From the IMG/VR virus record IMGVR_UViG_3300033141_003975, positions 1 to 61,348 of that record: a DNA stretch of 61,348 nucleotides; one strand, 5' to 3'. Positions 1-61,348 of this stretch are shown here, in pieces. Made by a program: the position numbers and the translations under genes. Within the stretch, counting starts at the first letter, position 1. Each line of letters opens with the position of its first letter. A model generated the notes under the pieces. The model did not search any database. It saw only the letters and a list, made by a program, of their open reading frames with translations, and was not told the DNA's origin. The DNA comes from a virus (lineage: Duplodnaviria > Caudoviricetes).

Positions 1-114
1 CACCACTCCCACTCCACTTCAATCCCAACCTTCTTCAGTATAGGCAAGTCATATAATGCATTATGAAACAACACTTCCCCTCTGTACCTTGCCATAACCC
101 CCCTCAACATTTCC
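1..114. repeat. 114-bp direct repeat identical to 61235-61348 (circular overlap)
   Basis: Bases 1-114 match 61235-61348 exactly, and the polA reading frame continues across the junction. Confidence 0.97.
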
Positions 115-866
115 ATCACGTCTTCGTCTTCTACCAACACAACATACCCTCTCCCTGGCCCGGGACTCACGCTCAAACACCACGGCTCCCCTCGCAGACT
201 TGTTGTTTCAGTATCTATAGCTAATTTAGGATAATTCCTCAAAGACCGTATCAAATACTCATCCCCCACACCCAACCTTCTATAATCAACATTCTGTCCT
301 AATTCATCGACAAAATCCTCGGGCACCACTTCCTGATTGATCGTCTTCACGAGGCCGCGAAACCCGCGCCATACGGCACCGTAGGCTTCTGCGTTATGCA
401 AAGCTGAGGCGGGATGTTGCACCGGCACAACAACCCTCTCCTTCCCTGCCACAACGCACCGCTTCGGTATCCCATTGTGCGACTCCAGCCCCACCCCACT
501 GATTGTCCGCGTGGCTACAGCCCCTATCAACCCCAATACTTCAGGATCACATTGTTCAATAATTTTCATCAAATACGGTAAACAACACTCCACTTCCTCT
601 GGCCTCGGATTATCCCCTTTAGGCTTACACCTCATGACATTCTCAATACGGAAATCACGTCGAGAGAGACAATTCCTGCGCAGTAAATTATCAAGCTCCC
701 ACCCCGACGGCCCTACAAAGGGCTTCCCTTGCTCATCCTCTCTCTTCCCTGGTGCTTCTCCGATGAGCATCATTCGGCAGGGCTCTATTGGTTCAATCGG
801 AAGTGGGCCCTTACACCCCTTCCAAGCTCCACACTTCTTACAGCGGTTGCCAAGAATAGGTCTCAT
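1..866 (-). CDS. polA: 5' part of family A DNA polymerase: N-terminal family-4 uracil-DNA glycosylase domain and start of the 3'-5' exonuclease (not in the ORF track; continues across the junction to 59530)
   Basis: Manual translation from ATG 866: MRPILGNRCKKCGAW...MMLIGEAPGKREDEQGKPFVGPSG...NVMRCKP...VVPVQHPAS...LAIDTETTSL. No stop, in frame with 59530..61344; full protein about 856 aa. Confidence 0.93.
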   Translation of the reverse strand, partial: MRPILGNRCKKCGAWKGCKGPLPIEPIEPCRMMLIGEAPGKREDEQGKPFVGPSGWELDNLLRRNCLSRRDFRIENVMRCKPKGDNPRPEEVECCLPYLMKIIEQCDPEVLGLIGAVATRTISGVGLESHNGIPKRCVVAGKERVVVPVQHPASALHNAEAYGAVWRGFRGLVKTINQEVVPEDFVDELGQNVDYRRLGVGDEYLIRSLRNYPKLAIDTETTSLRGEPWCLSVSPGPGRGYVVLVEDEDVMEMLRGVMARYRGEVLFHNALYDLPILKKVGIEVEWEW

Positions 867-946
867 TTGTTCCACCACGCAGCCAGTTCCAGAGACAGGA
901 ATAGTATGAGTAGTGCTACTACGCGGAGTTCATCGCCTACCAACAT
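863..946 (-). CDS. putative 27-aa membrane peptide
   Basis: MLVGDELRVVALLILFLSLELAAWWNK; GGAG upstream; its stop overlaps the polA ATG (ATGA). Confidence 0.45.
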   Translation of the reverse strand: MLVGDELRVVALLILFLSLELAAWWNK

Positions 947-1646
947 GATTCCGTCTCCCAAACACTCGTCTTGCGCTCTTCGCTATTGCTCTCCCCACAC
1001 CCTCTACTTCCATCCACTCCTCCTCACTTGCCGTCACCATATTCCAAACACAACCAAAATGCTTCGCCACCACCCTCGCCTTCTCAAAGCCAATCCCAGG
1101 TATCTGTGCCGCTATCCTCTCCTCAATAGACGACCTGTAAATGCGTCGGGTGTTACATTTCTGTTGTGGCAAACAGCTCCTATGCTTCTCAGGCGGCTTC
1201 CTCCACCACTTATACAACTCGCACAACACCCTCACCGTCCCCTTCACACCCTCGGTAAACAACAAATTCATCCCCCCGACAATCTGTGCCGTAGACAGCA
1301 TTTGCAGGAACTGTGAGTATCTAAACTTCCTTCCTTTCAGCTCCCACCATCCACCGCGTCTCGGCACCAGCAACACCCCACTTCTCCCTTCCTTATACCT
1401 CCCCTCAATCAACAAATAAGCTACATCATAATCCTCTTTCATCTTCACAAGCTGCTCCCCCAGCCGCCCTGACAGACACGAATTCACAAAATCACTCACC
1501 GTCTTCCTCTCAACACCAACCACACTTCCTTCCCCAACCCAGCACACGTCCCCCGCGTCCAGGTGAGACAGTTCCGCGCGAATACCCATATCATCGAAAT
1601 ACTTCACCAACTCCTTACTTCCGACTCTGTCATCCACAAATATCAC
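930..1646 (-). CDS. ERCC4/XPF-Mus81-Hef family structure-specific nuclease with C-terminal HhH
   Basis: VDDR...GD...VERKTVSD motif; IPGIG and VEGVG helix-hairpin-helix motifs. Confidence 0.9.
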   Translation of the reverse strand: MIFVDDRVGSKELVKYFDDMGIRAELSHLDAGDVCWVGEGSVVGVERKTVSDFVNSCLSGRLGEQLVKMKEDYDVAYLLIEGRYKEGRSGVLLVPRRGGWWELKGRKFRYSQFLQMLSTAQIVGGMNLLFTEGVKGTVRVLCELYKWWRKPPEKHRSCLPQQKCNTRRIYRSSIEERIAAQIPGIGFEKARVVAKHFGCVWNMVTASEEEWMEVEGVGRAIAKSARRVFGRRNHVGRR

Positions 1647-1650
1647 TTCA

Positions 1651-1728
1651 CTACCTCACGGTTAGCGTGACAAGAATGCCGATGATGAAGCAAAGCAGCT
1701 GTGTCACAACACCCAGCTCTTCCATCAT
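1651..1728 (-). CDS. putative 25-aa membrane peptide
   Basis: MMEELGVVTQLLCFIIGILVTLTVR; ATGA overlap with the upstream ATPase stop. Confidence 0.4.
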   Translation of the reverse strand: MMEELGVVTQLLCFIIGILVTLTVR

Positions 1729-2414
1729 ATTTGCTCCAGTAATGTCTCAAACCCAATCTCATCACCTTCGAGTATCCAATCAACGAGATCGGGATCGTGT
1801 CGACTATCCAACACCCTCATCTTAAACACGCGGTCTTCTTGGTCGAACCACAAGTCGAGGTTCATCTGCACCACATAAGGCGTGTCCTTAAACCCCGCTC
1901 TCACCAGCTTCCCCGTATATCTGTCATTCACATACTCCCCAGACTTCTTGCTCAAAAACACCGCGTTTTTGTTAGAATCCTTTATTGTATTAAGCAGATT
2001 CCTCATCCTGCGATTCACGGGGCCATAATGATACGGTTGCACCTGCTCCAACTTCCCGAGCATTGCCATTCTCAACAGCTCCCACATCTCAGTCTCCGTA
2101 TCAAACACCAGCGACTTCACTTCCTTACACTCAACCGCCCTATACACTCGCTTCTCTAAATCATCCCACTCCGCTTCAGCTTCCCTCTGTGCCAACTCCA
2201 CCCCTCGCCTGAACTGTGCCACAAATATCTTCTTGTGTTTGAATTTCTTCGCGACACCTTCCAGACCGACGTCGATGTCGAAGTAGGCTATGGGGTCCGG
2301 TGCTGTCAGAGCAAAATGAGTCTTCCCTGACTTCTCACTCCCTGCCGCACACACAATCAGTCTATTGGTTGCCAAAGCCAACTCTTCCACTTTTACGAAA
2401 CCATCCAGGTTCAT
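1725..2414 (-). CDS. AAA_24/Sak4-like ATPase (putative single-strand annealing recombinase)
   Basis: Walker A GSEKSGKT, Walker B LVFD; lies near an exonuclease in the replication module. Confidence 0.75.
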   Translation of the reverse strand: MNLDGFVKVEELALATNRLIVCAAGSEKSGKTHFALTAPDPIAYFDIDVGLEGVAKKFKHKKIFVAQFRRGVELAQREAEAEWDDLEKRVYRAVECKEVKSLVFDTETEMWELLRMAMLGKLEQVQPYHYGPVNRRMRNLLNTIKDSNKNAVFLSKKSGEYVNDRYTGKLVRAGFKDTPYVVQMNLDLWFDQEDRVFKMRVLDSRHDPDLVDWILEGDEIGFETLLEQI

Positions 2415-2845
2415 CTTCCACCTCCTTGTATTTGGTGAATAGCATTCAATAGCGGCACCAACTTCATTTTGTCTTTGCGCTTCATCTCAACCTCAACAGC
2501 TCGTTCCAAGACTTCAGCTACCGAGTGTGGAACAACAATTGTCCTCACGTGGTTCGGGTCACAGTTGTGATGAGCAGCCACAATCACCCCGCCATTGGCC
2601 TTCCGAATCCCAACACAATTCCCACTCCATGTACACACGGGTCGGTAATTCCCGAGACGCAGTGCTCGCTTGCGTGCAATCTCCCTCCCCTCACTTGCAC
2701 TGAACTTGTTACCATTCCTACACAGCGACCACCCTGCCGACAGCCACCATTCCTCATTGAAGCGAAAACGGAGTAACAAAATCACCCCCCGTTTCTTCCG
2801 CTCGACTCCTTTTCGTATATAGACAAAGCGTTCCTCAGGTTCCAT
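2411..2845 (-). CDS. hypothetical protein
   Basis: 144-aa ORF overlapping its neighbours within the operon. Confidence 0.65.
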   Translation of the reverse strand: MEPEERFVYIRKGVERKKRGVILLLRFRFNEEWWLSAGWSLCRNGNKFSASEGREIARKRALRLGNYRPVCTWSGNCVGIRKANGGVIVAAHHNCDPNHVRTIVVPHSVAEVLERAVEVEMKRKDKMKLVPLLNAIHQIQGGGR

Positions 2846-3161
2846 TTTCGGGATTCTCCTTCCAATTTCTTTTCTTCACCAATTCCCACGTCTCATTCAA
2901 AACTTCCTCAGCCGAATATCCGCGTCTCGCGCAGAAATCCAGCAAGTAGATCATAATATCCCCCACAGCATCCCTCTCTTTCTCCCTCAAATCCTCCCCT
3001 TGTCTGATTCCCTGTATTTGTTTGAGCAGAGCATGCGCCAACTCCCCCACTTCCTCTACTATCCCTATGAACTGGTCAACCCCACACGCCCCCGACCTCG
3101 ATCCGAAATTGGCATACGACCACAGCCACACTTCCTCTTGAATCTTCGACAACGATTTCAT
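2835..3161 (-). CDS. MazG-like nucleotide pyrophosphohydrolase
   Basis: EEVGEL...DAVGDIMIYL all-alpha NTP-PPase motif. Confidence 0.85.
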   Translation of the reverse strand: MKSLSKIQEEVWLWSYANFGSRSGACGVDQFIGIVEEVGELAHALLKQIQGIRQGEDLREKERDAVGDIMIYLLDFCARRGYSAEEVLNETWELVKKRNWKENPENGT

Positions 3162-3706
3162 CCTTCCATTCTCCTTGCTACTTTCACTATCATTTCCCAG
3201 TTCTTCCTCAACTCGTCTTCATCGAAAATGAGTTCCCATTCCTCAGCGAAAGGCTCAGGTGGGTTCCAATTCCCACACACCCACAATATCAGCATGACGC
3301 ATCTGTCCACGCCAACCATCCAGCAATAGCTTTTGACTTGGGTCATCCAGTACCAATCGGTGGTGGGATCAAAGGCTTTCTTCCACTTCGCCTTACACTC
3401 AACCAACACAACACTTCCGTCTGGGCGGGTCTCCAATCCATCGGGACTGCCTATAATTCCATCACACTCAACCTCACCAGGGAGGTGCATAGACAATTGG
3501 CGATCCGCCCAGACCTTACTGACAACGTCTTCCCAAACGAACCCGACCTCAGCCCAGTTGCCGGAACCTATTTTTTTGGGGTATTGAGGTTGAATCCCCG
3601 CCAGCTTGGCACACTCGCGAATAACATCGGTCACGTGCAAGCCGGCGGATCTTTCCTGCCCACTTCCGGCAAGGCTTATCTTCCTGTCGAGTCGTTTGGC
3701 ATACAT
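3158..3706 (-). CDS. PD-(D/E)XK exonuclease (RecB/YqaJ/Cas4-like)
   Basis: GSPDGL...VECK...QVKSY motifs. Confidence 0.8.
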   Translation of the reverse strand: MYAKRLDRKISLAGSGQERSAGLHVTDVIRECAKLAGIQPQYPKKIGSGNWAEVGFVWEDVVSKVWADRQLSMHLPGEVECDGIIGSPDGLETRPDGSVVLVECKAKWKKAFDPTTDWYWMTQVKSYCWMVGVDRCVMLILWVCGNWNPPEPFAEEWELIFDEDELRKNWEMIVKVARRMEG

Positions 3707-3710
3707 GCTT

Positions 3711-4463
3711 CTACTCCGCCAACTTCACGTCTCGACCATCCACTTCCACTCCATCCAAGCCCTGTAAATACGAGGACTTCATCACATCCTTCTGGGCTTG
3801 ACTGATAGCTGTTTTTGACGCACCGGCCTCTTCCAGTGCCCCGACTACAGCCTTCATCAGTTTGACTTTAGTCAGCGGGCCTTGCTCGGCGAGGATGCCA
3901 AGAATCACTTCCTCAACATCCACTTCCACTTCCGCTTCCTTCACCTTCTTGGGCCTCCCTCTCCCGCGCTTGGGCGCCTCCTGTTCCAGCAGGGCTGTGG
4001 GTACGAGGATTGTCCTTCCCTGAGCCCCATCCCCTTTCGGCAACCCAGGTCTCTCGGGTGCCGCCACTTGCTCTACATGGCAGCGAAGGCCAATGAGGAA
4101 TGAGCAATCATCGGTGATATCATCCTCGTTGAATCCGGCTTCTACGAGGTGGGAGAGAAAGAACACGAGGTTGGAGGACTTATTGATACTCCTCCCTTCC
4201 CGTCCCTTGCCCACGGGCACAATCTCTTTCCCGTTGGCGGACGGCTCCCAATCCCCGCGCTTCCCTACCGTGTAGTATTGCTCAAACTCACTTCCTTCCT
4301 CTGCACCTTCGAGCACTTTCATACCCACTCTCAGCGCAGGCACTCCATCCCGCAGGGTTCCCTGGTAGTCGCAGAAGGTGAATTCAGCTTCAGTGAACTC
4401 TACATCCGCGCGCTCCAGCACAGCCCCGCTTACAGCATCACTAGGCTTCAACGATGCTCCCAT
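3711..4463 (-). CDS. nested in-frame gene, putative DNA-binding protein (SSB-like; AT-hook-like PKRGRGRPKK)
   Basis: Strong RBS AAAGGAG before ATG 4463 (MGASLKPSDAV), right after the end of the DinG C-terminal domain. Confidence 0.6.
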   Translation of the reverse strand: MGASLKPSDAVSGAVLERADVEFTEAEFTFCDYQGTLRDGVPALRVGMKVLEGAEEGSEFEQYYTVGKRGDWEPSANGKEIVPVGKGREGRSINKSSNLVFFLSHLVEAGFNEDDITDDCSFLIGLRCHVEQVAAPERPGLPKGDGAQGRTILVPTALLEQEAPKRGRGRPKKVKEAEVEVDVEEVILGILAEQGPLTKVKLMKAVVGALEEAGASKTAISQAQKDVMKSSYLQGLDGVEVDGRDVKLAE

Positions 4464-5990
4464 AATACTTCTCCTTTCCTTTGGCAAATCGCCTATACGT
4501 TTTATCCGCTTTGCAAACCAATTAGGAGCAAAGTCGGAATAATTCTCAAACCATTTCTCTACAACATCATCCAAGATGTATGTTGTGCAGCGGTCAGTTT
4601 CAGTCCTCACCCCTCTCCCCACACTCTGAACCAGATTCTGCATGGTGATCCAATGGATATAGTCTTTGTCTTGCCTGGATTTGTATTGAATGAGAGGGTC
4701 CCCGAGGTTGGGGAAGGGGAGTTTCGCAATTATCTGATAATGGCATTGGTCGTGAGGGAAGTTGTGGCCTTGGGATACAGACGGCGACACAAGCACTGCG
4801 GGCGCTTCCGCTCGCTTAAAGACTTCGACTATCTCTTGCGCCCTACTCCCCCACCTATTGTAAAACAACCTCTCCCTATACCTACTCCTCTCCACTATAA
4901 GATTCTGCAACTTGTAACTTGTCGTATGAATTATCCCCTTCTCATTCCCTCTAGCCTCTATTATCCTGTCAATCTGCTCCGTCAATTTATTCGCATCCAA
5001 AAACAAACTATACCTACTCAACCTCGTTGTCGGCAAATACAATACTTCATTATTCTCGGGCGGAAACAGACTCGGAAACTCCCGCCAAATATAATCCTCC
5101 GCCCCAGCTTCCTCCAAATGCTTCGGTGTCAGATTCGCCGAGAACAACCCCTTGACCACACCCTTGGGGAATAGCGCTTCCTGAACCAAGTCCTTTTCCA
5201 GTGAGGGTGAGTAGAGAGTCACTGTGCCGTTTGTGCGGAAGCTCTTGAACACCGAGGCACGGTAAATAACACGGGTACTATCTCTCAGTCTCGTGAGTTT
5301 GGATATTGTACGCGCCCTATCCAGGGTGTAACAGTCCTTTGCATAGCGTGACAGGACGGCCAATCTCCTATCCAAACTCCTTGCCAACTTCTCTGCTCCT
5401 TTACGACTCAACCCGCCATTAACCGGAATATCACATTCCTTGAGCACAGTCACAGGCACTTCCACACACGCCATCCTCTCAAAGATACTATTTATCTGGT
5501 GAGCCTCATCACAGTAAATAGCCTCGAATTTGCCAAGTGGACTGTTGTCGGAAGCTTGGCATTGAGACCAATAGTGGTAATTCGCCACGACTATGTCACA
5601 GTCCCTAGCTCTAGCTATAGCTACTGAATAGGGACAGTCATTGTCTTTGTATTGACATTGCAACCCAAGAGTGCAAGGACCACAATCACAAGCTAGGCGT
5701 TTATCCCGCAGGCACTGGTACGAATTCCTTCCTGCGATATACCCGAGATTGAGTTCGGGAAAGTCCGTGAGCAGTTGTTGCTGTAGGGCTTTAGTCGCGG
5801 TGAGAATAAGAGTCCTTTTACGTCGAATACGCGCCGCTCCCATATACACCGCCGACTTCCCAGCTCCTGTGGGGAGAGTCTCGGCCACCGGTAATGTTGA
5901 GTTTGTTAATAGACTTTGTAAAGCTTCTTTTTGGGTTGGTCGCCAGGTATCGAAGGGGAGGTGTAATGCGCGTGGGGATTCGGGTATCAT
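3711..5990 (-). CDS. DinG/XPD-family Fe-S SF2 helicase, read in frame into a C-terminal ~250-aa protein
   Basis: Q motif RPTQ, PTGAGKS, Cys cluster GRNSYQC...CPY, DEAH, AKLPFP, QSVGRGVR. Start at 5990 is uncertain (ORF track opens at 6065). Confidence 0.88.
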   Translation of the reverse strand: MIPESPRALHLPFDTWRPTQKEALQSLLTNSTLPVAETLPTGAGKSAVYMGAARIRRKRTLILTATKALQQQLLTDFPELNLGYIAGRNSYQCLRDKRLACDCGPCTLGLQCQYKDNDCPYSVAIARARDCDIVVANYHYWSQCQASDNSPLGKFEAIYCDEAHQINSIFERMACVEVPVTVLKECDIPVNGGLSRKGAEKLARSLDRRLAVLSRYAKDCYTLDRARTISKLTRLRDSTRVIYRASVFKSFRTNGTVTLYSPSLEKDLVQEALFPKGVVKGLFSANLTPKHLEEAGAEDYIWREFPSLFPPENNEVLYLPTTRLSRYSLFLDANKLTEQIDRIIEARGNEKGIIHTTSYKLQNLIVERSRYRERLFYNRWGSRAQEIVEVFKRAEAPAVLVSPSVSQGHNFPHDQCHYQIIAKLPFPNLGDPLIQYKSRQDKDYIHWITMQNLVQSVGRGVRTETDRCTTYILDDVVEKWFENYSDFAPNWFAKRIKRIGDLPKERRSIMGASLKPSDAVSGAVLERADVEFTEAEFTFCDYQGTLRDGVPALRVGMKVLEGAEEGSEFEQYYTVGKRGDWEPSANGKEIVPVGKGREGRSINKSSNLVFFLSHLVEAGFNEDDITDDCSFLIGLRCHVEQVAAPERPGLPKGDGAQGRTILVPTALLEQEAPKRGRGRPKKVKEAEVEVDVEEVILGILAEQGPLTKVKLMKAVVGALEEAGASKTAISQAQKDVMKSSYLQGLDGVEVDGRDVKLAE

Positions 5991-6004
5991 TAGGCCCTGG
6001 GCGC

Positions 6005-6065
6005 TTGCCGGTCGAGGGTGGAAGTGCAAGGAGAACCCGGAGACAGCATTCCGACATACCGGCAA
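6005..6065 (-). ncRNA. Y-RNA-like bulged hairpin directly downstream of the TROVE/Ro60 gene
   Basis: TTGCCGGT/ACCGGCAA terminal stem plus a second bulged stem GTCGGAATGC/GCACTTCCAC. Confidence 0.4.
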
Positions 6066-6090
6066 AGAGACAATACGTTATTGGGTTAAG

Positions 6091-7470
6091 TTAGTCAAGC
6101 TCTCCATCGAAAAAATGGACTATTGTGTCGAAGGCACCAGCGTCAAGCCCTGCCGCCAACAGACACTTTGGATCTTTCGGGTATTCAACAACGGGCTTCG
6201 GTCGTGTCAGCATCAAGACTGCGACACGCACTCTGCCATAATCTCTCAAAGTCCTACTCAATACTTCCCACCCTCGCACTGATTTATTATCCGTGAGTAT
6301 CAAGATATTGGCGTAGTCTCTTTTGGCAAACCGCAGTGGGAGGGTCAGGTCCATGCCACCGGTGAGATCACAACATTCGTGTATGGCCCTGGTCAGTGAG
6401 GGTTTATTGCCCAGATTCAACATCTTCATGCCTTTACGGTCGTGCCCTATCACAGTGAATGCCTCCCATTTCCGCGCTATGGCAGATAACAAAGCTGCGG
6501 CTGTGACACGGGGTTGACCAGGGTAGCAGTCCACAACCACCAATGTCCTATTCTTCGGGGCTGGCAACCTCGCTTCCGCTGTGACATGGAAAGCGTGTTC
6601 CAGAGCAGTCAGCAGGAATGGTGCAGCCTCCCACCCTTCCCCATTCCCATACTTATCCCAAGCTTCATACACTTGGACAGGGTGAATCTTACTCCTGACC
6701 AATACCCCATCATCGCATAGAAGGCTTGCTACGGGCTCACCAAGGTGATTTACAGCCCCACAGGCTGTTATGGTACCCAGATTCTGAATCAAGACCCCTG
6801 TGGGCGTTCTCTTGATCTGATGCTCCCAGAATCGCTTATCCCGCAGGTGTTTGGGCACGATCTCCAATGGCACGACAATCATGTCCTCTACTTTTTTACA
6901 GACTTCCAAGGCATTGGCTTTGGGATTCTGGAATGCCAAGTAAGTGTCAAGCAGAGGATCAACCCCAGTCTCCTGCGTAAACACCCACCGGACCAAGTCC
7001 CTATTCATGCAGGAATCCAACACTCTGGGGTGTGCCACGCGGAGAAGGTCTTTGTGTGTCCACCCATACCCCCTCGGGTACTTCACAAGTTGCAGTGCCA
7101 GTGCAGGGTGTTCTGTGTACCAGCGCGAGATCGCTCTACGTACGGAGCGAGGACAGGATTTCTTCCTTGACAGTTTCCGGTACTCGGCGAAGAACCGGAA
7201 CAGATCCCACCCAGTCTCCACCAAAGGGCAAAACGCATTGACAGATGCCTCTTTATTGGTGCCCCAGACAAACGAGGCCGCAAGCAGGACCACAGACGGA
7301 GTCCTCCTTACCAACCCTCGCTTTTTGAGCCTGAGTGCCAGATCCAATACTTCATTGGTATCCTTTGTCAAGTATTGTTTCAATTTGTCAACTTCTATTA
7401 CACTTAGCTCCACTTCGTTACAAAACCGCACTCTCTTGAGGTTACCGAGGGTCAAGTATTGTTTGAGCAT
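6091..7470 (-). CDS. TROVE-domain (Ro60/Rsr-like) RNA-binding protein with degenerate vWA domain
   Basis: LALQLVKYPRGYGWTHKDLLRVAHP Ro60 signature, IHPVQV, ILTDN; GGAGG RBS and TGATG coupling to the upstream methylase. Confidence 0.85.
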   Translation of the reverse strand: MLKQYLTLGNLKRVRFCNEVELSVIEVDKLKQYLTKDTNEVLDLALRLKKRGLVRRTPSVVLLAASFVWGTNKEASVNAFCPLVETGWDLFRFFAEYRKLSRKKSCPRSVRRAISRWYTEHPALALQLVKYPRGYGWTHKDLLRVAHPRVLDSCMNRDLVRWVFTQETGVDPLLDTYLAFQNPKANALEVCKKVEDMIVVPLEIVPKHLRDKRFWEHQIKRTPTGVLIQNLGTITACGAVNHLGEPVASLLCDDGVLVRSKIHPVQVYEAWDKYGNGEGWEAAPFLLTALEHAFHVTAEARLPAPKNRTLVVVDCYPGQPRVTAAALLSAIARKWEAFTVIGHDRKGMKMLNLGNKPSLTRAIHECCDLTGGMDLTLPLRFAKRDYANILILTDNKSVRGWEVLSRTLRDYGRVRVAVLMLTRPKPVVEYPKDPKCLLAAGLDAGAFDTIVHFFDGELD

Positions 7471-8393
7471 CACACACACCTCCCGTAGGTCTTGCGTTTA
7501 TGCTGCTTCTTCGCTTCCGATCCCCTGGTTTTACACTCTTTCAGCAACTCTTCCTTCCTGGGGTACTTCGGCCTCCCGACCATCAGGATCAATTTCTCAC
7601 TTGACTCCAGACGCTCTCGGGCCATCTCTATGTATTCCTCACAGATATCAATACCCAGATACCGTCGGTTCATGATCTTGGCCGCGACACAGGTTGTGCC
7701 CGTGCCACAGAAGGGATCGAGTACCAAATCCCCAGGGAAGTCCTTTACTCCGCCATAGGTATAGAGCCGGATCAATCTAGCTGGGAGTTTCAGCGGGAAC
7801 GGTGCCGGATGTTTACTTTTCCGAGACACGTTCTCGGGGTACATGAACCACACTTGCTGAGTGAGATCGAGCCACTCCTCCCGCGAAAGCTTATTTGCTT
7901 CCTTGACTTCCTTGGGATATTTCGGCGGGCTCCCGGGCTTCACAAACACATTGATAAACTCAATAGTGTTGTTCTCAAGCAAATTACCAGGGTAGGGGTA
8001 GCTGCCGAACATGAGCTTCGACGTCTGCTTCTGCCAGATGAACAAGCTATAGCGAAGCAACTCAGTCTCAGACATTATCATATACTCTATGTCATTATTG
8101 ATATTCTTGATATGCCGTGTGTGTTGGTCACCAATGATTGATTTTGGGATAGGTAGAATTGGAGTGTTAATGGCCAACTTCCCATTCGGACGTAAAACCC
8201 GCTCGCACTGTTGCCAGACTTCCAACAGCGACAATAAGTAACTCTCATACCCTCCGCTACACTGTTTTGTAGCTTTATTGTATACAACAGCTGACCAATA
8301 CGGGGGTGAGGTTACAACCAGGTCTATGCTTTCGGAAGGAAGAGATTTTAATAATTCAACAGCGTCACTACTAAATAATTCATTGGGGCTCAT
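7470..8393 (-). CDS. DNA methyltransferase, N4-C/N6-A beta class
   Basis: TSPPY catalytic motif, HPAPFP, DPFCGTGTT SAM-binding motif. Confidence 0.92.
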   Translation of the reverse strand: MSPNELFSSDAVELLKSLPSESIDLVVTSPPYWSAVVYNKATKQCSGGYESYLLSLLEVWQQCERVLRPNGKLAINTPILPIPKSIIGDQHTRHIKNINNDIEYMIMSETELLRYSLFIWQKQTSKLMFGSYPYPGNLLENNTIEFINVFVKPGSPPKYPKEVKEANKLSREEWLDLTQQVWFMYPENVSRKSKHPAPFPLKLPARLIRLYTYGGVKDFPGDLVLDPFCGTGTTCVAAKIMNRRYLGIDICEEYIEMARERLESSEKLILMVGRPKYPRKEELLKECKTRGSEAKKQHKRKTYGRCV

Positions 8394-8709
8394 TGGGTTC
8401 TCCTATTTTTCTGGGGGGGAAGTCTGAAGGGGGGGTTCCCCGAAGTTGTTTTTAGTGATACGCAATTATCGTACCATTACCAAATTTCCGCCAAAAACCC
8501 ACTCTAACTCTAGTCAAATCAGTTTTTTTGAATTTATTTTTGAAAAAAACCACTGTGTCATAATGGCCTAGTGATTTTTTGAAATCGTGCCTAAATGGCC
8601 CAAAGTAATTTACTATTTTTGTCAGGTATTATCTTCAAAAAATTATTCGCGAGGTATTTTATTGTTGAAGTCTAGTATGTAACAAAACGTTACAATTCGT
8701 ATTATATTT
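8394..8709 (-). promoter_or_regulatory. AT-rich intergenic control region with TGTAAC-N5-GTTACA palindrome (8678-8694)
   Basis: Non-coding gap between lysis and replication genes; shares motifs with 42875-42958. Confidence 0.55.
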
Positions 8710-9264
8710 TTACGTAAGTGTAACACGTTTCAACCACCCTCGAAGTGTGCGTTCATGGATATTATTTTTTCGTGTGAGGGTGATATAATGGTGCCCCTGC
8801 TCCGCGTTCAATGCTGTCAAAAATGCTTCACGATCTCCAGTGTCAAGCAGTGTCAGGAGCGCTGCGAATGTCTGGTGCCCCCATATTCCATCCTCTACAA
8901 TATCCCTAAACAATTCTCCTTGGCGGTTGAGTGCGTTTGCGACAACCTGTACTGATCGAATAGCAATAGCATTTCCACAATTAACGGCAAATTCAAAAAT
9001 TTGAAAAGCCACTTCCTGATCCGGTTGCCGATCCCCCCACACGACCCGCCAGAACTCATTGTTGTAGAAATCGAGGACGAATTGCCAAAGGCGGGGACTG
9101 GACCCTATACTCTCTCCGCAGTCGACGCGCTTCCACCCAGGCCATTTCGGATGCAAGCGTCTGGAGATCCCACAATAAGTCTCACCACCAAAGTCTTTGG
9201 GGTCCCTGGAATATTCCCCTTCCAGTTCGAGTAACTTACTCAAGGCTTGAGACAGATCCGCCAT
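8710..9264 (-). CDS. endolysin, glycoside hydrolase family 108 with C-terminal peptidoglycan-binding domain
   Basis: EGEYSRDPKDFGGETYCGI, AVNCG, DGIWG, GWLKRV. Confidence 0.9.
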   Translation of the reverse strand: MADLSQALSKLLELEGEYSRDPKDFGGETYCGISRRLHPKWPGWKRVDCGESIGSSPRLWQFVLDFYNNEFWRVVWGDRQPDQEVAFQIFEFAVNCGNAIAIRSVQVVANALNRQGELFRDIVEDGIWGHQTFAALLTLLDTGDREAFLTALNAEQGHHYITLTRKNNIHERTLRGWLKRVTLT

Positions 9265-9267
9265 GAC

Positions 9268-9555
9268 TCACTCCTTCAGCTTCTCATCTATTTCCCTTAG
9301 TTTCTCGTTTACATGCTTCAGCTCCTGCGTCACCTTTTCGACGAGGACGGCGTAACGTTTGTCTAATTCAGCTTGCATTGCCTGCAAGTCATTCAGTGTT
9401 GCTTTGTTGTAATTAAGTTGCGCTGCGACTGCATCCAGTTTGTCTGCATGTCTGACCTGTGTGGCCCATAATCCGGCAAGGAAGACTATTGCAAGAATAA
9501 GCGTTCTGATGTTCTCCATAAGCCAGCGCCCAAGTCCGTTCCCATTATTACGCAT
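9268..9555 (-). CDS. single-TM coiled-coil protein (holin/spanin candidate)
   Basis: One hydrophobic helix followed by coiled coil; adjacent to the endolysin. Confidence 0.55.
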   Translation of the reverse strand: MRNNGNGLGRWLMENIRTLILAIVFLAGLWATQVRHADKLDAVAAQLNYNKATLNDLQAMQAELDKRYAVLVEKVTQELKHVNEKLREIDEKLKE

Positions 9556-9557
9556 TG

Positions 9558-11507
9558 TTATCTCCTTTCTGCCATGTATTTGATTTCTGCTTTCAATGCC
9601 TCAACTTCGGCCTCAAGCTCTGTAATCCTCTCCTCCTGCCACTTCGTCATCAGCACGGTCTCATGAAGCATGGCGGTATCTCTCCGTCCGATTGTCTTCA
9701 CAGTTACACTCCCATCAGTCGCGCTCACAATTGCATGCTTCGCTTTCCACCGCTCAGGAAAAGTGTCATCTACGATAAGCTCAAACTGACTCGGCGCAAG
9801 ATTCGCTTCCTCTTTAATCCTCTCAATACAATCAACTGTCGTGAGGACTGACTTTGCCTGCACAATTGGCAGTTTGATTTCGTATGAGATCTGGTTCGAG
9901 ATCTTCCTTGCTTTCCTCTTCTCAAACCCTTGCGGACGAATGGCCTGGAAAGCCGCCTTAATGGATGCTTTTTCATCCGCAGTTATCTCGTGCAGCCCAT
10001 CCTTATTTTCGGGGAAACAAGCATAGGTATCCCAGCCGTCGGCTATTGCATTCCCTCCGCCCTGCTTCACGGAGAGTATGTTTGGTGGGTCCGTCACCCC
10101 AATACCAAAATTCCCATCATTGTCTATTACCGCCCTTTGTTCAGCTCCAGTGCTTGCCGTTTTCCCCGTACTTGGAGCCGTGTAAAACTGAATCTCTGTT
10201 GCTGAGGTTTGGATTGACGATTTGCCTCCAACAACAACGATATTCTCACCGTTCTCATTATAGGCTGAAATCATTAACACTTCCTCTTCACTTGTGTCAT
10301 AGGCGGGAACGATAATACCTCCATGTTTTGCAGTATCATCAGCGTTGCTATCTGTAATTCTCAAAGGCCAATCGCCAAGAATATCTACGAGAGCTTTTGG
10401 ATTCGTCGTTCCAATACCAAAATAACCGTTACTGCCAATAACAGCCTTATCCGACGTCCCTATCTGAAAAGTATGCTTACCCCCACTCGGTGCTCTATGC
10501 ACAAGCCGATCATTACTATCTATCCAAAGCATAGACTCAACGGAACCTCCAGAATTTCTACCTTCAATTCGATCTGAATCATTCCTATTCAAAAGCACAT
10601 CACCAACAACCGTAAGTCTCCTATCCGCAGATGTCGTCCCGAGAGCGACGTAACTCTGCGTGCTGATGTCATTCCCATCATCAAACGTCCAATAAGTCGA
10701 TGAGGTACCAACACGTTTGTCATCTGAAAGAATAATATGGTCTGTCGATGTGATCCCATCAAACGTCGGCGTACTCGTCGTCAGCACGTTCTGATCCATA
10801 TCATATAACTCATTCGCTCCCTGCCCCGTATTCAATGTCGAAGCAGACAACCCTCCACTAACACTCATCCCTCCTTCCAGACTCAAATCCCCAGTATCGC
10901 CATTAAGAATCATAGCGTCGGGATTCGTGTCCGAGTGCCACTTGAAGTAAGCATCGGAAGTGAAGTCGAAGGCAAGTGACGAGACACCCAGCTTATAACT
11001 ACCACTATAGAGAGATATCTTGTCCCCAGTCAGATCTGGGAATTGAATCGGCGCCGAGGCAAAAATAAGGGTTCCTGGTGCCAACCCATTCCAGGTAGGG
11101 TCAATATAAATATCCCGCGCTGCCGTCCACATAGCATAGTCCCCGTTGTGGTGGAGCCAGAAATAATCATCAAGCGCTCCTCCAATCCTCACCCCACTAT
11201 ACCCTCCAAACCCATTCATCACGGCTACGGAATTACCAAACACGGCCCCAGACGGCGCCAATACTTCCGCCCCAGCCGGAACAGTCCCTATTCTGAGATC
11301 CTGAAACTCCCCTGTCGTGGATGAAATAGTCGTTGTCACCGACAACACACTCACAGATACTTCACCGGTACCAAAATTGATATCCTGATTTACAGGGATA
11401 GCCCCGTTGATATCCACCTCGGGATTGATACCGTAGGCCCTATCCCGTCCCTGTGCCCAACTAGTGCTTGCTACCAACAGCATTACTACCAGAATCTTCG
11501 CTCTCAT
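9558..11507 (-). CDS. tail fibre/spike-like protein with N-terminal signal peptide and C-terminal S74-like chaperone/coiled coil
   Basis: GGAGG RBS before ATG 11507, MRAKILVVMLLVASTSWA-Q; GxxGIGTTxP repeats; WDTY...K...IRP and terminal coiled coil. Confidence 0.75.
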   Translation of the reverse strand: MRAKILVVMLLVASTSWAQGRDRAYGINPEVDINGAIPVNQDINFGTGEVSVSVLSVTTTISSTTGEFQDLRIGTVPAGAEVLAPSGAVFGNSVAVMNGFGGYSGVRIGGALDDYFWLHHNGDYAMWTAARDIYIDPTWNGLAPGTLIFASAPIQFPDLTGDKISLYSGSYKLGVSSLAFDFTSDAYFKWHSDTNPDAMILNGDTGDLSLEGGMSVSGGLSASTLNTGQGANELYDMDQNVLTTSTPTFDGITSTDHIILSDDKRVGTSSTYWTFDDGNDISTQSYVALGTTSADRRLTVVGDVLLNRNDSDRIEGRNSGGSVESMLWIDSNDRLVHRAPSGGKHTFQIGTSDKAVIGSNGYFGIGTTNPKALVDILGDWPLRITDSNADDTAKHGGIIVPAYDTSEEEVLMISAYNENGENIVVVGGKSSIQTSATEIQFYTAPSTGKTASTGAEQRAVIDNDGNFGIGVTDPPNILSVKQGGGNAIADGWDTYACFPENKDGLHEITADEKASIKAAFQAIRPQGFEKRKARKISNQISYEIKLPIVQAKSVLTTVDCIERIKEEANLAPSQFELIVDDTFPERWKAKHAIVSATDGSVTVKTIGRRDTAMLHETVLMTKWQEERITELEAEVEALKAEIKYMAERR

Positions 11508-11853
11508 CTTGCAACCTCCGTATTTCCTTTTGTAGGCTTTGGATTCTACCCGACAATTCGCTTTGCTCGGCACTAAGCCTCGTAATTGCAGCATTCCTCC
11601 TCAACAACTCCAAATACAATTCATTCTTCAACAACTCCTCGTGAATACTATCCCGTTCAGCTCTCAGCAACAGTATCTGATTTAGGAGCTGCCGCACTTG
11701 CTCTTGCAATTGCTGCATATCCGCTCGTGCCTGTTGAAGCGCTTGTACGGGTACGGCATCAAATGTCCGCGTCGCATTCCGTACCAAACCCACGTCCTGT
11801 GCCACTGTTGTCAAGCCGAATGCCAAAATCAAACCCAACACATAATTCTTCAT
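11461..11853 (-). CDS. signal-peptide coiled-coil protein
   Basis: MKNYVLGLILAFGLTTVA-Q followed by a long heptad repeat. Confidence 0.7.
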   Translation of the reverse strand: MKNYVLGLILAFGLTTVAQDVGLVRNATRTFDAVPVQALQQARADMQQLQEQVRQLLNQILLLRAERDSIHEELLKNELYLELLRRNAAITRLSAEQSELSGRIQSLQKEIRRLQDESEDSGSNAVGSKH

Positions 11854-11869
11854 TTCCTTACCCTTTCTA

Positions 11870-14800
11870 TTATTGAAATTTGGTCAAGTTTACGTAATAA
11901 GTATTACCAGGATCGCTTGCAAACTCAATCAATAATCGCGGCGTTCCCTGCCCGTTGAAGTCCAACCACAATGCTCCAGATCCTGACGGGATAGGCAGAG
12001 AGTTGTTTGCTCCGTCTAAAAGAAACAAAGTCGCACAATAAACCCCGCGTTGGTTTGAGCCGAAATCCCCCACTTCAACACCACTGTATGGCACACTCAG
12101 GGTCGAGTTCATAACATGTGCACTGCTGGGGTTGGAGTCCAGCTTCAACAATGTGGTTCCAGCATTGGATTTGAAATAGATATCCCCGTTGGAGGTCCTT
12201 TCACGTATAGATTCTACACCCAAATATGTTCCGCCATTCATCGTGAAGCTATCGCGGTGATCCCCCCAACTAAATGCAGCATTCCAATTGTCCGCCTTTG
12301 CCAACCGTGCTTCGTCCAAGGTCCCTGATGTGATATTATCCGCACTTGTCCACGGTGTACTGCCATCGCTAAGCTTTTTATCACGCAAATAATTGACCTC
12401 GGTTTGAGTGAAGTCGTCAGCTGGCATCACCACATCCAACTCGCTTCCATCCCAGGTCAAAAACCCCCCAGCTATCTGACTCCCTCTCTCGGCATAGGCT
12501 GTATCCCAGTTACTGGAGTTGTCAGCAATCAGGGTATATGCAGGCCCTGTCGTTCTCACCATTATCCCCGTGCCGGATGAGTAGTGGAAATCCATTGCTG
12601 CTTTGACATTATCCCAATCAGTTACATCGGCACCGTCCTCAATTCCATCCAGCTTATTACCATCGCCTGAAATATCTCTACCATCTACAAGACCGCTTAC
12701 CGATATGTTGCCGGAAACCGTCACGTTACCAGACACACCCAAGCTCGAAAGACCGGAAATCGTCCCTCCCGATGCTGTGAGACTGTCAACGGTTATGTTA
12801 TCCACATCCAGGGTATTGGTGTTGTAGTCGTAAGTGAATGCGGCTTCTGACGACAACGTAACCGAGTCCACCCAGAAAGCCACTCTCTTATCCGCTCCAC
12901 TGCCTCCAACAGAGCCACTCCCACCCCCAGCTATACCATCCACATAACCCTTGGTAGCTGCGTCATCCGCAAGTGTGGGAGTATCGAGATTTGTGATTTT
13001 GTGACCACCAACGTCCAACTCCCCACCTATATTTAATCCTGCTTGGAATGTATAAGTCGAAGCCGACGCAAACACTCCTGCCGTGATGTCGCTCGCAGGG
13101 TGTGTGTGGTTGCCTTCCAGAGCATAGCGTCCGTCGAGATCCTCGAATTGGTCCGACGTGCCGCTCATGTGGGCAGTCAGGATGCCTGTGTTGGTATCAA
13201 AGGACAACCCTGTCAAGTAATAGTTTGGCTTGTTCGTCCACTGCAAACTATTCCCTGCTCCAGCTGTCAACACATACCCCGCATAACTCGTACCGGCATC
13301 CAATTCGTCATTTGTCACAGAATTACTTGGTACGTCTTGGAGAAAAGAACTTGAGTCTATGCCATCGAGGGTGTCGGCATTGACCGAGGTCAAGCTTGAG
13401 CCATTCCCCGAGAAATTATCGGCTGTGAGTGTGTTTGTGTTGTAGTTGTATGTGAAGGCTGCTTCCCCAGACAATGTCACGGAATCAATCCAATAGGCGA
13501 CTTGCTGATCTGAACCATACCCACCAACGGACCCGCTCCCGCCTCCGGCAGCTCCGTCAACATAAGCCTTTGTAGCAGCTTCATCAGAGAAAACCGGTGA
13601 TTGCAACCCCCTCAATCTCCCAGTACTTTGTAAATCAATACCAGTAAAGTATCCGGTTGCCTCGGCGATCACTTCCCCTGACAGAGCATCTATTTTGAAA
13701 GCATCAGTATTCTCGTTGGAATGGAACTTATGCCACCTGTCCGAATAATAGTCAACGTCCTCATAACTCACAGCAATCTTGTAGACACTCCCATAAAGGT
13801 AGATTTTGTCGTCGTAGGTATCAGCACCAAACTGAAACTGTCCATTCGCTGTCACATCGCCCCCGCCAATAATGTCATCCTTCACCGTGACGTCACCCTC
13901 AGTGCCGTCAATAACGAGCAAGTCACTCAGAGTGTCGGAATGGAATCTGTGATTCAGATCCGAGGTATAGTCAATATCATTCTCCGACACCCCTATTTTG
14001 TAATTAGCCCCATGCAGATACACTTTATCCCCGTATGCGTCGGGGGTAAAGCGCAAAGCCGCATCCGACAAAAACACATCAGACCCATCGGGGTCGAGAT
14101 ACAAATCCCCTGCTGTGCTCACATACCCATCCCCTCCGCTCTCATACATAGTCACTTTCCAAGGATTCCCTATCTGAAAACTCGCACCGAGAATTGTTGC
14201 ATTCGGGAACAACAACTTCGTAGCTCCTACTGACCCTTGCACTGTATGAGCAACACTTGTAGCCGTCATGACTTCCCCGCTCAGGGACCAATCCCCGTCA
14301 TTCCCAGTAATCCCACCCCCACCTCCTGTGGCTGTCAAATCATACGTAACCCCGTTCTGGTCCTCAAAATATAACTTGTCATCATCTGTGTCATAATAAA
14401 CCAACCCATACCCTGCTATATTCGTCGGGGTATTCGACTGCCCCTTTATTGCTTGATAACCTTCTATGGTCCAGGCTGCATCAGTTATTGCCCCCACTCC
14501 CCCTTTCTTATTTGATTGCAAATACAAAACCTCGGTGCCGTAGTCGAGGTTGCTGTCGCGGAGACCTATAGTGAGTCGTGTGTGTGCGGCACCTCCGGCA
14601 TGTGACCATCTGTCAAGCAAAAACTCGGCTGCCAAGTCAAAGATATAGGTGCCGTAATACCCACCCTCACGACCGAGTACAAGTGCTGGCTCGGGATCAT
14701 TCAATGTCCCGTCCGGTTCAGTGCTTCGACTATTGGTGCGGAAGAACCCTGGTACAGGTCCATATCCTCCAGCCGTGACACTATGCCAGTCGGATAACGA

Positions 14801-16162
14801 ATAATACCCCATAGCATATAAGGCTTCCCCAACCTGAAATCTCGCTTGCGCATCTTGGTCACTATCCGTAACCGAAACCCTCCCATTCCCTTCTATATTG
14901 ATTCTCACTTCATTACTCGTCTTGAATCCAAGCGCATAACTATCGGTATTCCCCAATGTCCTATCTGCTCCCCCAGCCTCCCCTCCATTCTGAAAGTCAG
15001 GCTCAATCACCGCGCTGTCTACGTAATTCTTCGTAGCTGCATCACTATTGGATTGAGGCTCACCAACAGATGTCAATCTATGCGAGCCAAAGCTCACACT
15101 GCCGTTGAATGACCCGCCGGAACCAAAATCCCCTCTACCCCCCACCTCTATATTCCCTTCAAGAGACGCGCTCCCAACATCAGCATTAAACACAACTCCA
15201 TTCAGGTTCTCGTCGCTGTGGAATCGAAAGTAGAGGTCGGAAGTGAGGTCGAAATCCTGTGGTGATATCCCGATTTTGTAAGTATCTGAATAGAACGACA
15301 CCTTGTCCTCAAACTCATCCTCAAACACGACTTCCGCCTGAGGCACAATAACCCCGCTTGCAACTCCGCCCCATGTTGGATCGAGATAGATATCCCGCCA
15401 TGAACTTAGTCGCACGTAAGCCCCGTCATGGTATAAACGAAAATAGTCTGTTGCGTCTTTGCCAATAAATATCCCACTTTGCGGGCCAGTCCCGTTCAAT
15501 ACAGCTATTCCATTACCGAAGATCGACCCTGTTGGTATTAAATTTTCTGCATTGTCCGGCACATCGCCCATACGCAGATCCGTCAGATATCCACTAGCCG
15601 CATGAATTGCTCGTGCCGCCGCGAAGTCCCGCTCGACCGTAGCATCCCCAACATCCGCATCCAACACCATTGCGTCATTGTTCGTGTCTGAGTGCCATTT
15701 AATATATTGCTCAGACGTAATGTCCAAGTCATACGGTGAGATACCAATCTTGTACATATCGGAGTAGAAGGTGATTTTGTCGCCAAGATAGTCTTCAAAC
15801 ACCACGGTCGCGCACGGCACAATAACTGCATTCACCGCACCCTCCCATGTAGGATCAATGTAAATATCACGTGCAGACATCCACCGCGCGTAACTCCCAT
15901 CATGGTAGATACGGAAATAATCCGACGACTTCCCTACCTTAATCCCAGCATCACTGCCAAACCCACCAAATATATGTACGGAAGTGGCGTCCAGGATATT
16001 GGCATGGAGTGTCCCCAAGATCCAATTATTGGCGAAGCGCGACAGGACCCTCGGGTCCCCAGGCCCAGGCTGCCCCTGCACACTATTTGGTCTGATAGTG
16101 CACCACAACAGCAGCACCATCAGGAGGTGTAATGCGAAATTCGATGTTCTTGAGTTTCCCAT
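11870..16162 (-). CDS. long tail fibre/adhesin with DAATKxYVD neck motifs and internal repeats; putative signal peptide
   Basis: Three (D/E)AATKxYVD motifs, four DK.FYS..YKIG.S..D.D.TSD...FHSD repeats, duplicated GGGSGSVGG...YNTNTL block. Start 16162 is inferred (ORF opens at 16213). Confidence 0.78.
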   Translation of the reverse strand: MGNSRTSNFALHLLMVLLLWCTIRPNSVQGQPGPGDPRVLSRFANNWILGTLHANILDATSVHIFGGFGSDAGIKVGKSSDYFRIYHDGSYARWMSARDIYIDPTWEGAVNAVIVPCATVVFEDYLGDKITFYSDMYKIGISPYDLDITSEQYIKWHSDTNNDAMVLDADVGDATVERDFAAARAIHAASGYLTDLRMGDVPDNAENLIPTGSIFGNGIAVLNGTGPQSGIFIGKDATDYFRLYHDGAYVRLSSWRDIYLDPTWGGVASGVIVPQAEVVFEDEFEDKVSFYSDTYKIGISPQDFDLTSDLYFRFHSDENLNGVVFNADVGSASLEGNIEVGGRGDFGSGGSFNGSVSFGSHRLTSVGEPQSNSDAATKNYVDSAVIEPDFQNGGEAGGADRTLGNTDSYALGFKTSNEVRINIEGNGRVSVTDSDQDAQARFQVGEALYAMGYYSLSDWHSVTAGGYGPVPGFFRTNSRSTEPDGTLNDPEPALVLGREGGYYGTYIFDLAAEFLLDRWSHAGGAAHTRLTIGLRDSNLDYGTEVLYLQSNKKGGVGAITDAAWTIEGYQAIKGQSNTPTNIAGYGLVYYDTDDDKLYFEDQNGVTYDLTATGGGGGITGNDGDWSLSGEVMTATSVAHTVQGSVGATKLLFPNATILGASFQIGNPWKVTMYESGGDGYVSTAGDLYLDPDGSDVFLSDAALRFTPDAYGDKVYLHGANYKIGVSENDIDYTSDLNHRFHSDTLSDLLVIDGTEGDVTVKDDIIGGGDVTANGQFQFGADTYDDKIYLYGSVYKIAVSYEDVDYYSDRWHKFHSNENTDAFKIDALSGEVIAEATGYFTGIDLQSTGRLRGLQSPVFSDEAATKAYVDGAAGGGSGSVGGYGSDQQVAYWIDSVTLSGEAAFTYNYNTNTLTADNFSGNGSSLTSVNADTLDGIDSSSFLQDVPSNSVTNDELDAGTSYAGYVLTAGAGNSLQWTNKPNYYLTGLSFDTNTGILTAHMSGTSDQFEDLDGRYALEGNHTHPASDITAGVFASASTYTFQAGLNIGGELDVGGHKITNLDTPTLADDAATKGYVDGIAGGGSGSVGGSGADKRVAFWVDSVTLSSEAAFTYDYNTNTLDVDNITVDSLTASGGTISGLSSLGVSGNVTVSGNISVSGLVDGRDISGDGNKLDGIEDGADVTDWDNVKAAMDFHYSSGTGIMVRTTGPAYTLIADNSSNWDTAYAERGSQIAGGFLTWDGSELDVVMPADDFTQTEVNYLRDKKLSDGSTPWTSADNITSGTLDEARLAKADNWNAAFSWGDHRDSFTMNGGTYLGVESIRERTSNGDIYFKSNAGTTLLKLDSNPSSAHVMNSTLSVPYSGVEVGDFGSNQRGVYCATLFLLDGANNSLPIPSGSGALWLDFNGQGTPRLLIEFASDPGNTYYVNLTKFQ

Positions 16163-17255
16163 TAGTATCCGCCCTCTCGTAGTATTGCCCATAAGGGTTA
16201 GTGTCTGCGTCATAACGTGTCCAAGACTGCGTCCCCACAGTCACTCGCGTTGTTCCTGGCACAAACTCATCATCAAGCTCCACCACTCCGCCATAGCTCG
16301 CATGACTATACTCTACTCCATACACTTGCCATTGCCGCTGCCCACTAGCTAGGGCTCCTATTGGCAACAGATATCTGTGCTCGATAACGTCGGTGGCAGC
16401 TGGTGGTCCTTTTACAAAACGGTAATAGCGGTGGTTCCCGAGCTCTTCGTAAGACAGCCCAGGCATCTGCCTAAGCCTATTTACGTAAACCTGCAAAGTC
16501 CCTTCCGCGTATGGTTGCTGGGTGCTAAACAGATTAACCTCACCATCGGGGCTTATTGCCGGTCGTCTGTCCGAGGGACGATTAAGCATCCCATCCGAGC
16601 GAGGCTCGATATAGTCGTGCCATACGACATCAGTAGCGTAGGGTGTCCACGTGAACGTATACCCCTTCCGGTCCGAATCCTCCTCATAATCAATACCTCT
16701 GCGCATAATTCTACCATTTACAAACACGCATAGGGTCCCCGACGCAAAATTATACTTCGTACTGAAATGCTTCTGCCCGTCCCCTGTCCCCTCGCTGGGC
16801 ACTTCGCCCCAGTGATGCGAAACAAAGCCCCAAGACGTGTAGGGCTCGAAACGGTGCGTTACGACTTCCCCTTGTCTCGGGGCCACCATCATTGTGTAAT
16901 ACCCGCCTGACTCATCCACTGTGTAGTCTATGTCTTTGTATTGGAGCAAGCCATTCACCCAAACATCGACACTGTCGGGGTTGACGGAGTAGGGGAAGGT
17001 GAAGATAGTCCTGGAACCATCTGGTGTCTCCGGCGGCGACTCAGAGCCTCCATTTGAGGCAGGGAAGAGGTTCAGCCAGCTGCCTGTGGCGGGGTCGAGG
17101 ACTTGAAGCACATGCGTCCAGCAACCGTCCCTGAGTGTGGCATTATCTCTGAACCCAAACTCCCTCGGGTCTTTCTGCTCGGCACCATCAGGCAGAGGTT
17201 GCCGTACAATTACCTCATCCGCCACCAAATATCTGACTTCTTTGACCAGGCTCAT
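16083..17255 (-). CDS. tail-associated protein with three ~75-aa beta repeats
   Basis: VWVNGLLQ..IDY, VFVNGRIM..IDY and VYVNRLRQ..LSY repeats. Confidence 0.7.
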   Translation of the reverse strand: MSLVKEVRYLVADEVIVRQPLPDGAEQKDPREFGFRDNATLRDGCWTHVLQVLDPATGSWLNLFPASNGGSESPPETPDGSRTIFTFPYSVNPDSVDVWVNGLLQYKDIDYTVDESGGYYTMMVAPRQGEVVTHRFEPYTSWGFVSHHWGEVPSEGTGDGQKHFSTKYNFASGTLCVFVNGRIMRRGIDYEEDSDRKGYTFTWTPYATDVVWHDYIEPRSDGMLNRPSDRRPAISPDGEVNLFSTQQPYAEGTLQVYVNRLRQMPGLSYEELGNHRYYRFVKGPPAATDVIEHRYLLPIGALASGQRQWQVYGVEYSHASYGGVVELDDEFVPGTTRVTVGTQSWTRYDADTNPYGQYYERADTNGKLKNIEFRITPPDGAAVVVHYQTK

Positions 17256-17264
17256 CTGACTCTC

Positions 17265-17621
17265 TTAGGCTAATCCCACTTCCACCCAACTCGACTCATT
17301 CCACACCAACAACTTATTCTCATCCTCAACCCACTTAATCAATCCGGCAAAGGGTGAAAGAAATGACCAAAGTCCGTTGTGGAAATAGGCAAGATCGTTA
17401 TCCAAGGCTCTCTCGCCCCAACCATCCGAACCACCACCACCAGAGGCTACAATATACAAATCCCCTTCTGCGGGTGACGTCGGAGGAGAAGTCCTCGTCC
17501 TGTTCTTCACGGGTGTTAATAGAAAAGCTGCAAGAACAAACAGATTGGTGTTGTAGTGCTGGTAAGCAGCTGTCGTGTTGGAGCTGAGTAATGAAAGGAA
17601 ACCGTCTGGTGTCCTAGCCAT
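17265..17621 (-). CDS. DUF2793-like tail protein
   Basis: PPTSPAEGDLYIVA...W...LAYF.NG.WSF..P..G...WVEDE pattern; position after the tail tip gene. Confidence 0.8.
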   Translation of the reverse strand: MARTPDGFLSLLSSNTTAAYQHYNTNLFVLAAFLLTPVKNRTRTSPPTSPAEGDLYIVASGGGGSDGWGERALDNDLAYFHNGLWSFLSPFAGLIKWVEDENKLLVWNESSWVEVGLA

Positions 17622-17623
17622 AA

Positions 17624-20600
17624 TTACCTCCGACGTATGGCAAATGGGTACGCATCACTTCGTCTTACCAAGTTACGGATATAGGCATTCAGTGTGATGC
17701 CATAACCTTGTGACCAGAGATAGAGTTTGTTGGTATTCAGATTGTGAACTATGTCGTAGAAGCTCAATGCGAAGTGAACTGTCCCGCCCACGTTTCCCGT
17801 GTCCGTAATATCCACACGCCACACTTTCTCTTCACCATCCGCCGTACTATCTGCCGGCAATACCATCTCCACCCACAAATGCGAATCAGAATACCTTGTC
17901 TGAAACTCATGCCATATCTCCGCAGGGACATTTGCACTGGTGTCAATGTATATGTCGAAACCTTTCTGTGACCCTATTGCCAAATCCTCACTATACTCCC
18001 ATTCAACACTGATTGGCGGATAAGGCGATATTGTGTTTCCGTAAAACGTGTGGACAATCATTTTCACGATATCGAGGCTATCATCCCTATCCGTTATCTT
18101 GAGCCTCTGCGAGACGCCTATAACACTCCTGTCCATAGGCACCCAACCCACACGTATTTCCCCGTCATTGTCCCGCAAACAAAACACACTCTCCCCAACA
18201 AGATGATCGCCAGTTTTCGTATTGGTACCAAACATCCCCCGCCACAACTTCGACAAGGTATAGGTACCATCACCATTATCCTCCACCCTCTCAGCCTGTA
18301 TTATTTCCGTCCCGACCAAATAAACATTCGCTTTCTTCTCCAACTGTTCTTGGCCAGACACTGATCGCGGCTCAACCAGATCTGTCGTATTAGGCTTTAT
18401 CACAACATCATTAACTTCATCCACCACTTCGCATGTTTCAACATCATCAAGAGCTGTCTCTGCTCGGGCCAAGAACGTCCCGAGGGATTCAAACTCACAA
18501 ATCATCTGCCAGCCGTCTGTCGGAGACGGATTACTCAGACTTGTCTTCCATACTTGCGCTCCACCACCCAAACCCGCTTGAATGGCATCCGCATTAGGAC
18601 ACACTGCTATATACATTCCTGGCCTGCGCGGGTCTGTGTGCTCAGGTGCTATAGCGGGTATTTCTAATATGTGGAATTCACGAGTGGGAACCAGTAATTG
18701 TGTTTGGGTTCGTCCCGAGGGGATGATGCCGGAGCGGTCCGAGTTATACACGGTTGGGTGGTCTCTGGCAACTTTGAGCTCCAACCTCCCCGCCGGATCA
18801 TAATTCGTGCTCACGACACGCAATCTATACGTTTGTGAATTCACTTCCACTTCCAGAATATCTGAAGGTTCATACTGGATGAGCGTGGGTTTGAGATACA
18901 GCTTCGCCGTCCTGTTACTCACCCAGCGCTCGGAAAGCAAAGTATCGGCTATTTGTGCTGCCTTATCGTGTTCCAGAGCCAGGGGCAGATTGACCGTCTC
19001 TGTCGTGAAGGAAGTTGACAGACCCTGGTTGCGCTGAGCAGCTTGCGTGGCTGTTTGATAATCAGAATTAGGATCTATGTAGGCAACTTCAACACGGTAG
19101 GGCACCCCAACTTCTTCTCCCCCCGTGGTTGTAATCCAATCAACAAACTCATCATACTCTTTCATCTTGGCATAACCCAGATCCTCCTCAGTCAAGTGCC
19201 CATCTGCCTCAATCTTACCCCTTGACACAAACTTGATCTTATCCCCACTCTGGTAATAGTCGAAGAAATAAGCCTGTCTCAACATAGCCAGCGTATCATT
19301 GACACTCTCGCGGTATGTCAGCTTCATACCTTCGACTTCAATTGAACCAAGGTTGGACTCCGAAAAGTCCAAGTCACTTTCCGACAACCCCACACTCTCA
19401 CACAGATCCGTAATCACACGTTGTACCGTCGGTTTGTTACGAACAATGGTGAAGTTGTCCAAATAATAAACCGTATTCACTTTACTTCCGCCTACTTCCC
19501 CGCCAATCAACCAACAACGTCCTCCTATGCTTATTGACGCGGGATAGTCTGTGTAATTCGGAGGTGCGAATATGGTTGGGAGTTGTTCCCAAACATTTCC
19601 ATTCGTACTTACCCAAGTCTCGACCGAACCCTGCTCTCCGTTAATCACAGCCACCAGCTTCCCCTCAAAGACATCAGGGTTGGTCGGGTCGTACTCCCCA
19701 GTCGGTTCCGTAGCATAAGCAGCCACAACCCTCTTGCTCAAATCAGGCCCGAGGTTGGACGCATTATTGATATTCTCGGTACAGGGACTGAAACACCAGG
19801 TGTACCATTGCTGCATGGCCCCTACCGTATGTCCCTGCTGGACTATTCCGGGAACGGGTTTGTAAAGCTCAAAGGTATGAGTCTGTGTGCTCTCATCCCA
19901 GATGTGGTCTTTGATATTGTAGGGTTGGTCTTTGACGACAAGAAAGCCGCCGTTGTAGTAACCGGAAACCTCGACAAGGTCCTCATTCGCCTCAACTATA
20001 ACCGTATAAGTACCCCCATAGTAATCGTCCGTGTCGGTTGCAACAGTACCGGAATGCAAATTACCGTCAGCTGCGGTCACACCCAATCGCCAACACGCAT
20101 TGCTCTTGTTGTAATTATTCAGATTCAAACCACCAATACAATAAATAGCACCTTTATAACCTACAAGGAAATGATCCATGTAAGCATCAGATCCCCAGCA
20201 TTCTTCACTCCAACACGTTGCGCAAGAGGAATAACTTTCAGGTCCGATAGCTACAATCTGTAGCGTCCACAGATCAGTCTTGGGAATGGTGCTATTGTAT
20301 AAACCCCCACAGAAAATAATTGCACAGTCCGGCACCTGTCCAGCATAAAACCCTCCCATTTGTTTCGTAGGAACAATGCCTATTGCACCAAGACCCTCCC
20401 TGTTTTCGAGATCTGGGGCATCACCATAACTTGGTACATCGAGAAGGGGACATGTTTGAAGTAAAGGCCGCCAGGTCCCGCTGCTTTCATGGACATTAGC
20501 TATCATAGCATAACAAGAATGCTCTGAAGAACTCCATAGACAATCAGAACCACCAGGGAACATAACTATACTGTGACTGCCAGAAAGAGCTGCTGCCTTG

Positions 20601-21499
20601 ACATTACAACCACCCAGAGCCCATTTTTCATCAATAGCAATATCGTGACCCCAATGCCCGTCAGATGTCCGCGTCCAACATTCTTTAGAGTTATAGTCAG
20701 AGGCAGTCACCCCCCCAATAATCTTGAACCCACCCTCTTTTGGCACACACCCTGCTCTACTCACAAGCGTCCCAGGGAAGACATCATCAGCCAGTACCCA
20801 AGAAGCTGATGCATTTACATTTTCATTTGTCACCTCAAAGGTTGCGATAGGAATATGTGCACCATAATTCGTGATCCTGTACCCCCGCCCTCTGACGGTC
20901 AGATGTGCATCGCAGGAGTCTTTGCCGCTCTGGAATACGGCGTAGGCAATTCCAGGCTCAGTCGGTACAAACGCCTCCTCCTCTATGACTTTTATTACAG
21001 ACGAAGCCGGCTGCGTAGTCTTCCCCAAATAGACCATAATCGTGCCGTCGTTGTTGGGGAATCTGATGTAAGTCGGACTTTCCAAATCATCAGGAATACA
21101 GGTTGGACCTCGTGGATTATCCCTGTCATAAACAAGCTTCCCGTCCAACCAAATTCTCTTGACATCGCGGATAGGGCCTTTACATATTGCTACGGCCCAG
21201 CGCGTGTAATAATCCGTAGGATGAGATCCCCGCGAACGCTTTACTATATTCCCGCTCCACCATATAATCTTTCCTGCAACTCTCATCCTCCCCCACACCC
21301 TCGGAATATCCTCACCATAACTCCCACCAGGTGTGTATAAGTCTGCATTCAGGGAACTTGTCTTGGGCTTAGCCCCAGGAGTCGCAGCTACGCCGAGCAA
21401 AAACCCTGCCTGAATGGCCCACCAAGCGCCTCCGGTGAGGAAGCCCAGGACCAGAGCGCCAAAAATACCGCCCAATAATTTTCCAAACGAACTGCCCAT
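17624..21499 (-). CDS. central tail tip/host-specificity protein (GTA megatron/Phage-tail_3-like) with inserted Kelch-like region
   Basis: YGEDIPRVWGRMRVAGKIIW N-terminus; AYFFD...GDKIKFV; VAYIDPNSDYQ; YTLSKLWRGMFGT. Confidence 0.82.
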   Translation of the reverse strand: MGSSFGKLLGGIFGALVLGFLTGGAWWAIQAGFLLGVAATPGAKPKTSSLNADLYTPGGSYGEDIPRVWGRMRVAGKIIWWSGNIVKRSRGSHPTDYYTRWAVAICKGPIRDVKRIWLDGKLVYDRDNPRGPTCIPDDLESPTYIRFPNNDGTIMVYLGKTTQPASSVIKVIEEEAFVPTEPGIAYAVFQSGKDSCDAHLTVRGRGYRITNYGAHIPIATFEVTNENVNASASWVLADDVFPGTLVSRAGCVPKEGGFKIIGGVTASDYNSKECWTRTSDGHWGHDIAIDEKWALGGCNVKAAALSGSHSIVMFPGGSDCLWSSSEHSCYAMIANVHESSGTWRPLLQTCPLLDVPSYGDAPDLENREGLGAIGIVPTKQMGGFYAGQVPDCAIIFCGGLYNSTIPKTDLWTLQIVAIGPESYSSCATCWSEECWGSDAYMDHFLVGYKGAIYCIGGLNLNNYNKSNACWRLGVTAADGNLHSGTVATDTDDYYGGTYTVIVEANEDLVEVSGYYNGGFLVVKDQPYNIKDHIWDESTQTHTFELYKPVPGIVQQGHTVGAMQQWYTWCFSPCTENINNASNLGPDLSKRVVAAYATEPTGEYDPTNPDVFEGKLVAVINGEQGSVETWVSTNGNVWEQLPTIFAPPNYTDYPASISIGGRCWLIGGEVGGSKVNTVYYLDNFTIVRNKPTVQRVITDLCESVGLSESDLDFSESNLGSIEVEGMKLTYRESVNDTLAMLRQAYFFDYYQSGDKIKFVSRGKIEADGHLTEEDLGYAKMKEYDEFVDWITTTGGEEVGVPYRVEVAYIDPNSDYQTATQAAQRNQGLSTSFTTETVNLPLALEHDKAAQIADTLLSERWVSNRTAKLYLKPTLIQYEPSDILEVEVNSQTYRLRVVSTNYDPAGRLELKVARDHPTVYNSDRSGIIPSGRTQTQLLVPTREFHILEIPAIAPEHTDPRRPGMYIAVCPNADAIQAGLGGGAQVWKTSLSNPSPTDGWQMICEFESLGTFLARAETALDDVETCEVVDEVNDVVIKPNTTDLVEPRSVSGQEQLEKKANVYLVGTEIIQAERVEDNGDGTYTLSKLWRGMFGTNTKTGDHLVGESVFCLRDNDGEIRVGWVPMDRSVIGVSQRLKITDRDDSLDIVKMIVHTFYGNTISPYPPISVEWEYSEDLAIGSQKGFDIYIDTSANVPAEIWHEFQTRYSDSHLWVEMVLPADSTADGEEKVWRVDITDTGNVGGTVHFALSFYDIVHNLNTNKLYLWSQGYGITLNAYIRNLVRRSDAYPFAIRRR

Positions 21500-21502
21500 G
21501 AA

Positions 21503-22390
21503 TCAGACTCCGTATTGAAGTGTTACATCCATCCCTGGACAATAAAGTTCCCCATTGAACTTGCTCGTGTTGGCAAACTTTGTGGCACACGTGGACCAGG
21601 ATAAGTCACAACCAGCCTGTACGGTGAAAATGTCTCCAGCGGAAATTGGTGCCCGTGTTGGTGTCAGTAAATAGAAGGTATGGGTGGTCCCCGTGTGATT
21701 ATGCTCGGGTATTTCCATTGATTGCCCCGCATTATCCCCCGTATTCCACGTAACCTTCCCCATTGTGAAGAAATTATCAGTATCGGGGTTGCCTCCAATA
21801 CAAGTACCTATTTCGCTGTCGTCACAAGCAAACACCATACAAGCATCCGACCCTACTCCAGACACAGTCCCTGTCGTCGTATAATCCGACAAATCCACTC
21901 CGCAAATATCATCCCCCAACGAATTCCTGCACGTGGCCTGAATAATCTCCCCCACTTCCTGATCCAGTTTCTTGATTAGAGGTGCCACATCGAATGACAC
22001 TTCGTTATCCAATGCTTTCCAATTATCAACGTAGCCTTTGAAAAACACACCGGAGTTACAGTTTGCAGCATTGCTATAGTCCGCTAGCACCATTGTCACA
22101 TCCGCATCGGCAAACTTTCCGGCGAGGACATCGCTCAATACTATATCATCGGTATTGTAAGGGACCGTGACATTAAACCCCGCTGTCTTCTCGCTGGTAC
22201 TGGTCGTCGCCAACGTTGTCATTGTGATAGGCGGGTTACTCACATAGGTATCAGTACCAATGGTGATTGAGTTGTGGTACGTCGTATAGAGATGTTCGGT
22301 CAAATCTCTGCGCACTATTTTCACGCAGAGCGCAAGTGTCAATGCGTCATTCTCCAAGAAGGCAGTAAAAGCATCTGAAAAGGTTTTCAT
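21503..22390 (-). CDS. baseplate hub protein (DUF2163/BR0599-like)
   Basis: CRNSLGDDICGVDL, WNTGDNAG, GCDLSWSTCATKFAN..FNG. Confidence 0.88.
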   Translation of the reverse strand: MKTFSDAFTAFLENDALTLALCVKIVRRDLTEHLYTTYHNSITIGTDTYVSNPPITMTTLATTSTSEKTAGFNVTVPYNTDDIVLSDVLAGKFADADVTMVLADYSNAANCNSGVFFKGYVDNWKALDNEVSFDVAPLIKKLDQEVGEIIQATCRNSLGDDICGVDLSDYTTTGTVSGVGSDACMVFACDDSEIGTCIGGNPDTDNFFTMGKVTWNTGDNAGQSMEIPEHNHTGTTHTFYLLTPTRAPISAGDIFTVQAGCDLSWSTCATKFANTSKFNGELYCPGMDVTLQYGV

Positions 22391-23256
22391 TCTCTTACCT
22401 CAACAATTCGCGTATCACATTCGACAAATTCAATGTTTGAATAACGCGAGTCCAGCGCGTATTCCTCAAACTGTACCACTTTGTCGTATTGGAAAGATGC
22501 TCGCAGAAACTCCCCAGTTGATAATGAGGAGGATAAGGTCACGATACCTGTGTCGTAGTCCACGGTGTAATCGGTATCTTCGGTAAGTGCACTCCAGCTC
22601 CCGCTGCTGTATTTATCAACCAACACGGTCACATTACTTCCATCACGTCCTACTTGGGCAGGGTGTTTGACAGTGCGAGTTCGCTCAAACCACAAACTCC
22701 CTCCACCACCATAGTTATCAGGCACGGGTCTCGCATCAGTATCCACAGTCAGAATCGTAAGTCCCCCAGCGTAATCAACACTTGATAATAGATACCAACC
22801 AGCGCAGTTTCCCAGCATAACATCCGTCACCTCAAACAAATCTCCTGAGGAAAATAGCCAACTATAATCTCCCTCAATGGTAAATGTGTCTGTAGCCGCA
22901 TTGGAGGACTCAATCTCGAAACTCGCTCGGTAATCATCATAGCGTTTGAGCAACTGATACTCGTCATCCTCCGCAGGCCCAACCCCAAACACCTCATCCT
23001 CACCAATATAGTCATAGTAATCCATGAGGAAGAAGCTGTTGGTCGCGCCCTGTACCAGACGGAAGAATGCGTCCAGTTCTTGAAACTCAGCAAGCGTGAG
23101 TTTGTGTGCCAACTTCCACACACCAAGGGGCTCATCCCAGAACGCCGCAGCAATCCTATACCCACTCTTCCCCTCGCTCACATACCCCTCGAATGTCTCC
23201 TCCCTACGGAGCTTATACGTGATCTTTGACGGAAACCTCTTCTTTAACAAACTCAT
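22387..23256 (-). CDS. distal tail protein (DUF2460-like) with insertion
   Basis: LDAFF...G....F...D, YQLLKRY, YTVDYDTGIVT; lies between tape measure and hub. Confidence 0.8.
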   Translation of the reverse strand: MSLLKKRFPSKITYKLRREETFEGYVSEGKSGYRIAAAFWDEPLGVWKLAHKLTLAEFQELDAFFRLVQGATNSFFLMDYYDYIGEDEVFGVGPAEDDEYQLLKRYDDYRASFEIESSNAATDTFTIEGDYSWLFSSGDLFEVTDVMLGNCAGWYLLSSVDYAGGLTILTVDTDARPVPDNYGGGGSLWFERTRTVKHPAQVGRDGSNVTVLVDKYSSGSWSALTEDTDYTVDYDTGIVTLSSSLSTGEFLRASFQYDKVVQFEEYALDSRYSNIEFVECDTRIVEVRE

Positions 23257-23257
23257 T

Positions 23258-26200
23258 TCACACCCCTGCGAAAGCCTCCTGCATCTCTTGTTTCACGAAT
23301 GGTATATGACGACGGAAGCCTTTACCTGTAGCCGCACCAGGCGGCATGATGATATTCACGTTCTCGACCGTAACCGTCTTCCCGAAGTCAGACTCAATCC
23401 TCCCTGACACACGCGGCGTGAAGAGTTCCGGCCCCCTCTCCCCTACGATATAAGACAAACCCTTACGTACCGCACCCCCAGCCTGCCTAAACCCCCCGAA
23501 CCCTTCCGACATGACCCCTTGCAACCAAGAAGTCAGTGGTCCGGTAATCACCCCGCGCACGGCTACTCGTGTGAGGTCGGCAATGATGGCATCAATCAAG
23601 CCGGACCAGTTGAACTTCATCGTCTGAACCATTTGAACAAACGCATCCTCTATATTCTGAAATGTACTGGACAAGGCCGTGTACATATTCTGTGCGGCAT
23701 CCATCGCACTCTGAGCATAGTCCTGCATGGCCACAACCACTCCGGCAGTCCATTCCTTCGTGAGCATCATATTCTCACGCATGGCGTCCTGGATCTGCTC
23801 CTGAAGCATGGTCTGTAGTAACAAAAACTCTTCTTGCGTGATTTTGTTTTCTTCAGTAGCTTGCTTGAGTATTTTCAAGTCGGAGGTCAGTTGCTGCACA
23901 GATCGTATTTGTGCGGTATAATTCCTGAGGACATCAGCGGCATGCATCCGCTCCGCAGATTCCATCCACGCATCGAAAGCCTCTGCCATTCCTTCCAAGG
24001 GTTCCAAGGTCTCCCCGATCAATTTGTTGGAATATGCAGCTTCCATTGCAGAGACTTTCCACTGCTCCCATCCCTCGGATATAGCCCTGATGACAACCTC
24101 GGTCTGCTCCAGCTCCTTACGCAGATCATCTATACGCGACTCCCTCACCCACTCCTGCTGTTTCTTTATCAAGTCATCCACATAACCTGCGTATTCTTCG
24201 AGATGGGGACGGAGCTTCAAATCTTCGCCTATAACACCGAGGTCGTATAAAGACTCGTAAGCTTTCTGCGCTCCTTCATCCAACCCCGTCCATAATAAGT
24301 TTAGCTGGAAGTCCAGTTTCTTTACTTCATCTGTTATTTGGACAATTTCTTCAGGAAGGGCTTTGAATCCTTCCTCAGCTTCCTTAAATTTCTCTCGCGG
24401 AAAGAACTTCCCCGCAAGCAAGGCAGCAACTTGTCCACCACCATAATAAACAGCAGCTGCCCCAGATAATATCTTCGCGGCATCCTTAGGGCTGAGTTTC
24501 GCAAAAGACCCTGCCATAGTCTTTGCCAAATCCTTACGCTCGAAAGCATCCAGTATCTCGTTCTTGAGTCGACTGAATAAGCTATTGGGATCTCTCAGAC
24601 CAAGTATATCAGTAGTTATTCCCCCCCACATTGTATCAACTTCCTCAGCCCATTCCTGCAATGCGCCATAAAGCGACTTTTTGAGTTCATCTTTGTAAGC
24701 CGAAGCTGCCCCTGCAACCCTTGCCGCACGTCCTACAGTTCCCAATACAGGTATTTTATCAATAAAGGAAAGAATCCCTGATTCAGGCTTGGCCGCTGCT
24801 TCCGCGACCTCTGGGCGTTTGAGTAAATCAACAACAATCTTTAATACATCAGCAAGTAGTATAAATGACCGCGCGATAATTCTTACACTAGTAGCAAGGC
24901 CTGATACAAATTTATTAAGGCGTTCCCACATGTCTGTTAAAAGATCAGGAATTTCCTTCAGAAACTCCTTGAACTGCTTCCCCAACCAAGAAGGCACAGC
25001 CTTTGGTGCAATGCCAGTATAAAAATCAACAACAGCGTCCTTCACTGCAACAACCATATCCCGCAACTTTGACCAAATGGCAAGAATGAGCGAGCCTACA
25101 GTACCAACTCTCCCGCCTAAGTGAATCACGGTATCCCACTGAGATATGATATAAGCTGTGATTATCGAAATTAGAGAGCCAAGTCCTGAAAGCGGTGACC
25201 GGATAAAATCAACAATTACTTTCCTCAGCCCCACAGTCCATAGCTTCATTGACTTGAAAATTTTTGGTAAAAACCCCGTGTATAGGAATAAGAACGACAT
25301 CCCTACCATTTCAATGGCGTCCGCCAGTCGTTTGAAATAAGTCAATGTCCCTTCAGCTTTCAACTTCTCGGTCATCCCCGACCAGATCCTCAATATCCCT
25401 GTTATATGCCGAATAATCCCGCGCAGGAACTTACTCAACCCCCTATCCCCCACCTGCAATATAATCTCATTAAACACAGATGTCATCTCCTTAAATGCCC
25501 CCCACAGGTTATCGGTCATCCGCTTCATCATAGTCGCGGCTTGCCCTGACCCACGCCTAATTTCATCAAAAATATCCTTGATTTTCCCTTGCACACGGAC
25601 CAGGATCGCCGCAGCAGACGCCGCCCTGATATCCAACCCCCTGAACAAATACTTCACATCCACCTCACTCAGCTCCTGTATAGTTTTCAACAACCCCTGC
25701 TCCATAATATCAATGTCCTGCACGGTCTTCCCTGCCGTTGCAAGCGAGCGCTTCAACTCATCCGTATTGGACATAATCTTTGCCAGCACGGACCTCAACC
25801 CCGTACCAGCACGTTCCGCCCGCACACCGGCATCACCGAATGCTGCCAGAGTTGCCGTGACCAAACGGAAGTCCAGGCCCAACTGAGCCGCAACGGGCGC
25901 GGCATACGATAGGGCTTCCCCAAGCTGCTCTACTGTGGTGTTGGCGCTTGTAGCAGCCACAGCCAGGGCATCAGCTACAGCTGCTGTATCAGAAGCTTTC
26001 AAGCCAAAAGCCGTTACGACATTGGAGGCAATATCAGCCGCCTTCCCCAAATCTATCATGCCAACAGCCGCAAGCTGCAACATCCCTGGCATAGCCTGAA
26101 CAATCTCCGTCGTCTTATACCCCGCCATTGCCAACCAGCGCATACCCTCAGCGGCTTGCTGCGCGGAGAATACCGTTTGAGCTCCGAGCCTACGAGCTTC

Positions 26201-26470
26201 GTCTTCCAGCACCTTCATCTCTGCGGCAGTTGCCTTCGACACCGCCCCTACAACAGCCAAAGCCCGCTCAAAGTCAGCTATAGACCGCACTGCCGCCGTT
26301 ATGGCAATTCCCGACGCCAATCCCGAGAATGCCCCCGTTACAAGGTTCAGCGACCGCCTCATAGCCATAGACGTAGTATTGAGCTGCTTCCCCATTTTCC
26401 GCATCTCCCCATAGAACTGGGTTGTGCGGGCTACGAAGTCTACGAGTACGGTTCCAACCAGACCTTTCAT
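23258..26470 (-). CDS. tail tape measure protein (TP901-type core, lambda-type C-terminus)
   Basis: TVFSAQQAAEGM..LAMAG, NTTVEQLGEALSYAAPVA, YIVGERGPELF. Confidence 0.95.
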   Translation of the reverse strand: MKGLVGTVLVDFVARTTQFYGEMRKMGKQLNTTSMAMRRSLNLVTGAFSGLASGIAITAAVRSIADFERALAVVGAVSKATAAEMKVLEDEARRLGAQTVFSAQQAAEGMRWLAMAGYKTTEIVQAMPGMLQLAAVGMIDLGKAADIASNVVTAFGLKASDTAAVADALAVAATSANTTVEQLGEALSYAAPVAAQLGLDFRLVTATLAAFGDAGVRAERAGTGLRSVLAKIMSNTDELKRSLATAGKTVQDIDIMEQGLLKTIQELSEVDVKYLFRGLDIRAASAAAILVRVQGKIKDIFDEIRRGSGQAATMMKRMTDNLWGAFKEMTSVFNEIILQVGDRGLSKFLRGIIRHITGILRIWSGMTEKLKAEGTLTYFKRLADAIEMVGMSFLFLYTGFLPKIFKSMKLWTVGLRKVIVDFIRSPLSGLGSLISIITAYIISQWDTVIHLGGRVGTVGSLILAIWSKLRDMVVAVKDAVVDFYTGIAPKAVPSWLGKQFKEFLKEIPDLLTDMWERLNKFVSGLATSVRIIARSFILLADVLKIVVDLLKRPEVAEAAAKPESGILSFIDKIPVLGTVGRAARVAGAASAYKDELKKSLYGALQEWAEEVDTMWGGITTDILGLRDPNSLFSRLKNEILDAFERKDLAKTMAGSFAKLSPKDAAKILSGAAAVYYGGGQVAALLAGKFFPREKFKEAEEGFKALPEEIVQITDEVKKLDFQLNLLWTGLDEGAQKAYESLYDLGVIGEDLKLRPHLEEYAGYVDDLIKKQQEWVRESRIDDLRKELEQTEVVIRAISEGWEQWKVSAMEAAYSNKLIGETLEPLEGMAEAFDAWMESAERMHAADVLRNYTAQIRSVQQLTSDLKILKQATEENKITQEEFLLLQTMLQEQIQDAMRENMMLTKEWTAGVVVAMQDYAQSAMDAAQNMYTALSSTFQNIEDAFVQMVQTMKFNWSGLIDAIIADLTRVAVRGVITGPLTSWLQGVMSEGFGGFRQAGGAVRKGLSYIVGERGPELFTPRVSGRIESDFGKTVTVENVNIIMPPGAATGKGFRRHIPFVKQEMQEAFAGV

Positions 26471-26898
26471 TATTTCATCCTTCGCAACTGTGGGGTGTTG
26501 GCGACCAACTTCTCCAACTTACTCTCTCGCTTCTTCTTCGGACTCTCCTTCATCTTCTTCTTGGACGCTCTTGTGATACCAAGAGAAGATTCCAGCTTCA
26601 CAGCCAGAAGCAAGTTTTGGTTGCGGATATTTACGGCTGGGTGTTGGATTGGAAAGCCCGTACGGGGGGATATTGTGATAAGACCTTCTTCGGCCAATAT
26701 CGTTTCACAATGCTCAGCTACTGCCAAACAGCGACAGTATTGGGCCAATACATGCCGCTCCAGGGGTAGCAAATTGGGGAGCTCAGCAACGTGTTCTTCA
26801 AACAGCTCCTGAGTCCGTTCTTGTGCGAATGCGTGTACAGTCTCCGGCTTAACATGCTCGTCTGCTACCGCATCCCGTGGTTTCAGCGACGTACCCAT
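26470..26898 (-). CDS. terS: P27-family terminase small subunit-like protein
   Basis: LAQYC...EEGL...QHPAV...LGIT.AS pattern with basic C-terminus. Confidence 0.72.
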   Translation of the reverse strand: MGTSLKPRDAVADEHVKPETVHAFAQERTQELFEEHVAELPNLLPLERHVLAQYCRCLAVAEHCETILAEEGLITISPRTGFPIQHPAVNIRNQNLLLAVKLESSLGITRASKKKMKESPKKKRESKLEKLVANTPQLRRMK

Positions 26899-27263
26899 TA
26901 TACAACCTTCTCTCCACGGAACGGTTTTTGTGGTTCAGATGCTGTCTCCAGCATAGCGCGTATGTCTGCGATCTGCTTCTCAATCAAATCCTCCGAACTA
27001 TACTTCCATTCATCCTTCTCCCACTTCGGCATAAAGTCTTCCAGCTTCGGTGTGGTACCTTTCTTTGCATGGATACAGGCCAAGGTATAACATACCAATG
27101 CCGCGCCAATATCCTGTCGCATCAAACCAAAGGGATCAATCCTCTCGTACACGGCCCACTCGGACAATTCCTTACTGCTCATACTGTCGAGCAGTTGACT
27201 GATACTCATGCCGAGGGCAAGAGCTAGTCTGTGGAGGAATCGTCTCCAGTGGTTCCTTGCGAG
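26898..27263 (-). CDS. tail assembly chaperone frameshift extension (gpT-like)
   Basis: The -1 frame after the slippery site reads LARNHWRRFLHRLALALGMSISQLLDSMSSKELSEW. Confidence 0.8.
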   Translation of the reverse strand, partial: LARNHWRRFLHRLALALGMSISQLLDSMSSKELSEWAVYERIDPFGLMRQDIGAALVCYTLACIHAKKGTTPKLEDFMPKWEKDEWKYSSEDLIEKQIADIRAMLETASEPQKPFRGEKVV

Positions 27264-27619
27264 TTTTTTACCAACTCGTCCTCTTCCTCACGAGAGATTC
27301 CAGACAGTTCACGAGCTTTCGATGCCAAGAAGTCGACGGCTTTGGCTGACTTCTTCGTCAAAATCTCGGCTTCGTTGTCCTTGAACAGCCTATTCCCCTT
27401 CTCATCAATCAAACACTTCACCACGAGGCTTGCGCGGACGTCCTTGAGCTTCGCATTCACCTTCCCGTCCTTGTCAATAAAGGACATTTCGTAGGCGTCT
27501 CGCTCTCGCGCCGTCAAGCCCCTCACCCGTGCCTTACCCCCAGGCCAGCCTGGAACCTCTCCTTCCCATATTTCAATATCGTTCATCTCAAGAATGGCTT
27601 CTCTGGTCAAATACTCCAT
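27224..27619 (-). CDS. tail assembly chaperone (gpG-like)
   Basis: WPGGKARVRGLTARERDAYE...LIDEKGNRLF; AAGGAG RBS; lies between tail tube and tape measure. Confidence 0.85.
   Translation of the reverse strand: MEYLTREAILEMNDIEIWEGEVPGWPGGKARVRGLTARERDAYEMSFIDKDGKVNAKLKDVRASLVVKCLIDEKGNRLFKDNEAEILTKKSAKAVDFLASKARELSGISREEEDELVKNSQGTTGDDSSTD
27263..27269 (-). other. -1 ribosomal frameshift heptamer A AAA AAC
   Basis: X XXY YYZ at the VKN codons near the end of the chaperone; joins the downstream ORF in frame. Confidence 0.8.
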
Positions 27620-27643
27620 CGCTATATCTCCTTTCAAGATTTA

Positions 27644-28069
27644 TCATGTCACGGTCACAGCACCTGAAATTCGCAAGGTGAATGTGCCACCAAGCAATTC
27701 CTTAACCGAAACGTCAATAGACAATCCAGTGATATACGCGGAAAATGTCATCTCGGTCTCGGCGGTATTGGGGAATACGATTTTGAAATCGGTCAATTCC
27801 CGATTATCCATCTTCGTTTTCAGGGCCTGATGCGTCGTGTTATCAGGAATATACCCGACCTCAATCGTCACTTCCCCACCCGTCTTGATGCCAGGCAACA
27901 ACTCCTCATACCCATTCGGGCTGTCCATGTGGGTGCAGTCGATAATTTCAGCTGTGATATTCGGCCCTGAAATGGAATGGACCTCGGCGATATCGACGAA
28001 CGATCCCTCCCCTTGATCGTATTTAATCAGGGTCCCCAGCCCGATCATTGCTTGTGATGTTGTACCCAT
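27644..28069 (-). CDS. major tail tube protein
   Basis: IAEVHSISGPNITAEIIDCTHMDSP...PGIKTGGEVT...TLRISG. Confidence 0.9.
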   Translation of the reverse strand: MGTTSQAMIGLGTLIKYDQGEGSFVDIAEVHSISGPNITAEIIDCTHMDSPNGYEELLPGIKTGGEVTIEVGYIPDNTTHQALKTKMDNRELTDFKIVFPNTAETEMTFSAYITGLSIDVSVKELLGGTFTLRISGAVTVT

Positions 28070-28088
28070 CTTGCAACTCCTTTCTCGG

Positions 28089-28550
28089 TTAATATCTAAT
28101 TACGGCGAAAATCAACGCCGTGGCGCTGGATGGAGTGACGGAAGCTATATACTGCCCTGACTCCAAATACCCCAAACCAGCAACAGCCCCAAAATGAAAA
28201 CAAGCTACTTCACTCGCACTCAGAACATAATCTGTAATATGAGCTGTTCGATTATTCAGTGGGGTTGTATTGATTGTGAAGGTAGCAGTTGCCGTATCAC
28301 TGCTATAATCGCGATTCCGCACAAGCAAAAACTCCTTTCCTGTAATCGCGAATGTAGCCCCTGTCGTAGGACTTGCCACAGTCCAGTTCAGATCGAGACT
28401 ATCCGCGTCAACAGGAACGGATACATACGGCCCCAAGGGTTCTTGTACGTCAACTTCCGTAGCCCAAGCATTGAGCCAGCATATAGGCAAAATCACAATA
28501 GCGGTAATTGCCATACTCAGAATACTGTGTTTGATTGCTCTCACTCTCAT
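28089..28550 (-). CDS. signal-peptide beta-rich protein in the neck/tail operon
   Basis: GGAGGTG RBS; MRVRAIKHSILSMAITAIVILPICWLNAWA-TEV. Confidence 0.7.
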   Translation of the reverse strand: MRVRAIKHSILSMAITAIVILPICWLNAWATEVDVQEPLGPYVSVPVDADSLDLNWTVASPTTGATFAITGKEFLLVRNRDYSSDTATATFTINTTPLNNRTAHITDYVLSASEVACFHFGAVAGLGYLESGQYIASVTPSSATALIFAVIRY

Positions 28551-28553
28551 GTT

Positions 28554-28943
28554 TCACCTCCAGATAACGGTTATGGATACAGCCCCATACGGCACGTGAA
28601 TGGATGTATCAAGCTGATCCGAGATTCCATCGACGAATAAACCCAACACTTCACTCCCTCCCATTACCCCCGATAAGAAACTCTCACAGGAACTCCTGAT
28701 CCCTGTCATAATTGTTTCGACGTCTTCCTTGCACGTGCCGAAGACGTGGAGCAGGAAGGTGCTCTCAGTTATTTCAGAAGCTCCCGCCGTCAAATACTCC
28801 CTGTACTCATACTTCCGTTGTACCGTGACAGCAGGAGGATCTTCACCTCGCAAGCGCAGACCGTGGGGACGAACCCGACCGCCACACAGCGAGGCAATAA
28901 CGGGTACTGTTTTCAGCCACTGAACGAGATCCGCAAACATCAA
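28554..28943 (-). CDS. tail terminator/completion protein (DUF3168-like)
   Basis: L..L.GGRV.P...PAVTVQ pattern and position. Confidence 0.7.
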   Translation of the reverse strand: MMFADLVQWLKTVPVIASLCGGRVRPHGLRLRGEDPPAVTVQRKYEYREYLTAGASEITESTFLLHVFGTCKEDVETIMTGIRSSCESFLSGVMGGSEVLGLFVDGISDQLDTSIHVPYGAVSITVIWR

Positions 28944-29233
28944 ATCTCTCCGTGGTATACGCCGACGAATGCTTCACCGGCGGCTGTCTTAAACCTGACC
29001 CTCGCGACAATACAATCTCCGGTCACCAACGTGAACAAACAGAAATCCTCACCATATTTGTCTTTCTGTTCCGGCAGTTCCTGTATACAAAGGACTTTGT
29101 CGGGACTGAAAGCTATTTGCGGGAAACCCTCAGCCAGACCGGTCTGGACCGCGTGTTCAATAAAGTTCCATTCATTACTCTGTAGGAACATACCATATAC
29201 AATCATTTCCAATGCCCCCTTTGGATCATCCAT
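28940..29233 (-). CDS. hypothetical protein
   Basis: 97-aa ORF overlapping its neighbours in the operon. Confidence 0.55.
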   Translation of the reverse strand: MDDPKGALEMIVYGMFLQSNEWNFIEHAVQTGLAEGFPQIAFSPDKVLCIQELPEQKDKYGEDFCLFTLVTGDCIVARVRFKTAAGEAFVGVYHGEI

Positions 29234-29631
29234 TTTCTGAGTTGCGCCATAATCGCGGCGAAACTCTGCGGGAATGTTTCTTCCAGGGACAGCAGCATCG
29301 TGTGGAAAGCGGGCATCATGCCACGGGAAGCACCTGATTGTGTATAGCGCATACGGGTGCCGAGCTCTATGAGATGAGATTGGTAGGCATTCATGCGAAC
29401 CGATATCGTAATACCTCTGTGCTCATAAGGTTTCCGCATGTGTACCTTCACATTCTCTCTCGTATACCCTGTGTCTTCGGGCACAGTTTCTCGCACACGC
29501 CGACGTAGTACCTGAGCTCCGGCTCGCAACCCCGACCTGGAAGCATTTGTTGCCAGACGCTTCCCGAGTTTATTGATGTTCATAATAACCTCGTGGGTAT
29601 TGCGAAAGCGTATGTCTAACGAAGACTTCAT
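29203..29631 (-). CDS. HK97 gp10-like tail morphogenesis protein
   Basis: LRAGA......VPEDTG...HLIELGT...MPA. Confidence 0.82.
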   Translation of the reverse strand: MKSSLDIRFRNTHEVIMNINKLGKRLATNASRSGLRAGAQVLRRRVRETVPEDTGYTRENVKVHMRKPYEHRGITISVRMNAYQSHLIELGTRMRYTQSGASRGMMPAFHTMLLSLEETFPQSFAAIMAQLRKWMIQRGHWK

Positions 29632-29981
29632 AACAACGATCCTTCGCGTTGCGTTGGGTATGATCCCGTCAGGACCAAGCCTTCCCGAGGAGCACCATAT
29701 TCTGTTATCCCCTCGATAATGTACTTTTTGTCATCCATCTCCACGGCCCAGGATAAGGCAATATCATCCCGATGCCGTATCAGGAACAACTTCCTCACCC
29801 TCGTCCCCGTTTGATCTTGTGCGTATAAATCCTCCGGCTTCTCTTTCAGCACCGCCGCCCAGACTTCATCAACTTCTTCCCAAGCCGAATCACGCTGCAA
29901 GTTGGGGTCTCCATAAATATCCTCAGCCCCTGTCGGTTTGAGGAGCTTTATACGTATGCGCAGTGTGCCAGCTTGTATCAT
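29628..29981 (-). CDS. head closure/head-tail adaptor (SPP1 gp16-like)
   Basis: AGTLRIRI...VWAAV...IRHRDDI...Y.I..I. Confidence 0.82.
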   Translation of the reverse strand: MIQAGTLRIRIKLLKPTGAEDIYGDPNLQRDSAWEEVDEVWAAVLKEKPEDLYAQDQTGTRVRKLFLIRHRDDIALSWAVEMDDKKYIIEGITEYGAPREGLVLTGSYPTQREGSLL

Positions 29982-30559
29982 GAGAACACCCCACCTACGC
30001 GGTACATATTCAGGATGGACATTGGACCGAGAGGGATTGAGGCCTGCGCTGTGGCATACCCCGTAACCTCTCTATTGGAAAATAAATGCCCGCATATTTG
30101 CAATATCGCGTGTTTGATATCCTCAGGTACATCACCGGCGCCACCGTAGCCACAGACGAAAGTCACCGTGACCGCGTTCATCTCGTTGTAGGTTGCAGGC
30201 CACACATAATTAGCCTTGGGTGCGATCCTCCCTGGTTCCCGCTTCGTGTCAACCTGATATTCCGAAACCGACCAAGTTGTCTCCACGTTATTCGCGTCGT
30301 AATACACGATGCCGGGGACGGACTGTAGTGGTGGCCTCGGTACCCAGATGTAGTCGGGAGGGAACGTGTCCAGGTACAAATCCCAAGTCTGCGTGACAAA
30401 TGCTCGACGAGTGTATTCCTCTGCAATACGCCGTGCAGACGTAATCAACTTCGTGAGCAAAGTGTCTTCGGAGGAGCCGTCCTCTCGGATGTGGCTCTTC
30501 ACCTCAGCCAAGGTTACCGGCTCCTCCGCTGGCGCGCTGATAAGTCTGGCCGTCACCAT
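29978..30559 (-). CDS. head-tail connector (HK97 gp6/SPP1 gp15-like)
   Basis: PAEEPVTLAEVKSHIR...AEEYTRRAFVTQTW...VPEDIKHAIL...NRE. Confidence 0.9.
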   Translation of the reverse strand: MVTARLISAPAEEPVTLAEVKSHIREDGSSEDTLLTKLITSARRIAEEYTRRAFVTQTWDLYLDTFPPDYIWVPRPPLQSVPGIVYYDANNVETTWSVSEYQVDTKREPGRIAPKANYVWPATYNEMNAVTVTFVCGYGGAGDVPEDIKHAILQICGHLFSNREVTGYATAQASIPLGPMSILNMYRVGGVFS

Positions 30560-30568
30560 CTCATCCCT

Positions 30569-31387
30569 CTACCATCCTTGTCTGTTGGACCAGACGCGGA
30601 TGTAGTCGATGTGAAATTGTCGCGTTCCGGCAGCTCTGTTCTGAATGCCGAAATACGGACAATAGAAAACACCCGTGTTAATTGCTGATGCTACTGGGGC
30701 ATTGACCAGATTGCCGTCGAAGTAGAATGTGACGGTCCCGTCAACACCCAACTCCACACGTAGCGTATGCCACGTCTGGGCCAAAGCAGCTGTGGTAATT
30801 GCCGTGTCGGTTGCTTCATAGGCTGTGCTCTTCGTGCCATCTTTGACACAAACAGTCCGAATGTGATCTGTCGTTGTGTCCGCGTCAAAGAAAAACACGG
30901 CACAGTTACTGGCAGCTGCCGTAATAGTCAGAGCACCCGAACCTACAATAGGAAGAGTGGAACTCTCTGCTTGTGCATCCGAGAACCCTACGTTCCAGGC
31001 GCAGGTTGGGTTGTCAAACCGCACCCGAGCTTCAAGAGCAGCTGCCATATCCGCACGCCATGCCACTTGACCCGCAAATTGACCGAGGTCGTTGTCGGCA
31101 GCAGCAGTGTGTATTGCCCAAGTTCCGCAACTCACCTGGCAAGAACTCGCCCCTACCGTTGCAAAGGCAAAGCCTCCAGGAGTTGCATGGCCAATTTCCC
31201 CGACTGCACCCTGTGGCACATCGAGGAACTCCAATTCCAAGTACTGGGGGTAGAATGGGTGAATGGTTTCCTGAGACGCGGAGTCTATGTACAAGAACCG
31301 CATATCACGATTCCGCGCCTCCGTACCCCCGAACACCACCCCGACGGTCAAAGCCATCAGGACTACGAGAAAGCTAAAACGCTTCAT
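30569..31387 (-). CDS. signal-peptide protein with concanavalin A/LamG-like beta sandwich
   Basis: GGGAGG RBS before ATG 31387, MKRFSFLVVLMALTVGVVFG; WHTLRVEL...VTFYFDG...IDYIRVW. Confidence 0.72.
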   Translation of the reverse strand: MKRFSFLVVLMALTVGVVFGGTEARNRDMRFLYIDSASQETIHPFYPQYLELEFLDVPQGAVGEIGHATPGGFAFATVGASSCQVSCGTWAIHTAAADNDLGQFAGQVAWRADMAAALEARVRFDNPTCAWNVGFSDAQAESSTLPIVGSGALTITAAASNCAVFFFDADTTTDHIRTVCVKDGTKSTAYEATDTAITTAALAQTWHTLRVELGVDGTVTFYFDGNLVNAPVASAINTGVFYCPYFGIQNRAAGTRQFHIDYIRVWSNRQGW

Positions 31388-31403
31388 GATTATCCTCCCT
31401 TTA

Positions 31404-31886
31404 TTAGGCAAGTGCCGTCGGAGGCGCATCGCCTGCGTACTTCAGGTCGAAGAGTTGGGCGAGCACTGCTCCAGTGCACGGGTCATCATTCTCGTCCTCG
31501 ACCATAGTCAGCTCCACCCATTCCTCACCATCCTCGAGCTCGCTAGCTTCAATCGAGACCTGGTAGGTCTGATTCGATCCCGCCGTCATATCGAATCCAG
31601 TTGCGGCACACTCGGTCCAATTGCCTTGTGTGTCGTCAGAAGTACAGACTCGATAGCGGAATGGGATTGCCGTGCGGGAGCTCGGCGTGTCATCGGGACA
31701 AGAATTCAGCGTGACAGTAGATACCCCCGTACCGCCGGTACTTGTGCCTCGGAGGATTGTAAAGATAATCGTCTCGGCATTTGCCAATTTGATGACTTTG
31801 GTCCGTACGGTTCCTGCGAAAGCATCCGCCGCAGGCGCTAAGGCAAGGATCGGATGCTGATTCTGTATTGCGTTAGATGCACTCAT
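31404..31886 (-). CDS. putative capsid decoration protein
   Basis: Beta-rich 160-aa ORF directly after the major capsid gene, strong RBS. Confidence 0.6.
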   Translation of the reverse strand: MSASNAIQNQHPILALAPAADAFAGTVRTKVIKLANAETIIFTILRGTSTGGTGVSTVTLNSCPDDTPSSRTAIPFRYRVCTSDDTQGNWTECAATGFDMTAGSNQTYQVSIEASELEDGEEWVELTMVEDENDDPCTGAVLAQLFDLKYAGDAPPTALA

Positions 31887-31907
31887 CTTTTCTCTCCTTT
31901 TCTCGAA

Positions 31908-33365
31908 TTATCGCGCCTCTAGGACGACGAATGGGCTCAGGGTGTCGGTTCCATACGCAGGGGTGAGGGCTGACTTCCACCACGTTCCGCCATTGATTCG
32001 CAAGACAAACCTGAATACGGATTCGTCGTTCACGAAGCGGACATGGATTGAGGATGCCGACTGCAACCCACCTTTCCGAATCAACACATACTCATCGAAT
32101 GCAGCGAGAATGACATCCCCCACATCTCCCAAGGCACTAGCCTGTTCGATTGGGAGTACGGGTCTGCCAAACAGCGTTGCGTAAGGCGCTTGTGACCAAC
32201 CTCCAGGCGGTAAATATACGGGGTAGCCGCTCGTACCGGACATCACGCTCAATAGCATGAGCTGAGGTTCGACTGATTGATTTATCAGCCACACGGCCTT
32301 CTCGCGGGAGCGGGTATAACACCTCCCCCACATCTTCGCCAAGTTCTCGGCCACGACCGTATCCGCAGACTGTCCGGCTTCTTTGGAGACGGTGACAAGT
32401 GCGGAGCTGTTGAGGATACCGAGGGGTTCGCCAGCTCCTGTACCTCGGATAATCCGGTCGTCCAGCTCGAAAGCCAGTTCCTCAGGTACAGCCTGCTGTA
32501 CAACAGACTCCAGGAATACCGAGTCCTGGAGCATCTCGTTGGAGCTGTAAACCAGGGCTGCCAGCTTCTCCAGCTCCAAACCGAATTGGCGAAACTTCGG
32601 CTGACTGGCCGTGATAGCAGCAGCTTCCGCTGTCCAGTAACCTCGTACACCACCAAGGCGAGATCCCCGTACTCGCGAAGTCTCATCAAAGACGGGGAGT
32701 TTGATGCCATTGGAGTTGGGGCCAATCGGGAGAGAGCGGCAATAACTCGCCAATCGCGACTGTTCATACGTGGACTTCAACAGAGACGTGGAGTAGTCTG
32801 GGTTCAACAGGTATCCGCCGTCGGAAGGCACTGTCTCGCCAAGACCCGTAGCTGCACGCAGCTCCCTGTTGTAGTTATTCAGCTGAACCAGCATTTGAGG
32901 GTCAGCCTGGTCTGGATTAGCTGCCGCGTGAATGGCCCGTAATTGCTCACCAAGGGAAGAGAATGGGGAGCTTGGGCCACGAACATCAGTGACTTCCGAA
33001 CTGGGCTGTGTAGCGGTCTCCACATTACCCACACGCGCACGCTTCTCCTCTTCCTCTTTAGCCTTACGCTCGGACTCCGCCTTCATGAGCTCTTCAATCT
33101 GGGTTGCATGCTCGGTTGCGCGAGCTTCAGCTGCTTCCTTCTCCTCAACCGCTTGGAGAAGTTCTTCCTGATGCTCAATCCGAACTTCAAGCCCGGTCAC
33201 ATCCTTGCTGTACTCGTTGATCTTCCGTCGCTCTTCATCATTCAGCGGGCGACGGTTGCCGTCTTGGTCCACGCAGCTCTCGTCGAGGATCAGCATCTTC
33301 TGCCGTACGTCTCGAAGCTTTGCGCGGAGCTCCTTAATCAGGGCACGTATTTCTTTGGAATTCAT
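31908..33365 (-). CDS. HK97-fold major capsid protein with N-terminal coiled-coil delta domain
   Basis: SDGGYLL.P, WTAEA, GTGAGEPLGIL, LFGRPV, VFRFVLR. Confidence 0.95.
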   Translation of the reverse strand: MNSKEIRALIKELRAKLRDVRQKMLILDESCVDQDGNRRPLNDEERRKINEYSKDVTGLEVRIEHQEELLQAVEEKEAAEARATEHATQIEELMKAESERKAKEEEEKRARVGNVETATQPSSEVTDVRGPSSPFSSLGEQLRAIHAAANPDQADPQMLVQLNNYNRELRAATGLGETVPSDGGYLLNPDYSTSLLKSTYEQSRLASYCRSLPIGPNSNGIKLPVFDETSRVRGSRLGGVRGYWTAEAAAITASQPKFRQFGLELEKLAALVYSSNEMLQDSVFLESVVQQAVPEELAFELDDRIIRGTGAGEPLGILNSSALVTVSKEAGQSADTVVAENLAKMWGRCYTRSREKAVWLINQSVEPQLMLLSVMSGTSGYPVYLPPGGWSQAPYATLFGRPVLPIEQASALGDVGDVILAAFDEYVLIRKGGLQSASSIHVRFVNDESVFRFVLRINGGTWWKSALTPAYGTDTLSPFVVLEAR

Positions 33366-33366
33366 G

Positions 33367-34275
33367 TTAGAACCTCCGTCCTATGATTGCTGCTCGCAGG
33401 AGTTCGTAGCTTCGCAAATCTTCGTCTGAGAGTTCTGCGAGGCGCGGCGTGTCTTCCACGTGCTCCTCGGGAGGCTCCTCGTCATACTCAACATCGGCGT
33501 GTGCCAATTCGTATACTCCGCGAGCGTCCAGAACAAACGTTCCAGGAAAGGCCGGCTCAGTGACCAAAGCCACCTCAAACAACCTCGCCTGTCGAACGGT
33601 TCTTAATGGCGGTTTTTTGTTGTTATCCCAAACCTCGTCCATCGCAACAAATGTCATGGACATCCCATCGACATAAGAGTCGCGGACAAGGGATAAGACA
33701 TCACGTCCGAGGGTGGTGTCAGGGAGTGTTATTTCTGCGCGTAAACCCACTTCGTCTTCGTGGAGACTCAGTGTTTCATTGTCGGTACGGCCCAGTAGAT
33801 TGGACGGGTTGTGATTCCAAGTTGCTATTTGTTGAGATTCTTTTATTGTTTTTTTGAAAGCTCCACGTTTGAATTGTTCCTGAAACCAATCCCCTATTAC
33901 CGCAATGTCATCAAATATATTTGCGTAACCCACAACAACAGACCTGTCCCTTTCTTCTTTTAGTTCAATATCAAGTGACACGGTCCGCGACTCCCTCACA
34001 TTGTAATTCCTGTCCACTTCCCTCTTATGCTCCGCTACCCACGCCTTCGCCTCAGCCATCGTCCACCCCTTCGGATTCTCCTCAGACTTCTTCTGAAACA
34101 AATACTTCTGAATCTTCATCTTCCCATTCCCGTTCTTCAGCTTCCCTACGACAGCCAGTATCTTTCTGCCGGAAGTCTTGAGGAGAGTTATCGTGCGGAA
34201 GGTGCTGGAGATAAACTCACTCCTATCCCGTATTGGGATATGATGGTACTCGCCGGTCGGTGGTGTCTCAGGCAT
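33367..34275 (-). CDS. HK97-family prohead protease with ~85-aa N-terminal extra domain
   Basis: GYANIF, NHN...LGRT, GMSMTF, LFEVALVTEPAF. Confidence 0.92.
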   Translation of the reverse strand: MPETPPTGEYHHIPIRDRSEFISSTFRTITLLKTSGRKILAVVGKLKNGNGKMKIQKYLFQKKSEENPKGWTMAEAKAWVAEHKREVDRNYNVRESRTVSLDIELKEERDRSVVVGYANIFDDIAVIGDWFQEQFKRGAFKKTIKESQQIATWNHNPSNLLGRTDNETLSLHEDEVGLRAEITLPDTTLGRDVLSLVRDSYVDGMSMTFVAMDEVWDNNKKPPLRTVRQARLFEVALVTEPAFPGTFVLDARGVYELAHADVEYDEEPPEEHVEDTPRLAELSDEDLRSYELLRAAIIGRRF

Positions 34276-35545
34276 CGTCCTTGTCCTCTTCTTTGGTTTT
34301 CTGGTTGGTACTCTCCATGTTCAAAGGATGGAAGAAAGCGTCGCCGTCGGGGTCTTTGCGTCGCGGACGATTTTCCATCGCACGGACCTCGTTAGCTGAA
34401 AGAAACCCGCGATCCCAAGCTTCGGCATACGCTCTGTACCTCGTACGAATATCCCCCTTGAGCAGAGCATCGACTTTGAATTCCACAAGCATTCGCCGAC
34501 GTTGTTCTTCGGGGGATAGTAGCTGGCAGAAACAGGCTGATTGCCACATGCCGAGGATGTTTCCGAGGGAGTAGGTGACGAAGTCAATAGAGGCTTGCTC
34601 GACATTCGCAAACGTCGCCCTCTCCCAATCCCCGACCTTTGTCGGCGGGACATTGAAGGACCGCGCCGCCTCCGTATTCTGATGCTTGCGACACTCGGTC
34701 ATTTGACTCTCTTGTGGCGCAAACATTCCGAGCGGCTTGATATCTGCGCGTTCCTCAAGCACCCCAGGAATATGCCAATTACTACTCCCGCTATAATTCT
34801 TCGACCATCTCCGACGCAGCTCCTCGTGACGTTCGTCACTCAATATCCCCTCCACCTGGATTGCATAAGGAGCTGTCGCCCCCTGCCGGAAGAAACGGGC
34901 TGCATATTCCTCGGCAGCTAAGCTTAGTGCTATGGAATTACTATGCAGCTCGGCTTTACATAGACCAGTCAGGCCGTCCAAGGAGAACAGTCGGAGGTGG
35001 AAAATATCTCGGGATGTTTTTGTTACGGTCTGATTCCCCTTTGCACGAAGCTTGTATAGGATGTCAAATCCATCCCGTTCCAGAGTGACATGAGTCATTG
35101 GCCAGCCATATATTCCAACAATCATCTCCCCTTCCCGCTCCAACACAGCAACAGCATTCCCATAGAGAAGGGCATTCGCAGTCATCATGCCTTTGAAATC
35201 GTAAGCAGACTGGTGTGGGTTCGGTTTCTCATGAAGTAGGGTGTAGAGAGGGTGATCGTAAGCCACCTTCTTTTCGGAAGGGTCATCTGTTCCGCGTTCA
35301 TATATAAACAGGGGGAGGTAGGCAATAATCCCCGAGAGTAGTTCGACGGCGTTACAATGGGCTGTGGAACGGAGGATATCGGCGGGAGTGATAGCAAAGC
35401 CCGCGTCGGTATGGAAAGCGGGACCGCTGTCCATAGCCTCGGCGAAGGCAGCTAAGTTCTGGAACGGTGGGTAGATACGTCCGGCGATCCTTGCTCGCAA
35501 GTCACGCCAGCGTCCTCTCAAGCTCTTATTGCGCTGTTGCTTCAA
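34268..35545 (-). CDS. HK97-family portal protein
   Basis: HPLYTLLHEKPNP, LLYGNA, IFHLR..SLDGLTG, AARSFNVPP, NEVRAMEN. Confidence 0.95.
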   Translation of the reverse strand: MKQQRNKSLRGRWRDLRARIAGRIYPPFQNLAAFAEAMDSGPAFHTDAGFAITPADILRSTAHCNAVELLSGIIAYLPLFIYERGTDDPSEKKVAYDHPLYTLLHEKPNPHQSAYDFKGMMTANALLYGNAVAVLEREGEMIVGIYGWPMTHVTLERDGFDILYKLRAKGNQTVTKTSRDIFHLRLFSLDGLTGLCKAELHSNSIALSLAAEEYAARFFRQGATAPYAIQVEGILSDERHEELRRRWSKNYSGSSNWHIPGVLEERADIKPLGMFAPQESQMTECRKHQNTEAARSFNVPPTKVGDWERATFANVEQASIDFVTYSLGNILGMWQSACFCQLLSPEEQRRRMLVEFKVDALLKGDIRTRYRAYAEAWDRGFLSANEVRAMENRPRRKDPDGDAFFHPLNMESTNQKTKEEDKDDA

Positions 35546-37229
35546 CTTCCTTGGTAAAGGGAGTCAAAAAACGGATATCACGGGTTTCATATATGCATCG
35601 TTTCCCTTGTCCTTTCCTCGTCCAGCAGTCTATGGCGATGATGGTCGCCACTATCCCATCTATTTTATACACACTTCGCTTTTTGTCAACCTTAATGTTG
35701 TCGTTGGAGTCTCTGGCCACGACTGCGTTTCCAGCCATCCAACGCAGTATAGGATTCCCACCATGTCTGATCTTCCCTTCCAGGTACAGCCGCTCGAACT
35801 CTTTTGTGGGGATCGCCATCTGCATAAAGGACTGGGATACGAGAACTACTTCGCACAGTCCCGACAGTTCGGATTCCAGCATCATGCCGGTCTCATACCC
35901 CTGGAATAATCTGTCGATCCCCAGCACCCTGAGATTAAACTTCCTCGCATCCTCTTCGATGGCTTTGCGGATGACAGCGTAGTCAATGGCGTTGCCTTCG
36001 GTAGTGCGCAACCAGCCGTGGCTTTTCCATTGCCTATACCTCTCACGATTCTTGTTATTCTCATCCCACAAGCGGGCTTCGGGGCACCAACAGCGTACAA
36101 GGAGTTGTATCCCGCCGTCGTCCTCAGGGAATACGAGGGCAAAGGCCGTGATGTCCTGGGTTGATGCCAGGTCCAGGCCCCCATAGCACAACCTCCCGTA
36201 CAACTCCTCCTCCCTCACTTCCCTTCCGGCTTGCTGATCCCAAGTAATGATATCCAGCCAGGACTCGGAGCGTTGTACCCACTCGTTCAGGTGCTTCTGC
36301 CTAAATGCTATCCTCTCAGACGGGAGCTTCTCACTCCGCTTCCACTTCGTCCTGAGATCATCCAGTTTCACGATGGAGCCCAATCCTGGGTTGGCTTTGT
36401 GCCAAATGGATTCGTCAGCGGGGTCGTCGTTCTCGTCCAGCTCGAATATGAAGGGGAGGAAGGTGTCGTCGGAGCCGAATTCGTCGAGGCAGGAGCAGCC
36501 GTAATCATACTTGTCACGGCAAACGTGGCCAATGTCGTCACCAGCTGTTGTTGTAATCAGCAGTAAGGGCTGTCTACGGGCCGCTGTGGACGTTTCTAGG
36601 CTGTTCCATACATCTGATGCCTGATGAGCGTGTAATTCGTCTACGAGGCCGCAATGGACGTTTAGGCCGTCCATGCGTTTGGCATCGGAGCTGAGGGGGA
36701 TGAAGGTGGAGCCATTCTCGCTGTGAACTATCTCGTTCTTCATGATGTTGATGCCGACATCTGTGAGGTTAGAGCGTAAAGCTATCTGTCGGGCGCAGTC
36801 GAATATGATCCTGGCCTGATCCCGTTTGGTTGCCGCACTCACAACCTCGGCCCCGCTCTCACCGTCGCATAGTAAGCAATACAATCCTATGCCTGCTGCG
36901 AAGTGGCTCTTGCCATTTTTTCTGGCAACTTGTAGGTACGCGACCTTATATACCCTTTCCCCTGAGGTACGGTGCCATCCGAATAGCATCCAAAGGAAAG
37001 CTTTCTGCCAGGGTTCTAACTCAAACTTCCTTCCTGCCCATTCTCCTTTCCAATGGCGGAGTTCGCCGAAGAACTCGATAATGTGTCGGGCTTTGTCTTC
37101 CATAAACACATACCCTCTCTCGTCTGCATTAACTTCCATCCAGTAGTGGAGTTCGCAAACTTGCCTTATCCTTCTACAAGCTTCTATCTCTCCTACAGCT
37201 ACAGCTTCTATCCAAGACTTAGCTCTCAT
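35526..37229 (-). CDS. terL: terminase large subunit (HK97-like, 3' cos type)
   Basis: VARKNGKS Walker A, VDELH Walker B, ITTAG-like motif, GLDLAS, KIDGIVA. Confidence 0.96.
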   Translation of the reverse strand: MRAKSWIEAVAVGEIEACRRIRQVCELHYWMEVNADERGYVFMEDKARHIIEFFGELRHWKGEWAGRKFELEPWQKAFLWMLFGWHRTSGERVYKVAYLQVARKNGKSHFAAGIGLYCLLCDGESGAEVVSAATKRDQARIIFDCARQIALRSNLTDVGINIMKNEIVHSENGSTFIPLSSDAKRMDGLNVHCGLVDELHAHQASDVWNSLETSTAARRQPLLLITTTAGDDIGHVCRDKYDYGCSCLDEFGSDDTFLPFIFELDENDDPADESIWHKANPGLGSIVKLDDLRTKWKRSEKLPSERIAFRQKHLNEWVQRSESWLDIITWDQQAGREVREEELYGRLCYGGLDLASTQDITAFALVFPEDDGGIQLLVRCWCPEARLWDENNKNRERYRQWKSHGWLRTTEGNAIDYAVIRKAIEEDARKFNLRVLGIDRLFQGYETGMMLESELSGLCEVVLVSQSFMQMAIPTKEFERLYLEGKIRHGGNPILRWMAGNAVVARDSNDNIKVDKKRSVYKIDGIVATIIAIDCWTRKGQGKRCIYETRDIRFLTPFTKEVEATAQ

Positions 37230-37240
37230 ACTAACACCTC

Positions 37241-37289
37241 CTTTAATACTAATATAGGTATTATACCAATACCTATATTAGTATTAAAG
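37241..37289. repeat. perfect 22-bp inverted repeat abutting the terL RBS
   Basis: CTTTAATACTAATATAGGTATT-atacc-AATACCTATATTAGTATTAAAG. Confidence 0.9.
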
Positions 37290-37768
37290 CTAAAGCAATA
37301 GCTATTGGCATAGCTATTGCTATTTAAGAGCTTTAATTAAAGGGAGTAGCTATTTGTTGTACCTATTAAAAAGAAAAATAAGCAGCGAAGCTGCTTATAC
37401 AAAGAAAAGAAATCCCAGCCAGCCTTTCCAGCAAAATCATTCCCAAACTCCCCCCGCTGTCCCTGTTCCAGAACAATGGCTCGGTGTGAAAAAAGTTCCA
37501 AACTGTCCTAGGGCTGTTGGAGCCCTCCGAAACGGCCTCCGAGTTCGTAAAGTTGACCAATGCAGTCAGGTACCCCCGATTGCACCGAGATTGCACTACC
37601 CTACCTACCCGATAGGGTGTATCGACTATTACTTTTCGGTTGCCCTAACTTTTCACGATCAAACTTGGACTTCTGTAATGGGCACTTTCCTACATTGAAG
37701 CGCGAATTGACAGACTTTGGGACAGTGCAGGAATTACGGGGAGATATTTCCCATATATATATAAGAGA

Positions 37769-37797
37769 TTGACAGAAGAGCTCAAGAGACATTATAT
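37769..37797 (+). promoter_or_regulatory. candidate sigma70 early promoter
   Basis: TTGACA-17-TTATAT upstream of the first plus-strand gene. Confidence 0.45.
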
Positions 37798-37899
37798 GGG
37801 AAAACTGCCGGAGACTATTGCCGCCGACGAAAAACTAATATATACTCTCAGTAGCCTACGGGCACAATCTCAAATACAGGATAAGAAGGGAGAACCACC

Positions 37900-38127
37900 A
37901 TGAATCGCAGAGGAAAGATCAGCGGAGAAGACTACGAGAGACTACGAGGCATCAGGGAAGACATTGATATTCATATTGAATTAAATGGTTGTTTGCCGCC
38001 TATGGGGAAATATACAGAAGACAACCCGTTGACTTGCGTTGTTCTGGCAAACCGCAAGCTCACTTTCAAAGGTCCTGATTATTTTGGCGCTTTACGTTTG
38101 TTCGATCTTGCGAAAGAATTAGCTTAA
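37900..38127 (+). CDS. hypothetical early protein
   Basis: AAGGGAG RBS, 75 aa. Confidence 0.7.
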   Translation: MNRRGKISGEDYERLRGIREDIDIHIELNGCLPPMGKYTEDNPLTCVVLANRKLTFKGPDYFGALRLFDLAKELA

Positions 38128-38156
38128 AACAAAAACAAAAGAAAGAAGGTGATGAT

Positions 38157-38294
38157 ATGAGATTATTCCAAGTGAGGAAACTCGGTATCGAAGGAAATAT
38201 ATACTTCTTTTCTTCATATCGAGAAGCTGTGGAGTACGGCATCAGGGTTTTGGGTTGTCCCTTTGCCGTCGAAGAATTAAAGATTAAGGAATAG
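38157..38294 (+). CDS. hypothetical 45-aa protein (not in ORF track)
   Basis: AAGGTGA RBS; MRLFQVRKLGIEGNIYFFSSYREAVEYG. Confidence 0.6.
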   Translation: MRLFQVRKLGIEGNIYFFSSYREAVEYGIRVLGCPFAVEELKIKE

Positions 38295-38300
38295 GGTCAG

Positions 38301-38333
38301 AGGCCGTGATTAAATTCACGGCCTTAATTTTTT
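38301..38333 (+). terminator. intrinsic terminator-like hairpin
   Basis: AGGCCGTGA-ttaaat-TCACGGCCT followed by a T-rich tail. Confidence 0.65.
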
Positions 38334-38352
38334 ACAGAAGGGAGTGATAAAT

Positions 38353-38550
38353 ATGAGGATTACAACAAAGAAGGAACTGCGGCGATATTTCTTTGAGACA
38401 CACCCTGAAGTCTCAAAGAAAAGAGTAAAGCTAGCTGAAGGTCATATCGAATATGTTTGTGACACTCGACTGGCTTTCAGTAACTTCGTAGACCAACTCT
38501 ACGAAGACGGGATTATTACGGAAGAGCTAGCCAAAATTGCTAGCCTTTAA
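38353..38550 (+). CDS. hypothetical protein
   Basis: GGGAGTGA RBS; 65 aa. Confidence 0.7.
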   Translation: MRITTKKELRRYFFETHPEVSKKRVKLAEGHIEYVCDTRLAFSNFVDQLYEDGIITEELAKIASL

Positions 38551-38574
38551 TTTATAGGAAAAGGAGAAGGAATT

Positions 38575-39786
38575 ATGAGCAGCTTCACTTGTGCCGGTTG
38601 TGAGCAAGAGTTTGAAGGTCTCTCCGCAGAAATGTTGGAAAACAGATACGGGGAGTATTTTTATTTCTGCGCAGAGTGCGCAGGCAAGTTCTCTATATGC
38701 TATGAGTGTGGGGAGCCGAATAAAGAAGTTTTTGAAATTGACGACATTGTAATGTGTCGGAATTGCAGATCGGAATACTGTATCAGGTGTTCCGATTGTG
38801 GCACTTGGGTATATTCGGAGACCAGCTACTGTGTGGGAGACAATAGATTGGTCTGTGCGGAGTGTTTTGAGGATTATTATTATTGTGAGGGTTGCGGGGA
38901 GTACGTGCCTGAAGATCACGTATGTCCTTATGTTTCGATCCACAATTATAATGCGAAATTTTGGGATATATTTCCAAATTTCGCAGCTGCGAATAATGGT
39001 CCGTTATTCGGAATGGAATTCGAGCTCGAAGTTAATTCCGAATATAAGGATGAAGCAGCAGTTGACTTCTGTGATCTATTCAAAGTCCCGTGTTTCGCCA
39101 AAGAGGATGGGAGTTTGGGCAGTGGCGGAATTGAAATAAATTTCGCACCTTTATCATTTCAAGAAGTCGAAGAGAAATTACTTTCAGTTTTTGAGTCTGA
39201 AAGTATGAATGAGTGGGTGAGTGATTATTCTGCGACTTCTTGGGATAACGGCAGGTGTGGGATACATATCCACGTATCCCGTGACCAGCTGGATGAGAGT
39301 GACATTACTCTCATCCAAAGCATAATTTTCTCTGAATATAATTATGAATATATTCGGAGATTATCAGGACGCGATAGCGGGTACGGGTATATTCGTAGTG
39401 GACGTCCAACAACTTATTTTGGAGAATTCGCGAACACGTACGGAGACGTGTCGCAAGAGTTTGTTCAGAAATATCTGGATAAATTCTCAAGGGTATTATG
39501 TACTTGGCTGAGTCCGACAGCGATTCATGATAGGTACGAAGGCGTGAACCTGATACCGCGAAATACAATTGAGTTCCGTTTATTTCGTGGTACCTTTTAC
39601 ACGAAAAGGGTCAGAGCGTATTTCCAGTTTTTACGTACTCTGATTGAGTATGTAAAAGGGTTTTCCGGTTTCGGGCGGAGTATTGGCGAATACGCTGATG
39701 CTTTCGAGATAGCTAAAATTGAGAATATCCGAGATAAAGCTAATCAGCTTGGTTTCTCGGAAGTCACAGACTTTATTTCAGAGTGA
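38575..39786 (+). CDS. putative amidoligase (COOH-NH2 ligase) with N-terminal CxxC repeats
   Basis: FGMEFELE, KEDGSL, GIEI, CGIHIHVS, RYEGVN, TIEFRLFRGT; seven CxxC motifs at the N-terminus. Confidence 0.85.
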   Translation: MSSFTCAGCEQEFEGLSAEMLENRYGEYFYFCAECAGKFSICYECGEPNKEVFEIDDIVMCRNCRSEYCIRCSDCGTWVYSETSYCVGDNRLVCAECFEDYYYCEGCGEYVPEDHVCPYVSIHNYNAKFWDIFPNFAAANNGPLFGMEFELEVNSEYKDEAAVDFCDLFKVPCFAKEDGSLGSGGIEINFAPLSFQEVEEKLLSVFESESMNEWVSDYSATSWDNGRCGIHIHVSRDQLDESDITLIQSIIFSEYNYEYIRRLSGRDSGYGYIRSGRPTTYFGEFANTYGDVSQEFVQKYLDKFSRVLCTWLSPTAIHDRYEGVNLIPRNTIEFRLFRGTFYTKRVRAYFQFLRTLIEYVKGFSGFGRSIGEYADAFEIAKIENIRDKANQLGFSEVTDFISE

Positions 39787-39801
39787 AAAGGAGAAGAGAC
39801 T

Positions 39802-40515
39802 ATGTGTGTGATAATCGTGTTAGAGCCTCATGTCGAATTTTCGAGTAATTATATCCAGCAGTGTGCGCTGGATAATCCACATGGAGTCGGAATTTTAATC
39901 GAGAACGGAAAGAAGGCTGTGGTCCGAAAGAATTTAGACTCGGATTCACGCTGGGCACAGGAAGTACTTGAGCGGCACCAGGATAAGAGAAGAATTATCC
40001 ACTTCCGCCTGAGTACCGGCGGAGAGTTATGCCGAAAGAATATCCATCCCTTCAGTATTGGGGATCAGATATTCTTATTTCATAATGGGGTAATTCCAGT
40101 TTCGGAATTACCGGTAAAGAAGGACGCAAGCGGAAGCGATACCTATAATTTATGTCGTTACACGCTCAAGCCAATTCTGAAATATCATTCCTTGGACTCT
40201 CCATTAGTCCAGGGCCTAATCCGCGTACTCACTTCCGGTTCGCGGATATTGATTTGGGAGAAGGGTAATTTGCATTATTTTGGAAATTGGGAACTCTTTG
40301 ACAAACGTATTCCCGTTTCCAACTTAAACTTCCTATGGAATAATTTATTCCCTAGGAAGCATGGAAAGAAAGTGAGGAATTTATGCGGTATGGAGTGTGA
40401 ATTATGTGGGGATGAACACAATACCTTGATTCAATGGGATTCAGGATATGGTTTTATGCAAGTATGCTCGGATTGCTTTGATTACTTAGAGCATACGGAA
40501 AGGAGGAAGTCATGA
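39802..40515 (+). CDS. class II (Ntn) glutamine amidotransferase with C-terminal Zn ribbon
   Basis: N-terminal MC, NPHGVG, HFRLSTGG, HPF, FHNGVI, SDT. Confidence 0.88.
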   Translation: MCVIIVLEPHVEFSSNYIQQCALDNPHGVGILIENGKKAVVRKNLDSDSRWAQEVLERHQDKRRIIHFRLSTGGELCRKNIHPFSIGDQIFLFHNGVIPVSELPVKKDASGSDTYNLCRYTLKPILKYHSLDSPLVQGLIRVLTSGSRILIWEKGNLHYFGNWELFDKRIPVSNLNFLWNNLFPRKHGKKVRNLCGMECELCGDEHNTLIQWDSGYGFMQVCSDCFDYLEHTERRKS

Positions 40516-40751
40516 AGAAATACGAACGCGGTTGTTCAGCTATATTGTGTGGGATAATTGGCTTTATTGGTGGCCAGTTTTTTGGCACAGTATTAGGGAT
40601 AGTAGCTTCGAGCTGGATAGGGATTGATATTGCTGATTCAGCTTGTGTGATTATTGGCGTAGTAGCGGCAATTTATTTCTTCTTTGCCGCTCTGCTCTCG
40701 AAGGATGAAGAGGATGAGATTAAGCGGATTATCCGCAGAGATAAATTTTGA
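40512..40751 (+). CDS. small membrane protein
   Basis: Two hydrophobic helices; AGGAGG RBS. Confidence 0.65.
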   Translation: MKKYERGCSAILCGIIGFIGGQFFGTVLGIVASSWIGIDIADSACVIIGVVAAIYFFFAALLSKDEEDEIKRIIRRDKF

Positions 40752-40789
40752 ATATAAGGAATTCCTTATATTCAGAAGGGAGAAAGCGT

Positions 40790-41176
40790 ATGAGCGAATT
40801 ACGGAACTGGATTGAGGAACGGAATAAGGACTTCGACGAAGCCTTATTTCAAAAAGTGGAGAAGGCTATCGCTGGTCACAGCGTAAGCTTGCGCAAGTGG
40901 CTAAAAACCGAAGGCGTTGAGTTTTCGGATGAAGTCGAAGCCACATTAAAAGCTATGGGATATCTGGCAAAGATATCCTATTTGGAAATTTGCGCTATCC
41001 GTGACGAAAGCGCAAATTGGGATAGCTATTATTGCGACATAATAGCTGAATATCTGAACGTGGGAGAGACTTACGAACCTACAGTGATATACGATGTAGA
41101 GGAGTGTGAGTACTTAATTTCGAGCGTAGGCGACTACGTTGAAAACTACCAAATTGAGAAGGGAGAATTATTATGA
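40790..41176 (+). CDS. hypothetical protein
   Basis: AAGGGAG RBS; YLNVGETYEPTVIYD. Confidence 0.7.
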   Translation: MSELRNWIEERNKDFDEALFQKVEKAIAGHSVSLRKWLKTEGVEFSDEVEATLKAMGYLAKISYLEICAIRDESANWDSYYCDIIAEYLNVGETYEPTVIYDVEECEYLISSVGDYVENYQIEKGELL

Positions 41177-41631
41177 AAACGTATGACGTAGTGAGGCTGG
41201 ACAAAGACGGACTGGAAGAGCTTGTCTCTTCCTGGACTAACCGAGAGACTGCGGAATTAGAAGTCGAAGAATTGAATATCGAAGATAAAGGCTACGGCTT
41301 TCGGTATTTTGTCCGCAGCCGCGAATTGCCGGAAATTAAAGGTCTGGCTACGACAGTCAAACCAGTTTCCTGGTACAAGTTTTTAGGGTTATTTCCGGCA
41401 CAAACCGCCGAATTGATCGAGCGAAATACCTCAAGACTCAACGCTTCACACGCAGTCTGTTTTGAGGTATTGGATATGTCTTCTAGTTTATTCGGGGAGC
41501 GTTCTTGTTTATTTGTGGGTTCTCATGAAAAGGGGTTCGGCTGTACGCTGGATGAGGCCTGTACCGGCAGACTTGGTGACGTTCCAAGCCAGTTTGCGTA
41601 CCCCGTCTACTATTCGGAGATAATCCTGTAG
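41173..41631 (+). CDS. hypothetical protein
   Basis: ATGA-coupled, RBS present. Confidence 0.7.
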   Translation: MKTYDVVRLDKDGLEELVSSWTNRETAELEVEELNIEDKGYGFRYFVRSRELPEIKGLATTVKPVSWYKFLGLFPAQTAELIERNTSRLNASHAVCFEVLDMSSSLFGERSCLFVGSHEKGFGCTLDEACTGRLGDVPSQFAYPVYYSEIIL

Positions 41632-41657
41632 TCGCTCGCTCTAAGTCAATCCGCTTG

Positions 41658-41689
41658 CCCCAAAGGTTCTCTCTTTGGGGTTTTCTTTT
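41658..41689 (+). terminator. intrinsic terminator
   Basis: CCCCAAAG-N7-CTTTGGGG followed by TTTTCTTTT. Confidence 0.8.
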
Positions 41690-42606
41690 GCCTCAATCTC
41701 GAAGAGTATCCTTATTTGCCCAATAAGCTCGCTTTCGTCAGAAAGCCTCTACTTTCGCTCTCAGTGAGTTTTTTGGCTTCAAGCCAATCTTCCCTACCGC
41801 TCTGATCCAAAGTCTTCGTCACGCGCGTTTATGGCCACTTTCCGGCGAAAGCTTACTTCTTTGATAAAGAAAGTAACCTACGGGATTCAGTAGAGGATAA
41901 GAGTGAGATATTCTCCTTTATATGTATTCTTTAGTAGTAGTGGTTGAGTATCAGTGTATGATTCAATCACTTCCGTTCTTGCTCAATCCCACTTTCGTCC
42001 TTTATTCCCAAGGTGTTTGTCAGTGTGGTGCAAAAGCCGTGATTCAAGCGGGTCTGAAAGCCTGGTTTTATGCTGTATTTCGCATTGATATTCGCTCAAA
42101 GTTAGCTATAGCTACAGACACTAACTCACTGATATTATTAAGCTTAGGTACTGTGCTAGCCACAACTGGTGGAAGTGCATGACTTGCGACATATCTAAAC
42201 TCCGGCAGTAATTCAGGCAGTAATTATTTAGTGAAAGCGGAATATCAGTATGGGTATTTGTTTGAGAAATTGACTTCACACAAACAGAGAATATCCTTTA
42301 TTCTCAATGGTTCTCACACTCTCACTGGTATTCAATAATAGGGAGTTTCAAAGTCAAGTCTATATCCTGAATCCGTCACAGTGTGAGGTAGTTTCTGTTC
42401 CAATTTCTGCTTTAATTTGCTGAAGCCAAGGCTTAATACTATCCTTATATAAGTATTCTATTATATAATAGAGTACTTGAGCTGCTAATTCTTACGGACT
42501 TTACCTGCTGGCGTTAGGTTCTGGAATTGTAAAAAATTGTAAAATTTTCGCTACTCATAGTCTGTCAGCCCCTGATACCCCAACTCCGCAAAGCTACCCT
42601 CACACT

Positions 42607-42855
42607 TGCATTACTTCAGTTGGTGAAGTGTCAGTCTCTCACTTTCCGATGCAATAGAATCGGTTGCAGACCCCGTGTGCAGTCTCATGAGAAGGTGCAA
42701 TCGGGGTGGTGCAGTGCAACTGCATTGCACACAAAGGGGGGCAAAAGTGCAATTTCGGCGGTGCATTGCACCCCTGCACCCGAGGGGGGGTCCCCCCCAT
42801 CCCCAGGGGGTCTATCCGAAACCGGGTCGCCCAGCAAACTTTTTTCGCGCGAAAC
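42607..42855. other. TGCA-repeat cluster and G/C tracts (candidate packaging site or origin)
   Basis: 13 TGCA in 42607-42778, then GGGGGGGTCCCCCCC, CCCCAGGGGG and TTTCGCGCGAAA. Confidence 0.45.
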
Positions 42856-42973
42856 GTTGTGGCCCTCCAATCAATTTGTAACATTTTGTTACAAAACCCG
42901 TTACACTTCGCCACATTTTGTTACATTACCAATCTGGTCAAGATTTATCTTCAAAAAAATTCGTCAATAGCTA

Positions 42974-43002
42974 TTGACAAGGGTGTTGCCGTGAGTTAAA
43001 CT
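42974..43002 (+). promoter_or_regulatory. sigma70-type promoter with a palindrome over the -35 box
   Basis: TTGACA-17-TAAACT; GTCAATAGCTATTGAC at 42963-42978. Confidence 0.7.
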
Positions 43003-43063
43003 CCGAATGTAGGTGAAGGGAGAACCCAAACAAATTACCCTCCCACCAAAGGAGACAGCTATT

Positions 43064-43636
43064 ATGGAGCACATAATCACCCGCGACAGTAAGTTCAAAT
43101 GGGGTCAGTGGCTGGAGTTTGAGAGTGAGCACTCCAGGTACTCCCTCGGGTATCACCAAATCCTCTGGAGGGGCGAGCTCCTTCATTGTGGCTGGAACTG
43201 GGGAGATCTGAGCGAGGAAGAGACGAAGAAGGCAATCCTCGAAGCCCGAGAGGCTTACGGGGATATCGTGAAGCCCTACACGCGCGAGTGTATGGAGACT
43301 GACAAATACGCACCCGTGAAGCTCCCCGACCATCGCGGCGAGGAGAATTATATTGACTGCTACTTCCTTCCTGTAGGAGCAGTCAAAGAGATTGTAATTT
43401 CCAATTATGCTCGCTGCCACCTTGACCGGTCCAGCGCGACAGCTCTCTGGGCCTCCCACCCTCCTTACATCCTGGATATAAGTGATGATTGTTTTCGTGG
43501 TCATGGTCGTATGACTGCGAGGGTGCAGATTCTGGAAGAGCAAGCATTGTACAACTATGTACAGGATTCAGCTGGGTGTATTGAGAGGCGGGCGCTGTAT
43601 TTGGCAATCCCTTCCTGGGTGAATCATAATGTATAG
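43064..43636 (+). CDS. hypothetical protein, paralog family A
   Basis: AAGGAG RBS before ATG 43064; LWASHPPYIL..QALYNYV shared with 46670 and 50719. Confidence 0.75.
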   Translation: MEHIITRDSKFKWGQWLEFESEHSRYSLGYHQILWRGELLHCGWNWGDLSEEETKKAILEAREAYGDIVKPYTRECMETDKYAPVKLPDHRGEENYIDCYFLPVGAVKEIVISNYARCHLDRSSATALWASHPPYILDISDDCFRGHGRMTARVQILEEQALYNYVQDSAGCIERRALYLAIPSWVNHNV

Positions 43637-43829
43637 ACGATACGATATCTACAAAAAACCCAATGGGCTAATTCTTACTCACCCGCGCCCTGACGATGAC
43701 TGGAGACTCGACGTGAGGGAAGTCCGAGCCTTCGAGTCGAAATATGATTGCTCATGGGTCTGTGTGATAGATGCCCCGACAGCTGCTGAGGCTGTTTGGA
43801 AATACAGACAGATAGGAGAACCACAATGA
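43629..43829 (+). CDS. hypothetical protein, paralog family B
   Basis: YDIYK..PRPDDDWRL shared with 47762. Confidence 0.7.
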   Translation: MYRRYDIYKKPNGLILTHPRPDDDWRLDVREVRAFESKYDCSWVCVIDAPTAAEAVWKYRQIGEPQ

Positions 43830-44485
43830 ACATCAAGGTATGGACGGTAATAAGCCCAGAGGACGACTTGGCCACAACGAAACTGTGGCACAAAGTTGAG
43901 CAGAACGGTTGTGTCGTAGAGGATCAAATCCCTAGAACTCAAATGCGCTACTCGCCTCGGATATACGAGTGCGAGTACACAGCCGGTTCGGGCCTTCTTC
44001 CGATTTTATTTAGGGATCTCATTAGGGACAAAATGTCCCTTGATCCCTATGAGAGGATTCTCGGAATTCGCATGTATTCCGATTTGAGGAAGATCCTCTA
44101 TTTGGAACAAGAAGAGACGGTGCGGGTTTATGGCCCAGTCCGTGATATAGATCCGGCGGGGGCACAAAACCTGGCAGAAGATCCCACCTTTCCAAATGGG
44201 ATCTATATTCACGGTAAGGAATCCTCTGGGGATCGACCCTTCGATCTCCCCCATACGGTAGTTGGCCTGGACTATGACATAGTTCCAGACGCCGACTACA
44301 CCGTCGTACCTCTCCTCTCCCCTTGGTTTTATCGCCGATATGGCGAATGGACTCTCATGAAGAAAGAGGAAATTACCTCTCTTGTAGCACTCAATAACGA
44401 ACCCGAGTGCCATAGGGATTTCCAGTGGTATTTGCGAACTACACTGATGCCCGTGAGTGCCTGTAGAGATCTTCAGACCACCTAA
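43826..44485 (+). CDS. hypothetical protein, paralog family C
   Basis: PRIYECE..DPYERILGIRMYSDLRK shared with 44499. Confidence 0.8.
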   Translation: MNIKVWTVISPEDDLATTKLWHKVEQNGCVVEDQIPRTQMRYSPRIYECEYTAGSGLLPILFRDLIRDKMSLDPYERILGIRMYSDLRKILYLEQEETVRVYGPVRDIDPAGAQNLAEDPTFPNGIYIHGKESSGDRPFDLPHTVVGLDYDIVPDADYTVVPLLSPWFYRRYGEWTLMKKEEITSLVALNNEPECHRDFQWYLRTTLMPVSACRDLQTT

Positions 44486-44498
44486 TCTGAGAAAGGAA

Positions 44499-45392
44499 AT
44501 GATGATGAAAATCCAAGTAGAGACTTATGTTGAACCTAAGAGTAGCGAGTATCGGTACTGGGTGTGTGCCACTGATATGTGGCACAAAATCACACGGGAT
44601 GGGGAAGTCGTGGTGGACCAAACTGTCGAGACCGGAAATAGATTTCTCGACGTGACAAAACGCAAGTTCCCGCCTCGCATCTACGAATGCGAGTGTGAGG
44701 AACAGGATCTGCTCAAAGTTCTTTTCAAAGATTTAATCGGCAGTAAAGAAGATCTTGATGACCCGTATGAGCGAATCATCGGGATCAGGATGTATTCCGA
44801 GTTAAGGAAACTCCTTAACCTGGAACATCAGGAGGTAGTCAAGATCTTCGGATACTACGACTCGTGGTGCCTGAACGATTGGGTTCCTCCACATTCCCCA
44901 CCCGGGATTTATATTCATTCCAGTTGTCCTTCCCGGGTCCGGTATTTCGATCTTGTCCATGCGATCAAAGGATTACGGTACGAGATCGTACCCGACCCTT
45001 TGTACGACGGGGAAGTCACAATCGCCCCGTTACTTGCCCCATGGTTCCAATATAAGAAATGCAGGTGGGTATTACTAACCCAGAACGAGATCGCGAAGCT
45101 TGTGGCCCGCAACTACGGGCCGGACTATCCGACGAAAAGAATCCTCTGGAAACTCAGGGCGATCATGACGCCGGAGTCAGTCTACTCGGAGATTCTGCGA
45201 GGCCCTGGGGCTATTAAAGAAGAGTTACGTCGGATCAATTCCGACATCGAACTCTATGAAGCTGATAATGGTCAGCTCTATCTAGAGGAAGGGCCCTATT
45301 TCAAAGACCTGAGTCCGAATGCCATCGACAATCTGCGCCGGTTGTCGCCTGGCGCAGAAAATAAAGAGATCAGGGAAGCCTTGCTTTCTTGA
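44499..45392 (+). CDS. hypothetical protein, paralog family C
   Basis: PRIYECE..DPYERIIGIRMYSELRK. Confidence 0.8.
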   Translation: MMMKIQVETYVEPKSSEYRYWVCATDMWHKITRDGEVVVDQTVETGNRFLDVTKRKFPPRIYECECEEQDLLKVLFKDLIGSKEDLDDPYERIIGIRMYSELRKLLNLEHQEVVKIFGYYDSWCLNDWVPPHSPPGIYIHSSCPSRVRYFDLVHAIKGLRYEIVPDPLYDGEVTIAPLLAPWFQYKKCRWVLLTQNEIAKLVARNYGPDYPTKRILWKLRAIMTPESVYSEILRGPGAIKEELRRINSDIELYEADNGQLYLEEGPYFKDLSPNAIDNLRRLSPGAENKEIREALLS

Positions 45393-45403
45393 GAATAATC
45401 CAA

Positions 45404-45429
45404 CGGCGAGCCGGAGCCGAACAATCCGG
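45404..45429 (+). promoter_or_regulatory. H-type pseudoknot-like leader, copy 1
   Basis: CGGC/GCCG and CCGGA/TCCGG, then AGGAG. Confidence 0.55.
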
Positions 45430-45440
45430 TAGGAGACATT

Positions 45441-45986
45441 ATGAGTTACTATCGAGCCACAGCAAGCGAAGACGGAGTAATCTTCGAGTACGCCCTTCCA
45501 GATGGAAGAGGCTGGAGAAAGAGTGATGTCCTCGCTGATGTCACTCTTGAAAAACTCGAAAATTTCATCGAGGGCCGCCTCCCAAACAGAGGACTTCCAG
45601 AACCACTAATCCGCCAATCCGCAGACTGGTGGATTCGCATCGAAGGTACAAGATGCCGAATCTACCTCCAGCAAGAGGATGCTCGCGGCGGTCGGGCATA
45701 CTACGCCAGACCGTCAGAGATCTCATCTGAGGTCGTCAAAGATATTCTTCGGGCTATTGCAAACGATATTGATCTCGACTTCCAAGATTCGGAAGTCAAG
45801 GAAGACGATGTCGCCTGTTTCAGTATAGGGGATAAAGCGGAATTGATCGCGGACCTCATCCGCGAGGAGACCCGTGGACTTTACGAGGTTTCAACTGACA
45901 GAGGCCTCGTAAAGATCACTCCAGCGGAAAATCATGAAGAGTTCTTCGCTGGATTTATCGCCGGAGTGCGACGAATGCTCCAATAG
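45441..45986 (+). CDS. hypothetical protein, paralog family D
   Basis: G.GW..; GDKAELIADLIR..EVSTDRGLV..FFAGFIAG shared with 51192. Confidence 0.78.
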   Translation: MSYYRATASEDGVIFEYALPDGRGWRKSDVLADVTLEKLENFIEGRLPNRGLPEPLIRQSADWWIRIEGTRCRIYLQQEDARGGRAYYARPSEISSEVVKDILRAIANDIDLDFQDSEVKEDDVACFSIGDKAELIADLIREETRGLYEVSTDRGLVKITPAENHEEFFAGFIAGVRRMLQ

Positions 45987-46034
45987 GTTCCCATCACTTC
46001 CCTGAGCCGCATGATGCTCAGGCAGTGAATCCAA

Positions 46035-46058
46035 AGGCAGACCGAAGCCTGAATTCGG
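46035..46058 (+). promoter_or_regulatory. H-type pseudoknot-like leader, copy 2
   Basis: AGGC/GCCT and CCGAA/TTCGG, then AAGGA. Confidence 0.55.
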
Positions 46059-46070
46059 CAAGGAAATAAA

Positions 46071-46673
46071 ATGGACATGGTAGCCCATTTCAGAAAGAAA
46101 CTGGAGCAGGAAGTCCTGCTCCGTGTATACTCAAGCCCCGTGTCGCCAAAGGGTGATATCATTTGGGGTACTGCTTCATATCCCAAATACTTCAACGATG
46201 ATATTGCTATTGTTTCCAAAGGCGTGTGTAAGGGCTATGTGACACCCATAGCACGCAGCGGCCATCCTGCTGATGGCGACTTTATCTTGCATGGGGAGAT
46301 TTTTGGACCAGAGGAAAATGTCTCATTCCTCGATGCTTACTTGGCCATTGAGAGACAGGTCCTCTGCAAGGAAAACATCGAGGCGGCTCGCAACGACTTC
46401 CTTACACGGAATTACTACAAAGAGGATTTGGATGATTTGGTCTATAACCTTGTAGATGAGAGTGACCTCGACATTGAGATCGTCTGGGGGAATGAAAAAA
46501 CAACACAGCTTCAATCCCTCTTGCGCCATGCAGCACAATATGGGTTCTACTGGGGGCCCCAGACCACTGCGCAAGTGCGGAAGGATGGGAAGTTGTTTTT
46601 TGGCGGCTTCAAGACAAGAAGCCCCGGGCAGTTATTCAGCCTCATTGTGATGGCTATCCTGGAGGGAGAGTGA
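46071..46673 (+). CDS. hypothetical protein (C-terminus resembles 48642, family E)
   Basis: DLDIEIVW...LIVMAIL. Confidence 0.72.
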   Translation: MDMVAHFRKKLEQEVLLRVYSSPVSPKGDIIWGTASYPKYFNDDIAIVSKGVCKGYVTPIARSGHPADGDFILHGEIFGPEENVSFLDAYLAIERQVLCKENIEAARNDFLTRNYYKEDLDDLVYNLVDESDLDIEIVWGNEKTTQLQSLLRHAAQYGFYWGPQTTAQVRKDGKLFFGGFKTRSPGQLFSLIVMAILEGE

Positions 46674-47467
46674 TGGCTACCACAACCCGCATCAAAAAAG
46701 ATGCTTCTTGGCTTTTCTTTGAAAGCAACGGGGCCAAACACCCGCTCGGGTACTATCAATTATTGTGCCAAAGTGGATTATTCTACACCCCCAAATCCCT
46801 CAGCTCCCTTCCCGAGGAGGAGCTTGTTCAGGTCCTGGACAGCATCGACTTCTCTCGCCTCACCCCACCCGACGTGAATGAAGCCTTGGCTACCGGCGAC
46901 GCCTTGATAGGGAAGGCGGCGTTTCATCTTGACTTAACAAAGAGCGAAAATGCCGTCTACACCATCTGCCATCCTGGGGACGTCGTCGAGATCCCCCTGG
47001 CCCAACACCCGGGCATGACGACGACCCTCTGGGCAGGCTGCCCCCCATTCATTCTGAAAGTGAAGAATGTGAGTTCTCCTAGCTGCTGGAATGACACAGC
47101 AATAGTCAGGATGTCTCCCAAACAGGCCCTCTATGCTTATGTTCGCGAGGCATCTGGCATTTGCAAACGATATCAAATGCTCCTCACTCTGCCTCAAAGC
47201 GAAGAATGCACACTCGTGTGTGGGTTTGAGAATGGGCGCTCGTGGGCATTCGCGCAGGGTTGGAGTGAAGGCTACACCGACGGTGGGGGCCGTCTTCACT
47301 ACGGGGAGATGCCTTCGCAGAGTGCACAATGCTTCCCTTGTGCTTACACGCAAGCAAACAGACAGATCCTTGACGAGCTATGGGCAATAGAGCCATTCGA
47401 CATCAGCCCTTCCCCATGCCGTCAAGAAGGAGTGCAGTTCGTGCACTTCTATAATCGAATACCTTGA
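46670..47467 (+). CDS. hypothetical protein, paralog family A
   Basis: WLFFES..LGYYQL; LWAGCPPFIL; QALYAYV. Confidence 0.78.
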   Translation: MMATTTRIKKDASWLFFESNGAKHPLGYYQLLCQSGLFYTPKSLSSLPEEELVQVLDSIDFSRLTPPDVNEALATGDALIGKAAFHLDLTKSENAVYTICHPGDVVEIPLAQHPGMTTTLWAGCPPFILKVKNVSSPSCWNDTAIVRMSPKQALYAYVREASGICKRYQMLLTLPQSEECTLVCGFENGRSWAFAQGWSEGYTDGGGRLHYGEMPSQSAQCFPCAYTQANRQILDELWAIEPFDISPSPCRQEGVQFVHFYNRIP

Positions 47468-47479
47468 AAGGAGTTAGCC

Positions 47480-47752
47480 ATGAATTACGCACTGAGACAC
47501 AACAGTCATTGGCAAGGCGAGGGCCTCGGCCCCGTCATCGACGTGTTTGCGACAAGGCGGGAAGCTGAAGCCCTCGAAGACTTCATGTCAACGTGTTCTT
47601 TCTGCTTCCCTGGTCGGTCATCCGGTTACTCAGCAGGTGTTTGCTACAAAGTCAAACCCACCCGTCGTCCAGTTACAGCCGAGGTCGACCCCACGGATGA
47701 AATCTCACTACAAGACTACATGGACGCTCTTTGCGAGCGCGAATATGCTTAG
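47480..47752 (+). CDS. hypothetical protein
   Basis: AAGGAG RBS. Confidence 0.7.
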   Translation: MNYALRHNSHWQGEGLGPVIDVFATRREAEALEDFMSTCSFCFPGRSSGYSAGVCYKVKPTRRPVTAEVDPTDEISLQDYMDALCEREYA

Positions 47753-47761
47753 GAGGAAATC

Positions 47762-48199
47762 ATGTACGACGTATTCAAGGAAGGTAACGAGTTTGTGGCT
47801 TATCCTCGCCCCGATGATGAACCGAGATTGACAGCAAGATGGCGCGATCCTGATTTGTGGATGTTGGATCGCAGCAAATTCCCGAGGAATCCCGAGGAAT
47901 TGGAAGCCATGCTTGTTGCGGAAGACATCTTCTCTTCTGCAATGGACCCCAGTGACATTCCGAAGATCACCGATTCCTGGGATGACAATCCCGACGGGTA
48001 TGTTTCGATCCCGTTTGAGTGCAATGGCGGCTTCATTCCTGTTGCAGTGCCCTACTGGTACTGCCTCTCACCTTTGGACGCAGCCCAAGAAGTAGGATAT
48101 TACGACTCGACCACAAGTAGGGAGTACTGTGGCGAGTTTGAGGCTTTCGATGAAGAGGAAGCAATTGAAGCGGCAAAGAAATTGGAGGGAGTGTCATGA
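47762..48199 (+). CDS. hypothetical protein, paralog family B
   Basis: AGGAGG RBS; YDVFK..PRPDDEPRL. Confidence 0.72.
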   Translation: MYDVFKEGNEFVAYPRPDDEPRLTARWRDPDLWMLDRSKFPRNPEELEAMLVAEDIFSSAMDPSDIPKITDSWDDNPDGYVSIPFECNGGFIPVAVPYWYCLSPLDAAQEVGYYDSTTSREYCGEFEAFDEEEAIEAAKKLEGVS

Positions 48200-48627
48200 G
48201 AGAGTTCAAATTGGTTGGTGATTGTCTCGCAGAATGGGGCGGAAGCGGGCGGAATACCGGAGAGGCTACTATTATTGCAGGCCCATCTGGAGAGAGGAAG
48301 CCTGCGCGCTGGATCAATCGCATGGGACACTTGTCCAATGGAGAACATGCTTTGATCCCTGTTGAACCTGGTGACCTCGTAATTCATACAAATCACCATT
48401 GCAGGGACCACATCCTGTCAGTGTCAGTCATAGAGAAGATGACGCTCAGAGGTACTGCTGAGGCTCTTGAGGTATTCACTGGGCGCGCGATGCTCGACGA
48501 CGACAGACTGGTGGTGGAGCCCCATCCCGACTCCTGCCAACTCCCTGACACCTGGTATGAGGCCTGTATCGCTGTACTGAGAAAGGCTGAGACATACCAC
48601 TGTCGGGAAGCAGTGTATGTTGCATAG
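48196..48627 (+). CDS. hypothetical protein
   Basis: ATGA-coupled; EWGGSG.NTGEATII, YHCRE. Confidence 0.72.
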   Translation: MREFKLVGDCLAEWGGSGRNTGEATIIAGPSGERKPARWINRMGHLSNGEHALIPVEPGDLVIHTNHHCRDHILSVSVIEKMTLRGTAEALEVFTGRAMLDDDRLVVEPHPDSCQLPDTWYEACIAVLRKAETYHCREAVYVA

Positions 48628-48641
48628 AAAAGGAGGAAGCG

Positions 48642-48932
48642 ATGCTTGACACAACAAACAATAATTCCTCTTTGGATTTGGTTGACATAGTCCGAGATGT
48701 TGATATCGAAATCCATTGGGATACAGGAGACCCCTCTCCACTCCCCGACATTATCTCCTACATCGAGCTCTACAAGGAGATGAGTTGGGATAACATCCAG
48801 TGGGCGGAAGTATGGGTTAAGGGCACTCGCCCATTGGATTTGCGAGCTGAAAACCCGCAAGAGATGCTCATGCTCATCATCGTGAGTATGCTTGCCACAC
48901 AAGGAGGCCCATCGTGTTCACGTAATTCATGA
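48642..48932 (+). CDS. hypothetical protein, family E
   Basis: AGGAGG RBS; DVDIEIHW...LIIVSML. Confidence 0.68.
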   Translation: MLDTTNNNSSLDLVDIVRDVDIEIHWDTGDPSPLPDIISYIELYKEMSWDNIQWAEVWVKGTRPLDLRAENPQEMLMLIIVSMLATQGGPSCSRNS

Positions 48933-49249
48933 CAGTTTCTTTCCTGGCAGGATTTGGTCTTGGCGTTCTGCTCATTGTTGGCCTTACACGTATACGCTTG
49001 CCTGGGCGTAATCCCGAACTGGAGCGTTACTTGGGATTGAGGTACAGAATTGTTATTGAACCTTTCTCTGAGGAAGAGGGTGGTGGGTACGAGGCATTCA
49101 TCCCGACATTGGGCAAGTCAACGTGTGTCGCAGTCGGAGATACAGAGGAAGAGGCCCTCGACAATCTCCTGAGCGTGAAAAGAGATGTTATGGAGTCTTG
49201 GTACAAGGAGGGGCTTCCAATTCCATTACCGAAAGGAGAAAGGGAATGA
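48929..49249 (+). CDS. HicB-like antitoxin domain with N-terminal TM helix
   Basis: YRIVIEP..EEGGGY.AFIP.L...AVGDTEEEAL......W..EG.PIP.P. Confidence 0.8.
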   Translation: MTVSFLAGFGLGVLLIVGLTRIRLPGRNPELERYLGLRYRIVIEPFSEEEGGGYEAFIPTLGKSTCVAVGDTEEEALDNLLSVKRDVMESWYKEGLPIPLPKGERE

Positions 49250-49638
49250 AAACCAAACGACTCACACTACTCGGCGATTCACTCCTATATGAAGCCTTTG
49301 CCAGTGAATATACAGCAATTGGTGAAGGTTGGCACGTTATGACAAAAGTTCGTTTAGGCAAACGCATCAGAGCGAAGAAGCTTATACAAATCTTGGAAGA
49401 ATCTATTGTCGCGACTAAAGATGAAGAGATTGTGGATGTGGACCGCTACCGAATGCTTATCTTGAAGGACCACGGGGGCTGCCATATTGATCTCCAATGC
49501 GCAGGCAGTCTTTTTTACGAATCCTACGATCCTTGCAAGAAACTGAAGAGATCAATAGCTCTTGCGTTCATAGAGGCCCTTGCGCGCAAAGGTCTACTTG
49601 AATTCCATAAGGAGAATGAGAATGAAATCTGTATGTAG
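49246..49638 (+). CDS. hypothetical protein, paralog family D (N-terminal part)
   Basis: RLTLLGDSLLYE...GEGW resembles RITKLGDRLLLE...GEGW of 51192. Confidence 0.7.
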   Translation: MKTKRLTLLGDSLLYEAFASEYTAIGEGWHVMTKVRLGKRIRAKKLIQILEESIVATKDEEIVDVDRYRMLILKDHGGCHIDLQCAGSLFYESYDPCKKLKRSIALAFIEALARKGLLEFHKENENEICM

Positions 49639-50722
49639 ACGAAACGATCTGTTACAAACAGTCCGACGACTGCGCTCAATCAGCAGCTGGGTTACAGTCT
49701 CGTCCAACCTCGATTCCGAGTCCATTTCTTTGACAGCGCAAGACAATAGCCGTGTGCTGACCGCTAAACTCTCTACCAACGGTGTCAGCAAATGCCTTCT
49801 GCTTCTGGACTTAGAGGTTCTGCAAAAGAAACTTGCAGCCTTGACCGTACCCGAGGTCGCCCTATGTTGCGAGTTAGGCACCCTGATTCTGAGAGCGAGC
49901 AAGTTCCAATTTCAACTAAACACTTGCCAGACTCTCAACCCCCCGAGTACACTATTCACCACCCCCTCCCACACAAGCGACTTCCCCTTACACAAATTCC
50001 GCCTCCTCCTTGCTTCCATACTTCCTTATACCTCAACCGAGAAGGGGCAGTATGAACTTGATGCACTTGCGTATAGACGCGGTGTCTGGTACTCAACAGA
50101 CGGAAGGCGTGTTGGGGTATACCACTTCCCATTATCCCACGTCCCCGACGAATTCACTCTACCCGACTCTTCCTACCTCGACATAATCCGACGCAGTCTA
50201 CCCCGAGGTAAGAAAGGGACAGGGACTATTTCTTTCGACAAGGAGTATAGTTGTGAGATAGCCTGGGGGAAGTGGAGGTTCCAGACCCGTTTACTGGCAG
50301 GACCCTTCCCGCCATACCAAAACTTAATTCCCGACAACCAAAATAGTATTGTCGTGAATAAGGATGAGATCTGCGCAGGACTGCTGGATGCACAAAACCG
50401 CGTGGACCCCAGCACGGAGTATATAGGCTTGGACATAGACAGCGGATCAGAGATTGCCTTTGTAGTTCCTGAAGGCGACATAATCTCAAAGACACAAGCG
50501 CTGCAACTGTATGAGCCGCGCGAGAGGGTTATGTGGCTGAACAGGGCCCTACTCCTCCAAGGCATCAAACCCGTAACCTCCGAGACGGTCGTGCTCAAAA
50601 TAGGGCCTTGCTTGAAACCCTGTTACGGAGCCCCCGACTATGGTCCTATTATGATCCACGGCGAGGACCCCTGTTACCAATACGTCCTCATGCCCAAAAT
50701 CCCGCCTGGAGAACTATCATGA
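49622..50722 (+). CDS. dnaN: DNA polymerase III beta sliding-clamp-like protein (divergent)
   Basis: About 366 aa; STDGRRV, TRLLAGPFPPYQNLIP, C-terminal YVLMP. Confidence 0.8.
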   Translation: MKSVCRRNDLLQTVRRLRSISSWVTVSSNLDSESISLTAQDNSRVLTAKLSTNGVSKCLLLLDLEVLQKKLAALTVPEVALCCELGTLILRASKFQFQLNTCQTLNPPSTLFTTPSHTSDFPLHKFRLLLASILPYTSTEKGQYELDALAYRRGVWYSTDGRRVGVYHFPLSHVPDEFTLPDSSYLDIIRRSLPRGKKGTGTISFDKEYSCEIAWGKWRFQTRLLAGPFPPYQNLIPDNQNSIVVNKDEICAGLLDAQNRVDPSTEYIGLDIDSGSEIAFVVPEGDIISKTQALQLYEPRERVMWLNRALLLQGIKPVTSETVVLKIGPCLKPCYGAPDYGPIMIHGEDPCYQYVLMPKIPPGELS

Positions 50723-51135
50723 GATTTGAACAAGACAAGGCATCGTATTGGGCATTCCTCCGTGAGATATCATGCTACTCCGATATCGCTTGCGAGGTGT
50801 TGAAAAACCACTGGTCGAATTCCTTTATTGGCATTGGTTTTTACCCGTGGGCATCTCCGTTCAGACACCTCCCTGCGCGAGTGCCTGACACTGAGGACGA
50901 ATGGGGTGAGTATTTCGTCAAGTTCCCTGGAGACATCGTGCCCATCCCCCTCGACGCTTCCTGGGCAGGAGCGCCTCCGAAAGTAACGGAGGTGGATGAG
51001 GAGCACGGGTTTGCAAAGGTCGAGATGCTCCCGAGCCAAGCGCTCAATTGCCACTACCCCCCTTTACTTCATGAGATATTGTGGTCAACAGACTGCTTGT
51101 ATCTAGCCAGGAGGATTTTCATCACGCTTCCTTGA
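50719..51135 (+). CDS. hypothetical protein, paralog family A (short)
   Basis: WAGAPP..AKVEMLPSQAL..RIFITLP. Confidence 0.68.
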   Translation: MRFEQDKASYWAFLREISCYSDIACEVLKNHWSNSFIGIGFYPWASPFRHLPARVPDTEDEWGEYFVKFPGDIVPIPLDASWAGAPPKVTEVDEEHGFAKVEMLPSQALNCHYPPLLHEILWSTDCLYLARRIFITLP

Positions 51136-51154
51136 GGCTCGATATCAGAAATTA

Positions 51155-51179
51155 AAGGCCCGCTGAAGCCTTGATTCAG
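51155..51179 (+). promoter_or_regulatory. H-type pseudoknot-like leader, copy 3
   Basis: AAGGC/GCCTT and CTGAA/TTCAG, then AGGAG. Confidence 0.55.
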
Positions 51180-51191
51180 TAGGAGACAACC

Positions 51192-51737
51192 ATGCACAGA
51201 ATCACGAAGCTCGGAGATCGTTTGTTATTGGAGAAATACCGAAACTCATCCCTTGGAGAGGGTTGGTTCATCGTCAAGGAACTAACCCCTGCCACCCCAG
51301 TCACAGAGTTCCTGGCCCCCGCCGTGAACCCTTTGACACACAGTGCCTCGGTCCAGCTCGAAGGTTACAAACTCATCTTCACGTCGCACAAATCAGTACA
51401 CCTGCTTCGACCAGGCACTGACACTCGCGGCTCCTCCCGCTGGGAACCCACAGAGACAATCCCCTTTGACAAACTCCTCGGTCTACTTCGCTGGACTGAC
51501 GAGAATGGGGTTATTGACTTTGCCGAAGTCGATATTTGTGATGAATCCATTCACACAGATGTTGGCAAACACGCAGAGGATGTCGCAAAGATGATCCGCA
51601 AGGAATTTAATTCTTTGATTGAGGTAACAGCAGACAGTGGTATTGTGCAAATATCCCAGACCTTTGGCAAGCGGGACTACTTCCTTGGGTTTATCTGTGG
51701 TGCCGCTGTAGCATTGGAACAGAAAGGAGAAGTGTGA
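51192..51737 (+). CDS. hypothetical protein, paralog family D
   Basis: GKHAEDVAKMIR..EVTADSGIV..YFLGFICG. Confidence 0.78.
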   Translation: MHRITKLGDRLLLEKYRNSSLGEGWFIVKELTPATPVTEFLAPAVNPLTHSASVQLEGYKLIFTSHKSVHLLRPGTDTRGSSRWEPTETIPFDKLLGLLRWTDENGVIDFAEVDICDESIHTDVGKHAEDVAKMIRKEFNSLIEVTADSGIVQISQTFGKRDYFLGFICGAAVALEQKGEV

Positions 51738-52105
51738 TGTCCGTGTTCGTGAATTGCTCAAACCATATCATTGACACGTGGTCAGCCGAGCAAAGGGAAG
51801 CAGCTCATGCTTTGGGTTGTGAGCATTTGGTGGACCGCCCGTTCCCGAATGTAGATCCCGAGGCTGATGAGGAAACAATAGGTGAATTAGCCTGGGGGCT
51901 CGCCCAATCCCTCAGATACATCCTCGACAGCGACCCGCCTGGTGTAGTCATGATCCAAGGCGAATCAACCCTTGTGTTTCGCACGGTATCCATACTCAAG
52001 AGTTTGGGTATTGTGTGTGTGGCAGCAACAACAAAGCGCGAAGTCGAAGAGCGTGATGGGAAGAAAATCTCAATCTTTCGTTTTGTTCAACTTCGCCAAT
52101 ACTGA
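51734..52105 (+). CDS. Csx20/Csx15/Crn1-like CARF-related protein (putative cyclic oligoadenylate ring nuclease)
   Basis: FVNCSNH...WS.EQ, PFPNVDP, IQGE, AATTKR, C-terminal FRFVQLRQY. Confidence 0.7.
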   Translation: MMSVFVNCSNHIIDTWSAEQREAAHALGCEHLVDRPFPNVDPEADEETIGELAWGLAQSLRYILDSDPPGVVMIQGESTLVFRTVSILKSLGIVCVAATTKREVEERDGKKISIFRFVQLRQY

Positions 52106-52116
52106 GGAGATGGAAT

Positions 52117-52473
52117 ATGATAAATGTGCCAGAGGATCTTGAAGACTACATCGAGGATGCGCATGAAGCTCTGTTGCAGTACTTCAATTACGACGTCCTC
52201 GCTTTCATGCTTGACGATCTGACCCGACTCGCAGATTACTGTCTCGGCCAGTCTCAAGCGCGGGCTTGGGAAGACGAAGCCGCGCGTGCTATTGCGAAAG
52301 ACTTACTCCGTAGACTTACAAGCGATGGGCGCTTTACTTACGAAACGGACAGCGTATTGGCAATCGACCTCGCTTGTTTCTTTCGCGTAACACTCCAGGC
52401 CGTCTCCGCCGTAATCGCAACAATGGCAATCTCGGGCGAAACAATACAGGTGGTGTCCAAACGAGATATATAG
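52117..52473 (+). CDS. hypothetical protein
   Basis: GAGGAG RBS; 118 aa. Confidence 0.68.
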   Translation: MINVPEDLEDYIEDAHEALLQYFNYDVLAFMLDDLTRLADYCLGQSQARAWEDEAARAIAKDLLRRLTSDGRFTYETDSVLAIDLACFFRVTLQAVSAVIATMAISGETIQVVSKRDI

Positions 52474-52488
52474 AAAGGATGAGTCACT

Positions 52489-53163
52489 ATGCCTCAAGTA
52501 TTATACGTAATGGGTAAGTCGGAAGGAGAGCTCCAGTATAAGGAGAAGCTTCCAATACGGAAACGGAGTCAGGAATGGACCCTTACCACCCACCCTGACA
52601 CGGTTTTTGTCGGAGACAGCGGGCGCGTGATATTCCGCCGCGATCTCCCGTTCTGGTCCACCCCTAATGGAGAAGCTCTACTAAAACGAGCCCCTCACCC
52701 TTGGATGGAGGAGGAGATGTTGGAGGCTTGGGATAAACTCGAACTCGCCCTCTGCACCGCCTCCCCCGTCTCCGGTTACTACACCCTCCCGTATGGCAAA
52801 GACACTGCCATAGCCCCAGTCTCTCCCAACCGCCCTACCCCCTTCTACCCTCTAGGCAAAGTGGAGCTTTGTGTCTGGATCACGCGAATGCAGCCTACGC
52901 ATATAGGGGTGTGGAACGGGAAGTTGGGTGCCTTGCTGTGGACGGATGAGGACGGGCTCGTAGGTGCGACGCTCAGCTTCAAACCCAACCCCAGCTTCTA
53001 TGCATGGCTAGTGCCGGATGAGTGCACTTGGTGGGATATTGTTCTTGAGAAAGGGAAGTTCAGGGCGGTACCTGCCATTGGACGGGATGATTCCTTGGGC
53101 TGTGTCCATGCTGATTCAGCCAGAGCAGCTGTGGAACAATTCCTTGAGGATGAGTCAGAGTAG
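52489..53163 (+). CDS. hypothetical protein
   Basis: AAGGA RBS; last plus-strand gene, converges on the methylase. Confidence 0.7.
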   Translation: MPQVLYVMGKSEGELQYKEKLPIRKRSQEWTLTTHPDTVFVGDSGRVIFRRDLPFWSTPNGEALLKRAPHPWMEEEMLEAWDKLELALCTASPVSGYYTLPYGKDTAIAPVSPNRPTPFYPLGKVELCVWITRMQPTHIGVWNGKLGALLWTDEDGLVGATLSFKPNPSFYAWLVPDECTWWDIVLEKGKFRAVPAIGRDDSLGCVHADSARAAVEQFLEDESE

Positions 53164-54003
53164 TGAGTCTTGTGTGAGGAAGGGCACCTTAATCCAGTTG
53201 GCCATGAGTTGCCCTTCCCGCATCCCAATTGGCGTATGAACAAACTCTCGGGCCCTCTCCACATAATACACTTGCTCATCATACCCAATCCCCTTCCTCC
53301 CCAAATACTCAGCCACTTTCACGGTCGTCCCTATCCCGCAGAACGGGTCCAGCACATACTCCCCCTTCTCTGAATAGAGCTGTATCACACGATAAGGTAT
53401 TTCCTCGGGGAATGGGCACGGATGCGGGAGTGCGTGAGGCGGCACGGGCGGTATATGCCACACATCATTGGCCACTTCCTTCAAAAACAAATCATCCACT
53501 TCCAATTCCTCCTCCATCTCCCACACCCTATTCCCGGGCTTCCGATACACCTGCACCCTCTCAGTCATTATATTCGGATAATACTTCCCAGGATAAGGCT
53601 TTTGAATAAACACTCCTGCCCGCTTCACACCCCCCGTCACCTTGTGCCACACAATCTCCTCATGGAAATCCCATCCCACTTCCTTGACCATCTTCACCAG
53701 GAACTCCTGTGGGAAAGGTATCCTCATCCCCCCAACCAGTATTGTCCCGATCACTACGGCACAAAACCCGCCAGGTACAGTCACACGCTGCACTTCCCCA
53801 AAACACTCCACAGTAAGTGTATGCAAGAACTCATAATACTCATCCATATTTCCTGCGCGGGTACGGTACCAGGTATTCGGATTCTCGATATGCTTCGCGT
53901 AGTCAATCGAGTTCCAATACGGGGGACTGGTGACAGTCAACGCCACCTGGTTGTCCTTGAGAGGCAGGTTGCGACAGTCGCATTGTTCAAGTATTGGTGT
54001 CAT
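53155..54003 (-). CDS. second N4-C/N6-A beta-class DNA methyltransferase
   Basis: TSPPY, HPCPFP, DPFCGIGTT. Confidence 0.92.
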   Translation of the reverse strand: MTPILEQCDCRNLPLKDNQVALTVTSPPYWNSIDYAKHIENPNTWYRTRAGNMDEYYEFLHTLTVECFGEVQRVTVPGGFCAVVIGTILVGGMRIPFPQEFLVKMVKEVGWDFHEEIVWHKVTGGVKRAGVFIQKPYPGKYYPNIMTERVQVYRKPGNRVWEMEEELEVDDLFLKEVANDVWHIPPVPPHALPHPCPFPEEIPYRVIQLYSEKGEYVLDPFCGIGTTVKVAEYLGRKGIGYDEQVYYVERAREFVHTPIGMREGQLMANWIKVPFLTQDSLL

Positions 54004-54023
54004 CTTTCATCTCCATAATACAC

Positions 54024-54096
54024 TTCCGGGCTGGGGCAAACACTCTAAAACCGTCAGCCTGGTGGTGGGCAAGCTTGGCGGGACCCCAGCCCAGAA
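54024..54096 (-). ncRNA. structured intergenic element upstream of the methylase
   Basis: 13-bp closing stem TTCTGGGCTGGGG/CCCCAGCCCGGAA with an inner imperfect stem. Confidence 0.35.
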
Positions 54097-54099
54097 TCT

Positions 54100-54513
54100 T
54101 CAATTCGTATAAGCGGATCGAAACTCAGTGGGCAAGACAACCGGTTCCACCCACCGTGTGGCACTCTCGATGATTTCATAACTCAGTGACGGTAACGCAC
54201 GCAACACCTCTGCCAGATCCTCCACAGACCCTCCCTGCGTCGTCACGTTTATCTCATACAGATTCCCTTTTATGGTTCCGTAGTGGATGCGCTGAGACTG
54301 ATACAACCCAGTCCCGTGCACGTGGCTTTGTACTGGAACTGCATCCACAACAGCTGACACTTTGACAGACGTTGCAGCTCCAGGTTCAGCTTGTAACTGC
54401 TCCCACGAAAACCTCACAACATTCTGCTCAATACAATCAGCTTCCCATTTCGAGACTTGCGAGCCTGCACACCCGAGCAACGCCACAAGCAAAACTCCTG
54501 CCAACACTTTCAT
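54100..54513 (-). CDS. lipoprotein
   Basis: MKVLAGVLLVALLG-C lipobox. Confidence 0.75.
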   Translation of the reverse strand: MKVLAGVLLVALLGCAGSQVSKWEADCIEQNVVRFSWEQLQAEPGAATSVKVSAVVDAVPVQSHVHGTGLYQSQRIHYGTIKGNLYEINVTTQGGSVEDLAEVLRALPSLSYEIIESATRWVEPVVLPTEFRSAYTN

Positions 54514-55436
54514 TCTCCACCTCCTGTGAACAGTTTCCCTTGCTCATATCGCGACACCCTCATCCACCCCCCACGCACGCCTTCGGGGCTGAAGGTATCC
54601 GTTCGCGCGGAGATCCGTACCAGAAGCTCCGCCCCCTCGCCTATTGTGACGCCAGGATTCGACCCTGGTGCCTTTCTCAACACCCCCACAGCCCCATCCC
54701 GCAACACGAAGCTTGCCTCTGCCTCGCGTGCGAAGTTCCAAATCATCGACCCCCCTGACAGATTCCCCGTCAACAAGCTCCCACTTCCTTGCTCCACAAC
54801 AACTTCCCCTCCAACAGCCTCTATATTCACCAGAGCTTTCGCCTCAGGTTCACTCCGCAACATCACTACACTATTCCTCCCTTTCACACACAATCCCCCA
54901 TTTGATACCAGGGCCAAAACACGCGCTCCTTCACCTGCAAACACTTCCGCTTTCCCTCCTCCGTCCAGTTCAAGTGTGACGCTCTGCTCGGCAGGCAAAC
55001 GCACTTGTGCGAAACTCCCTTCCCCATACACTTGTACAAGCGGTGGCTTTGCCTCAGCTTCCTGCACTTCCACTTCCACCCCCCCTTTCCTGCACACATA
55101 CAACTCCCCCTGCGGGTACAACACGACGTCCTTCATCTTCGTGTTCGGGTAGGTCGCGATATACGGCCTGTCGACGCAGACATACGTGCCGTCTTGCAAC
55201 AGCCACCATTTCTGCCACTCTGCCAAAGCCTTCATCAGTGCTTTCTTCTTCTTTGCCGTCAGATCAATCGAGCAGGACAGAAACCACTGCTGCGGATTCG
55301 CCGCGAAATGCTTCCCCGTGTCCGGCGGTGTAGCCACTACACGCACTTCATCCTCTACCACAGGATCTAAAGTATCCCGCCACCACATAGCCTCGTCATC
55401 AGGCAGCAACGCCAGTACCACTTCCTCTTGAAACAT
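54510..55436 (-). CDS. hypothetical protein, Gly/Val-rich beta-helix-like C-terminus
   Basis: 308-aa ORF with AAGGA RBS in the operon. Confidence 0.68.
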   Translation of the reverse strand: MFQEEVVLALLPDDEAMWWRDTLDPVVEDEVRVVATPPDTGKHFAANPQQWFLSCSIDLTAKKKKALMKALAEWQKWWLLQDGTYVCVDRPYIATYPNTKMKDVVLYPQGELYVCRKGGVEVEVQEAEAKPPLVQVYGEGSFAQVRLPAEQSVTLELDGGGKAEVFAGEGARVLALVSNGGLCVKGRNSVVMLRSEPEAKALVNIEAVGGEVVVEQGSGSLLTGNLSGGSMIWNFAREAEASFVLRDGAVGVLRKAPGSNPGVTIGEGAELLVRISARTDTFSPEGVRGGWMRVSRYEQGKLFTGGGE

Positions 55437-55974
55437 AATCCTTTTCCTTTCTCATTAACTTTTGTAAATACGTGCGTGAAACATACAGGTCGTAATTCTC
55501 CGCCAACATCTCAACACACATCATCCACGAACACCCGCACTTCCGCCACTTCCTCACACAGTCAAGACACTCCCTCGGCACTTCCTGCACCATACTTCTA
55601 CTCCTCCTCCGCCACCGATCATGGCAGGATCGCGAACAAAACATCCTCCACGAATTACTCTCAAACAGCCTCCCACACTGTTTGCATTTGTGCCTATACT
55701 TCCTCCGCCTCTTTGCTAAATAACACTCTCTGGAACAAAACAGCTTCTTACTCTTCGGTCCTACAATCATTGTCTTCCCACAATACCTACACTTCCTTCG
55801 CACTTTTGGAGGAAAGCGGGAGCATCCGCATGACTTCTTATTCCCATTGAGTATTGCAGAGTAGGATATGGTACAGGTCTTCCCACAGTCACAAATTGCA
55901 CTCAAATACTGCTTACTTGCTATCCCCGTAATCACCAACTTCCCCACTCTCATTCCCTTATATTTCGTTCCCAT
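55399..55974 (-). CDS. Cys-rich zinc-finger protein
   Basis: CDCG...KSCGC segment typical of HNH/AP2-associated N-termini; two CxxC...FCSxxC repeats. Confidence 0.65.
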   Translation of the reverse strand: MGTKYKGMRVGKLVITGIASKQYLSAICDCGKTCTISYSAILNGNKKSCGCSRFPPKVRRKCRYCGKTMIVGPKSKKLFCSRECYLAKRRRKYRHKCKQCGRLFESNSWRMFCSRSCHDRWRRRSRSMVQEVPRECLDCVRKWRKCGCSWMMCVEMLAENYDLYVSRTYLQKLMRKEKDYVSRGSGTGVAA

Positions 55975-56560
55975 CTTCCACTCCTTGCACACTCATCTTC
56001 GACACCAAATCCCATTTCTTCAGTGTGCCGAAGTCCAGCGTTCCCAACCACCCCCCGATACACCGCCTGCGCTCGAAAACCCCGTCGCCGAATTCTTTAT
56101 AGGGTGTCACGATATTGGCGCGCAACTCCTCCGGCCATTCCTTCGGCCATTCCCTTGCTCCCTGAAACAGCGGGGTTCCTTCGATGCAGATGAGATTTTG
56201 GTGAGAGACGAGATAGCCCAGCCTTCGCCACGTCCGGCAGAAGCAGCCTTTGGCCCCAACCCAGTGTCCAACATACGTGGACTGGATGAGCAAATTACTT
56301 CCTTGGAACACGAACGAGACTGGTGAACAATTCTCGGACTTCTCCACTTCTCGACACAAAGCCACAATCTCCGACTCCGGTATTTCCTCTCGGACATATA
56401 TCGCCAGAAATCCCTTGCGGTGATTGAGATACGCTAACGGATACAGCGCCTCTCCATCCTCCCCTGTCTTGACATACAACTCCTTGCCGGAGAAGGATCG
56501 TGGGAATATATGGAAGCGGACATGCGGGAATTTCGTACTGGCCAGCTTATACATACTCAC
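55958..56560 (-). CDS. hypothetical protein
   Basis: 200-aa ORF coupled to its neighbours. Confidence 0.62.
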   Translation of the reverse strand: MSMYKLASTKFPHVRFHIFPRSFSGKELYVKTGEDGEALYPLAYLNHRKGFLAIYVREEIPESEIVALCREVEKSENCSPVSFVFQGSNLLIQSTYVGHWVGAKGCFCRTWRRLGYLVSHQNLICIEGTPLFQGAREWPKEWPEELRANIVTPYKEFGDGVFERRRCIGGWLGTLDFGTLKKWDLVSKMSVQGVEDGNEI

Positions 56561-56811
56561 TCCTTCGGCAAATCAAGCTTCTGTTTCTTTTTCACGATGT
56601 GTAGAGGTTTCTCAGCCTTCACCCCACCCCATATCTGCGTCAGGACGCCAATAATGGCCATAGCTGCGGCTATCAGGGACGAGATATCCTGTGTGAGCGT
56701 GGCAATCTGTTCCTCACTCAAATCCACCCCCCACACTCCTACAATCATAGCCACTACGGTAAGTATGGCTCCAATCCCTCGACGACTCTGCAAGAAATGC
56801 TTCGATTCCAT
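56557..56811 (-). CDS. putative holin (2 TM)
   Basis: AAGGAGG RBS; two hydrophobic helices, basic C-terminus. Confidence 0.6.
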   Translation of the reverse strand: MESKHFLQSRRGIGAILTVVAMIVGVWGVDLSEEQIATLTQDISSLIAAAMAIIGVLTQIWGGVKAEKPLHIVKKKQKLDLPKE

Positions 56812-56824
56812 TTTACTTCCTCCT

Positions 56825-57370
56825 TTAGAATCTCGGATTACCTCCAATGTTCGTCGGACTGAGCAAAATCACTAACTCAATACTCCCCCAACTCATCTTC
56901 CCTGTGTCAGTGGTATATAGCATCAATGTGAAGGATTCCATTGTGCTTAGATCCACCTTGTACACCCCCCAGTTCACAATACCGCCACTCCCTGGATCAC
57001 TAACTCCTTCTGTCATCGATGTCACATTGAGCTGCACCATATCAGGTGTGGCTGCTCCTTGTAGTGCTGATCCCAGCGCGCAGAAACTCGCATTCGATAT
57101 TGACCCTTCCGCCATAACGAACCTGCCATTAGACATTCCAGAGGCGAGTTGTATTACAGCACTGTCTGCACTCCAAGTACGTATTGGCTTCATTGCCAAT
57201 CTGTAATTCGTACTCGCAGCTTCCACTGTGCTGCTTGCAATACTTGCTCTGAAATAATCTGGCCACCCAGACATCAACCCGCGCCTTTGCGCCAAATCAT
57301 ACTCAATCTCCCCAAATACATTTCCTGTCAGGACCAGGACCAGAATTGTTGGTAGTAACACTTTCTTCAT
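56825..57370 (-). CDS. signal-peptide beta-rich protein
   Basis: MKKVLLPTILVLVLTGNVFG-E; GGAGG RBS. Confidence 0.7.
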   Translation of the reverse strand: MKKVLLPTILVLVLTGNVFGEIEYDLAQRRGLMSGWPDYFRASIASSTVEAASTNYRLAMKPIRTWSADSAVIQLASGMSNGRFVMAEGSISNASFCALGSALQGAATPDMVQLNVTSMTEGVSDPGSGGIVNWGVYKVDLSTMESFTLMLYTTDTGKMSWGSIELVILLSPTNIGGNPRF

Positions 57371-57723
57371 TTCTTACCTCCGAAAACCTCTCTTGCGGTT
57401 TTTTTGTTATGGCAACTCGCACACAACGGTTGCCAATTACTCCTTCGCCAGAACAACTTCAAATCCCCCTTGTGAGGTATAATGTGGTCCACAACCTCGG
57501 ACGGCTTCCCACATATAGCACACACGGGATGTCTTTTCAAAAACACCTTTCTCGCCTCTCTCCACTTGTGCCCATACCCTCGCTTCGGTGCCGAGGGTCT
57601 CCGCTCATCAATACACTCCCTCTCTTGCTGACGCTTGATCCTCTCGTGCTCAGGGCAGCGTCTACCCGAGGTTATCACTCTACCACACCCTGGTACGCAA
57701 CAGAACTTTTTCACAGTCGGCAT
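57367..57723 (-). CDS. HNH endonuclease (HK97 gp74-like terminase cofactor)
   Basis: RGYG.KW...FL..HPVC..C...VDHIIPH.G....FW...NWQPLC..CHN.KT. Confidence 0.92.
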   Translation of the reverse strand: MPTVKKFCCVPGCGRVITSGRRCPEHERIKRQQERECIDERRPSAPKRGYGHKWREARKVFLKRHPVCAICGKPSEVVDHIIPHKGDLKLFWRRSNWQPLCASCHNKKTAREVFGGKK

Positions 57724-59201
57724 CTTTCACACTCCTCACTCTGCACGAAATACAACTCTTTCCGTGCGCGTGTCACAGCCACATATACCAAATTCCTCTC
57801 TTGCTGTTGCGCCCAGCTCGGGAGCTTCGGTGTCCAGAATGGGGGCAATAGCTGGTTCGCGTCCAACAAATACACCCTATCCCACTCAAGCCCCTTCGCT
57901 CGGTGCACAGTTGATAACACCACCGCCCCCTGTTTCTGCGTGAATAACTGTGCAAGAAACTCAAGCAGAGACTCTTTGGTGCTTATCTTTGTATTATAGT
58001 CTAATATAGCATCGAGGCAAGTGATTTTGTCTCGCAAGGACTCAATGGCACTGATTTTCCCCGACCGTTGCCATGCCAAAGACTTCTCCAAGAAGTACTT
58101 ATGCAGGTTCTTACGCCAAACCTCTAACTCACTCCCTGCGATTTTCTTTGTGAGGGAAGCAAGAGATGTGCCAATATCCCTCCCGACCATGTTGCAGGGG
58201 ATACCGGCAGCCAAGAATGCAAGGGCCAGGCGCACCAATGGGGCATTCGTGCGGCACAGGATCGCGGAATTCCCATCCAACACGGGCACCCATCCCCCTT
58301 CCACTTCCACCACTTCCCCTTCAGGCGCACCCTCGGCATATTCTATCTCAGGCACTTCCTCTTGCGCTCTGAGGACAATGGATTTGGCACAGCGGTAGCA
58401 TATAGACAGTGGCAGTAACTCCGCTTTGGTGGAGGTTTGTATTGTGTCAAAGGCATCAACCCCAGCCCCGCGAAAGCCATAGATAGCTTGTCTTGGATCA
58501 CCAATAGCCACCATCCTGCCTCGCAACAATTTCAGCAGTAGCGCAAGCTGCACACTATTCACATCTTGTGCTTCATCCACAAACACCCAGTCGTATTGAG
58601 GAGGGTTGAGTTTGAGCTTGAGAGGGAGGTAAAGCATGTCATCAAAGTCAATAACTCCGCTTTCGGCGTATACCAGCGACTTCTCGAATACCTGTTTGGC
58701 CAACCCAATACTCCTCTCACACACATCCAGGTCGAAACTGTCGGCAACAGCAGCGAAGTTTTCTTCATCACACCGACTCACAATCCCGACACCATAATTT
58801 TTGGCAAGACTGACCAATTTCAGGACGTCAGTTGTGTCCCTGTTCCCCGCAATTTCCATCAATATCCCACGATTCTTACTTCCGCTGCCGTCAACCTCAT
58901 AGCTATTATTCCTGGCCCTGATTAAGGTGCGGAAACCAACGGAGTGAAGCGTCTTACACTCTACTTCCCTTCCTATCCGTCTCTGCAACTCGTTTGCGAT
59001 AGACTTGTTGAAAGCCACGAACAACGCCGACCCTCCCGACACAAACTCCGTTGCCATACAGGCAGTCGTCGTCTTCCCGCTTCCGGCTACGGCATTCACA
59101 CACGCATTCCCTTCCCCTTTGCTTATCCAGTCGAATATCCTCCTCTGGTACACACTCGGCTTCAACTTTGGCTTACGTACACAATCAGACAAAACTCCCA
59201 T
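57711..59201 (-). CDS. UvrD/Rep-family SF1 helicase
   Basis: AVAGSGKTT, DEAQD, GDPRQAIYGFRGA, HRAKGLEW, YVAVTRA. Confidence 0.94.
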   Translation of the reverse strand: MGVLSDCVRKPKLKPSVYQRRIFDWISKGEGNACVNAVAGSGKTTTACMATEFVSGGSALFVAFNKSIANELQRRIGREVECKTLHSVGFRTLIRARNNSYEVDGSGSKNRGILMEIAGNRDTTDVLKLVSLAKNYGVGIVSRCDEENFAAVADSFDLDVCERSIGLAKQVFEKSLVYAESGVIDFDDMLYLPLKLKLNPPQYDWVFVDEAQDVNSVQLALLLKLLRGRMVAIGDPRQAIYGFRGAGVDAFDTIQTSTKAELLPLSICYRCAKSIVLRAQEEVPEIEYAEGAPEGEVVEVEGGWVPVLDGNSAILCRTNAPLVRLALAFLAAGIPCNMVGRDIGTSLASLTKKIAGSELEVWRKNLHKYFLEKSLAWQRSGKISAIESLRDKITCLDAILDYNTKISTKESLLEFLAQLFTQKQGAVVLSTVHRAKGLEWDRVYLLDANQLLPPFWTPKLPSWAQQQERNLVYVAVTRARKELYFVQSEECERCRL

Positions 59202-59205
59202 ACCC

Positions 59206-59520
59206 CTACTCCATTCTCACGTCTATATACCGCGACTTACTCTCCCTCGTATTCTCACTAAACGCCTCCCCTACAGTCGCAGGAGCTACCCCCACCCCCA
59301 CGAGATACTTCCTCACCCCATCATAATCAATAGACTTCCTCACACTCTCCTTAACCCGCGCTTTGCCAACCCCAGGCAGTGACACCACCACAATCTTTTC
59401 TTGCTCCATCAACCTCAACATCTCCCCCTTATACTTCCCCACCATCTCCTTTGCCTCAGCTTCCTTCTTCTTCCACTGCACGATTTCCTTCAACAACTCC
59501 ATGACTTCCTCACTCATCAT
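59206..59520 (-). CDS. hypothetical coiled-coil protein
   Basis: AAGGAG RBS; 104 aa. Confidence 0.68.
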   Translation of the reverse strand: MMSEEVMELLKEIVQWKKKEAEAKEMVGKYKGEMLRLMEQEKIVVVSLPGVGKARVKESVRKSIDYDGVRKYLVGVGVAPATVGEAFSENTRESKSRYIDVRME

Positions 59521-59529
59521 TATCTCCTT

Positions 59530-61348
59530 TCACTCGTAGTCCACCATCTCCCCCCAAGAGTCCCCTACGCTCAAACCAACTTCCAGCGGGACACTCAGAG
59601 GGTAGGCGTTTTCCAGTACGTCCTGCAGCTCGGATATAAACTCATCGACACACTCCACACTCACTTCCCACAGCAAGTCGTCGTGTATCTGTAACAAAGG
59701 CTCACACACAAACCCCTCCCGTCGATATTGCATATACACTTCCGGCATCATTCCCATAGCCATCTTCATAATCCCTTGCGCCCCAGACTGAATAACCGTC
59801 GCTCGTGATTTCACTTCCGCCTTCCTGCGCATATACTTATCTTGCATCCACACCCCCTCAAGTCGCCGTATTCGCCCAAACATATCTCTCACACACCCTG
59901 TCCTTCGGGCCTCAGACAATAACTGATCCAAACGCTTTCGTACCGCAGGGAAGACTTTGAACCATTCCTCAATCAATTTCCGACACTCGTCCACCGTCCA
60001 CCCCGTACACCCTTCCTGACTCAAATTATCCGACAATCCCTCGGGTGTCAGACCATAAACCATACCAAAATTCACACGCTTCGCGGGATACCGATGTTTC
60101 ATTTTGTCCAAGTCCTCAACAGGCAGACCAAACAATATCGACGCTGTCCGTGCATGAATATCCTCCCCTGTACGGAAACACTCCAGCATCGTCTCATCCT
60201 GAGCTTCATGTGCCAACACGCGCAACTCAATCTGAGAATAATCCCCTGACACAAACACACAATCCGGCCTGGCCTGGAAACAACATCTTAACCTCTTCCC
60301 TTCCTCGGTCCGTACCGGTATGGCCAACATGTTCGGGTCCTTGGACGCCAACCTCCCCGTCACTGCTCTTGTCATTGAAATATCCGCATGGATTCTGCCA
60401 TCCTCCTGTAAATGCCTCGTCAACACAGGCTCAATAAACGTTGATAGTCGTTTGTGGTAGTCCCTGTATGTGAGCACCGTGTCAACAATAGGATGACTCC
60501 CTCGCATCTTCTCCAACACTTCTCTATCGAGAGCCAACCGCTTCGTCTTCTTAGTCCGCTTGGGCCCCTTCTGCCTCTCGGACGCGGGCGGCAACAGCCC
60601 CATTTTGTCGAAGAACAAGTCAACAAGAAACTGTGTTGATTTGATATTTATTTGCTCGGGCTCAAACCCATACTTCTTCGCAAACCCCTCCACTTCCTCT
60701 TCCGCCTCAGCCATACTCATTAAACACTCTTCAGCTTGCTCCTCCATCATCTCTTTATTCACAAACATCCCCACTTCCATCATATCTGCCACTATCGGAA
60801 CACAATTACAGTCAATGCGTAACATCTCCCAAACACCCTCTGCCTCAATCCTGGGGACCAGTTTCTCCCAAATCCTGTACGTGGCATCAGCATCCCGCGC
60901 TGCATAATGGACAGCCTCGTCTACGTCAACATCCAAGATATTCCCTTGCGGCAACGGTACCGACACTTCCAACCCAAGCTTCCTCCACCTTGCTTCCATA
61001 TCAGCGTGGGTGGCTGCCGGATGTGACAATCTCTTACAAAAGTTCAACAGTTTCTTACTTGCCACCTCCCCCACTTCCTCCCAAGCCTGTGTTGCTATCC
61101 AATCCCATTTATCCATACAAGCCCCCTCCACCAAACTCCTGAAACTCTTCATCTCCATCCCACACAGCCCCGACGCAAGAGACTTCAGGTTCAGAGGGAG
61201 GTCTTGCAGAATGTGAGCCGCGAGCATCGAATCCCACCACTCCCACTCCACTTCAATCCCAACCTTCTTCAGTATAGGCAAGTCATATAATGCATTATGA
61301 AACAACACTTCCCCTCTGTACCTTGCCATAACCCCCCTCAACATTTCC
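59530..61348 (-). CDS. polA: 3' part of family A DNA polymerase (exonuclease II/III and polymerase domain)
   Basis: FHNALYD, YAARDA, TGRLAS, DYSQIELR, AKRVNFGMVYG, QIHDD. Confidence 0.96.
   Translation of the reverse strand, partial: EMLRGVMARYRGEVLFHNALYDLPILKKVGIEVEWEWWDSMLAAHILQDLPLNLKSLASGLCGMEMKSFRSLVEGACMDKWDWIATQAWEEVGEVASKKLLNFCKRLSHPAATHADMEARWRKLGLEVSVPLPQGNILDVDVDEAVHYAARDADATYRIWEKLVPRIEAEGVWEMLRIDCNCVPIVADMMEVGMFVNKEMMEEQAEECLMSMAEAEEEVEGFAKKYGFEPEQINIKSTQFLVDLFFDKMGLLPPASERQKGPKRTKKTKRLALDREVLEKMRGSHPIVDTVLTYRDYHKRLSTFIEPVLTRHLQEDGRIHADISMTRAVTGRLASKDPNMLAIPVRTEEGKRLRCCFQARPDCVFVSGDYSQIELRVLAHEAQDETMLECFRTGEDIHARTASILFGLPVEDLDKMKHRYPAKRVNFGMVYGLTPEGLSDNLSQEGCTGWTVDECRKLIEEWFKVFPAVRKRLDQLLSEARRTGCVRDMFGRIRRLEGVWMQDKYMRRKAEVKSRATVIQSGAQGIMKMAMGMMPEVYMQYRREGFVCEPLLQIHDDLLWEVSVECVDEFISELQDVLENAYPLSVPLEVGLSVGDSWGEMVDYE
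61235..61348. repeat. 114-bp direct repeat identical to 1-114
   Basis: Exact match to the contig start. Confidence 0.97.

What the first reader, a model, noticed from the sequence alone, without database searches (positions are those of the whole stretch)
9558..31387. Morphogenesis operon encodes five proteins with Sec-type signal peptides, including both fibre proteins
Seen: five genes interleaved with ordinary head and tail genes start with a basic n-region, hydrophobic core and small-residue cleavage site. They are 31387 MKRFSFLVVLMALTVGVVFG (lectin-like, two genes after the capsid), 28550 MRVRAIKHSILSMAITAIVILPICWLNAWA (before the tail tube), 16162 MGNSRTSNFALHLLMVLLLWCTIRPNSVQG (long fibre; weakest case, overlaps the upstream gene), 11853 MKNYVLGLILAFGLTTVA and 11507 MRAKILVVMLLVASTSWA (second fibre). 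Three have GGAGG-type RBSs. Known: tailed virions assemble in the cytoplasm, and fibres normally begin with a virion-attachment domain. Inference: this phage exports its fibres and decoration proteins to the periplasm and adds them at or after lysis, or displays/releases them as adhesins. Either would be an unusual two-compartment assembly system.
Basis: partly seen in the sequence, partly recalled or inferred. Interest (0 to 1): 0.85.

Follow-up and report, generated by a model that had tools for sequence, protein, structure and literature searches.

The report
Phage fibre and accessory proteins carrying export signals
An uncultured long-tailed phage, like its few distant relatives, puts ordinary bacterial secretion signals on its fibre proteins and on small accessory proteins encoded among the head and tail genes, so these parts probably mature outside the cytoplasm where the particle is built.

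Summary
Four of the five N-termini (starts 31387, 28550, 11853, 11507) are well-formed Sec/signal-peptidase-I-type leaders behind good ribosome sites. The fifth (16162) is plausible but overlaps the upstream gene by 80 nt and has a leaderless alternative start at 16081.

The leaders are conserved as a feature, not as sequence.
- All 4 full-length relatives of the lectin-like protein keep one.
- About a third of the 104 representatives of the 153-aa family carry one that ends just before the conserved domain. The rest start at the domain.
- Leader-bearing and leaderless forms both lie directly upstream of the tail-tube gene.
- Three related contigs also put a leader on the fibre or spike gene after the tail-tip genes.

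Export is therefore well supported (about 0.85 for the four). No trained predictor could be run.

Whether the exported proteins join the particle at lysis is untested here (about 0.4). Acting only on the cell envelope is about equally likely. One precedent was checked: Cellulophaga phage phi18:3 gp085-087 are annotated as MS/MS-detected structural proteins and carry such leaders.

This scan has already noted the same phenomenon on many other genomes. I found no published description of it for tail fibres.

The parts
30569..31387 (-).
   Evidence: Start and RBS. Four full-length relatives (P0002-P0004 and the L005 protein) keep a hydrophobic leader of different sequence in the same slot after capsid + 160-aa gene. 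A fifth relative, P0005, has a major-tail-protein N-domain in its place. No Pfam or PHROG hit. The AF2 model is poor (pLDDT 51.7).
28089..28550 (-). 153-aa leader-bearing beta-sandwich protein directly upstream of the tail-tube gene
   Evidence: Start and RBS. 104 representatives at E<=1e-3, self included. 34-36 have leaders and about 68 do not. AF2 pLDDT 90.8: helix 2-25 plus a beta-sandwich. BFVD matches are to uncharacterised phage proteins of about 115 aa.
11870..16162 (-). Long fibre protein, 1430 aa from ATG 16162; ORF open to 16213; alternative GTG at 16081
   Evidence: Holds four copies of a ~150-aa beta-rich domain shared with the 649-aa protein and with a leader-bearing 284-aa protein in L006. 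PHROG tail-fibre hits cover only about 35 residues.
11461..11853 (-). 130-aa leader-bearing coiled-coil protein between the two fibre genes
   Evidence: Only sub-threshold coiled-coil Pfam hits. No relatives were sought specifically.
9558..11507 (-). 649-aa second fibre protein with the strongest leader and a GGAGG site
   Evidence: 109 relatives share only a short repeat motif, and 46 of those 109 pass my leader rule.
16083..17255 (-). 390-aa leaderless four-repeat protein; its 3' end is overlapped by the putative leader of the long fibre
   Evidence: PHROG virion/tail-fibre hits. A protein ending in the same repeat type precedes the leader-bearing fibre or spike gene in L006 and L023.
17265..17621 (-). 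118-aa DUF2793 protein, leaderless
   Evidence: PF10983, E 2e-18.
17624..21499 (-). 1291-aa central tail-tip protein (Phage-tail_3 + Rcc01698_C) with a glycine-rich hydrophobic N-terminus
   Evidence: Passes my rule but has no AxA-type c-region context. The L023 homologue has a similar N-terminus.
27644..28069 (-). Tail tube protein
   Evidence: PF16461, E 6.5e-18; phrog_158.
31404..31886 (-). 160-aa leaderless protein between the capsid gene and the 272-aa protein
   Evidence: Syntenic equivalents in L003, L004 and L005.
31908..33365 (-). Major capsid protein (HK97 type)
   Evidence: PF05065, E 8e-40.
9268..9555 (-). 95-aa protein with one N-terminal membrane helix and a coiled coil; holin candidate
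   Evidence: No family hit. The holin assignment rests on position only.
8710..9264 (-). Endolysin (GH108 + PG_binding_3), no leader

Best explanation
The five genes encode late proteins with genuine Sec-type, signal-peptidase-I-cleaved leaders. They belong to a set of outer, probably glycan-binding appendage proteins:
- a lectin-like protein in the head module
- a small beta-sandwich next to the tail-tube gene
- two fibres that share an N-terminal beta-rich domain
- a small coiled-coil partner

The phage is an uncultured siphovirus with an RcGTA-type tail tip.

Proposed route:
1. The proteins are translated from the late operon together with the head and tail genes.
2. The host Sec translocon takes them across the inner membrane.
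3. The leaders are removed after about residue 20 (272 aa), 30 (153 aa), 30 (long fibre), 18 (130 aa) and 18 (649 aa).
4. The proteins fold in the periplasm.
5. They meet the cytoplasm-built particles only when the holin and endolysin merge the compartments, and then dock as late add-on appendages.

Shown here: the leaders exist, sit behind good start sites, and are conserved as a feature across distant relatives. They are also gained or lost within one family without any change of gene position.

Inferred: actual translocation and cleavage (about 0.85 for four proteins, about 0.6 for the long fibre), a diderm host, and docking onto particles.

The confidence figure below is for the whole chain, docking included.
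For: Start sites and n-h-c organisation.

272-aa family:
- 4 of 4 full-length relatives have leaders of unrelated sequence, in the same slot after the capsid gene.
- L025 has a different leader-bearing protein in that slot.

153-aa family:
- 104 representatives. 34 pass my rule and 36 pass a hydrophobicity cut, self included. About 68 start directly at the conserved domain.
- In an alignment of 15 leader-bearing members the first 25-35 residues vary freely, and conservation starts right after the small-residue site.
- On a tree of 89 members the leader label needs 9 changes against 24.5 for shuffled labels (0 of 500 shuffles as low). A supported clade (SH-aLRT 97) of 21 leader and 3 leaderless rows holds the window protein. 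Well-supported branches force at least 4 changes.
- Leader forms lie directly upstream of the tube gene in 4 of 4 loci: window, L004/L022, L024, L025. Leaderless forms do so in 2 of 2 loci: L026, L027.

Fibres:
- L006 has a 284-aa protein with an unambiguous, non-overlapping leader followed by two copies of the domain shared by the window's two fibres. It sits right after a protein ending in the 390-aa-type repeat.
- L023 has a 707-aa beta-helix protein (PF13229, E 1.5e-19) with a leader in the same place.
- 46 of 109 motif-sharing relatives of the 649-aa protein pass the rule.

Operon structure: there is no excess of promoter- or terminator-like sites, and none flanks these genes. Gaps to neighbouring genes are 3-19 nt.

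Virion link:
- The relative P0005 joins the lectin-like domain to a major-tail-protein domain (phrog_158, E 1.5e-15).
- Atlas neighbours of both small proteins are 83-100% viral.
All three start with such leaders.
- In phi46:3, the four homologues annotated as structural by similarity (gp079-082) and the neighbouring gp083 have leaders. 15 other late proteins examined there have none.
Against: - No trained signal-peptide predictor was available, and my rule is permissive (22 of 277 ORFs pass).
- Nothing here shows that any of the five proteins is in the particle.
- The tail-tip protein, DUF2793 protein and 390-aa repeat protein are leaderless and might suffice for adsorption.
- The fibres have no recognisable virion-attachment domain.
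- Many motif-sharing relatives of the 649-aa protein may be cellular surface proteins.
- The phage also encodes leader-bearing and lipoprotein genes outside the late operon, so it uses export for other purposes too.
- The long fibre's leader needs 80 nt of dual coding and has a leaderless alternative start.
- The host is unknown, so 'periplasm' is assumed. It rests on a GH108/PG_binding_3 endolysin (recalled host association), a lipoprotein gene, and a lipoprotein gene overlapping the endolysin gene in L023.
- MS detection in phi18:3 could reflect co-purifying material. The paper behind the record could not be read.
Confidence: 0.4

Rival explanations
1. The proteins are truly exported but are not parts of the particle. 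They act on the envelope of the infected cell or in the surrounding medium. Possible roles are masking or degrading receptors and surface glycans, so that progeny and superinfecting phages do not stick to the dying cell and its debris, or adhesion to neighbouring cells. The leaderless family members would do the same job after release by lysis.
For: All the export evidence above applies.
- Established precedent, recalled: phage-encoded exported proteins next to tail genes, such as lambda Lom and the receptor-blocking lipoproteins T5 Llp and Cor.
- P. gingivalis phages encode signal-peptide proteins of unknown function. The authors read these as envelope modifiers (PMC10367356, passages read).
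- L023's leader-bearing protein is a beta-helix of the depolymerase type.
- 46 of 109 relatives of the 649-aa protein have leaders, and some may be cellular adhesins.
- Bdellovibrio exports phage-fibre-like adhesins built as signal peptide + conserved beta-rich N-domain + fibre (PMC10769870, passages read).
Against: - The genes are not moron-like. They have no promoter or terminator of their own and sit in conserved slots inside the head and tail modules.
- Both small families are overwhelmingly viral.
- One relative is fused to a tail-tube domain.
- The fibre genes occupy the usual tail-fibre position, and no leaderless long fibre is encoded.
- phi18:3's leader-bearing proteins were annotated as structural from MS/MS.
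Confidence: 0.35
2. The hydrophobic N-termini are uncleaved membrane anchors or membrane-active segments, not secretion leaders. They would either tether the proteins to the inner membrane or serve as virion elements that insert into the host membrane during infection, as the hydrophobic segments of tape-measure and tail-tip proteins do.
For: - The h-regions of the 272-aa and 153-aa proteins are long (17-19 uncharged residues), which is compatible with a signal anchor.
- AF2 models residues 2-25 of the 153-aa protein as a lone helix.
- The tail-tip protein of this phage and of L023 has a hydrophobic glycine-rich N-terminus that is not a classical leader.
Against: - In the 153-aa family the segment is dispensable: about two thirds of members lack it.
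- Its sequence is unconstrained, and it ends in AxA-type sites immediately before the conserved domain. This is the pattern of a cleaved leader, not of a functional structural element.
- The 130-aa and 649-aa proteins have short h-regions (9-11 residues), too short to span a membrane.
Confidence: 0.12
3. Start-codon artefact. The true starts lie downstream of the hydrophobic stretches, and the 'leaders' are untranslated or out-of-frame readings.
For: This applies to the long fibre only.
- The stretch overlaps the clearly coding 3' end of the 390-aa gene by 80 nt.
- A GTG at 16081 lies 2 nt after that gene's stop.
- A 43-codon open extension in an overlapping frame is not rare.
Against: - In the 153-aa gene there is no in-frame ATG, GTG or TTG between the leader and the conserved domain.
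- The 272-aa, 153-aa and 649-aa genes have GGAGG-type sites at the leader ATG.
- Relatives called independently keep leaders.
- For the long fibre, the homologous-domain protein in L006 has a non-overlapping leader in the equivalent gene position.
Confidence: 0.05
4. The 130-aa protein and the overlapping start of the 649-aa gene are a spanin pair, that is, lysis proteins bridging the inner and outer membrane.
For: - The 130-aa protein has an N-terminal hydrophobic segment and a long coiled coil.
- The next gene starts inside its 3' end in another frame, as in overlapped spanin pairs. The spanin architecture is taken from passages of PMC3556154.
Against: - The overlapping gene encodes a 649-aa fibre-like protein with no lipobox cysteine in its leader.
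- The pair is separated from the holin-like and endolysin genes by that fibre gene.
Confidence: 0.05

Closest known systems
Cellulophaga phage phi18:3 gp085, gp086, gp087 (GenBank KC821620) and their phi46:3 homologues gp079-082 (KC821622)
   Same: Consecutive large late proteins of a cultured tailed phage. Each starts with a basic n-region, a hydrophobic core and a small-residue site. In phi18:3 they are annotated 'structural protein, annotation based on experimental MS/MS proteomics analysis'. Other structural proteins of the same phage lack leaders.
   Different: It is a podovirus of a Bacteroidota host. There is no sequence similarity to the window's proteins (blastp). All its leaders are followed by Gln. 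The record says nothing about export, and the paper behind it could not be read. The lead came from earlier notes of this scan.
Signal-peptide proteins of Porphyromonas gingivalis phages (Matrishin et al. 2023, PMC10367356; passages read)
   Same: Phage genes with Sec signal peptides, read as use of the host's general secretion system.
   Different: The paper names capsid proteins, spanins and five genes of unknown function. It reads them as envelope modifiers and does not mention fibres or tail-module proteins in the passages I read.
Bdellovibrio bacteriovorus MAT fibres (Caulton et al. 2024, PMC10769870; passages read)
   Same: Same build: signal peptide, then a conserved beta-rich N-domain of about 130 aa, then a mosaic phage-tail-fibre-like trimer. 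The window's two fibres have a leader followed by a shared ~150-aa beta-rich domain.
   Different: MAT fibres are encoded by a cell, not a phage, and are used for prey recognition. Homology is not shown: the best PDB sequence matches are 8on4/8oml 'cell wall surface anchor family protein' at E 0.19 and 0.74, which is not significant, and their origin in Bdellovibrio is only my guess. No S74 chaperone domain was found.
Exported moron and exclusion proteins beside tail genes: lambda Lom and Bor, T5 Llp, Cor of phi80/T1-like phages (recalled, not searched)
   Same: Phage-encoded proteins with signal or lipoprotein leaders, located in or next to tail-fibre regions.
   Different: Those are small outer-membrane proteins or lipoproteins with their own expression signals. 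They are not conserved residents of the head and tail modules, and they are not fibre-like. The moron criteria were tested here and not met.
Filamentous phage (Inoviridae) coat proteins (recalled)
   Same: Virion proteins made with Sec leaders and assembled outside the cytoplasm.
   Different: This is a different virus realm. The whole particle is assembled at the membrane by extrusion, without lysis.

Membership tests
Sec / signal peptidase I cleavable signal peptide | Positively charged n-region at the N-terminus | tested here: met
   Net charge of +1 to +3 before the hydrophobic core in all five proteins.
Sec / signal peptidase I cleavable signal peptide | Uncharged hydrophobic h-region of about 7-20 residues | tested here: met
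   9-19 residues; best 9-residue Kyte-Doolittle mean of 2.7-3.6. The 272-aa and 153-aa cores are at the long end.
Sec / signal peptidase I cleavable signal peptide | Small neutral residues at -3 and -1 a few residues after the core | tested here: met
   Candidate sites were found in all five. In the long fibre the c-region holds an Arg and is 7 residues long, which makes it weaker.
Sec / signal peptidase I cleavable signal peptide | Not a lipoprotein (no lipobox Cys) and not Tat (no twin-arginine motif) | tested here: met
   Read directly from the sequences. There is no Cys at a lipobox position and no RR motif in the n-regions.
Sec / signal peptidase I cleavable signal peptide | Score from a trained predictor, or experimental cleavage or export | not testable with these tools
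   No SignalP or DeepTMHMM is on hand, and there are no experiments.
Moron (independently expressed accessory gene inside a late operon) | Own promoter and terminator flanking the gene; composition unlike the neighbours | tested here: not met
   Promoter- and terminator-like sites are not above the shuffled expectation, and none flanks the five genes. Gaps to neighbours are 3-19 nt or overlaps. GC in 2-kb windows across the operon (8-38 kb) is 0.45-0.54, with no step at these genes.
Two-component spanin (130-aa protein + overlapping gene) | Outer-membrane partner is a small lipoprotein with a lipobox Cys | tested here: not met
   The overlapping gene encodes a 649-aa protein whose leader has no Cys.
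Virion tail fibre | Recognisable N-terminal attachment domain or family-level match to known fibres | tested here: inconclusive
   The long fibre has PHROG tail-fibre hits over about 35 residues only. The 649-aa protein has no Pfam or PHROG hit. Neither the shared N-terminal domain nor the 649-aa protein has a match in GenBank phages. Gene position after the tail-tip genes fits.
Virion tail fibre | Presence in purified particles | not testable with these tools
   The phage is uncultured.
Bdellovibrio MAT fibre family | Sequence homology of the post-leader N-domain, or an S74 chaperone-protease domain | tested here: not met
   No significant PDB sequence match (E 0.19 at best). No PF13884 hit. 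Only the build is alike.

The most novel reading that the evidence does not exclude
Part of a tailed virion is supplied from a second compartment. In this siphovirus clade the fibres and small decoration-type proteins are exported by Sec, mature in the periplasm, and dock onto cytoplasm-built particles only at lysis. The 153-aa family has switched between leader-bearing and leaderless forms at least four times while keeping its slot beside the tail-tube gene. This would then show that the same virion part can be delivered from either side of the membrane.
Probability: 0.35. Interest if true: 0.85.

Novelty: new variant of a known kind. Interest (0 to 1): 0.6.

Why it matters
Textbook tailed-phage assembly takes place entirely in the cytoplasm. 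If host-recognition parts are routinely exported first, several things follow:
- Fibres could use periplasmic folding, disulfide formation or glycosylation.
- Infectivity of a burst would depend on the host's Sec pathway and on mixing at lysis.
- Predicting host range from fibres, and engineering them, would have to take leader processing into account.
- Annotation pipelines that treat a signal peptide as evidence against a structural role would be wrong for these clades.

If the proteins never join the particle, the result still matters. A conserved, operon-embedded set of secreted fibre-like and lectin-like proteins would be a new class of phage tools acting on the cell envelope.

This window adds three things to what the scan had already noted on other genomes:
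- a siphovirus with an RcGTA-type tail tip
- a widespread small protein family with the same gene slot with and without a leader
- a natural fusion of the lectin-like domain to a tail-tube protein

Tried and rejected
- **Close relatives.** Single-protein scans of IMG/VR with the 272-aa protein, the 153-aa protein and the capsid found none. The same was true of P0124.
- **GenBank phages.** No match by megablast. No match by tblastn with P0125, the fibre N-domain, the 272-aa, the 153-aa or the 649-aa protein. One uninformative hit came from a leaderless relative.
- **Word-indexed search.** A search with residues 19-215 of the 649-aa protein found only the protein itself.
- **Alignment-based locus searches.** I used single proteins instead.
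- **The look-up of encoding contigs.** I therefore could not see the genomic context of most of the 104 + 109 relatives, or check leader co-occurrence on a large scale.
- **Structure.** The AF2 model of the 272-aa protein was poor (pLDDT 51.7), so I did not fold-search it. The PDB fold search with the 153-aa model gave nothing below E 0.03.
- **Complex prediction.** I sent residues 225-390 of the 390-aa protein with residues 31-185 of the long fibre. The verdict was 'no answer', score 0.00. It counts neither for nor against binding.
- **Host.** It was not identified. I did not use the look-up of sequencing runs or read laying.
- **Bacteroidota host.** Gln follows the predicted site in three of the five proteins and in the related fibre proteins. 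However, 20 of 27 late genes have a strong Shine-Dalgarno core. By recalled knowledge this does not fit Bacteroidota, so the idea is left as a note.
- **Literature.** Eight answered searches and passages of seven papers gave no description of Sec leaders on tail fibres of tailed phages. This library lacks most subscription journals, and supplements were closed. Supplementary Data 4 of PMC10367356 and the proteomics tables behind the Cellulophaga records could bear on the claim.

Full report
**What the window is.** It is a 61,348-bp virus record. The late genes run on the minus strand from about 37.2 kb down to 8.7 kb.

| Gene | Evidence |
|---|---|
| large terminase, portal | by position and size |
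| S78 prohead protease | PF04586 |
| HK97-type capsid | PF05065 |
| head-tail connector, tail-completion protein | |
| lambda-type tail tube | PF16461 |
| tape measure | by position and size |
| DUF2460 protein, phiJL001-gp84-type hub | |
| 1291-aa tail-tip protein | Phage-tail_3 + Rcc01698_C |
| DUF2793 protein | |
| 390-aa four-repeat protein, two fibre-like proteins | |
| holin-like membrane protein | by position |
| GH108/PG_binding_3 endolysin | |

The phage has no close relative in GenBank phages or IMG/VR. 20 of 27 late genes have a GGAG/GAGG/AGGA core upstream.

**The observation.**
- Starts 31387, 28550 and 11507 follow GGAGG-type sites.
- Start 11853 follows a weaker AAGG site.
- Start 16162 follows GAGGG at a 9-nt spacing.

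Each has a basic n-region, an uncharged hydrophobic core and small residues at -3/-1. None has a lipobox or a twin-arginine motif.

No trained predictor was available, so I wrote a plain n-h-c rule.
- 6 of 27 late genes pass at their start: the five, plus the glycine-rich N-terminus of the tail-tip protein.
- Among 277 six-frame ORFs, 22 pass when every start in the first 60 codons is tried. Roughly half of these are not genes.

The rule alone is therefore weak. What counts is conservation.

**The fifth case.** The long fibre's leader lies in the last 80 nt of the 390-aa gene. That gene codes right up to its stop, because its final residues fit its own repeat. An in-frame GTG at 16081, 2 nt after that stop, would give a leaderless protein starting three residues before the predicted cleavage site.

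One thing speaks for the leader. In L006, a contig of the same MAG as a relative of the 272-aa protein, a protein ending in the same repeat type is followed by a 284-aa protein. This protein starts 27 nt downstream, without overlap. It has an unambiguous leader and two copies of the domain that the window's two fibres share.

I put the long fibre's leader at about 0.6. Both starts may be used.

**Conservation of the 272-aa protein.**
- Only five proteins in 5.8 billion match it, one being itself.
- The three of similar length (263-268 aa, 30-35% identical) and the one in L005 (54% identical to P0002) all begin with a hydrophobic leader of unrelated sequence.
- In L003, L004 and L005 the gene sits in the same place: capsid, a ~160-aa protein, then this gene.
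- The fifth relative, P0005 (376 aa), has no leader. Its first 159 residues match phrog_158, the major-tail-protein family of the window's own tube. In at least one phage, therefore, this domain is part of a virion protein.
- Atlas neighbours are 91-100% viral. Some carry PF22237.
- My AF2 model was too poor to use.

**Conservation of the 153-aa protein.** HMMER against 1.84 billion representatives gave 104 proteins, self included. They fall into two forms.
- About 68 are 115-134 aa long and start directly at the conserved domain.
- 34-36 carry an extra 25-35 residues. These have a basic start, a hydrophobic core and an AxA-type site right before the domain. Most are 138-161 aa long, and four or five are two-domain forms of 262-275 aa.

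In an alignment of 15 leader-bearing members, the leader region has almost no conserved column, and conservation begins immediately after it.

I built a tree of 89 members on the domain columns only.
- The leader label needs 9 changes, against 24.5 for shuffled labels (0 of 500 as low).
- One clade (SH-aLRT 97) holds 21 leader and 3 leaderless rows, including the window protein.
- Well-supported branches force at least 4 changes.
- 15 of the 104 were left out of the tree: the two-domain forms, a 74-aa fragment and a few odd lengths.

The gene position does not change with the form.
- Leader forms lie directly upstream of the tube gene in the window, L004/L022, L024 and L025.
- Leaderless forms do so in L026 and L027.
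- More distant leaderless relatives lie elsewhere, in high-GC contigs that look actinophage-like to me: after the capsid gene in L010 and L014, and in another context in L008 and L012.

The AF2 model (pLDDT 90.8) is a lone helix at residues 2-25 plus a beta-sandwich. It matches only uncharacterised ~115-aa phage proteins in BFVD (7 hits at E<=1e-3) and nothing in the PDB.

**The fibres.** The 649-aa and the long protein share a ~150-aa beta-rich domain right after the leader. The long protein holds four copies of it.

The 109 database relatives of the 649-aa protein share only a short repeat motif. 46 of these 109 pass my leader rule, but their genomic context could not be seen.

In G002:C41 (L004 + L023), a temperate relative with an integrase, the gene order runs as follows: tail-tip protein, a 217-aa protein ending in the 390-type repeat, a 707-aa right-handed beta-helix protein with a leader, a holin-like protein, an M15 endolysin, and a lipoprotein.

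Three loci therefore show the same order: a leaderless protein ending in that repeat, then a leader-bearing fibre or spike.

**Not morons.** Promoter- and terminator-like sites are at the shuffled expectation, and none brackets the five genes. The genes abut or overlap their neighbours.

**What it most likely is.** Export by Sec with signal-peptidase-I cleavage is the simplest reading of a dispensable, sequence-free, n-h-c-shaped N-terminal extension that ends at the domain boundary. I give it about 0.85 for four proteins.

The fate of the proteins is open. For late docking onto particles:
- the operon-embedded, conserved slots
- the same slot with and without a leader, which means the job must be doable from either compartment
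- the tail-tube fusion
- the fibre position
- a cultured precedent that I checked after a lead from earlier notes of this scan

The precedent is as follows. In Cellulophaga phage phi18:3 (KC821620), gp085-087 are 'structural protein, annotation based on experimental MS/MS proteomics analysis', and all three start with classical leaders. In phi46:3, the four homologues gp079-082 and the neighbouring gp083 have leaders, and 15 other late proteins I examined there have none.

Against docking:
- There is no evidence that any of the five proteins is in a particle.
- The leaderless tail-tip proteins could suffice for adsorption.
- Exported phage proteins with envelope roles are well known.
- The MS annotation could reflect co-purifying material, and the paper behind it was not held.

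My odds are:

| Reading | Odds |
|---|---|
| Exported, then docks onto particles | about 0.4 |
| Exported, acts only on the envelope | about 0.35 |
| Uncleaved anchor or membrane-active segment | about 0.12 |
| Other readings (start artefact, spanin pair; these cover single genes only) | remainder |

**Comparison with what is known.**
- Nearest in print that I could read: Matrishin et al. 2023 on P. gingivalis phages. It reports signal peptides on capsid, spanin and unknown genes, read as envelope modifiers (passages).
- Nearest in build: the Bdellovibrio MAT fibres, made of a signal peptide, a conserved beta-rich N-domain, then a phage-like fibre (passages). Homology to them is not shown.
- The Q-rule paper was seen only as a listing with the start of its abstract.
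- My eight answered searches found no paper that describes Sec leaders on the fibres of a tailed phage. The library lacks most subscription journals, and supplements were closed.

**Earlier notes of this scan.** A word search returned 368 notes in at least 349 genomes. The eight shown describe the same phenomenon in podophages, crAss-like phages and a lambda-like prophage. One later check priced the bold reading low (9/100). In another, part of the claim fell.

This window is therefore not the first sighting within the scan. Its own contributions are the dimorphic tail-module family, the tail-tube fusion and the RcGTA-type siphovirus setting.

**Verdict.** It is a new variant of a known kind, namely phage-encoded exported proteins. 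Interest is 0.6.

Noticed in passing
window 17624-21499 (-); L023 1106-4519: The 1291-aa tail-tip protein starts with a glycine-rich hydrophobic stretch of about 40 residues without a classical cleavage context. Its 1137-aa counterpart in L023 does too. It may be a membrane-active segment used at infection.
   Followed up: partly
window 56825-57370 (-), 54100-54513 (-), 56557-56847 (-), 40512-40751 (+): There are further exported or membrane proteins outside the late operon: a 181-aa protein with a classical leader, a 137-aa lipoprotein with a lipobox, and two small proteins with one membrane helix. None has a Pfam hit (the first three were scanned).
   Followed up: partly
window 16079-16085: An in-frame GTG lies 2 nt after the stop of the 390-aa gene and three codons before the predicted cleavage site of the long fibre. 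The gene could therefore give two products, one exported and one cytoplasmic.
   Followed up: partly
window 11853, 11507, 16162 leaders; L006 1393 and 2562; L023 5246: Gln follows the predicted cleavage site in three of the five window proteins and in all three leader-bearing fibre-region proteins of the related loci, as in the Bacteroidota Q-rule. The phage uses strong Shine-Dalgarno sites (20 of 27 late genes), which by recalled knowledge does not fit a Bacteroidota host.
   Followed up: partly
L003 14406-18160: A related IMG/VR phage has what look, from their N-terminal sequences alone, like methyltransferase and family-2 glycosyltransferase genes. They lie between the tail-completion and tail-tube genes, where the window has the 153-aa gene. 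This may be virion glycosylation. No family scan was run.
   Followed up: no
L004 14483-14767: A 94-aa protein with a lipoprotein-type leader lies between the tail chaperone genes and the tape measure of the related temperate phage.
   Followed up: no
P0005 (376 aa, metagenomic protein): This protein is a natural fusion of a major-tail-protein domain (phrog_158) with the domain of the window's 272-aa protein.
   Followed up: partly
window 8394-8709 and 9268-9555: No spanin candidate was found near the endolysin gene. The 316-nt gap downstream holds only tiny ORFs. The 95-aa membrane + coiled-coil protein upstream is the only lysis-partner candidate.
   Followed up: partly

Follow-up and report, generated by a model that had tools for sequence, protein, structure and literature searches.

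An orphan Csx20-family protein in a complete tailed-phage genome as a candidate ring nuclease against type III CRISPR signalling

Here we describe a csx20 homolog in the genome of an uncultivated tailed phage and propose, with a probability of about 0.6, that its product is an anti-type III CRISPR ring nuclease, a dimer that would cleave cyclic tetra-adenylate (cA4). A sequence-only reading had cautiously pointed to a stand-alone Csx20/CARF-like candidate with a possible role against type III CRISPR. This hedged claim was borne out by a Csx20 profile match, conserved residues, a Rossmann-like model fold, a predicted homodimer and a record free of cas genes. That this copy binds and cleaves cA4, that it is expressed in infected cells and that the host has a type III system with cA4 signalling is inferred.

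The window, i.e. the whole stretch of DNA that was analysed, is an entire viral record of 61,348 bp from a metagenomic assembly (IMG/VR), which has direct repeats at its termini and a completeness rating of 100%. A direct-repeat scan gave a terminal repeat length of 114 nt, and the record closes on itself. The genome is that of a tailed phage. Its leftward arm (3..37229) codes for the large terminase, portal, head protease, major capsid, tape measure and tail proteins, and a helicase and a family-A DNA polymerase are encoded at 57.7-61.3 kb. The rightward block from ~43.0 to 53.2 kb contains a sliding clamp gene, while its remaining genes belong to no recognisable family in Pfam or PHROGs. The clamp marks this non-structural block as a replication/accessory module, and csx20 is placed in it near the clamp gene. 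The features of this region are as follows.

49580..50722, plus strand: DNA polymerase sliding clamp (phrog_947, E 1.3e-12)
51192..51737, plus strand: upstream gene of 181 aa without assigned function (open reading frame; no Pfam or PHROG family, no usable Atlas match)
51724..51729, plus strand: Shine-Dalgarno-like AAGGAG in the sequence, 7 nt before ATG 51737
51737..52105, plus strand: coding sequence of the csx20 homolog, 122 aa (open reading frame; PADLOC Csx20 match; stop codon TGA at 52103-52105)
52117..52473, plus strand: downstream gene of 118 aa without assigned function, starting 11 nt past the csx20 stop; its ATG is preceded by GGAG
52489..53163, plus strand: last gene of the rightward block, 224 aa, without assigned function (open reading frame; no Pfam or PHROG family)
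53155..54003, minus strand: convergent N6/N4 DNA methyltransferase (Pfam N6_N4_Mtase, E 1e-33; phrog_67)

The csx20 open reading frame extends over 51734..52105 on the plus strand and comprises 123 aa if counted from GTG 51734. Its translation contains NCSNH, followed after four residues by WSAEQ, as well as PFPNVDP, QGE, ATTKR and FRFVQLRQY. The ORF list and the translation hence confirmed the intact frame with all motifs that had been listed for it before. Of the original 123-aa assignment, the frame stands but the start does not: ATG 51737, which yields 122 aa, is more likely, with GTG 51734 (123 aa) as the alternative, because AAGGAG is located 7 nt upstream of the ATG and the database copy (P0001) has 122 aa. 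The TGA of the upstream gene (51735-51737) shares one base with this ATG, which suggests translational coupling. With neighbours in one orientation that overlap or nearly abut, csx20 is part of a dense array of co-directional genes, which ends at 53163 where it meets the convergent methyltransferase gene. Throughout the genome, Shine-Dalgarno-like motifs precede 46 of the 71 longest-ORF starts compared to a background of 13.7%. Such frequent motifs are a weak hint against hosts that make little use of them.

Judged from its sequence, the phage protein is a genuine member of the broad Csx20 family. It matched the PADLOC Csx20 profile PDLC01397 over the full length (E 3.4e-28; residues 5-123 against profile positions 2-114 of 114) and two more PADLOC Csx20 profiles with E-values of 1.1e-7 and 4e-5. 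Within the CARF-HEPN-Csx20 profile of PADLOC, it was the C-terminal Csx20 module that matched the protein (E 1.5e-21), and the PADLOC Csx15/20 profile produced a weaker match (E 2.3e-11). A six-frame search of the genome for the family returned exactly one Csx20 match, at 51746-52102 (E 1.1e-28). The sole meaningful NCBIfam match was CAS_Csx20 (NF040559), which aligned with residues 49-123, the C-terminal two thirds, at 35.7 bits (E 9.5e-9) and hence below the curated equivalog cut-off of 70. This model is narrow, as 77 of 83 stand-alone homologs matched it at E<=1e-5, the best of them with an E-value of just 6.6e-17. We therefore filed the protein in the broad Csx20 family and not in that equivalog. 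PF27247 is the precomputed Pfam label of the phage protein and its four nearest relatives. A Pfam scan of the protein at E-values up to 10 returned no family, DUF1874 included, and no PHROGs family was found for it.

A profile built from five sequences, namely the phage protein and four close relatives, matched 2,693 representatives at E<=0.001 in a library clustered at 50%. The matching representatives are stand-alone proteins of ~120 aa, tandem doubles or longer proteins (450-600 aa) that carry the domain as a C-terminal fusion. Conservation was evaluated in an alignment of 83 rows, consisting of the phage protein and 82 stand-alone members. All nine invariant columns (N6, N9, H10, Q19, P37, R101, F114, F116 and R120) are kept in the phage protein, as are 24 of the 26 columns with at least 80% conservation; the exceptions are S12, replaced by I, and F119, replaced by L. 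The conserved residues represent the presumed binding site for cyclic oligoadenylates (cOA). The phage protein is ~45% identical to its relatives, and together with the intact frame and the 24 conserved positions this argues for a maintained family function.

With the PDLC01397 match and the number of library representatives, the csx20 ORF is far beyond chance. We regard it as practically negligible that the gene is a chance ORF or was brought into the record by a chimeric assembly with host CRISPR DNA. The metagenomic origin of the record is all that favours such an explanation, whereas the packed neighbours in one orientation, the gene's own Shine-Dalgarno motif, the lack of any cas gene in the record, the 114-nt terminal repeats with the rating as complete, and the occurrence of the protein on three contigs according to its database copy record all speak against it.

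Searches across the whole 61,348-bp record returned no match for Csm1-type Cas10, Cmr2, Csx1/Csm6 or Cas1. CRISPR arrays were not detected either: TRF reported one trivial array, and the direct-repeat scan revealed the terminal repeat and scattered pairs. The earlier statement that the genome contains neither CRISPR repeats nor a cas operon is thus correct as far as the TRF and repeat scans and the marker searches of this record reach. As the record is complete, the lack of cas genes and of an array identifies the copy as an orphan viral one, which does not touch its family membership.

The AF2 model of the phage protein (pLDDT 96.1, pTM 0.86) is Rossmann-like and comprises five strands (residues 3-7, 30-34, 70-73, 93-106 and 109-121 according to DSSP) and three helices (17-25, 45-62 and 77-89). 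These elements follow the order strand-helix-strand-helix-strand-helix and end with a long beta hairpin. In the model, the S-N-H motif comes after strand 1 and the Q-G-E motif after strand 3; the ligand pocket of CARF domains is built by loops after the core strands. Foldseek with the AF2 model returned nothing from the PDB at E<=0.001, whereas an exhaustive structural aligner listed SAVED and CARF domains as the best solved matches, with modest Z-scores and including the Crn1 ring nuclease 7YGH. SAVED or CARF sensors of cyclic oligonucleotides accounted for 16 of the 50 entries listed by this aligner, and some of these are SAVED domains of CBASS effectors. Matches of a profile search against PDB sequences were at chance level (best E 0.057), and in BFVD three small viral proteins without a name matched at E<=0.001 with TM-scores of 0.5-0.6. 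The structure matches are consistent with a CARF-like fold of the modelled protein, short of proof. A five-strand sheet flanked by helices was also described for the AF3 model of Csx20 (PMC12409355).

Modelling of two copies yielded a symmetric homodimer with a score of 0.84 compared to 0.00 for the best of three controls. Among proteins with solved structures, 20 of 30 one-chain pairs attained this mark but just 1 of 23 single chains did, counts that hold roughly for a dimer modelled, as here, with its own alignment and two AMP. Contacts agreed by 100% between the dimer runs, and the pLDDT of the partner was at least 90. The modelled symmetric interface is formed by residues 39-48, 74-85, 96-100 and 117-122. 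An independent hint at a dimeric unit comes from natural proteins with two Csx20 domains in tandem. Of two such proteins, P0007 is without the N-H motif in one half, and P0006 has A for N in one half. Formation of a homodimer is therefore predicted for the phage Csx20 from the models.

We identified 37 genome loci encoding relatives with the 5-row alignment. At least one of 12 type III/CARF-effector markers was present in the fetched flank of 28 of these loci, 2 of the 28 being weak with ~50 bits. One of the 12 markers is a 405-aa protein from locus L028 without a PADLOC family; L028 and L031 match other markers too. Cas10 was located within the flank in 9 of the 37 loci, and a Csm1-type Cas10 was encoded in 18 of the relatives' genomes, in 15 above the cut-off. 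According to PADLOC, a type III-D Cas7 fusion is encoded in locus L007, where csx20 directly follows the gene of a CARF-PD-(D/E)xK effector, CARF-HEPN effectors adjoin csx20 in L012 and L013, and the flank of L009 contains an RT-Cas1. CARF-HEPN-Csx20 fusions with Csx20 as the C-terminal domain are encoded in four loci (L022, L024, L033 and L034). A tblastn search of plasmids revealed five matches, four of them full-length at genes annotated as CRISPR-associated or csx2, while the fifth was partial (43% of the query) at a gene annotated as csx20. The cA4-effector context of the relatives agrees with the published picture, in which no other extrinsic ring nuclease is as common as Csx20 (78 loci) and Csx20 co-occurs exclusively with cA4 effectors, with an especially strong link to Csx1 (PMC12409355). 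Since 9 of the 37 cellular relatives are also without nearby CRISPR markers, missing cas genes alone prove no counter-defence.

In bacteria, Csx20 is located beside or fused to cA4-activated effectors and switches type III CRISPR signalling off. By analogy with the characterised cellular Csx20, the phage homolog, if made during infection, may do the same with cA4 produced by the Cas10 of the host: the homodimer would bind cA4 across its two-fold axis and cut it to linear products, and the loss of cA4 would keep Csx1/Can-type effectors silent or shorten their activation. The one cellular Csx20 assayed in PMC12409355 fully degraded cA4 in vitro; cA3 was degraded at 10 uM enzyme, and this activity was minor at lower enzyme concentration.

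The protein could instead act as a cOA sponge, a dimer that binds cA4 tightly with slow or no turnover. The related Csx15 was found to work well as a cA4 sponge while its nuclease activity is very slow (PMC13148439), the use of sponges for cyclic nucleotides is well established among phages (PMC12409355), and both the Csx15/20 profile match and the two deviating conserved positions would fit. We nevertheless consider a sponge unlikely, as the match to the Csx20 profile is far stronger (3.4e-28 vs 2.3e-11), all nine invariant residues are present (N9, H10 and R101 among them), enzymatic activity was observed for the tested Csx20 (PMC12409355), and Csx15 was not seen in phage genomes (PMC13148439). 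It is somewhat less likely still that the main target is another cyclic-oligonucleotide pathway such as cA3-based CBASS or NucC-type signalling. The complete degradation of cA3 at 10 uM enzyme points in that direction (PMC12409355), and so do the SAVED domains of CBASS effectors among the top fold matches and the notion that viral nucleases acting on cA3 could counter CBASS as well as type III systems, as discussed for Crn4b (PMC12830947). Against it stand the minor activity on cA3 at lower enzyme concentration and the location of cellular Csx20 only beside cA4 effectors (PMC12409355), and the relatives analysed here adjoin Csx1/Csm6-type and CARF-PD-(D/E)xK effectors.

Orphan relatives were present in at least 26 other IMG/VR viral contigs, as revealed by two pattern-limited scans (the five contigs of the first scan are among the 26). 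Based on shared flanking genes, these contigs fall into about 18 groups. Within 3 kb of csx20, none of the 26 contigs contained type III/CARF-effector markers. These 3-kb flanks also had no genes in common with the phage studied here, except for a methyltransferase homolog located ~1.6 kb from csx20 in two related contigs (L044 and L045). For three contigs, a check of the flanks revealed viral genes (helicase, terminase, portal), while the viral status of the others rests on IMG/VR. A megablast search of positions 45000-58000 against 50,697 phage records returned no DNA match, and neither did a tblastn search with the Csx20 protein against these collected records at E<=0.001. A published survey of 28,114 Millard phage genomes counted csx20 in 4 of them (PMC12409355), and these four copies may be too distant for our tblastn search.

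A phylogeny of viral versus CRISPR-linked homologs, which the sequence-only reading had put forward as a check, was inferred with 41 rows after L006 and L043 had been dropped as partial. Its five viral rows need three changes, and several acquisitions of Csx20 by viruses are plausible from these sequences. The phage copy itself forms a long branch (1.37) in a polytomy outside a supported Bacillota clade (96/94), so that the tree names neither a donor nor a direction of transfer and lends no support to the capture from a host suggested by the sequence-only reading. The large terminase is at most 40% identical to that of any phage in the collection, the best match of the capsid protein was 46% identical over 72% of the query in one Clostridium phage record, and the DNA polymerase showed less than 35% identity to the phage collection. 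Without a close match of these three proteins, the collection indicates no host. By sequence comparison, the phage represents a lineage without cultured relatives. No tRNA genes were found in the genome.

The surroundings of csx20 also bear on whether the domain is a passenger or was repurposed for a phage-internal role, for example as a nucleotide-binding replication regulator, or is a recent gain without function. The gene lies in the replication/accessory block beside the sliding clamp, among genes without known relatives. The 181-aa upstream gene (51192..51737) is a weak paralog of 49243-49638, and the 118-aa downstream gene (52117..52473) had no Pfam or PHROG family and nothing usable in an Atlas search. 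Based on Pfam, PHROGs and Atlas, no Aca-type regulator, HTH/RHH family or known acr gene was recognised among the csx20 neighbours. The lack of a known acr or aca neighbour and the long branch in the tree can be read in favour of such a passenger, but the frame is intact with 24 of 26 positions kept, and orphan copies occur in the 26 other viral contigs from about 18 groups. We therefore judge this explanation to be rather improbable, to a similar degree as a different cyclic-oligonucleotide target. The N6/N4 DNA methyltransferase beside csx20 is a possible second counter-defence gene. With regard to transcription, the best promoter-like site of the block is ~9 kb upstream of csx20, which does not head an early operon; the genome has 29 promoter-like sites compared to 20.6 +/- 5.1 expected, which tells nothing on timing and lends no support to the placement among early genes in the sequence-only reading. 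Among the sequencing runs listed as containing this sequence, none was of RNA and two were of DNA, both with a small share.

An anti-type III CRISPR ring nuclease hence is our preferred reading. Viral ring nucleases are an accepted class of anti-CRISPR proteins (Acrs; PMC13148439, PMC12830947), and of the more than 80 Acr families, three are directed against type III systems (PMC11662646). Homologs of csx20 were found in operons under the RHH regulator Aca14, and the gene was proposed to be a co-opted counter-defence gene (PMC13551039). Phage csx20 as an Acr has thus already been proposed in print (PMC13551039) and phage copies have been counted (PMC12409355), so that the gain here is confirmation and breadth and not surprise. 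An assay of a phage Csx20 as an anti-CRISPR was not found in a literature search that covered journals other than subscription journals. The complete genome, the lineage without a cultured relative and the well-conserved copy make this phage protein a clean candidate for a CARF-type ring nuclease as a viral anti-CRISPR. Known anti-type III CRISPR proteins are few (PMC11662646), and among the off-switches that cells use for cA4 signalling Csx20 is the most common (PMC12409355). The kinetics of the phage copy could also be set against those of its slow cellular relatives.

More broadly, the chances seem about even that orphan Csx20 constitutes a widespread viral class of CARF-fold ring-nuclease anti-CRISPRs, distinct from AcrIII-1/Crn2 and Crn4b, which entered unrelated, uncultivated tailed phages on several occasions and is present on at least 27 IMG/VR contigs including this one. 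In this wider proposal, the copy described here may hit cA4 as well as cA3 and thereby blunt both type III CRISPR and cA3-based CBASS.

Compared to known systems, the phage protein is closest to the Csx20 described by Hoikkala et al. 2025 (PMC12409355), with which it shares the full-length profile match, a length of ~120 aa, the invariant residues, a five-strand sheet and a predicted homodimer, as judged from the family profile and the published description. It differs in being encoded by a virus without Cas10, Cas1 or a CARF effector, in scoring below the NCBIfam equivalog cut-off and in its long branch. With the published csx20 of phages and other mobile elements (PMC12409355; csx20-aca14, PMC13551039), it has in common that an orphan csx20 resides in a mobile element and is read as counter-defence. 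Unlike in the csx20-aca14 operons, no RHH/HTH Aca-like neighbour was recognised in this phage. Crn1 (Sso2081, PDB 7YGH) is longer than the phage protein (178 vs 122 aa), which had no sequence match to any solved chain, and Crn1 is described as mainly crenarchaeal (PMC12409355). Crn4b is also a cellular ring nuclease with phage orthologs (11 of 28,137) that are presumed Acrs, but Crn4, unlike Csx20, has a novel non-CARF fold and a broad cOA specificity (PMC12830947). The proposed job is the same as that of the characterised viral ring nuclease AcrIII-1/Crn2 (DUF1874), a small dimer whose degradation of cA4 blunts type III CRISPR (PMC12409355, PMC12830947). The families are nevertheless unrelated: in agreement with the sequence-only reading, AcrIII-1 has a different fold (PMC12409355). 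Csx20 is CARF-like, whereas Crn2 uses a non-CARF dimeric domain (PMC12830947).

At the head of the rightward block that carries csx20 near its 3' end, a direct-repeat scan, a promoter search and inspection of the sequence revealed the following elements of the window:

~42875-42895, perfect inverted repeat of 9 bp with a 3-nt spacer (repeat family D4)
42974-43002, promoter-like site TTGACA-17-TAAACT, the best of the region, downstream of the inverted repeats
~43065, ATG preceded by an SD motif, 3' of the promoter-like site

A partial second copy of the inverted repeat (family D4) lies approximately 30 nt downstream of the first. Based on this arrangement, the segment 42875-43068 looks like an operator and promoter heading the rightward block, with csx20 at its far end.

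Within the same block, the genes at 49243-49638 and 51192-51737, both of unknown function, were observed to have an N-terminal motif in common, and their products matched each other in a pairwise BLASTP comparison (E 9e-8, 22% identity over 125 residues). The two genes may constitute a small, phage-specific paralog family, and the overlap of its stop codon with the csx20 start suggests that the second of them, 51192-51737, is translationally coupled to csx20.

A DNA methyltransferase is encoded at 53155-54003 of the window. Two related viral IMG/VR contigs (L044 and L045) encode a 442-aa homologue of this enzyme at 4942-6270, approximately 1.6 kb from csx20. The combination of csx20 and a methyltransferase gene recurs. 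Two further features of the window lie on either side of the rightward block:

38575-39786, amidoligase-like gene (Pfam Amidoligase_2, E 2.7e-7; phrog_16683)
54100-54513, minus strand, ORF of 137 aa whose translated N-terminus resembles a signal peptide and lipobox

The amidoligase-like gene is situated in a region (38000-42000) with a G+C content of 0.42-0.43 vs approximately 0.50 elsewhere and with two strong terminator-like hairpins; this region may be an acquired accessory segment. Judging from its N-terminus, the product of the minus-strand ORF may be a phage lipoprotein.

Relatives of csx20 were also observed as four near-identical orphan genes in Oscillospiraceae MAG contigs (L036, L038, L040 and L042), with none of the searched type III or CARF markers found in the flanking sequence covered (up to 10 kb). 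In these contigs, runs of very small ORFs follow csx20; the L038 gene adjoins an ORF of 2,428 aa. The four genes may be located on a mobile element or prophage. One further copy comes from a Bacteroidales MAG contig:

L043, 1599-1972, csx20 copy matched in two pieces

This copy shows the highest local identity to the window csx20 (56% across 50 residues) and is almost identical to that of genome locus L008. Its open frame ends after 80 residues, owing either to a frameshift in the gene or to an error in sequencing.

Finally, csx20 homologues occur in composite proteins. Two library proteins, P0006 (293 aa) and P0007 (304 aa), show a tandem double-Csx20 architecture. The first half of P0007 is devoid of the N-H of the S-N-H motif, and the second half of P0006 carries A in place of the N. 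Both proteins look like covalent pseudo-dimers in which one site each is degenerate. Moreover, four genome loci (L022, L024, L033 and L034) encode CARF-HEPN (Csx1/Csm6-like) proteins with a C-terminal Csx20 fusion in open frames of 583-718 aa. By analogy with the published Csx1-Crn2 fusion, these proteins would be self-limiting effectors.
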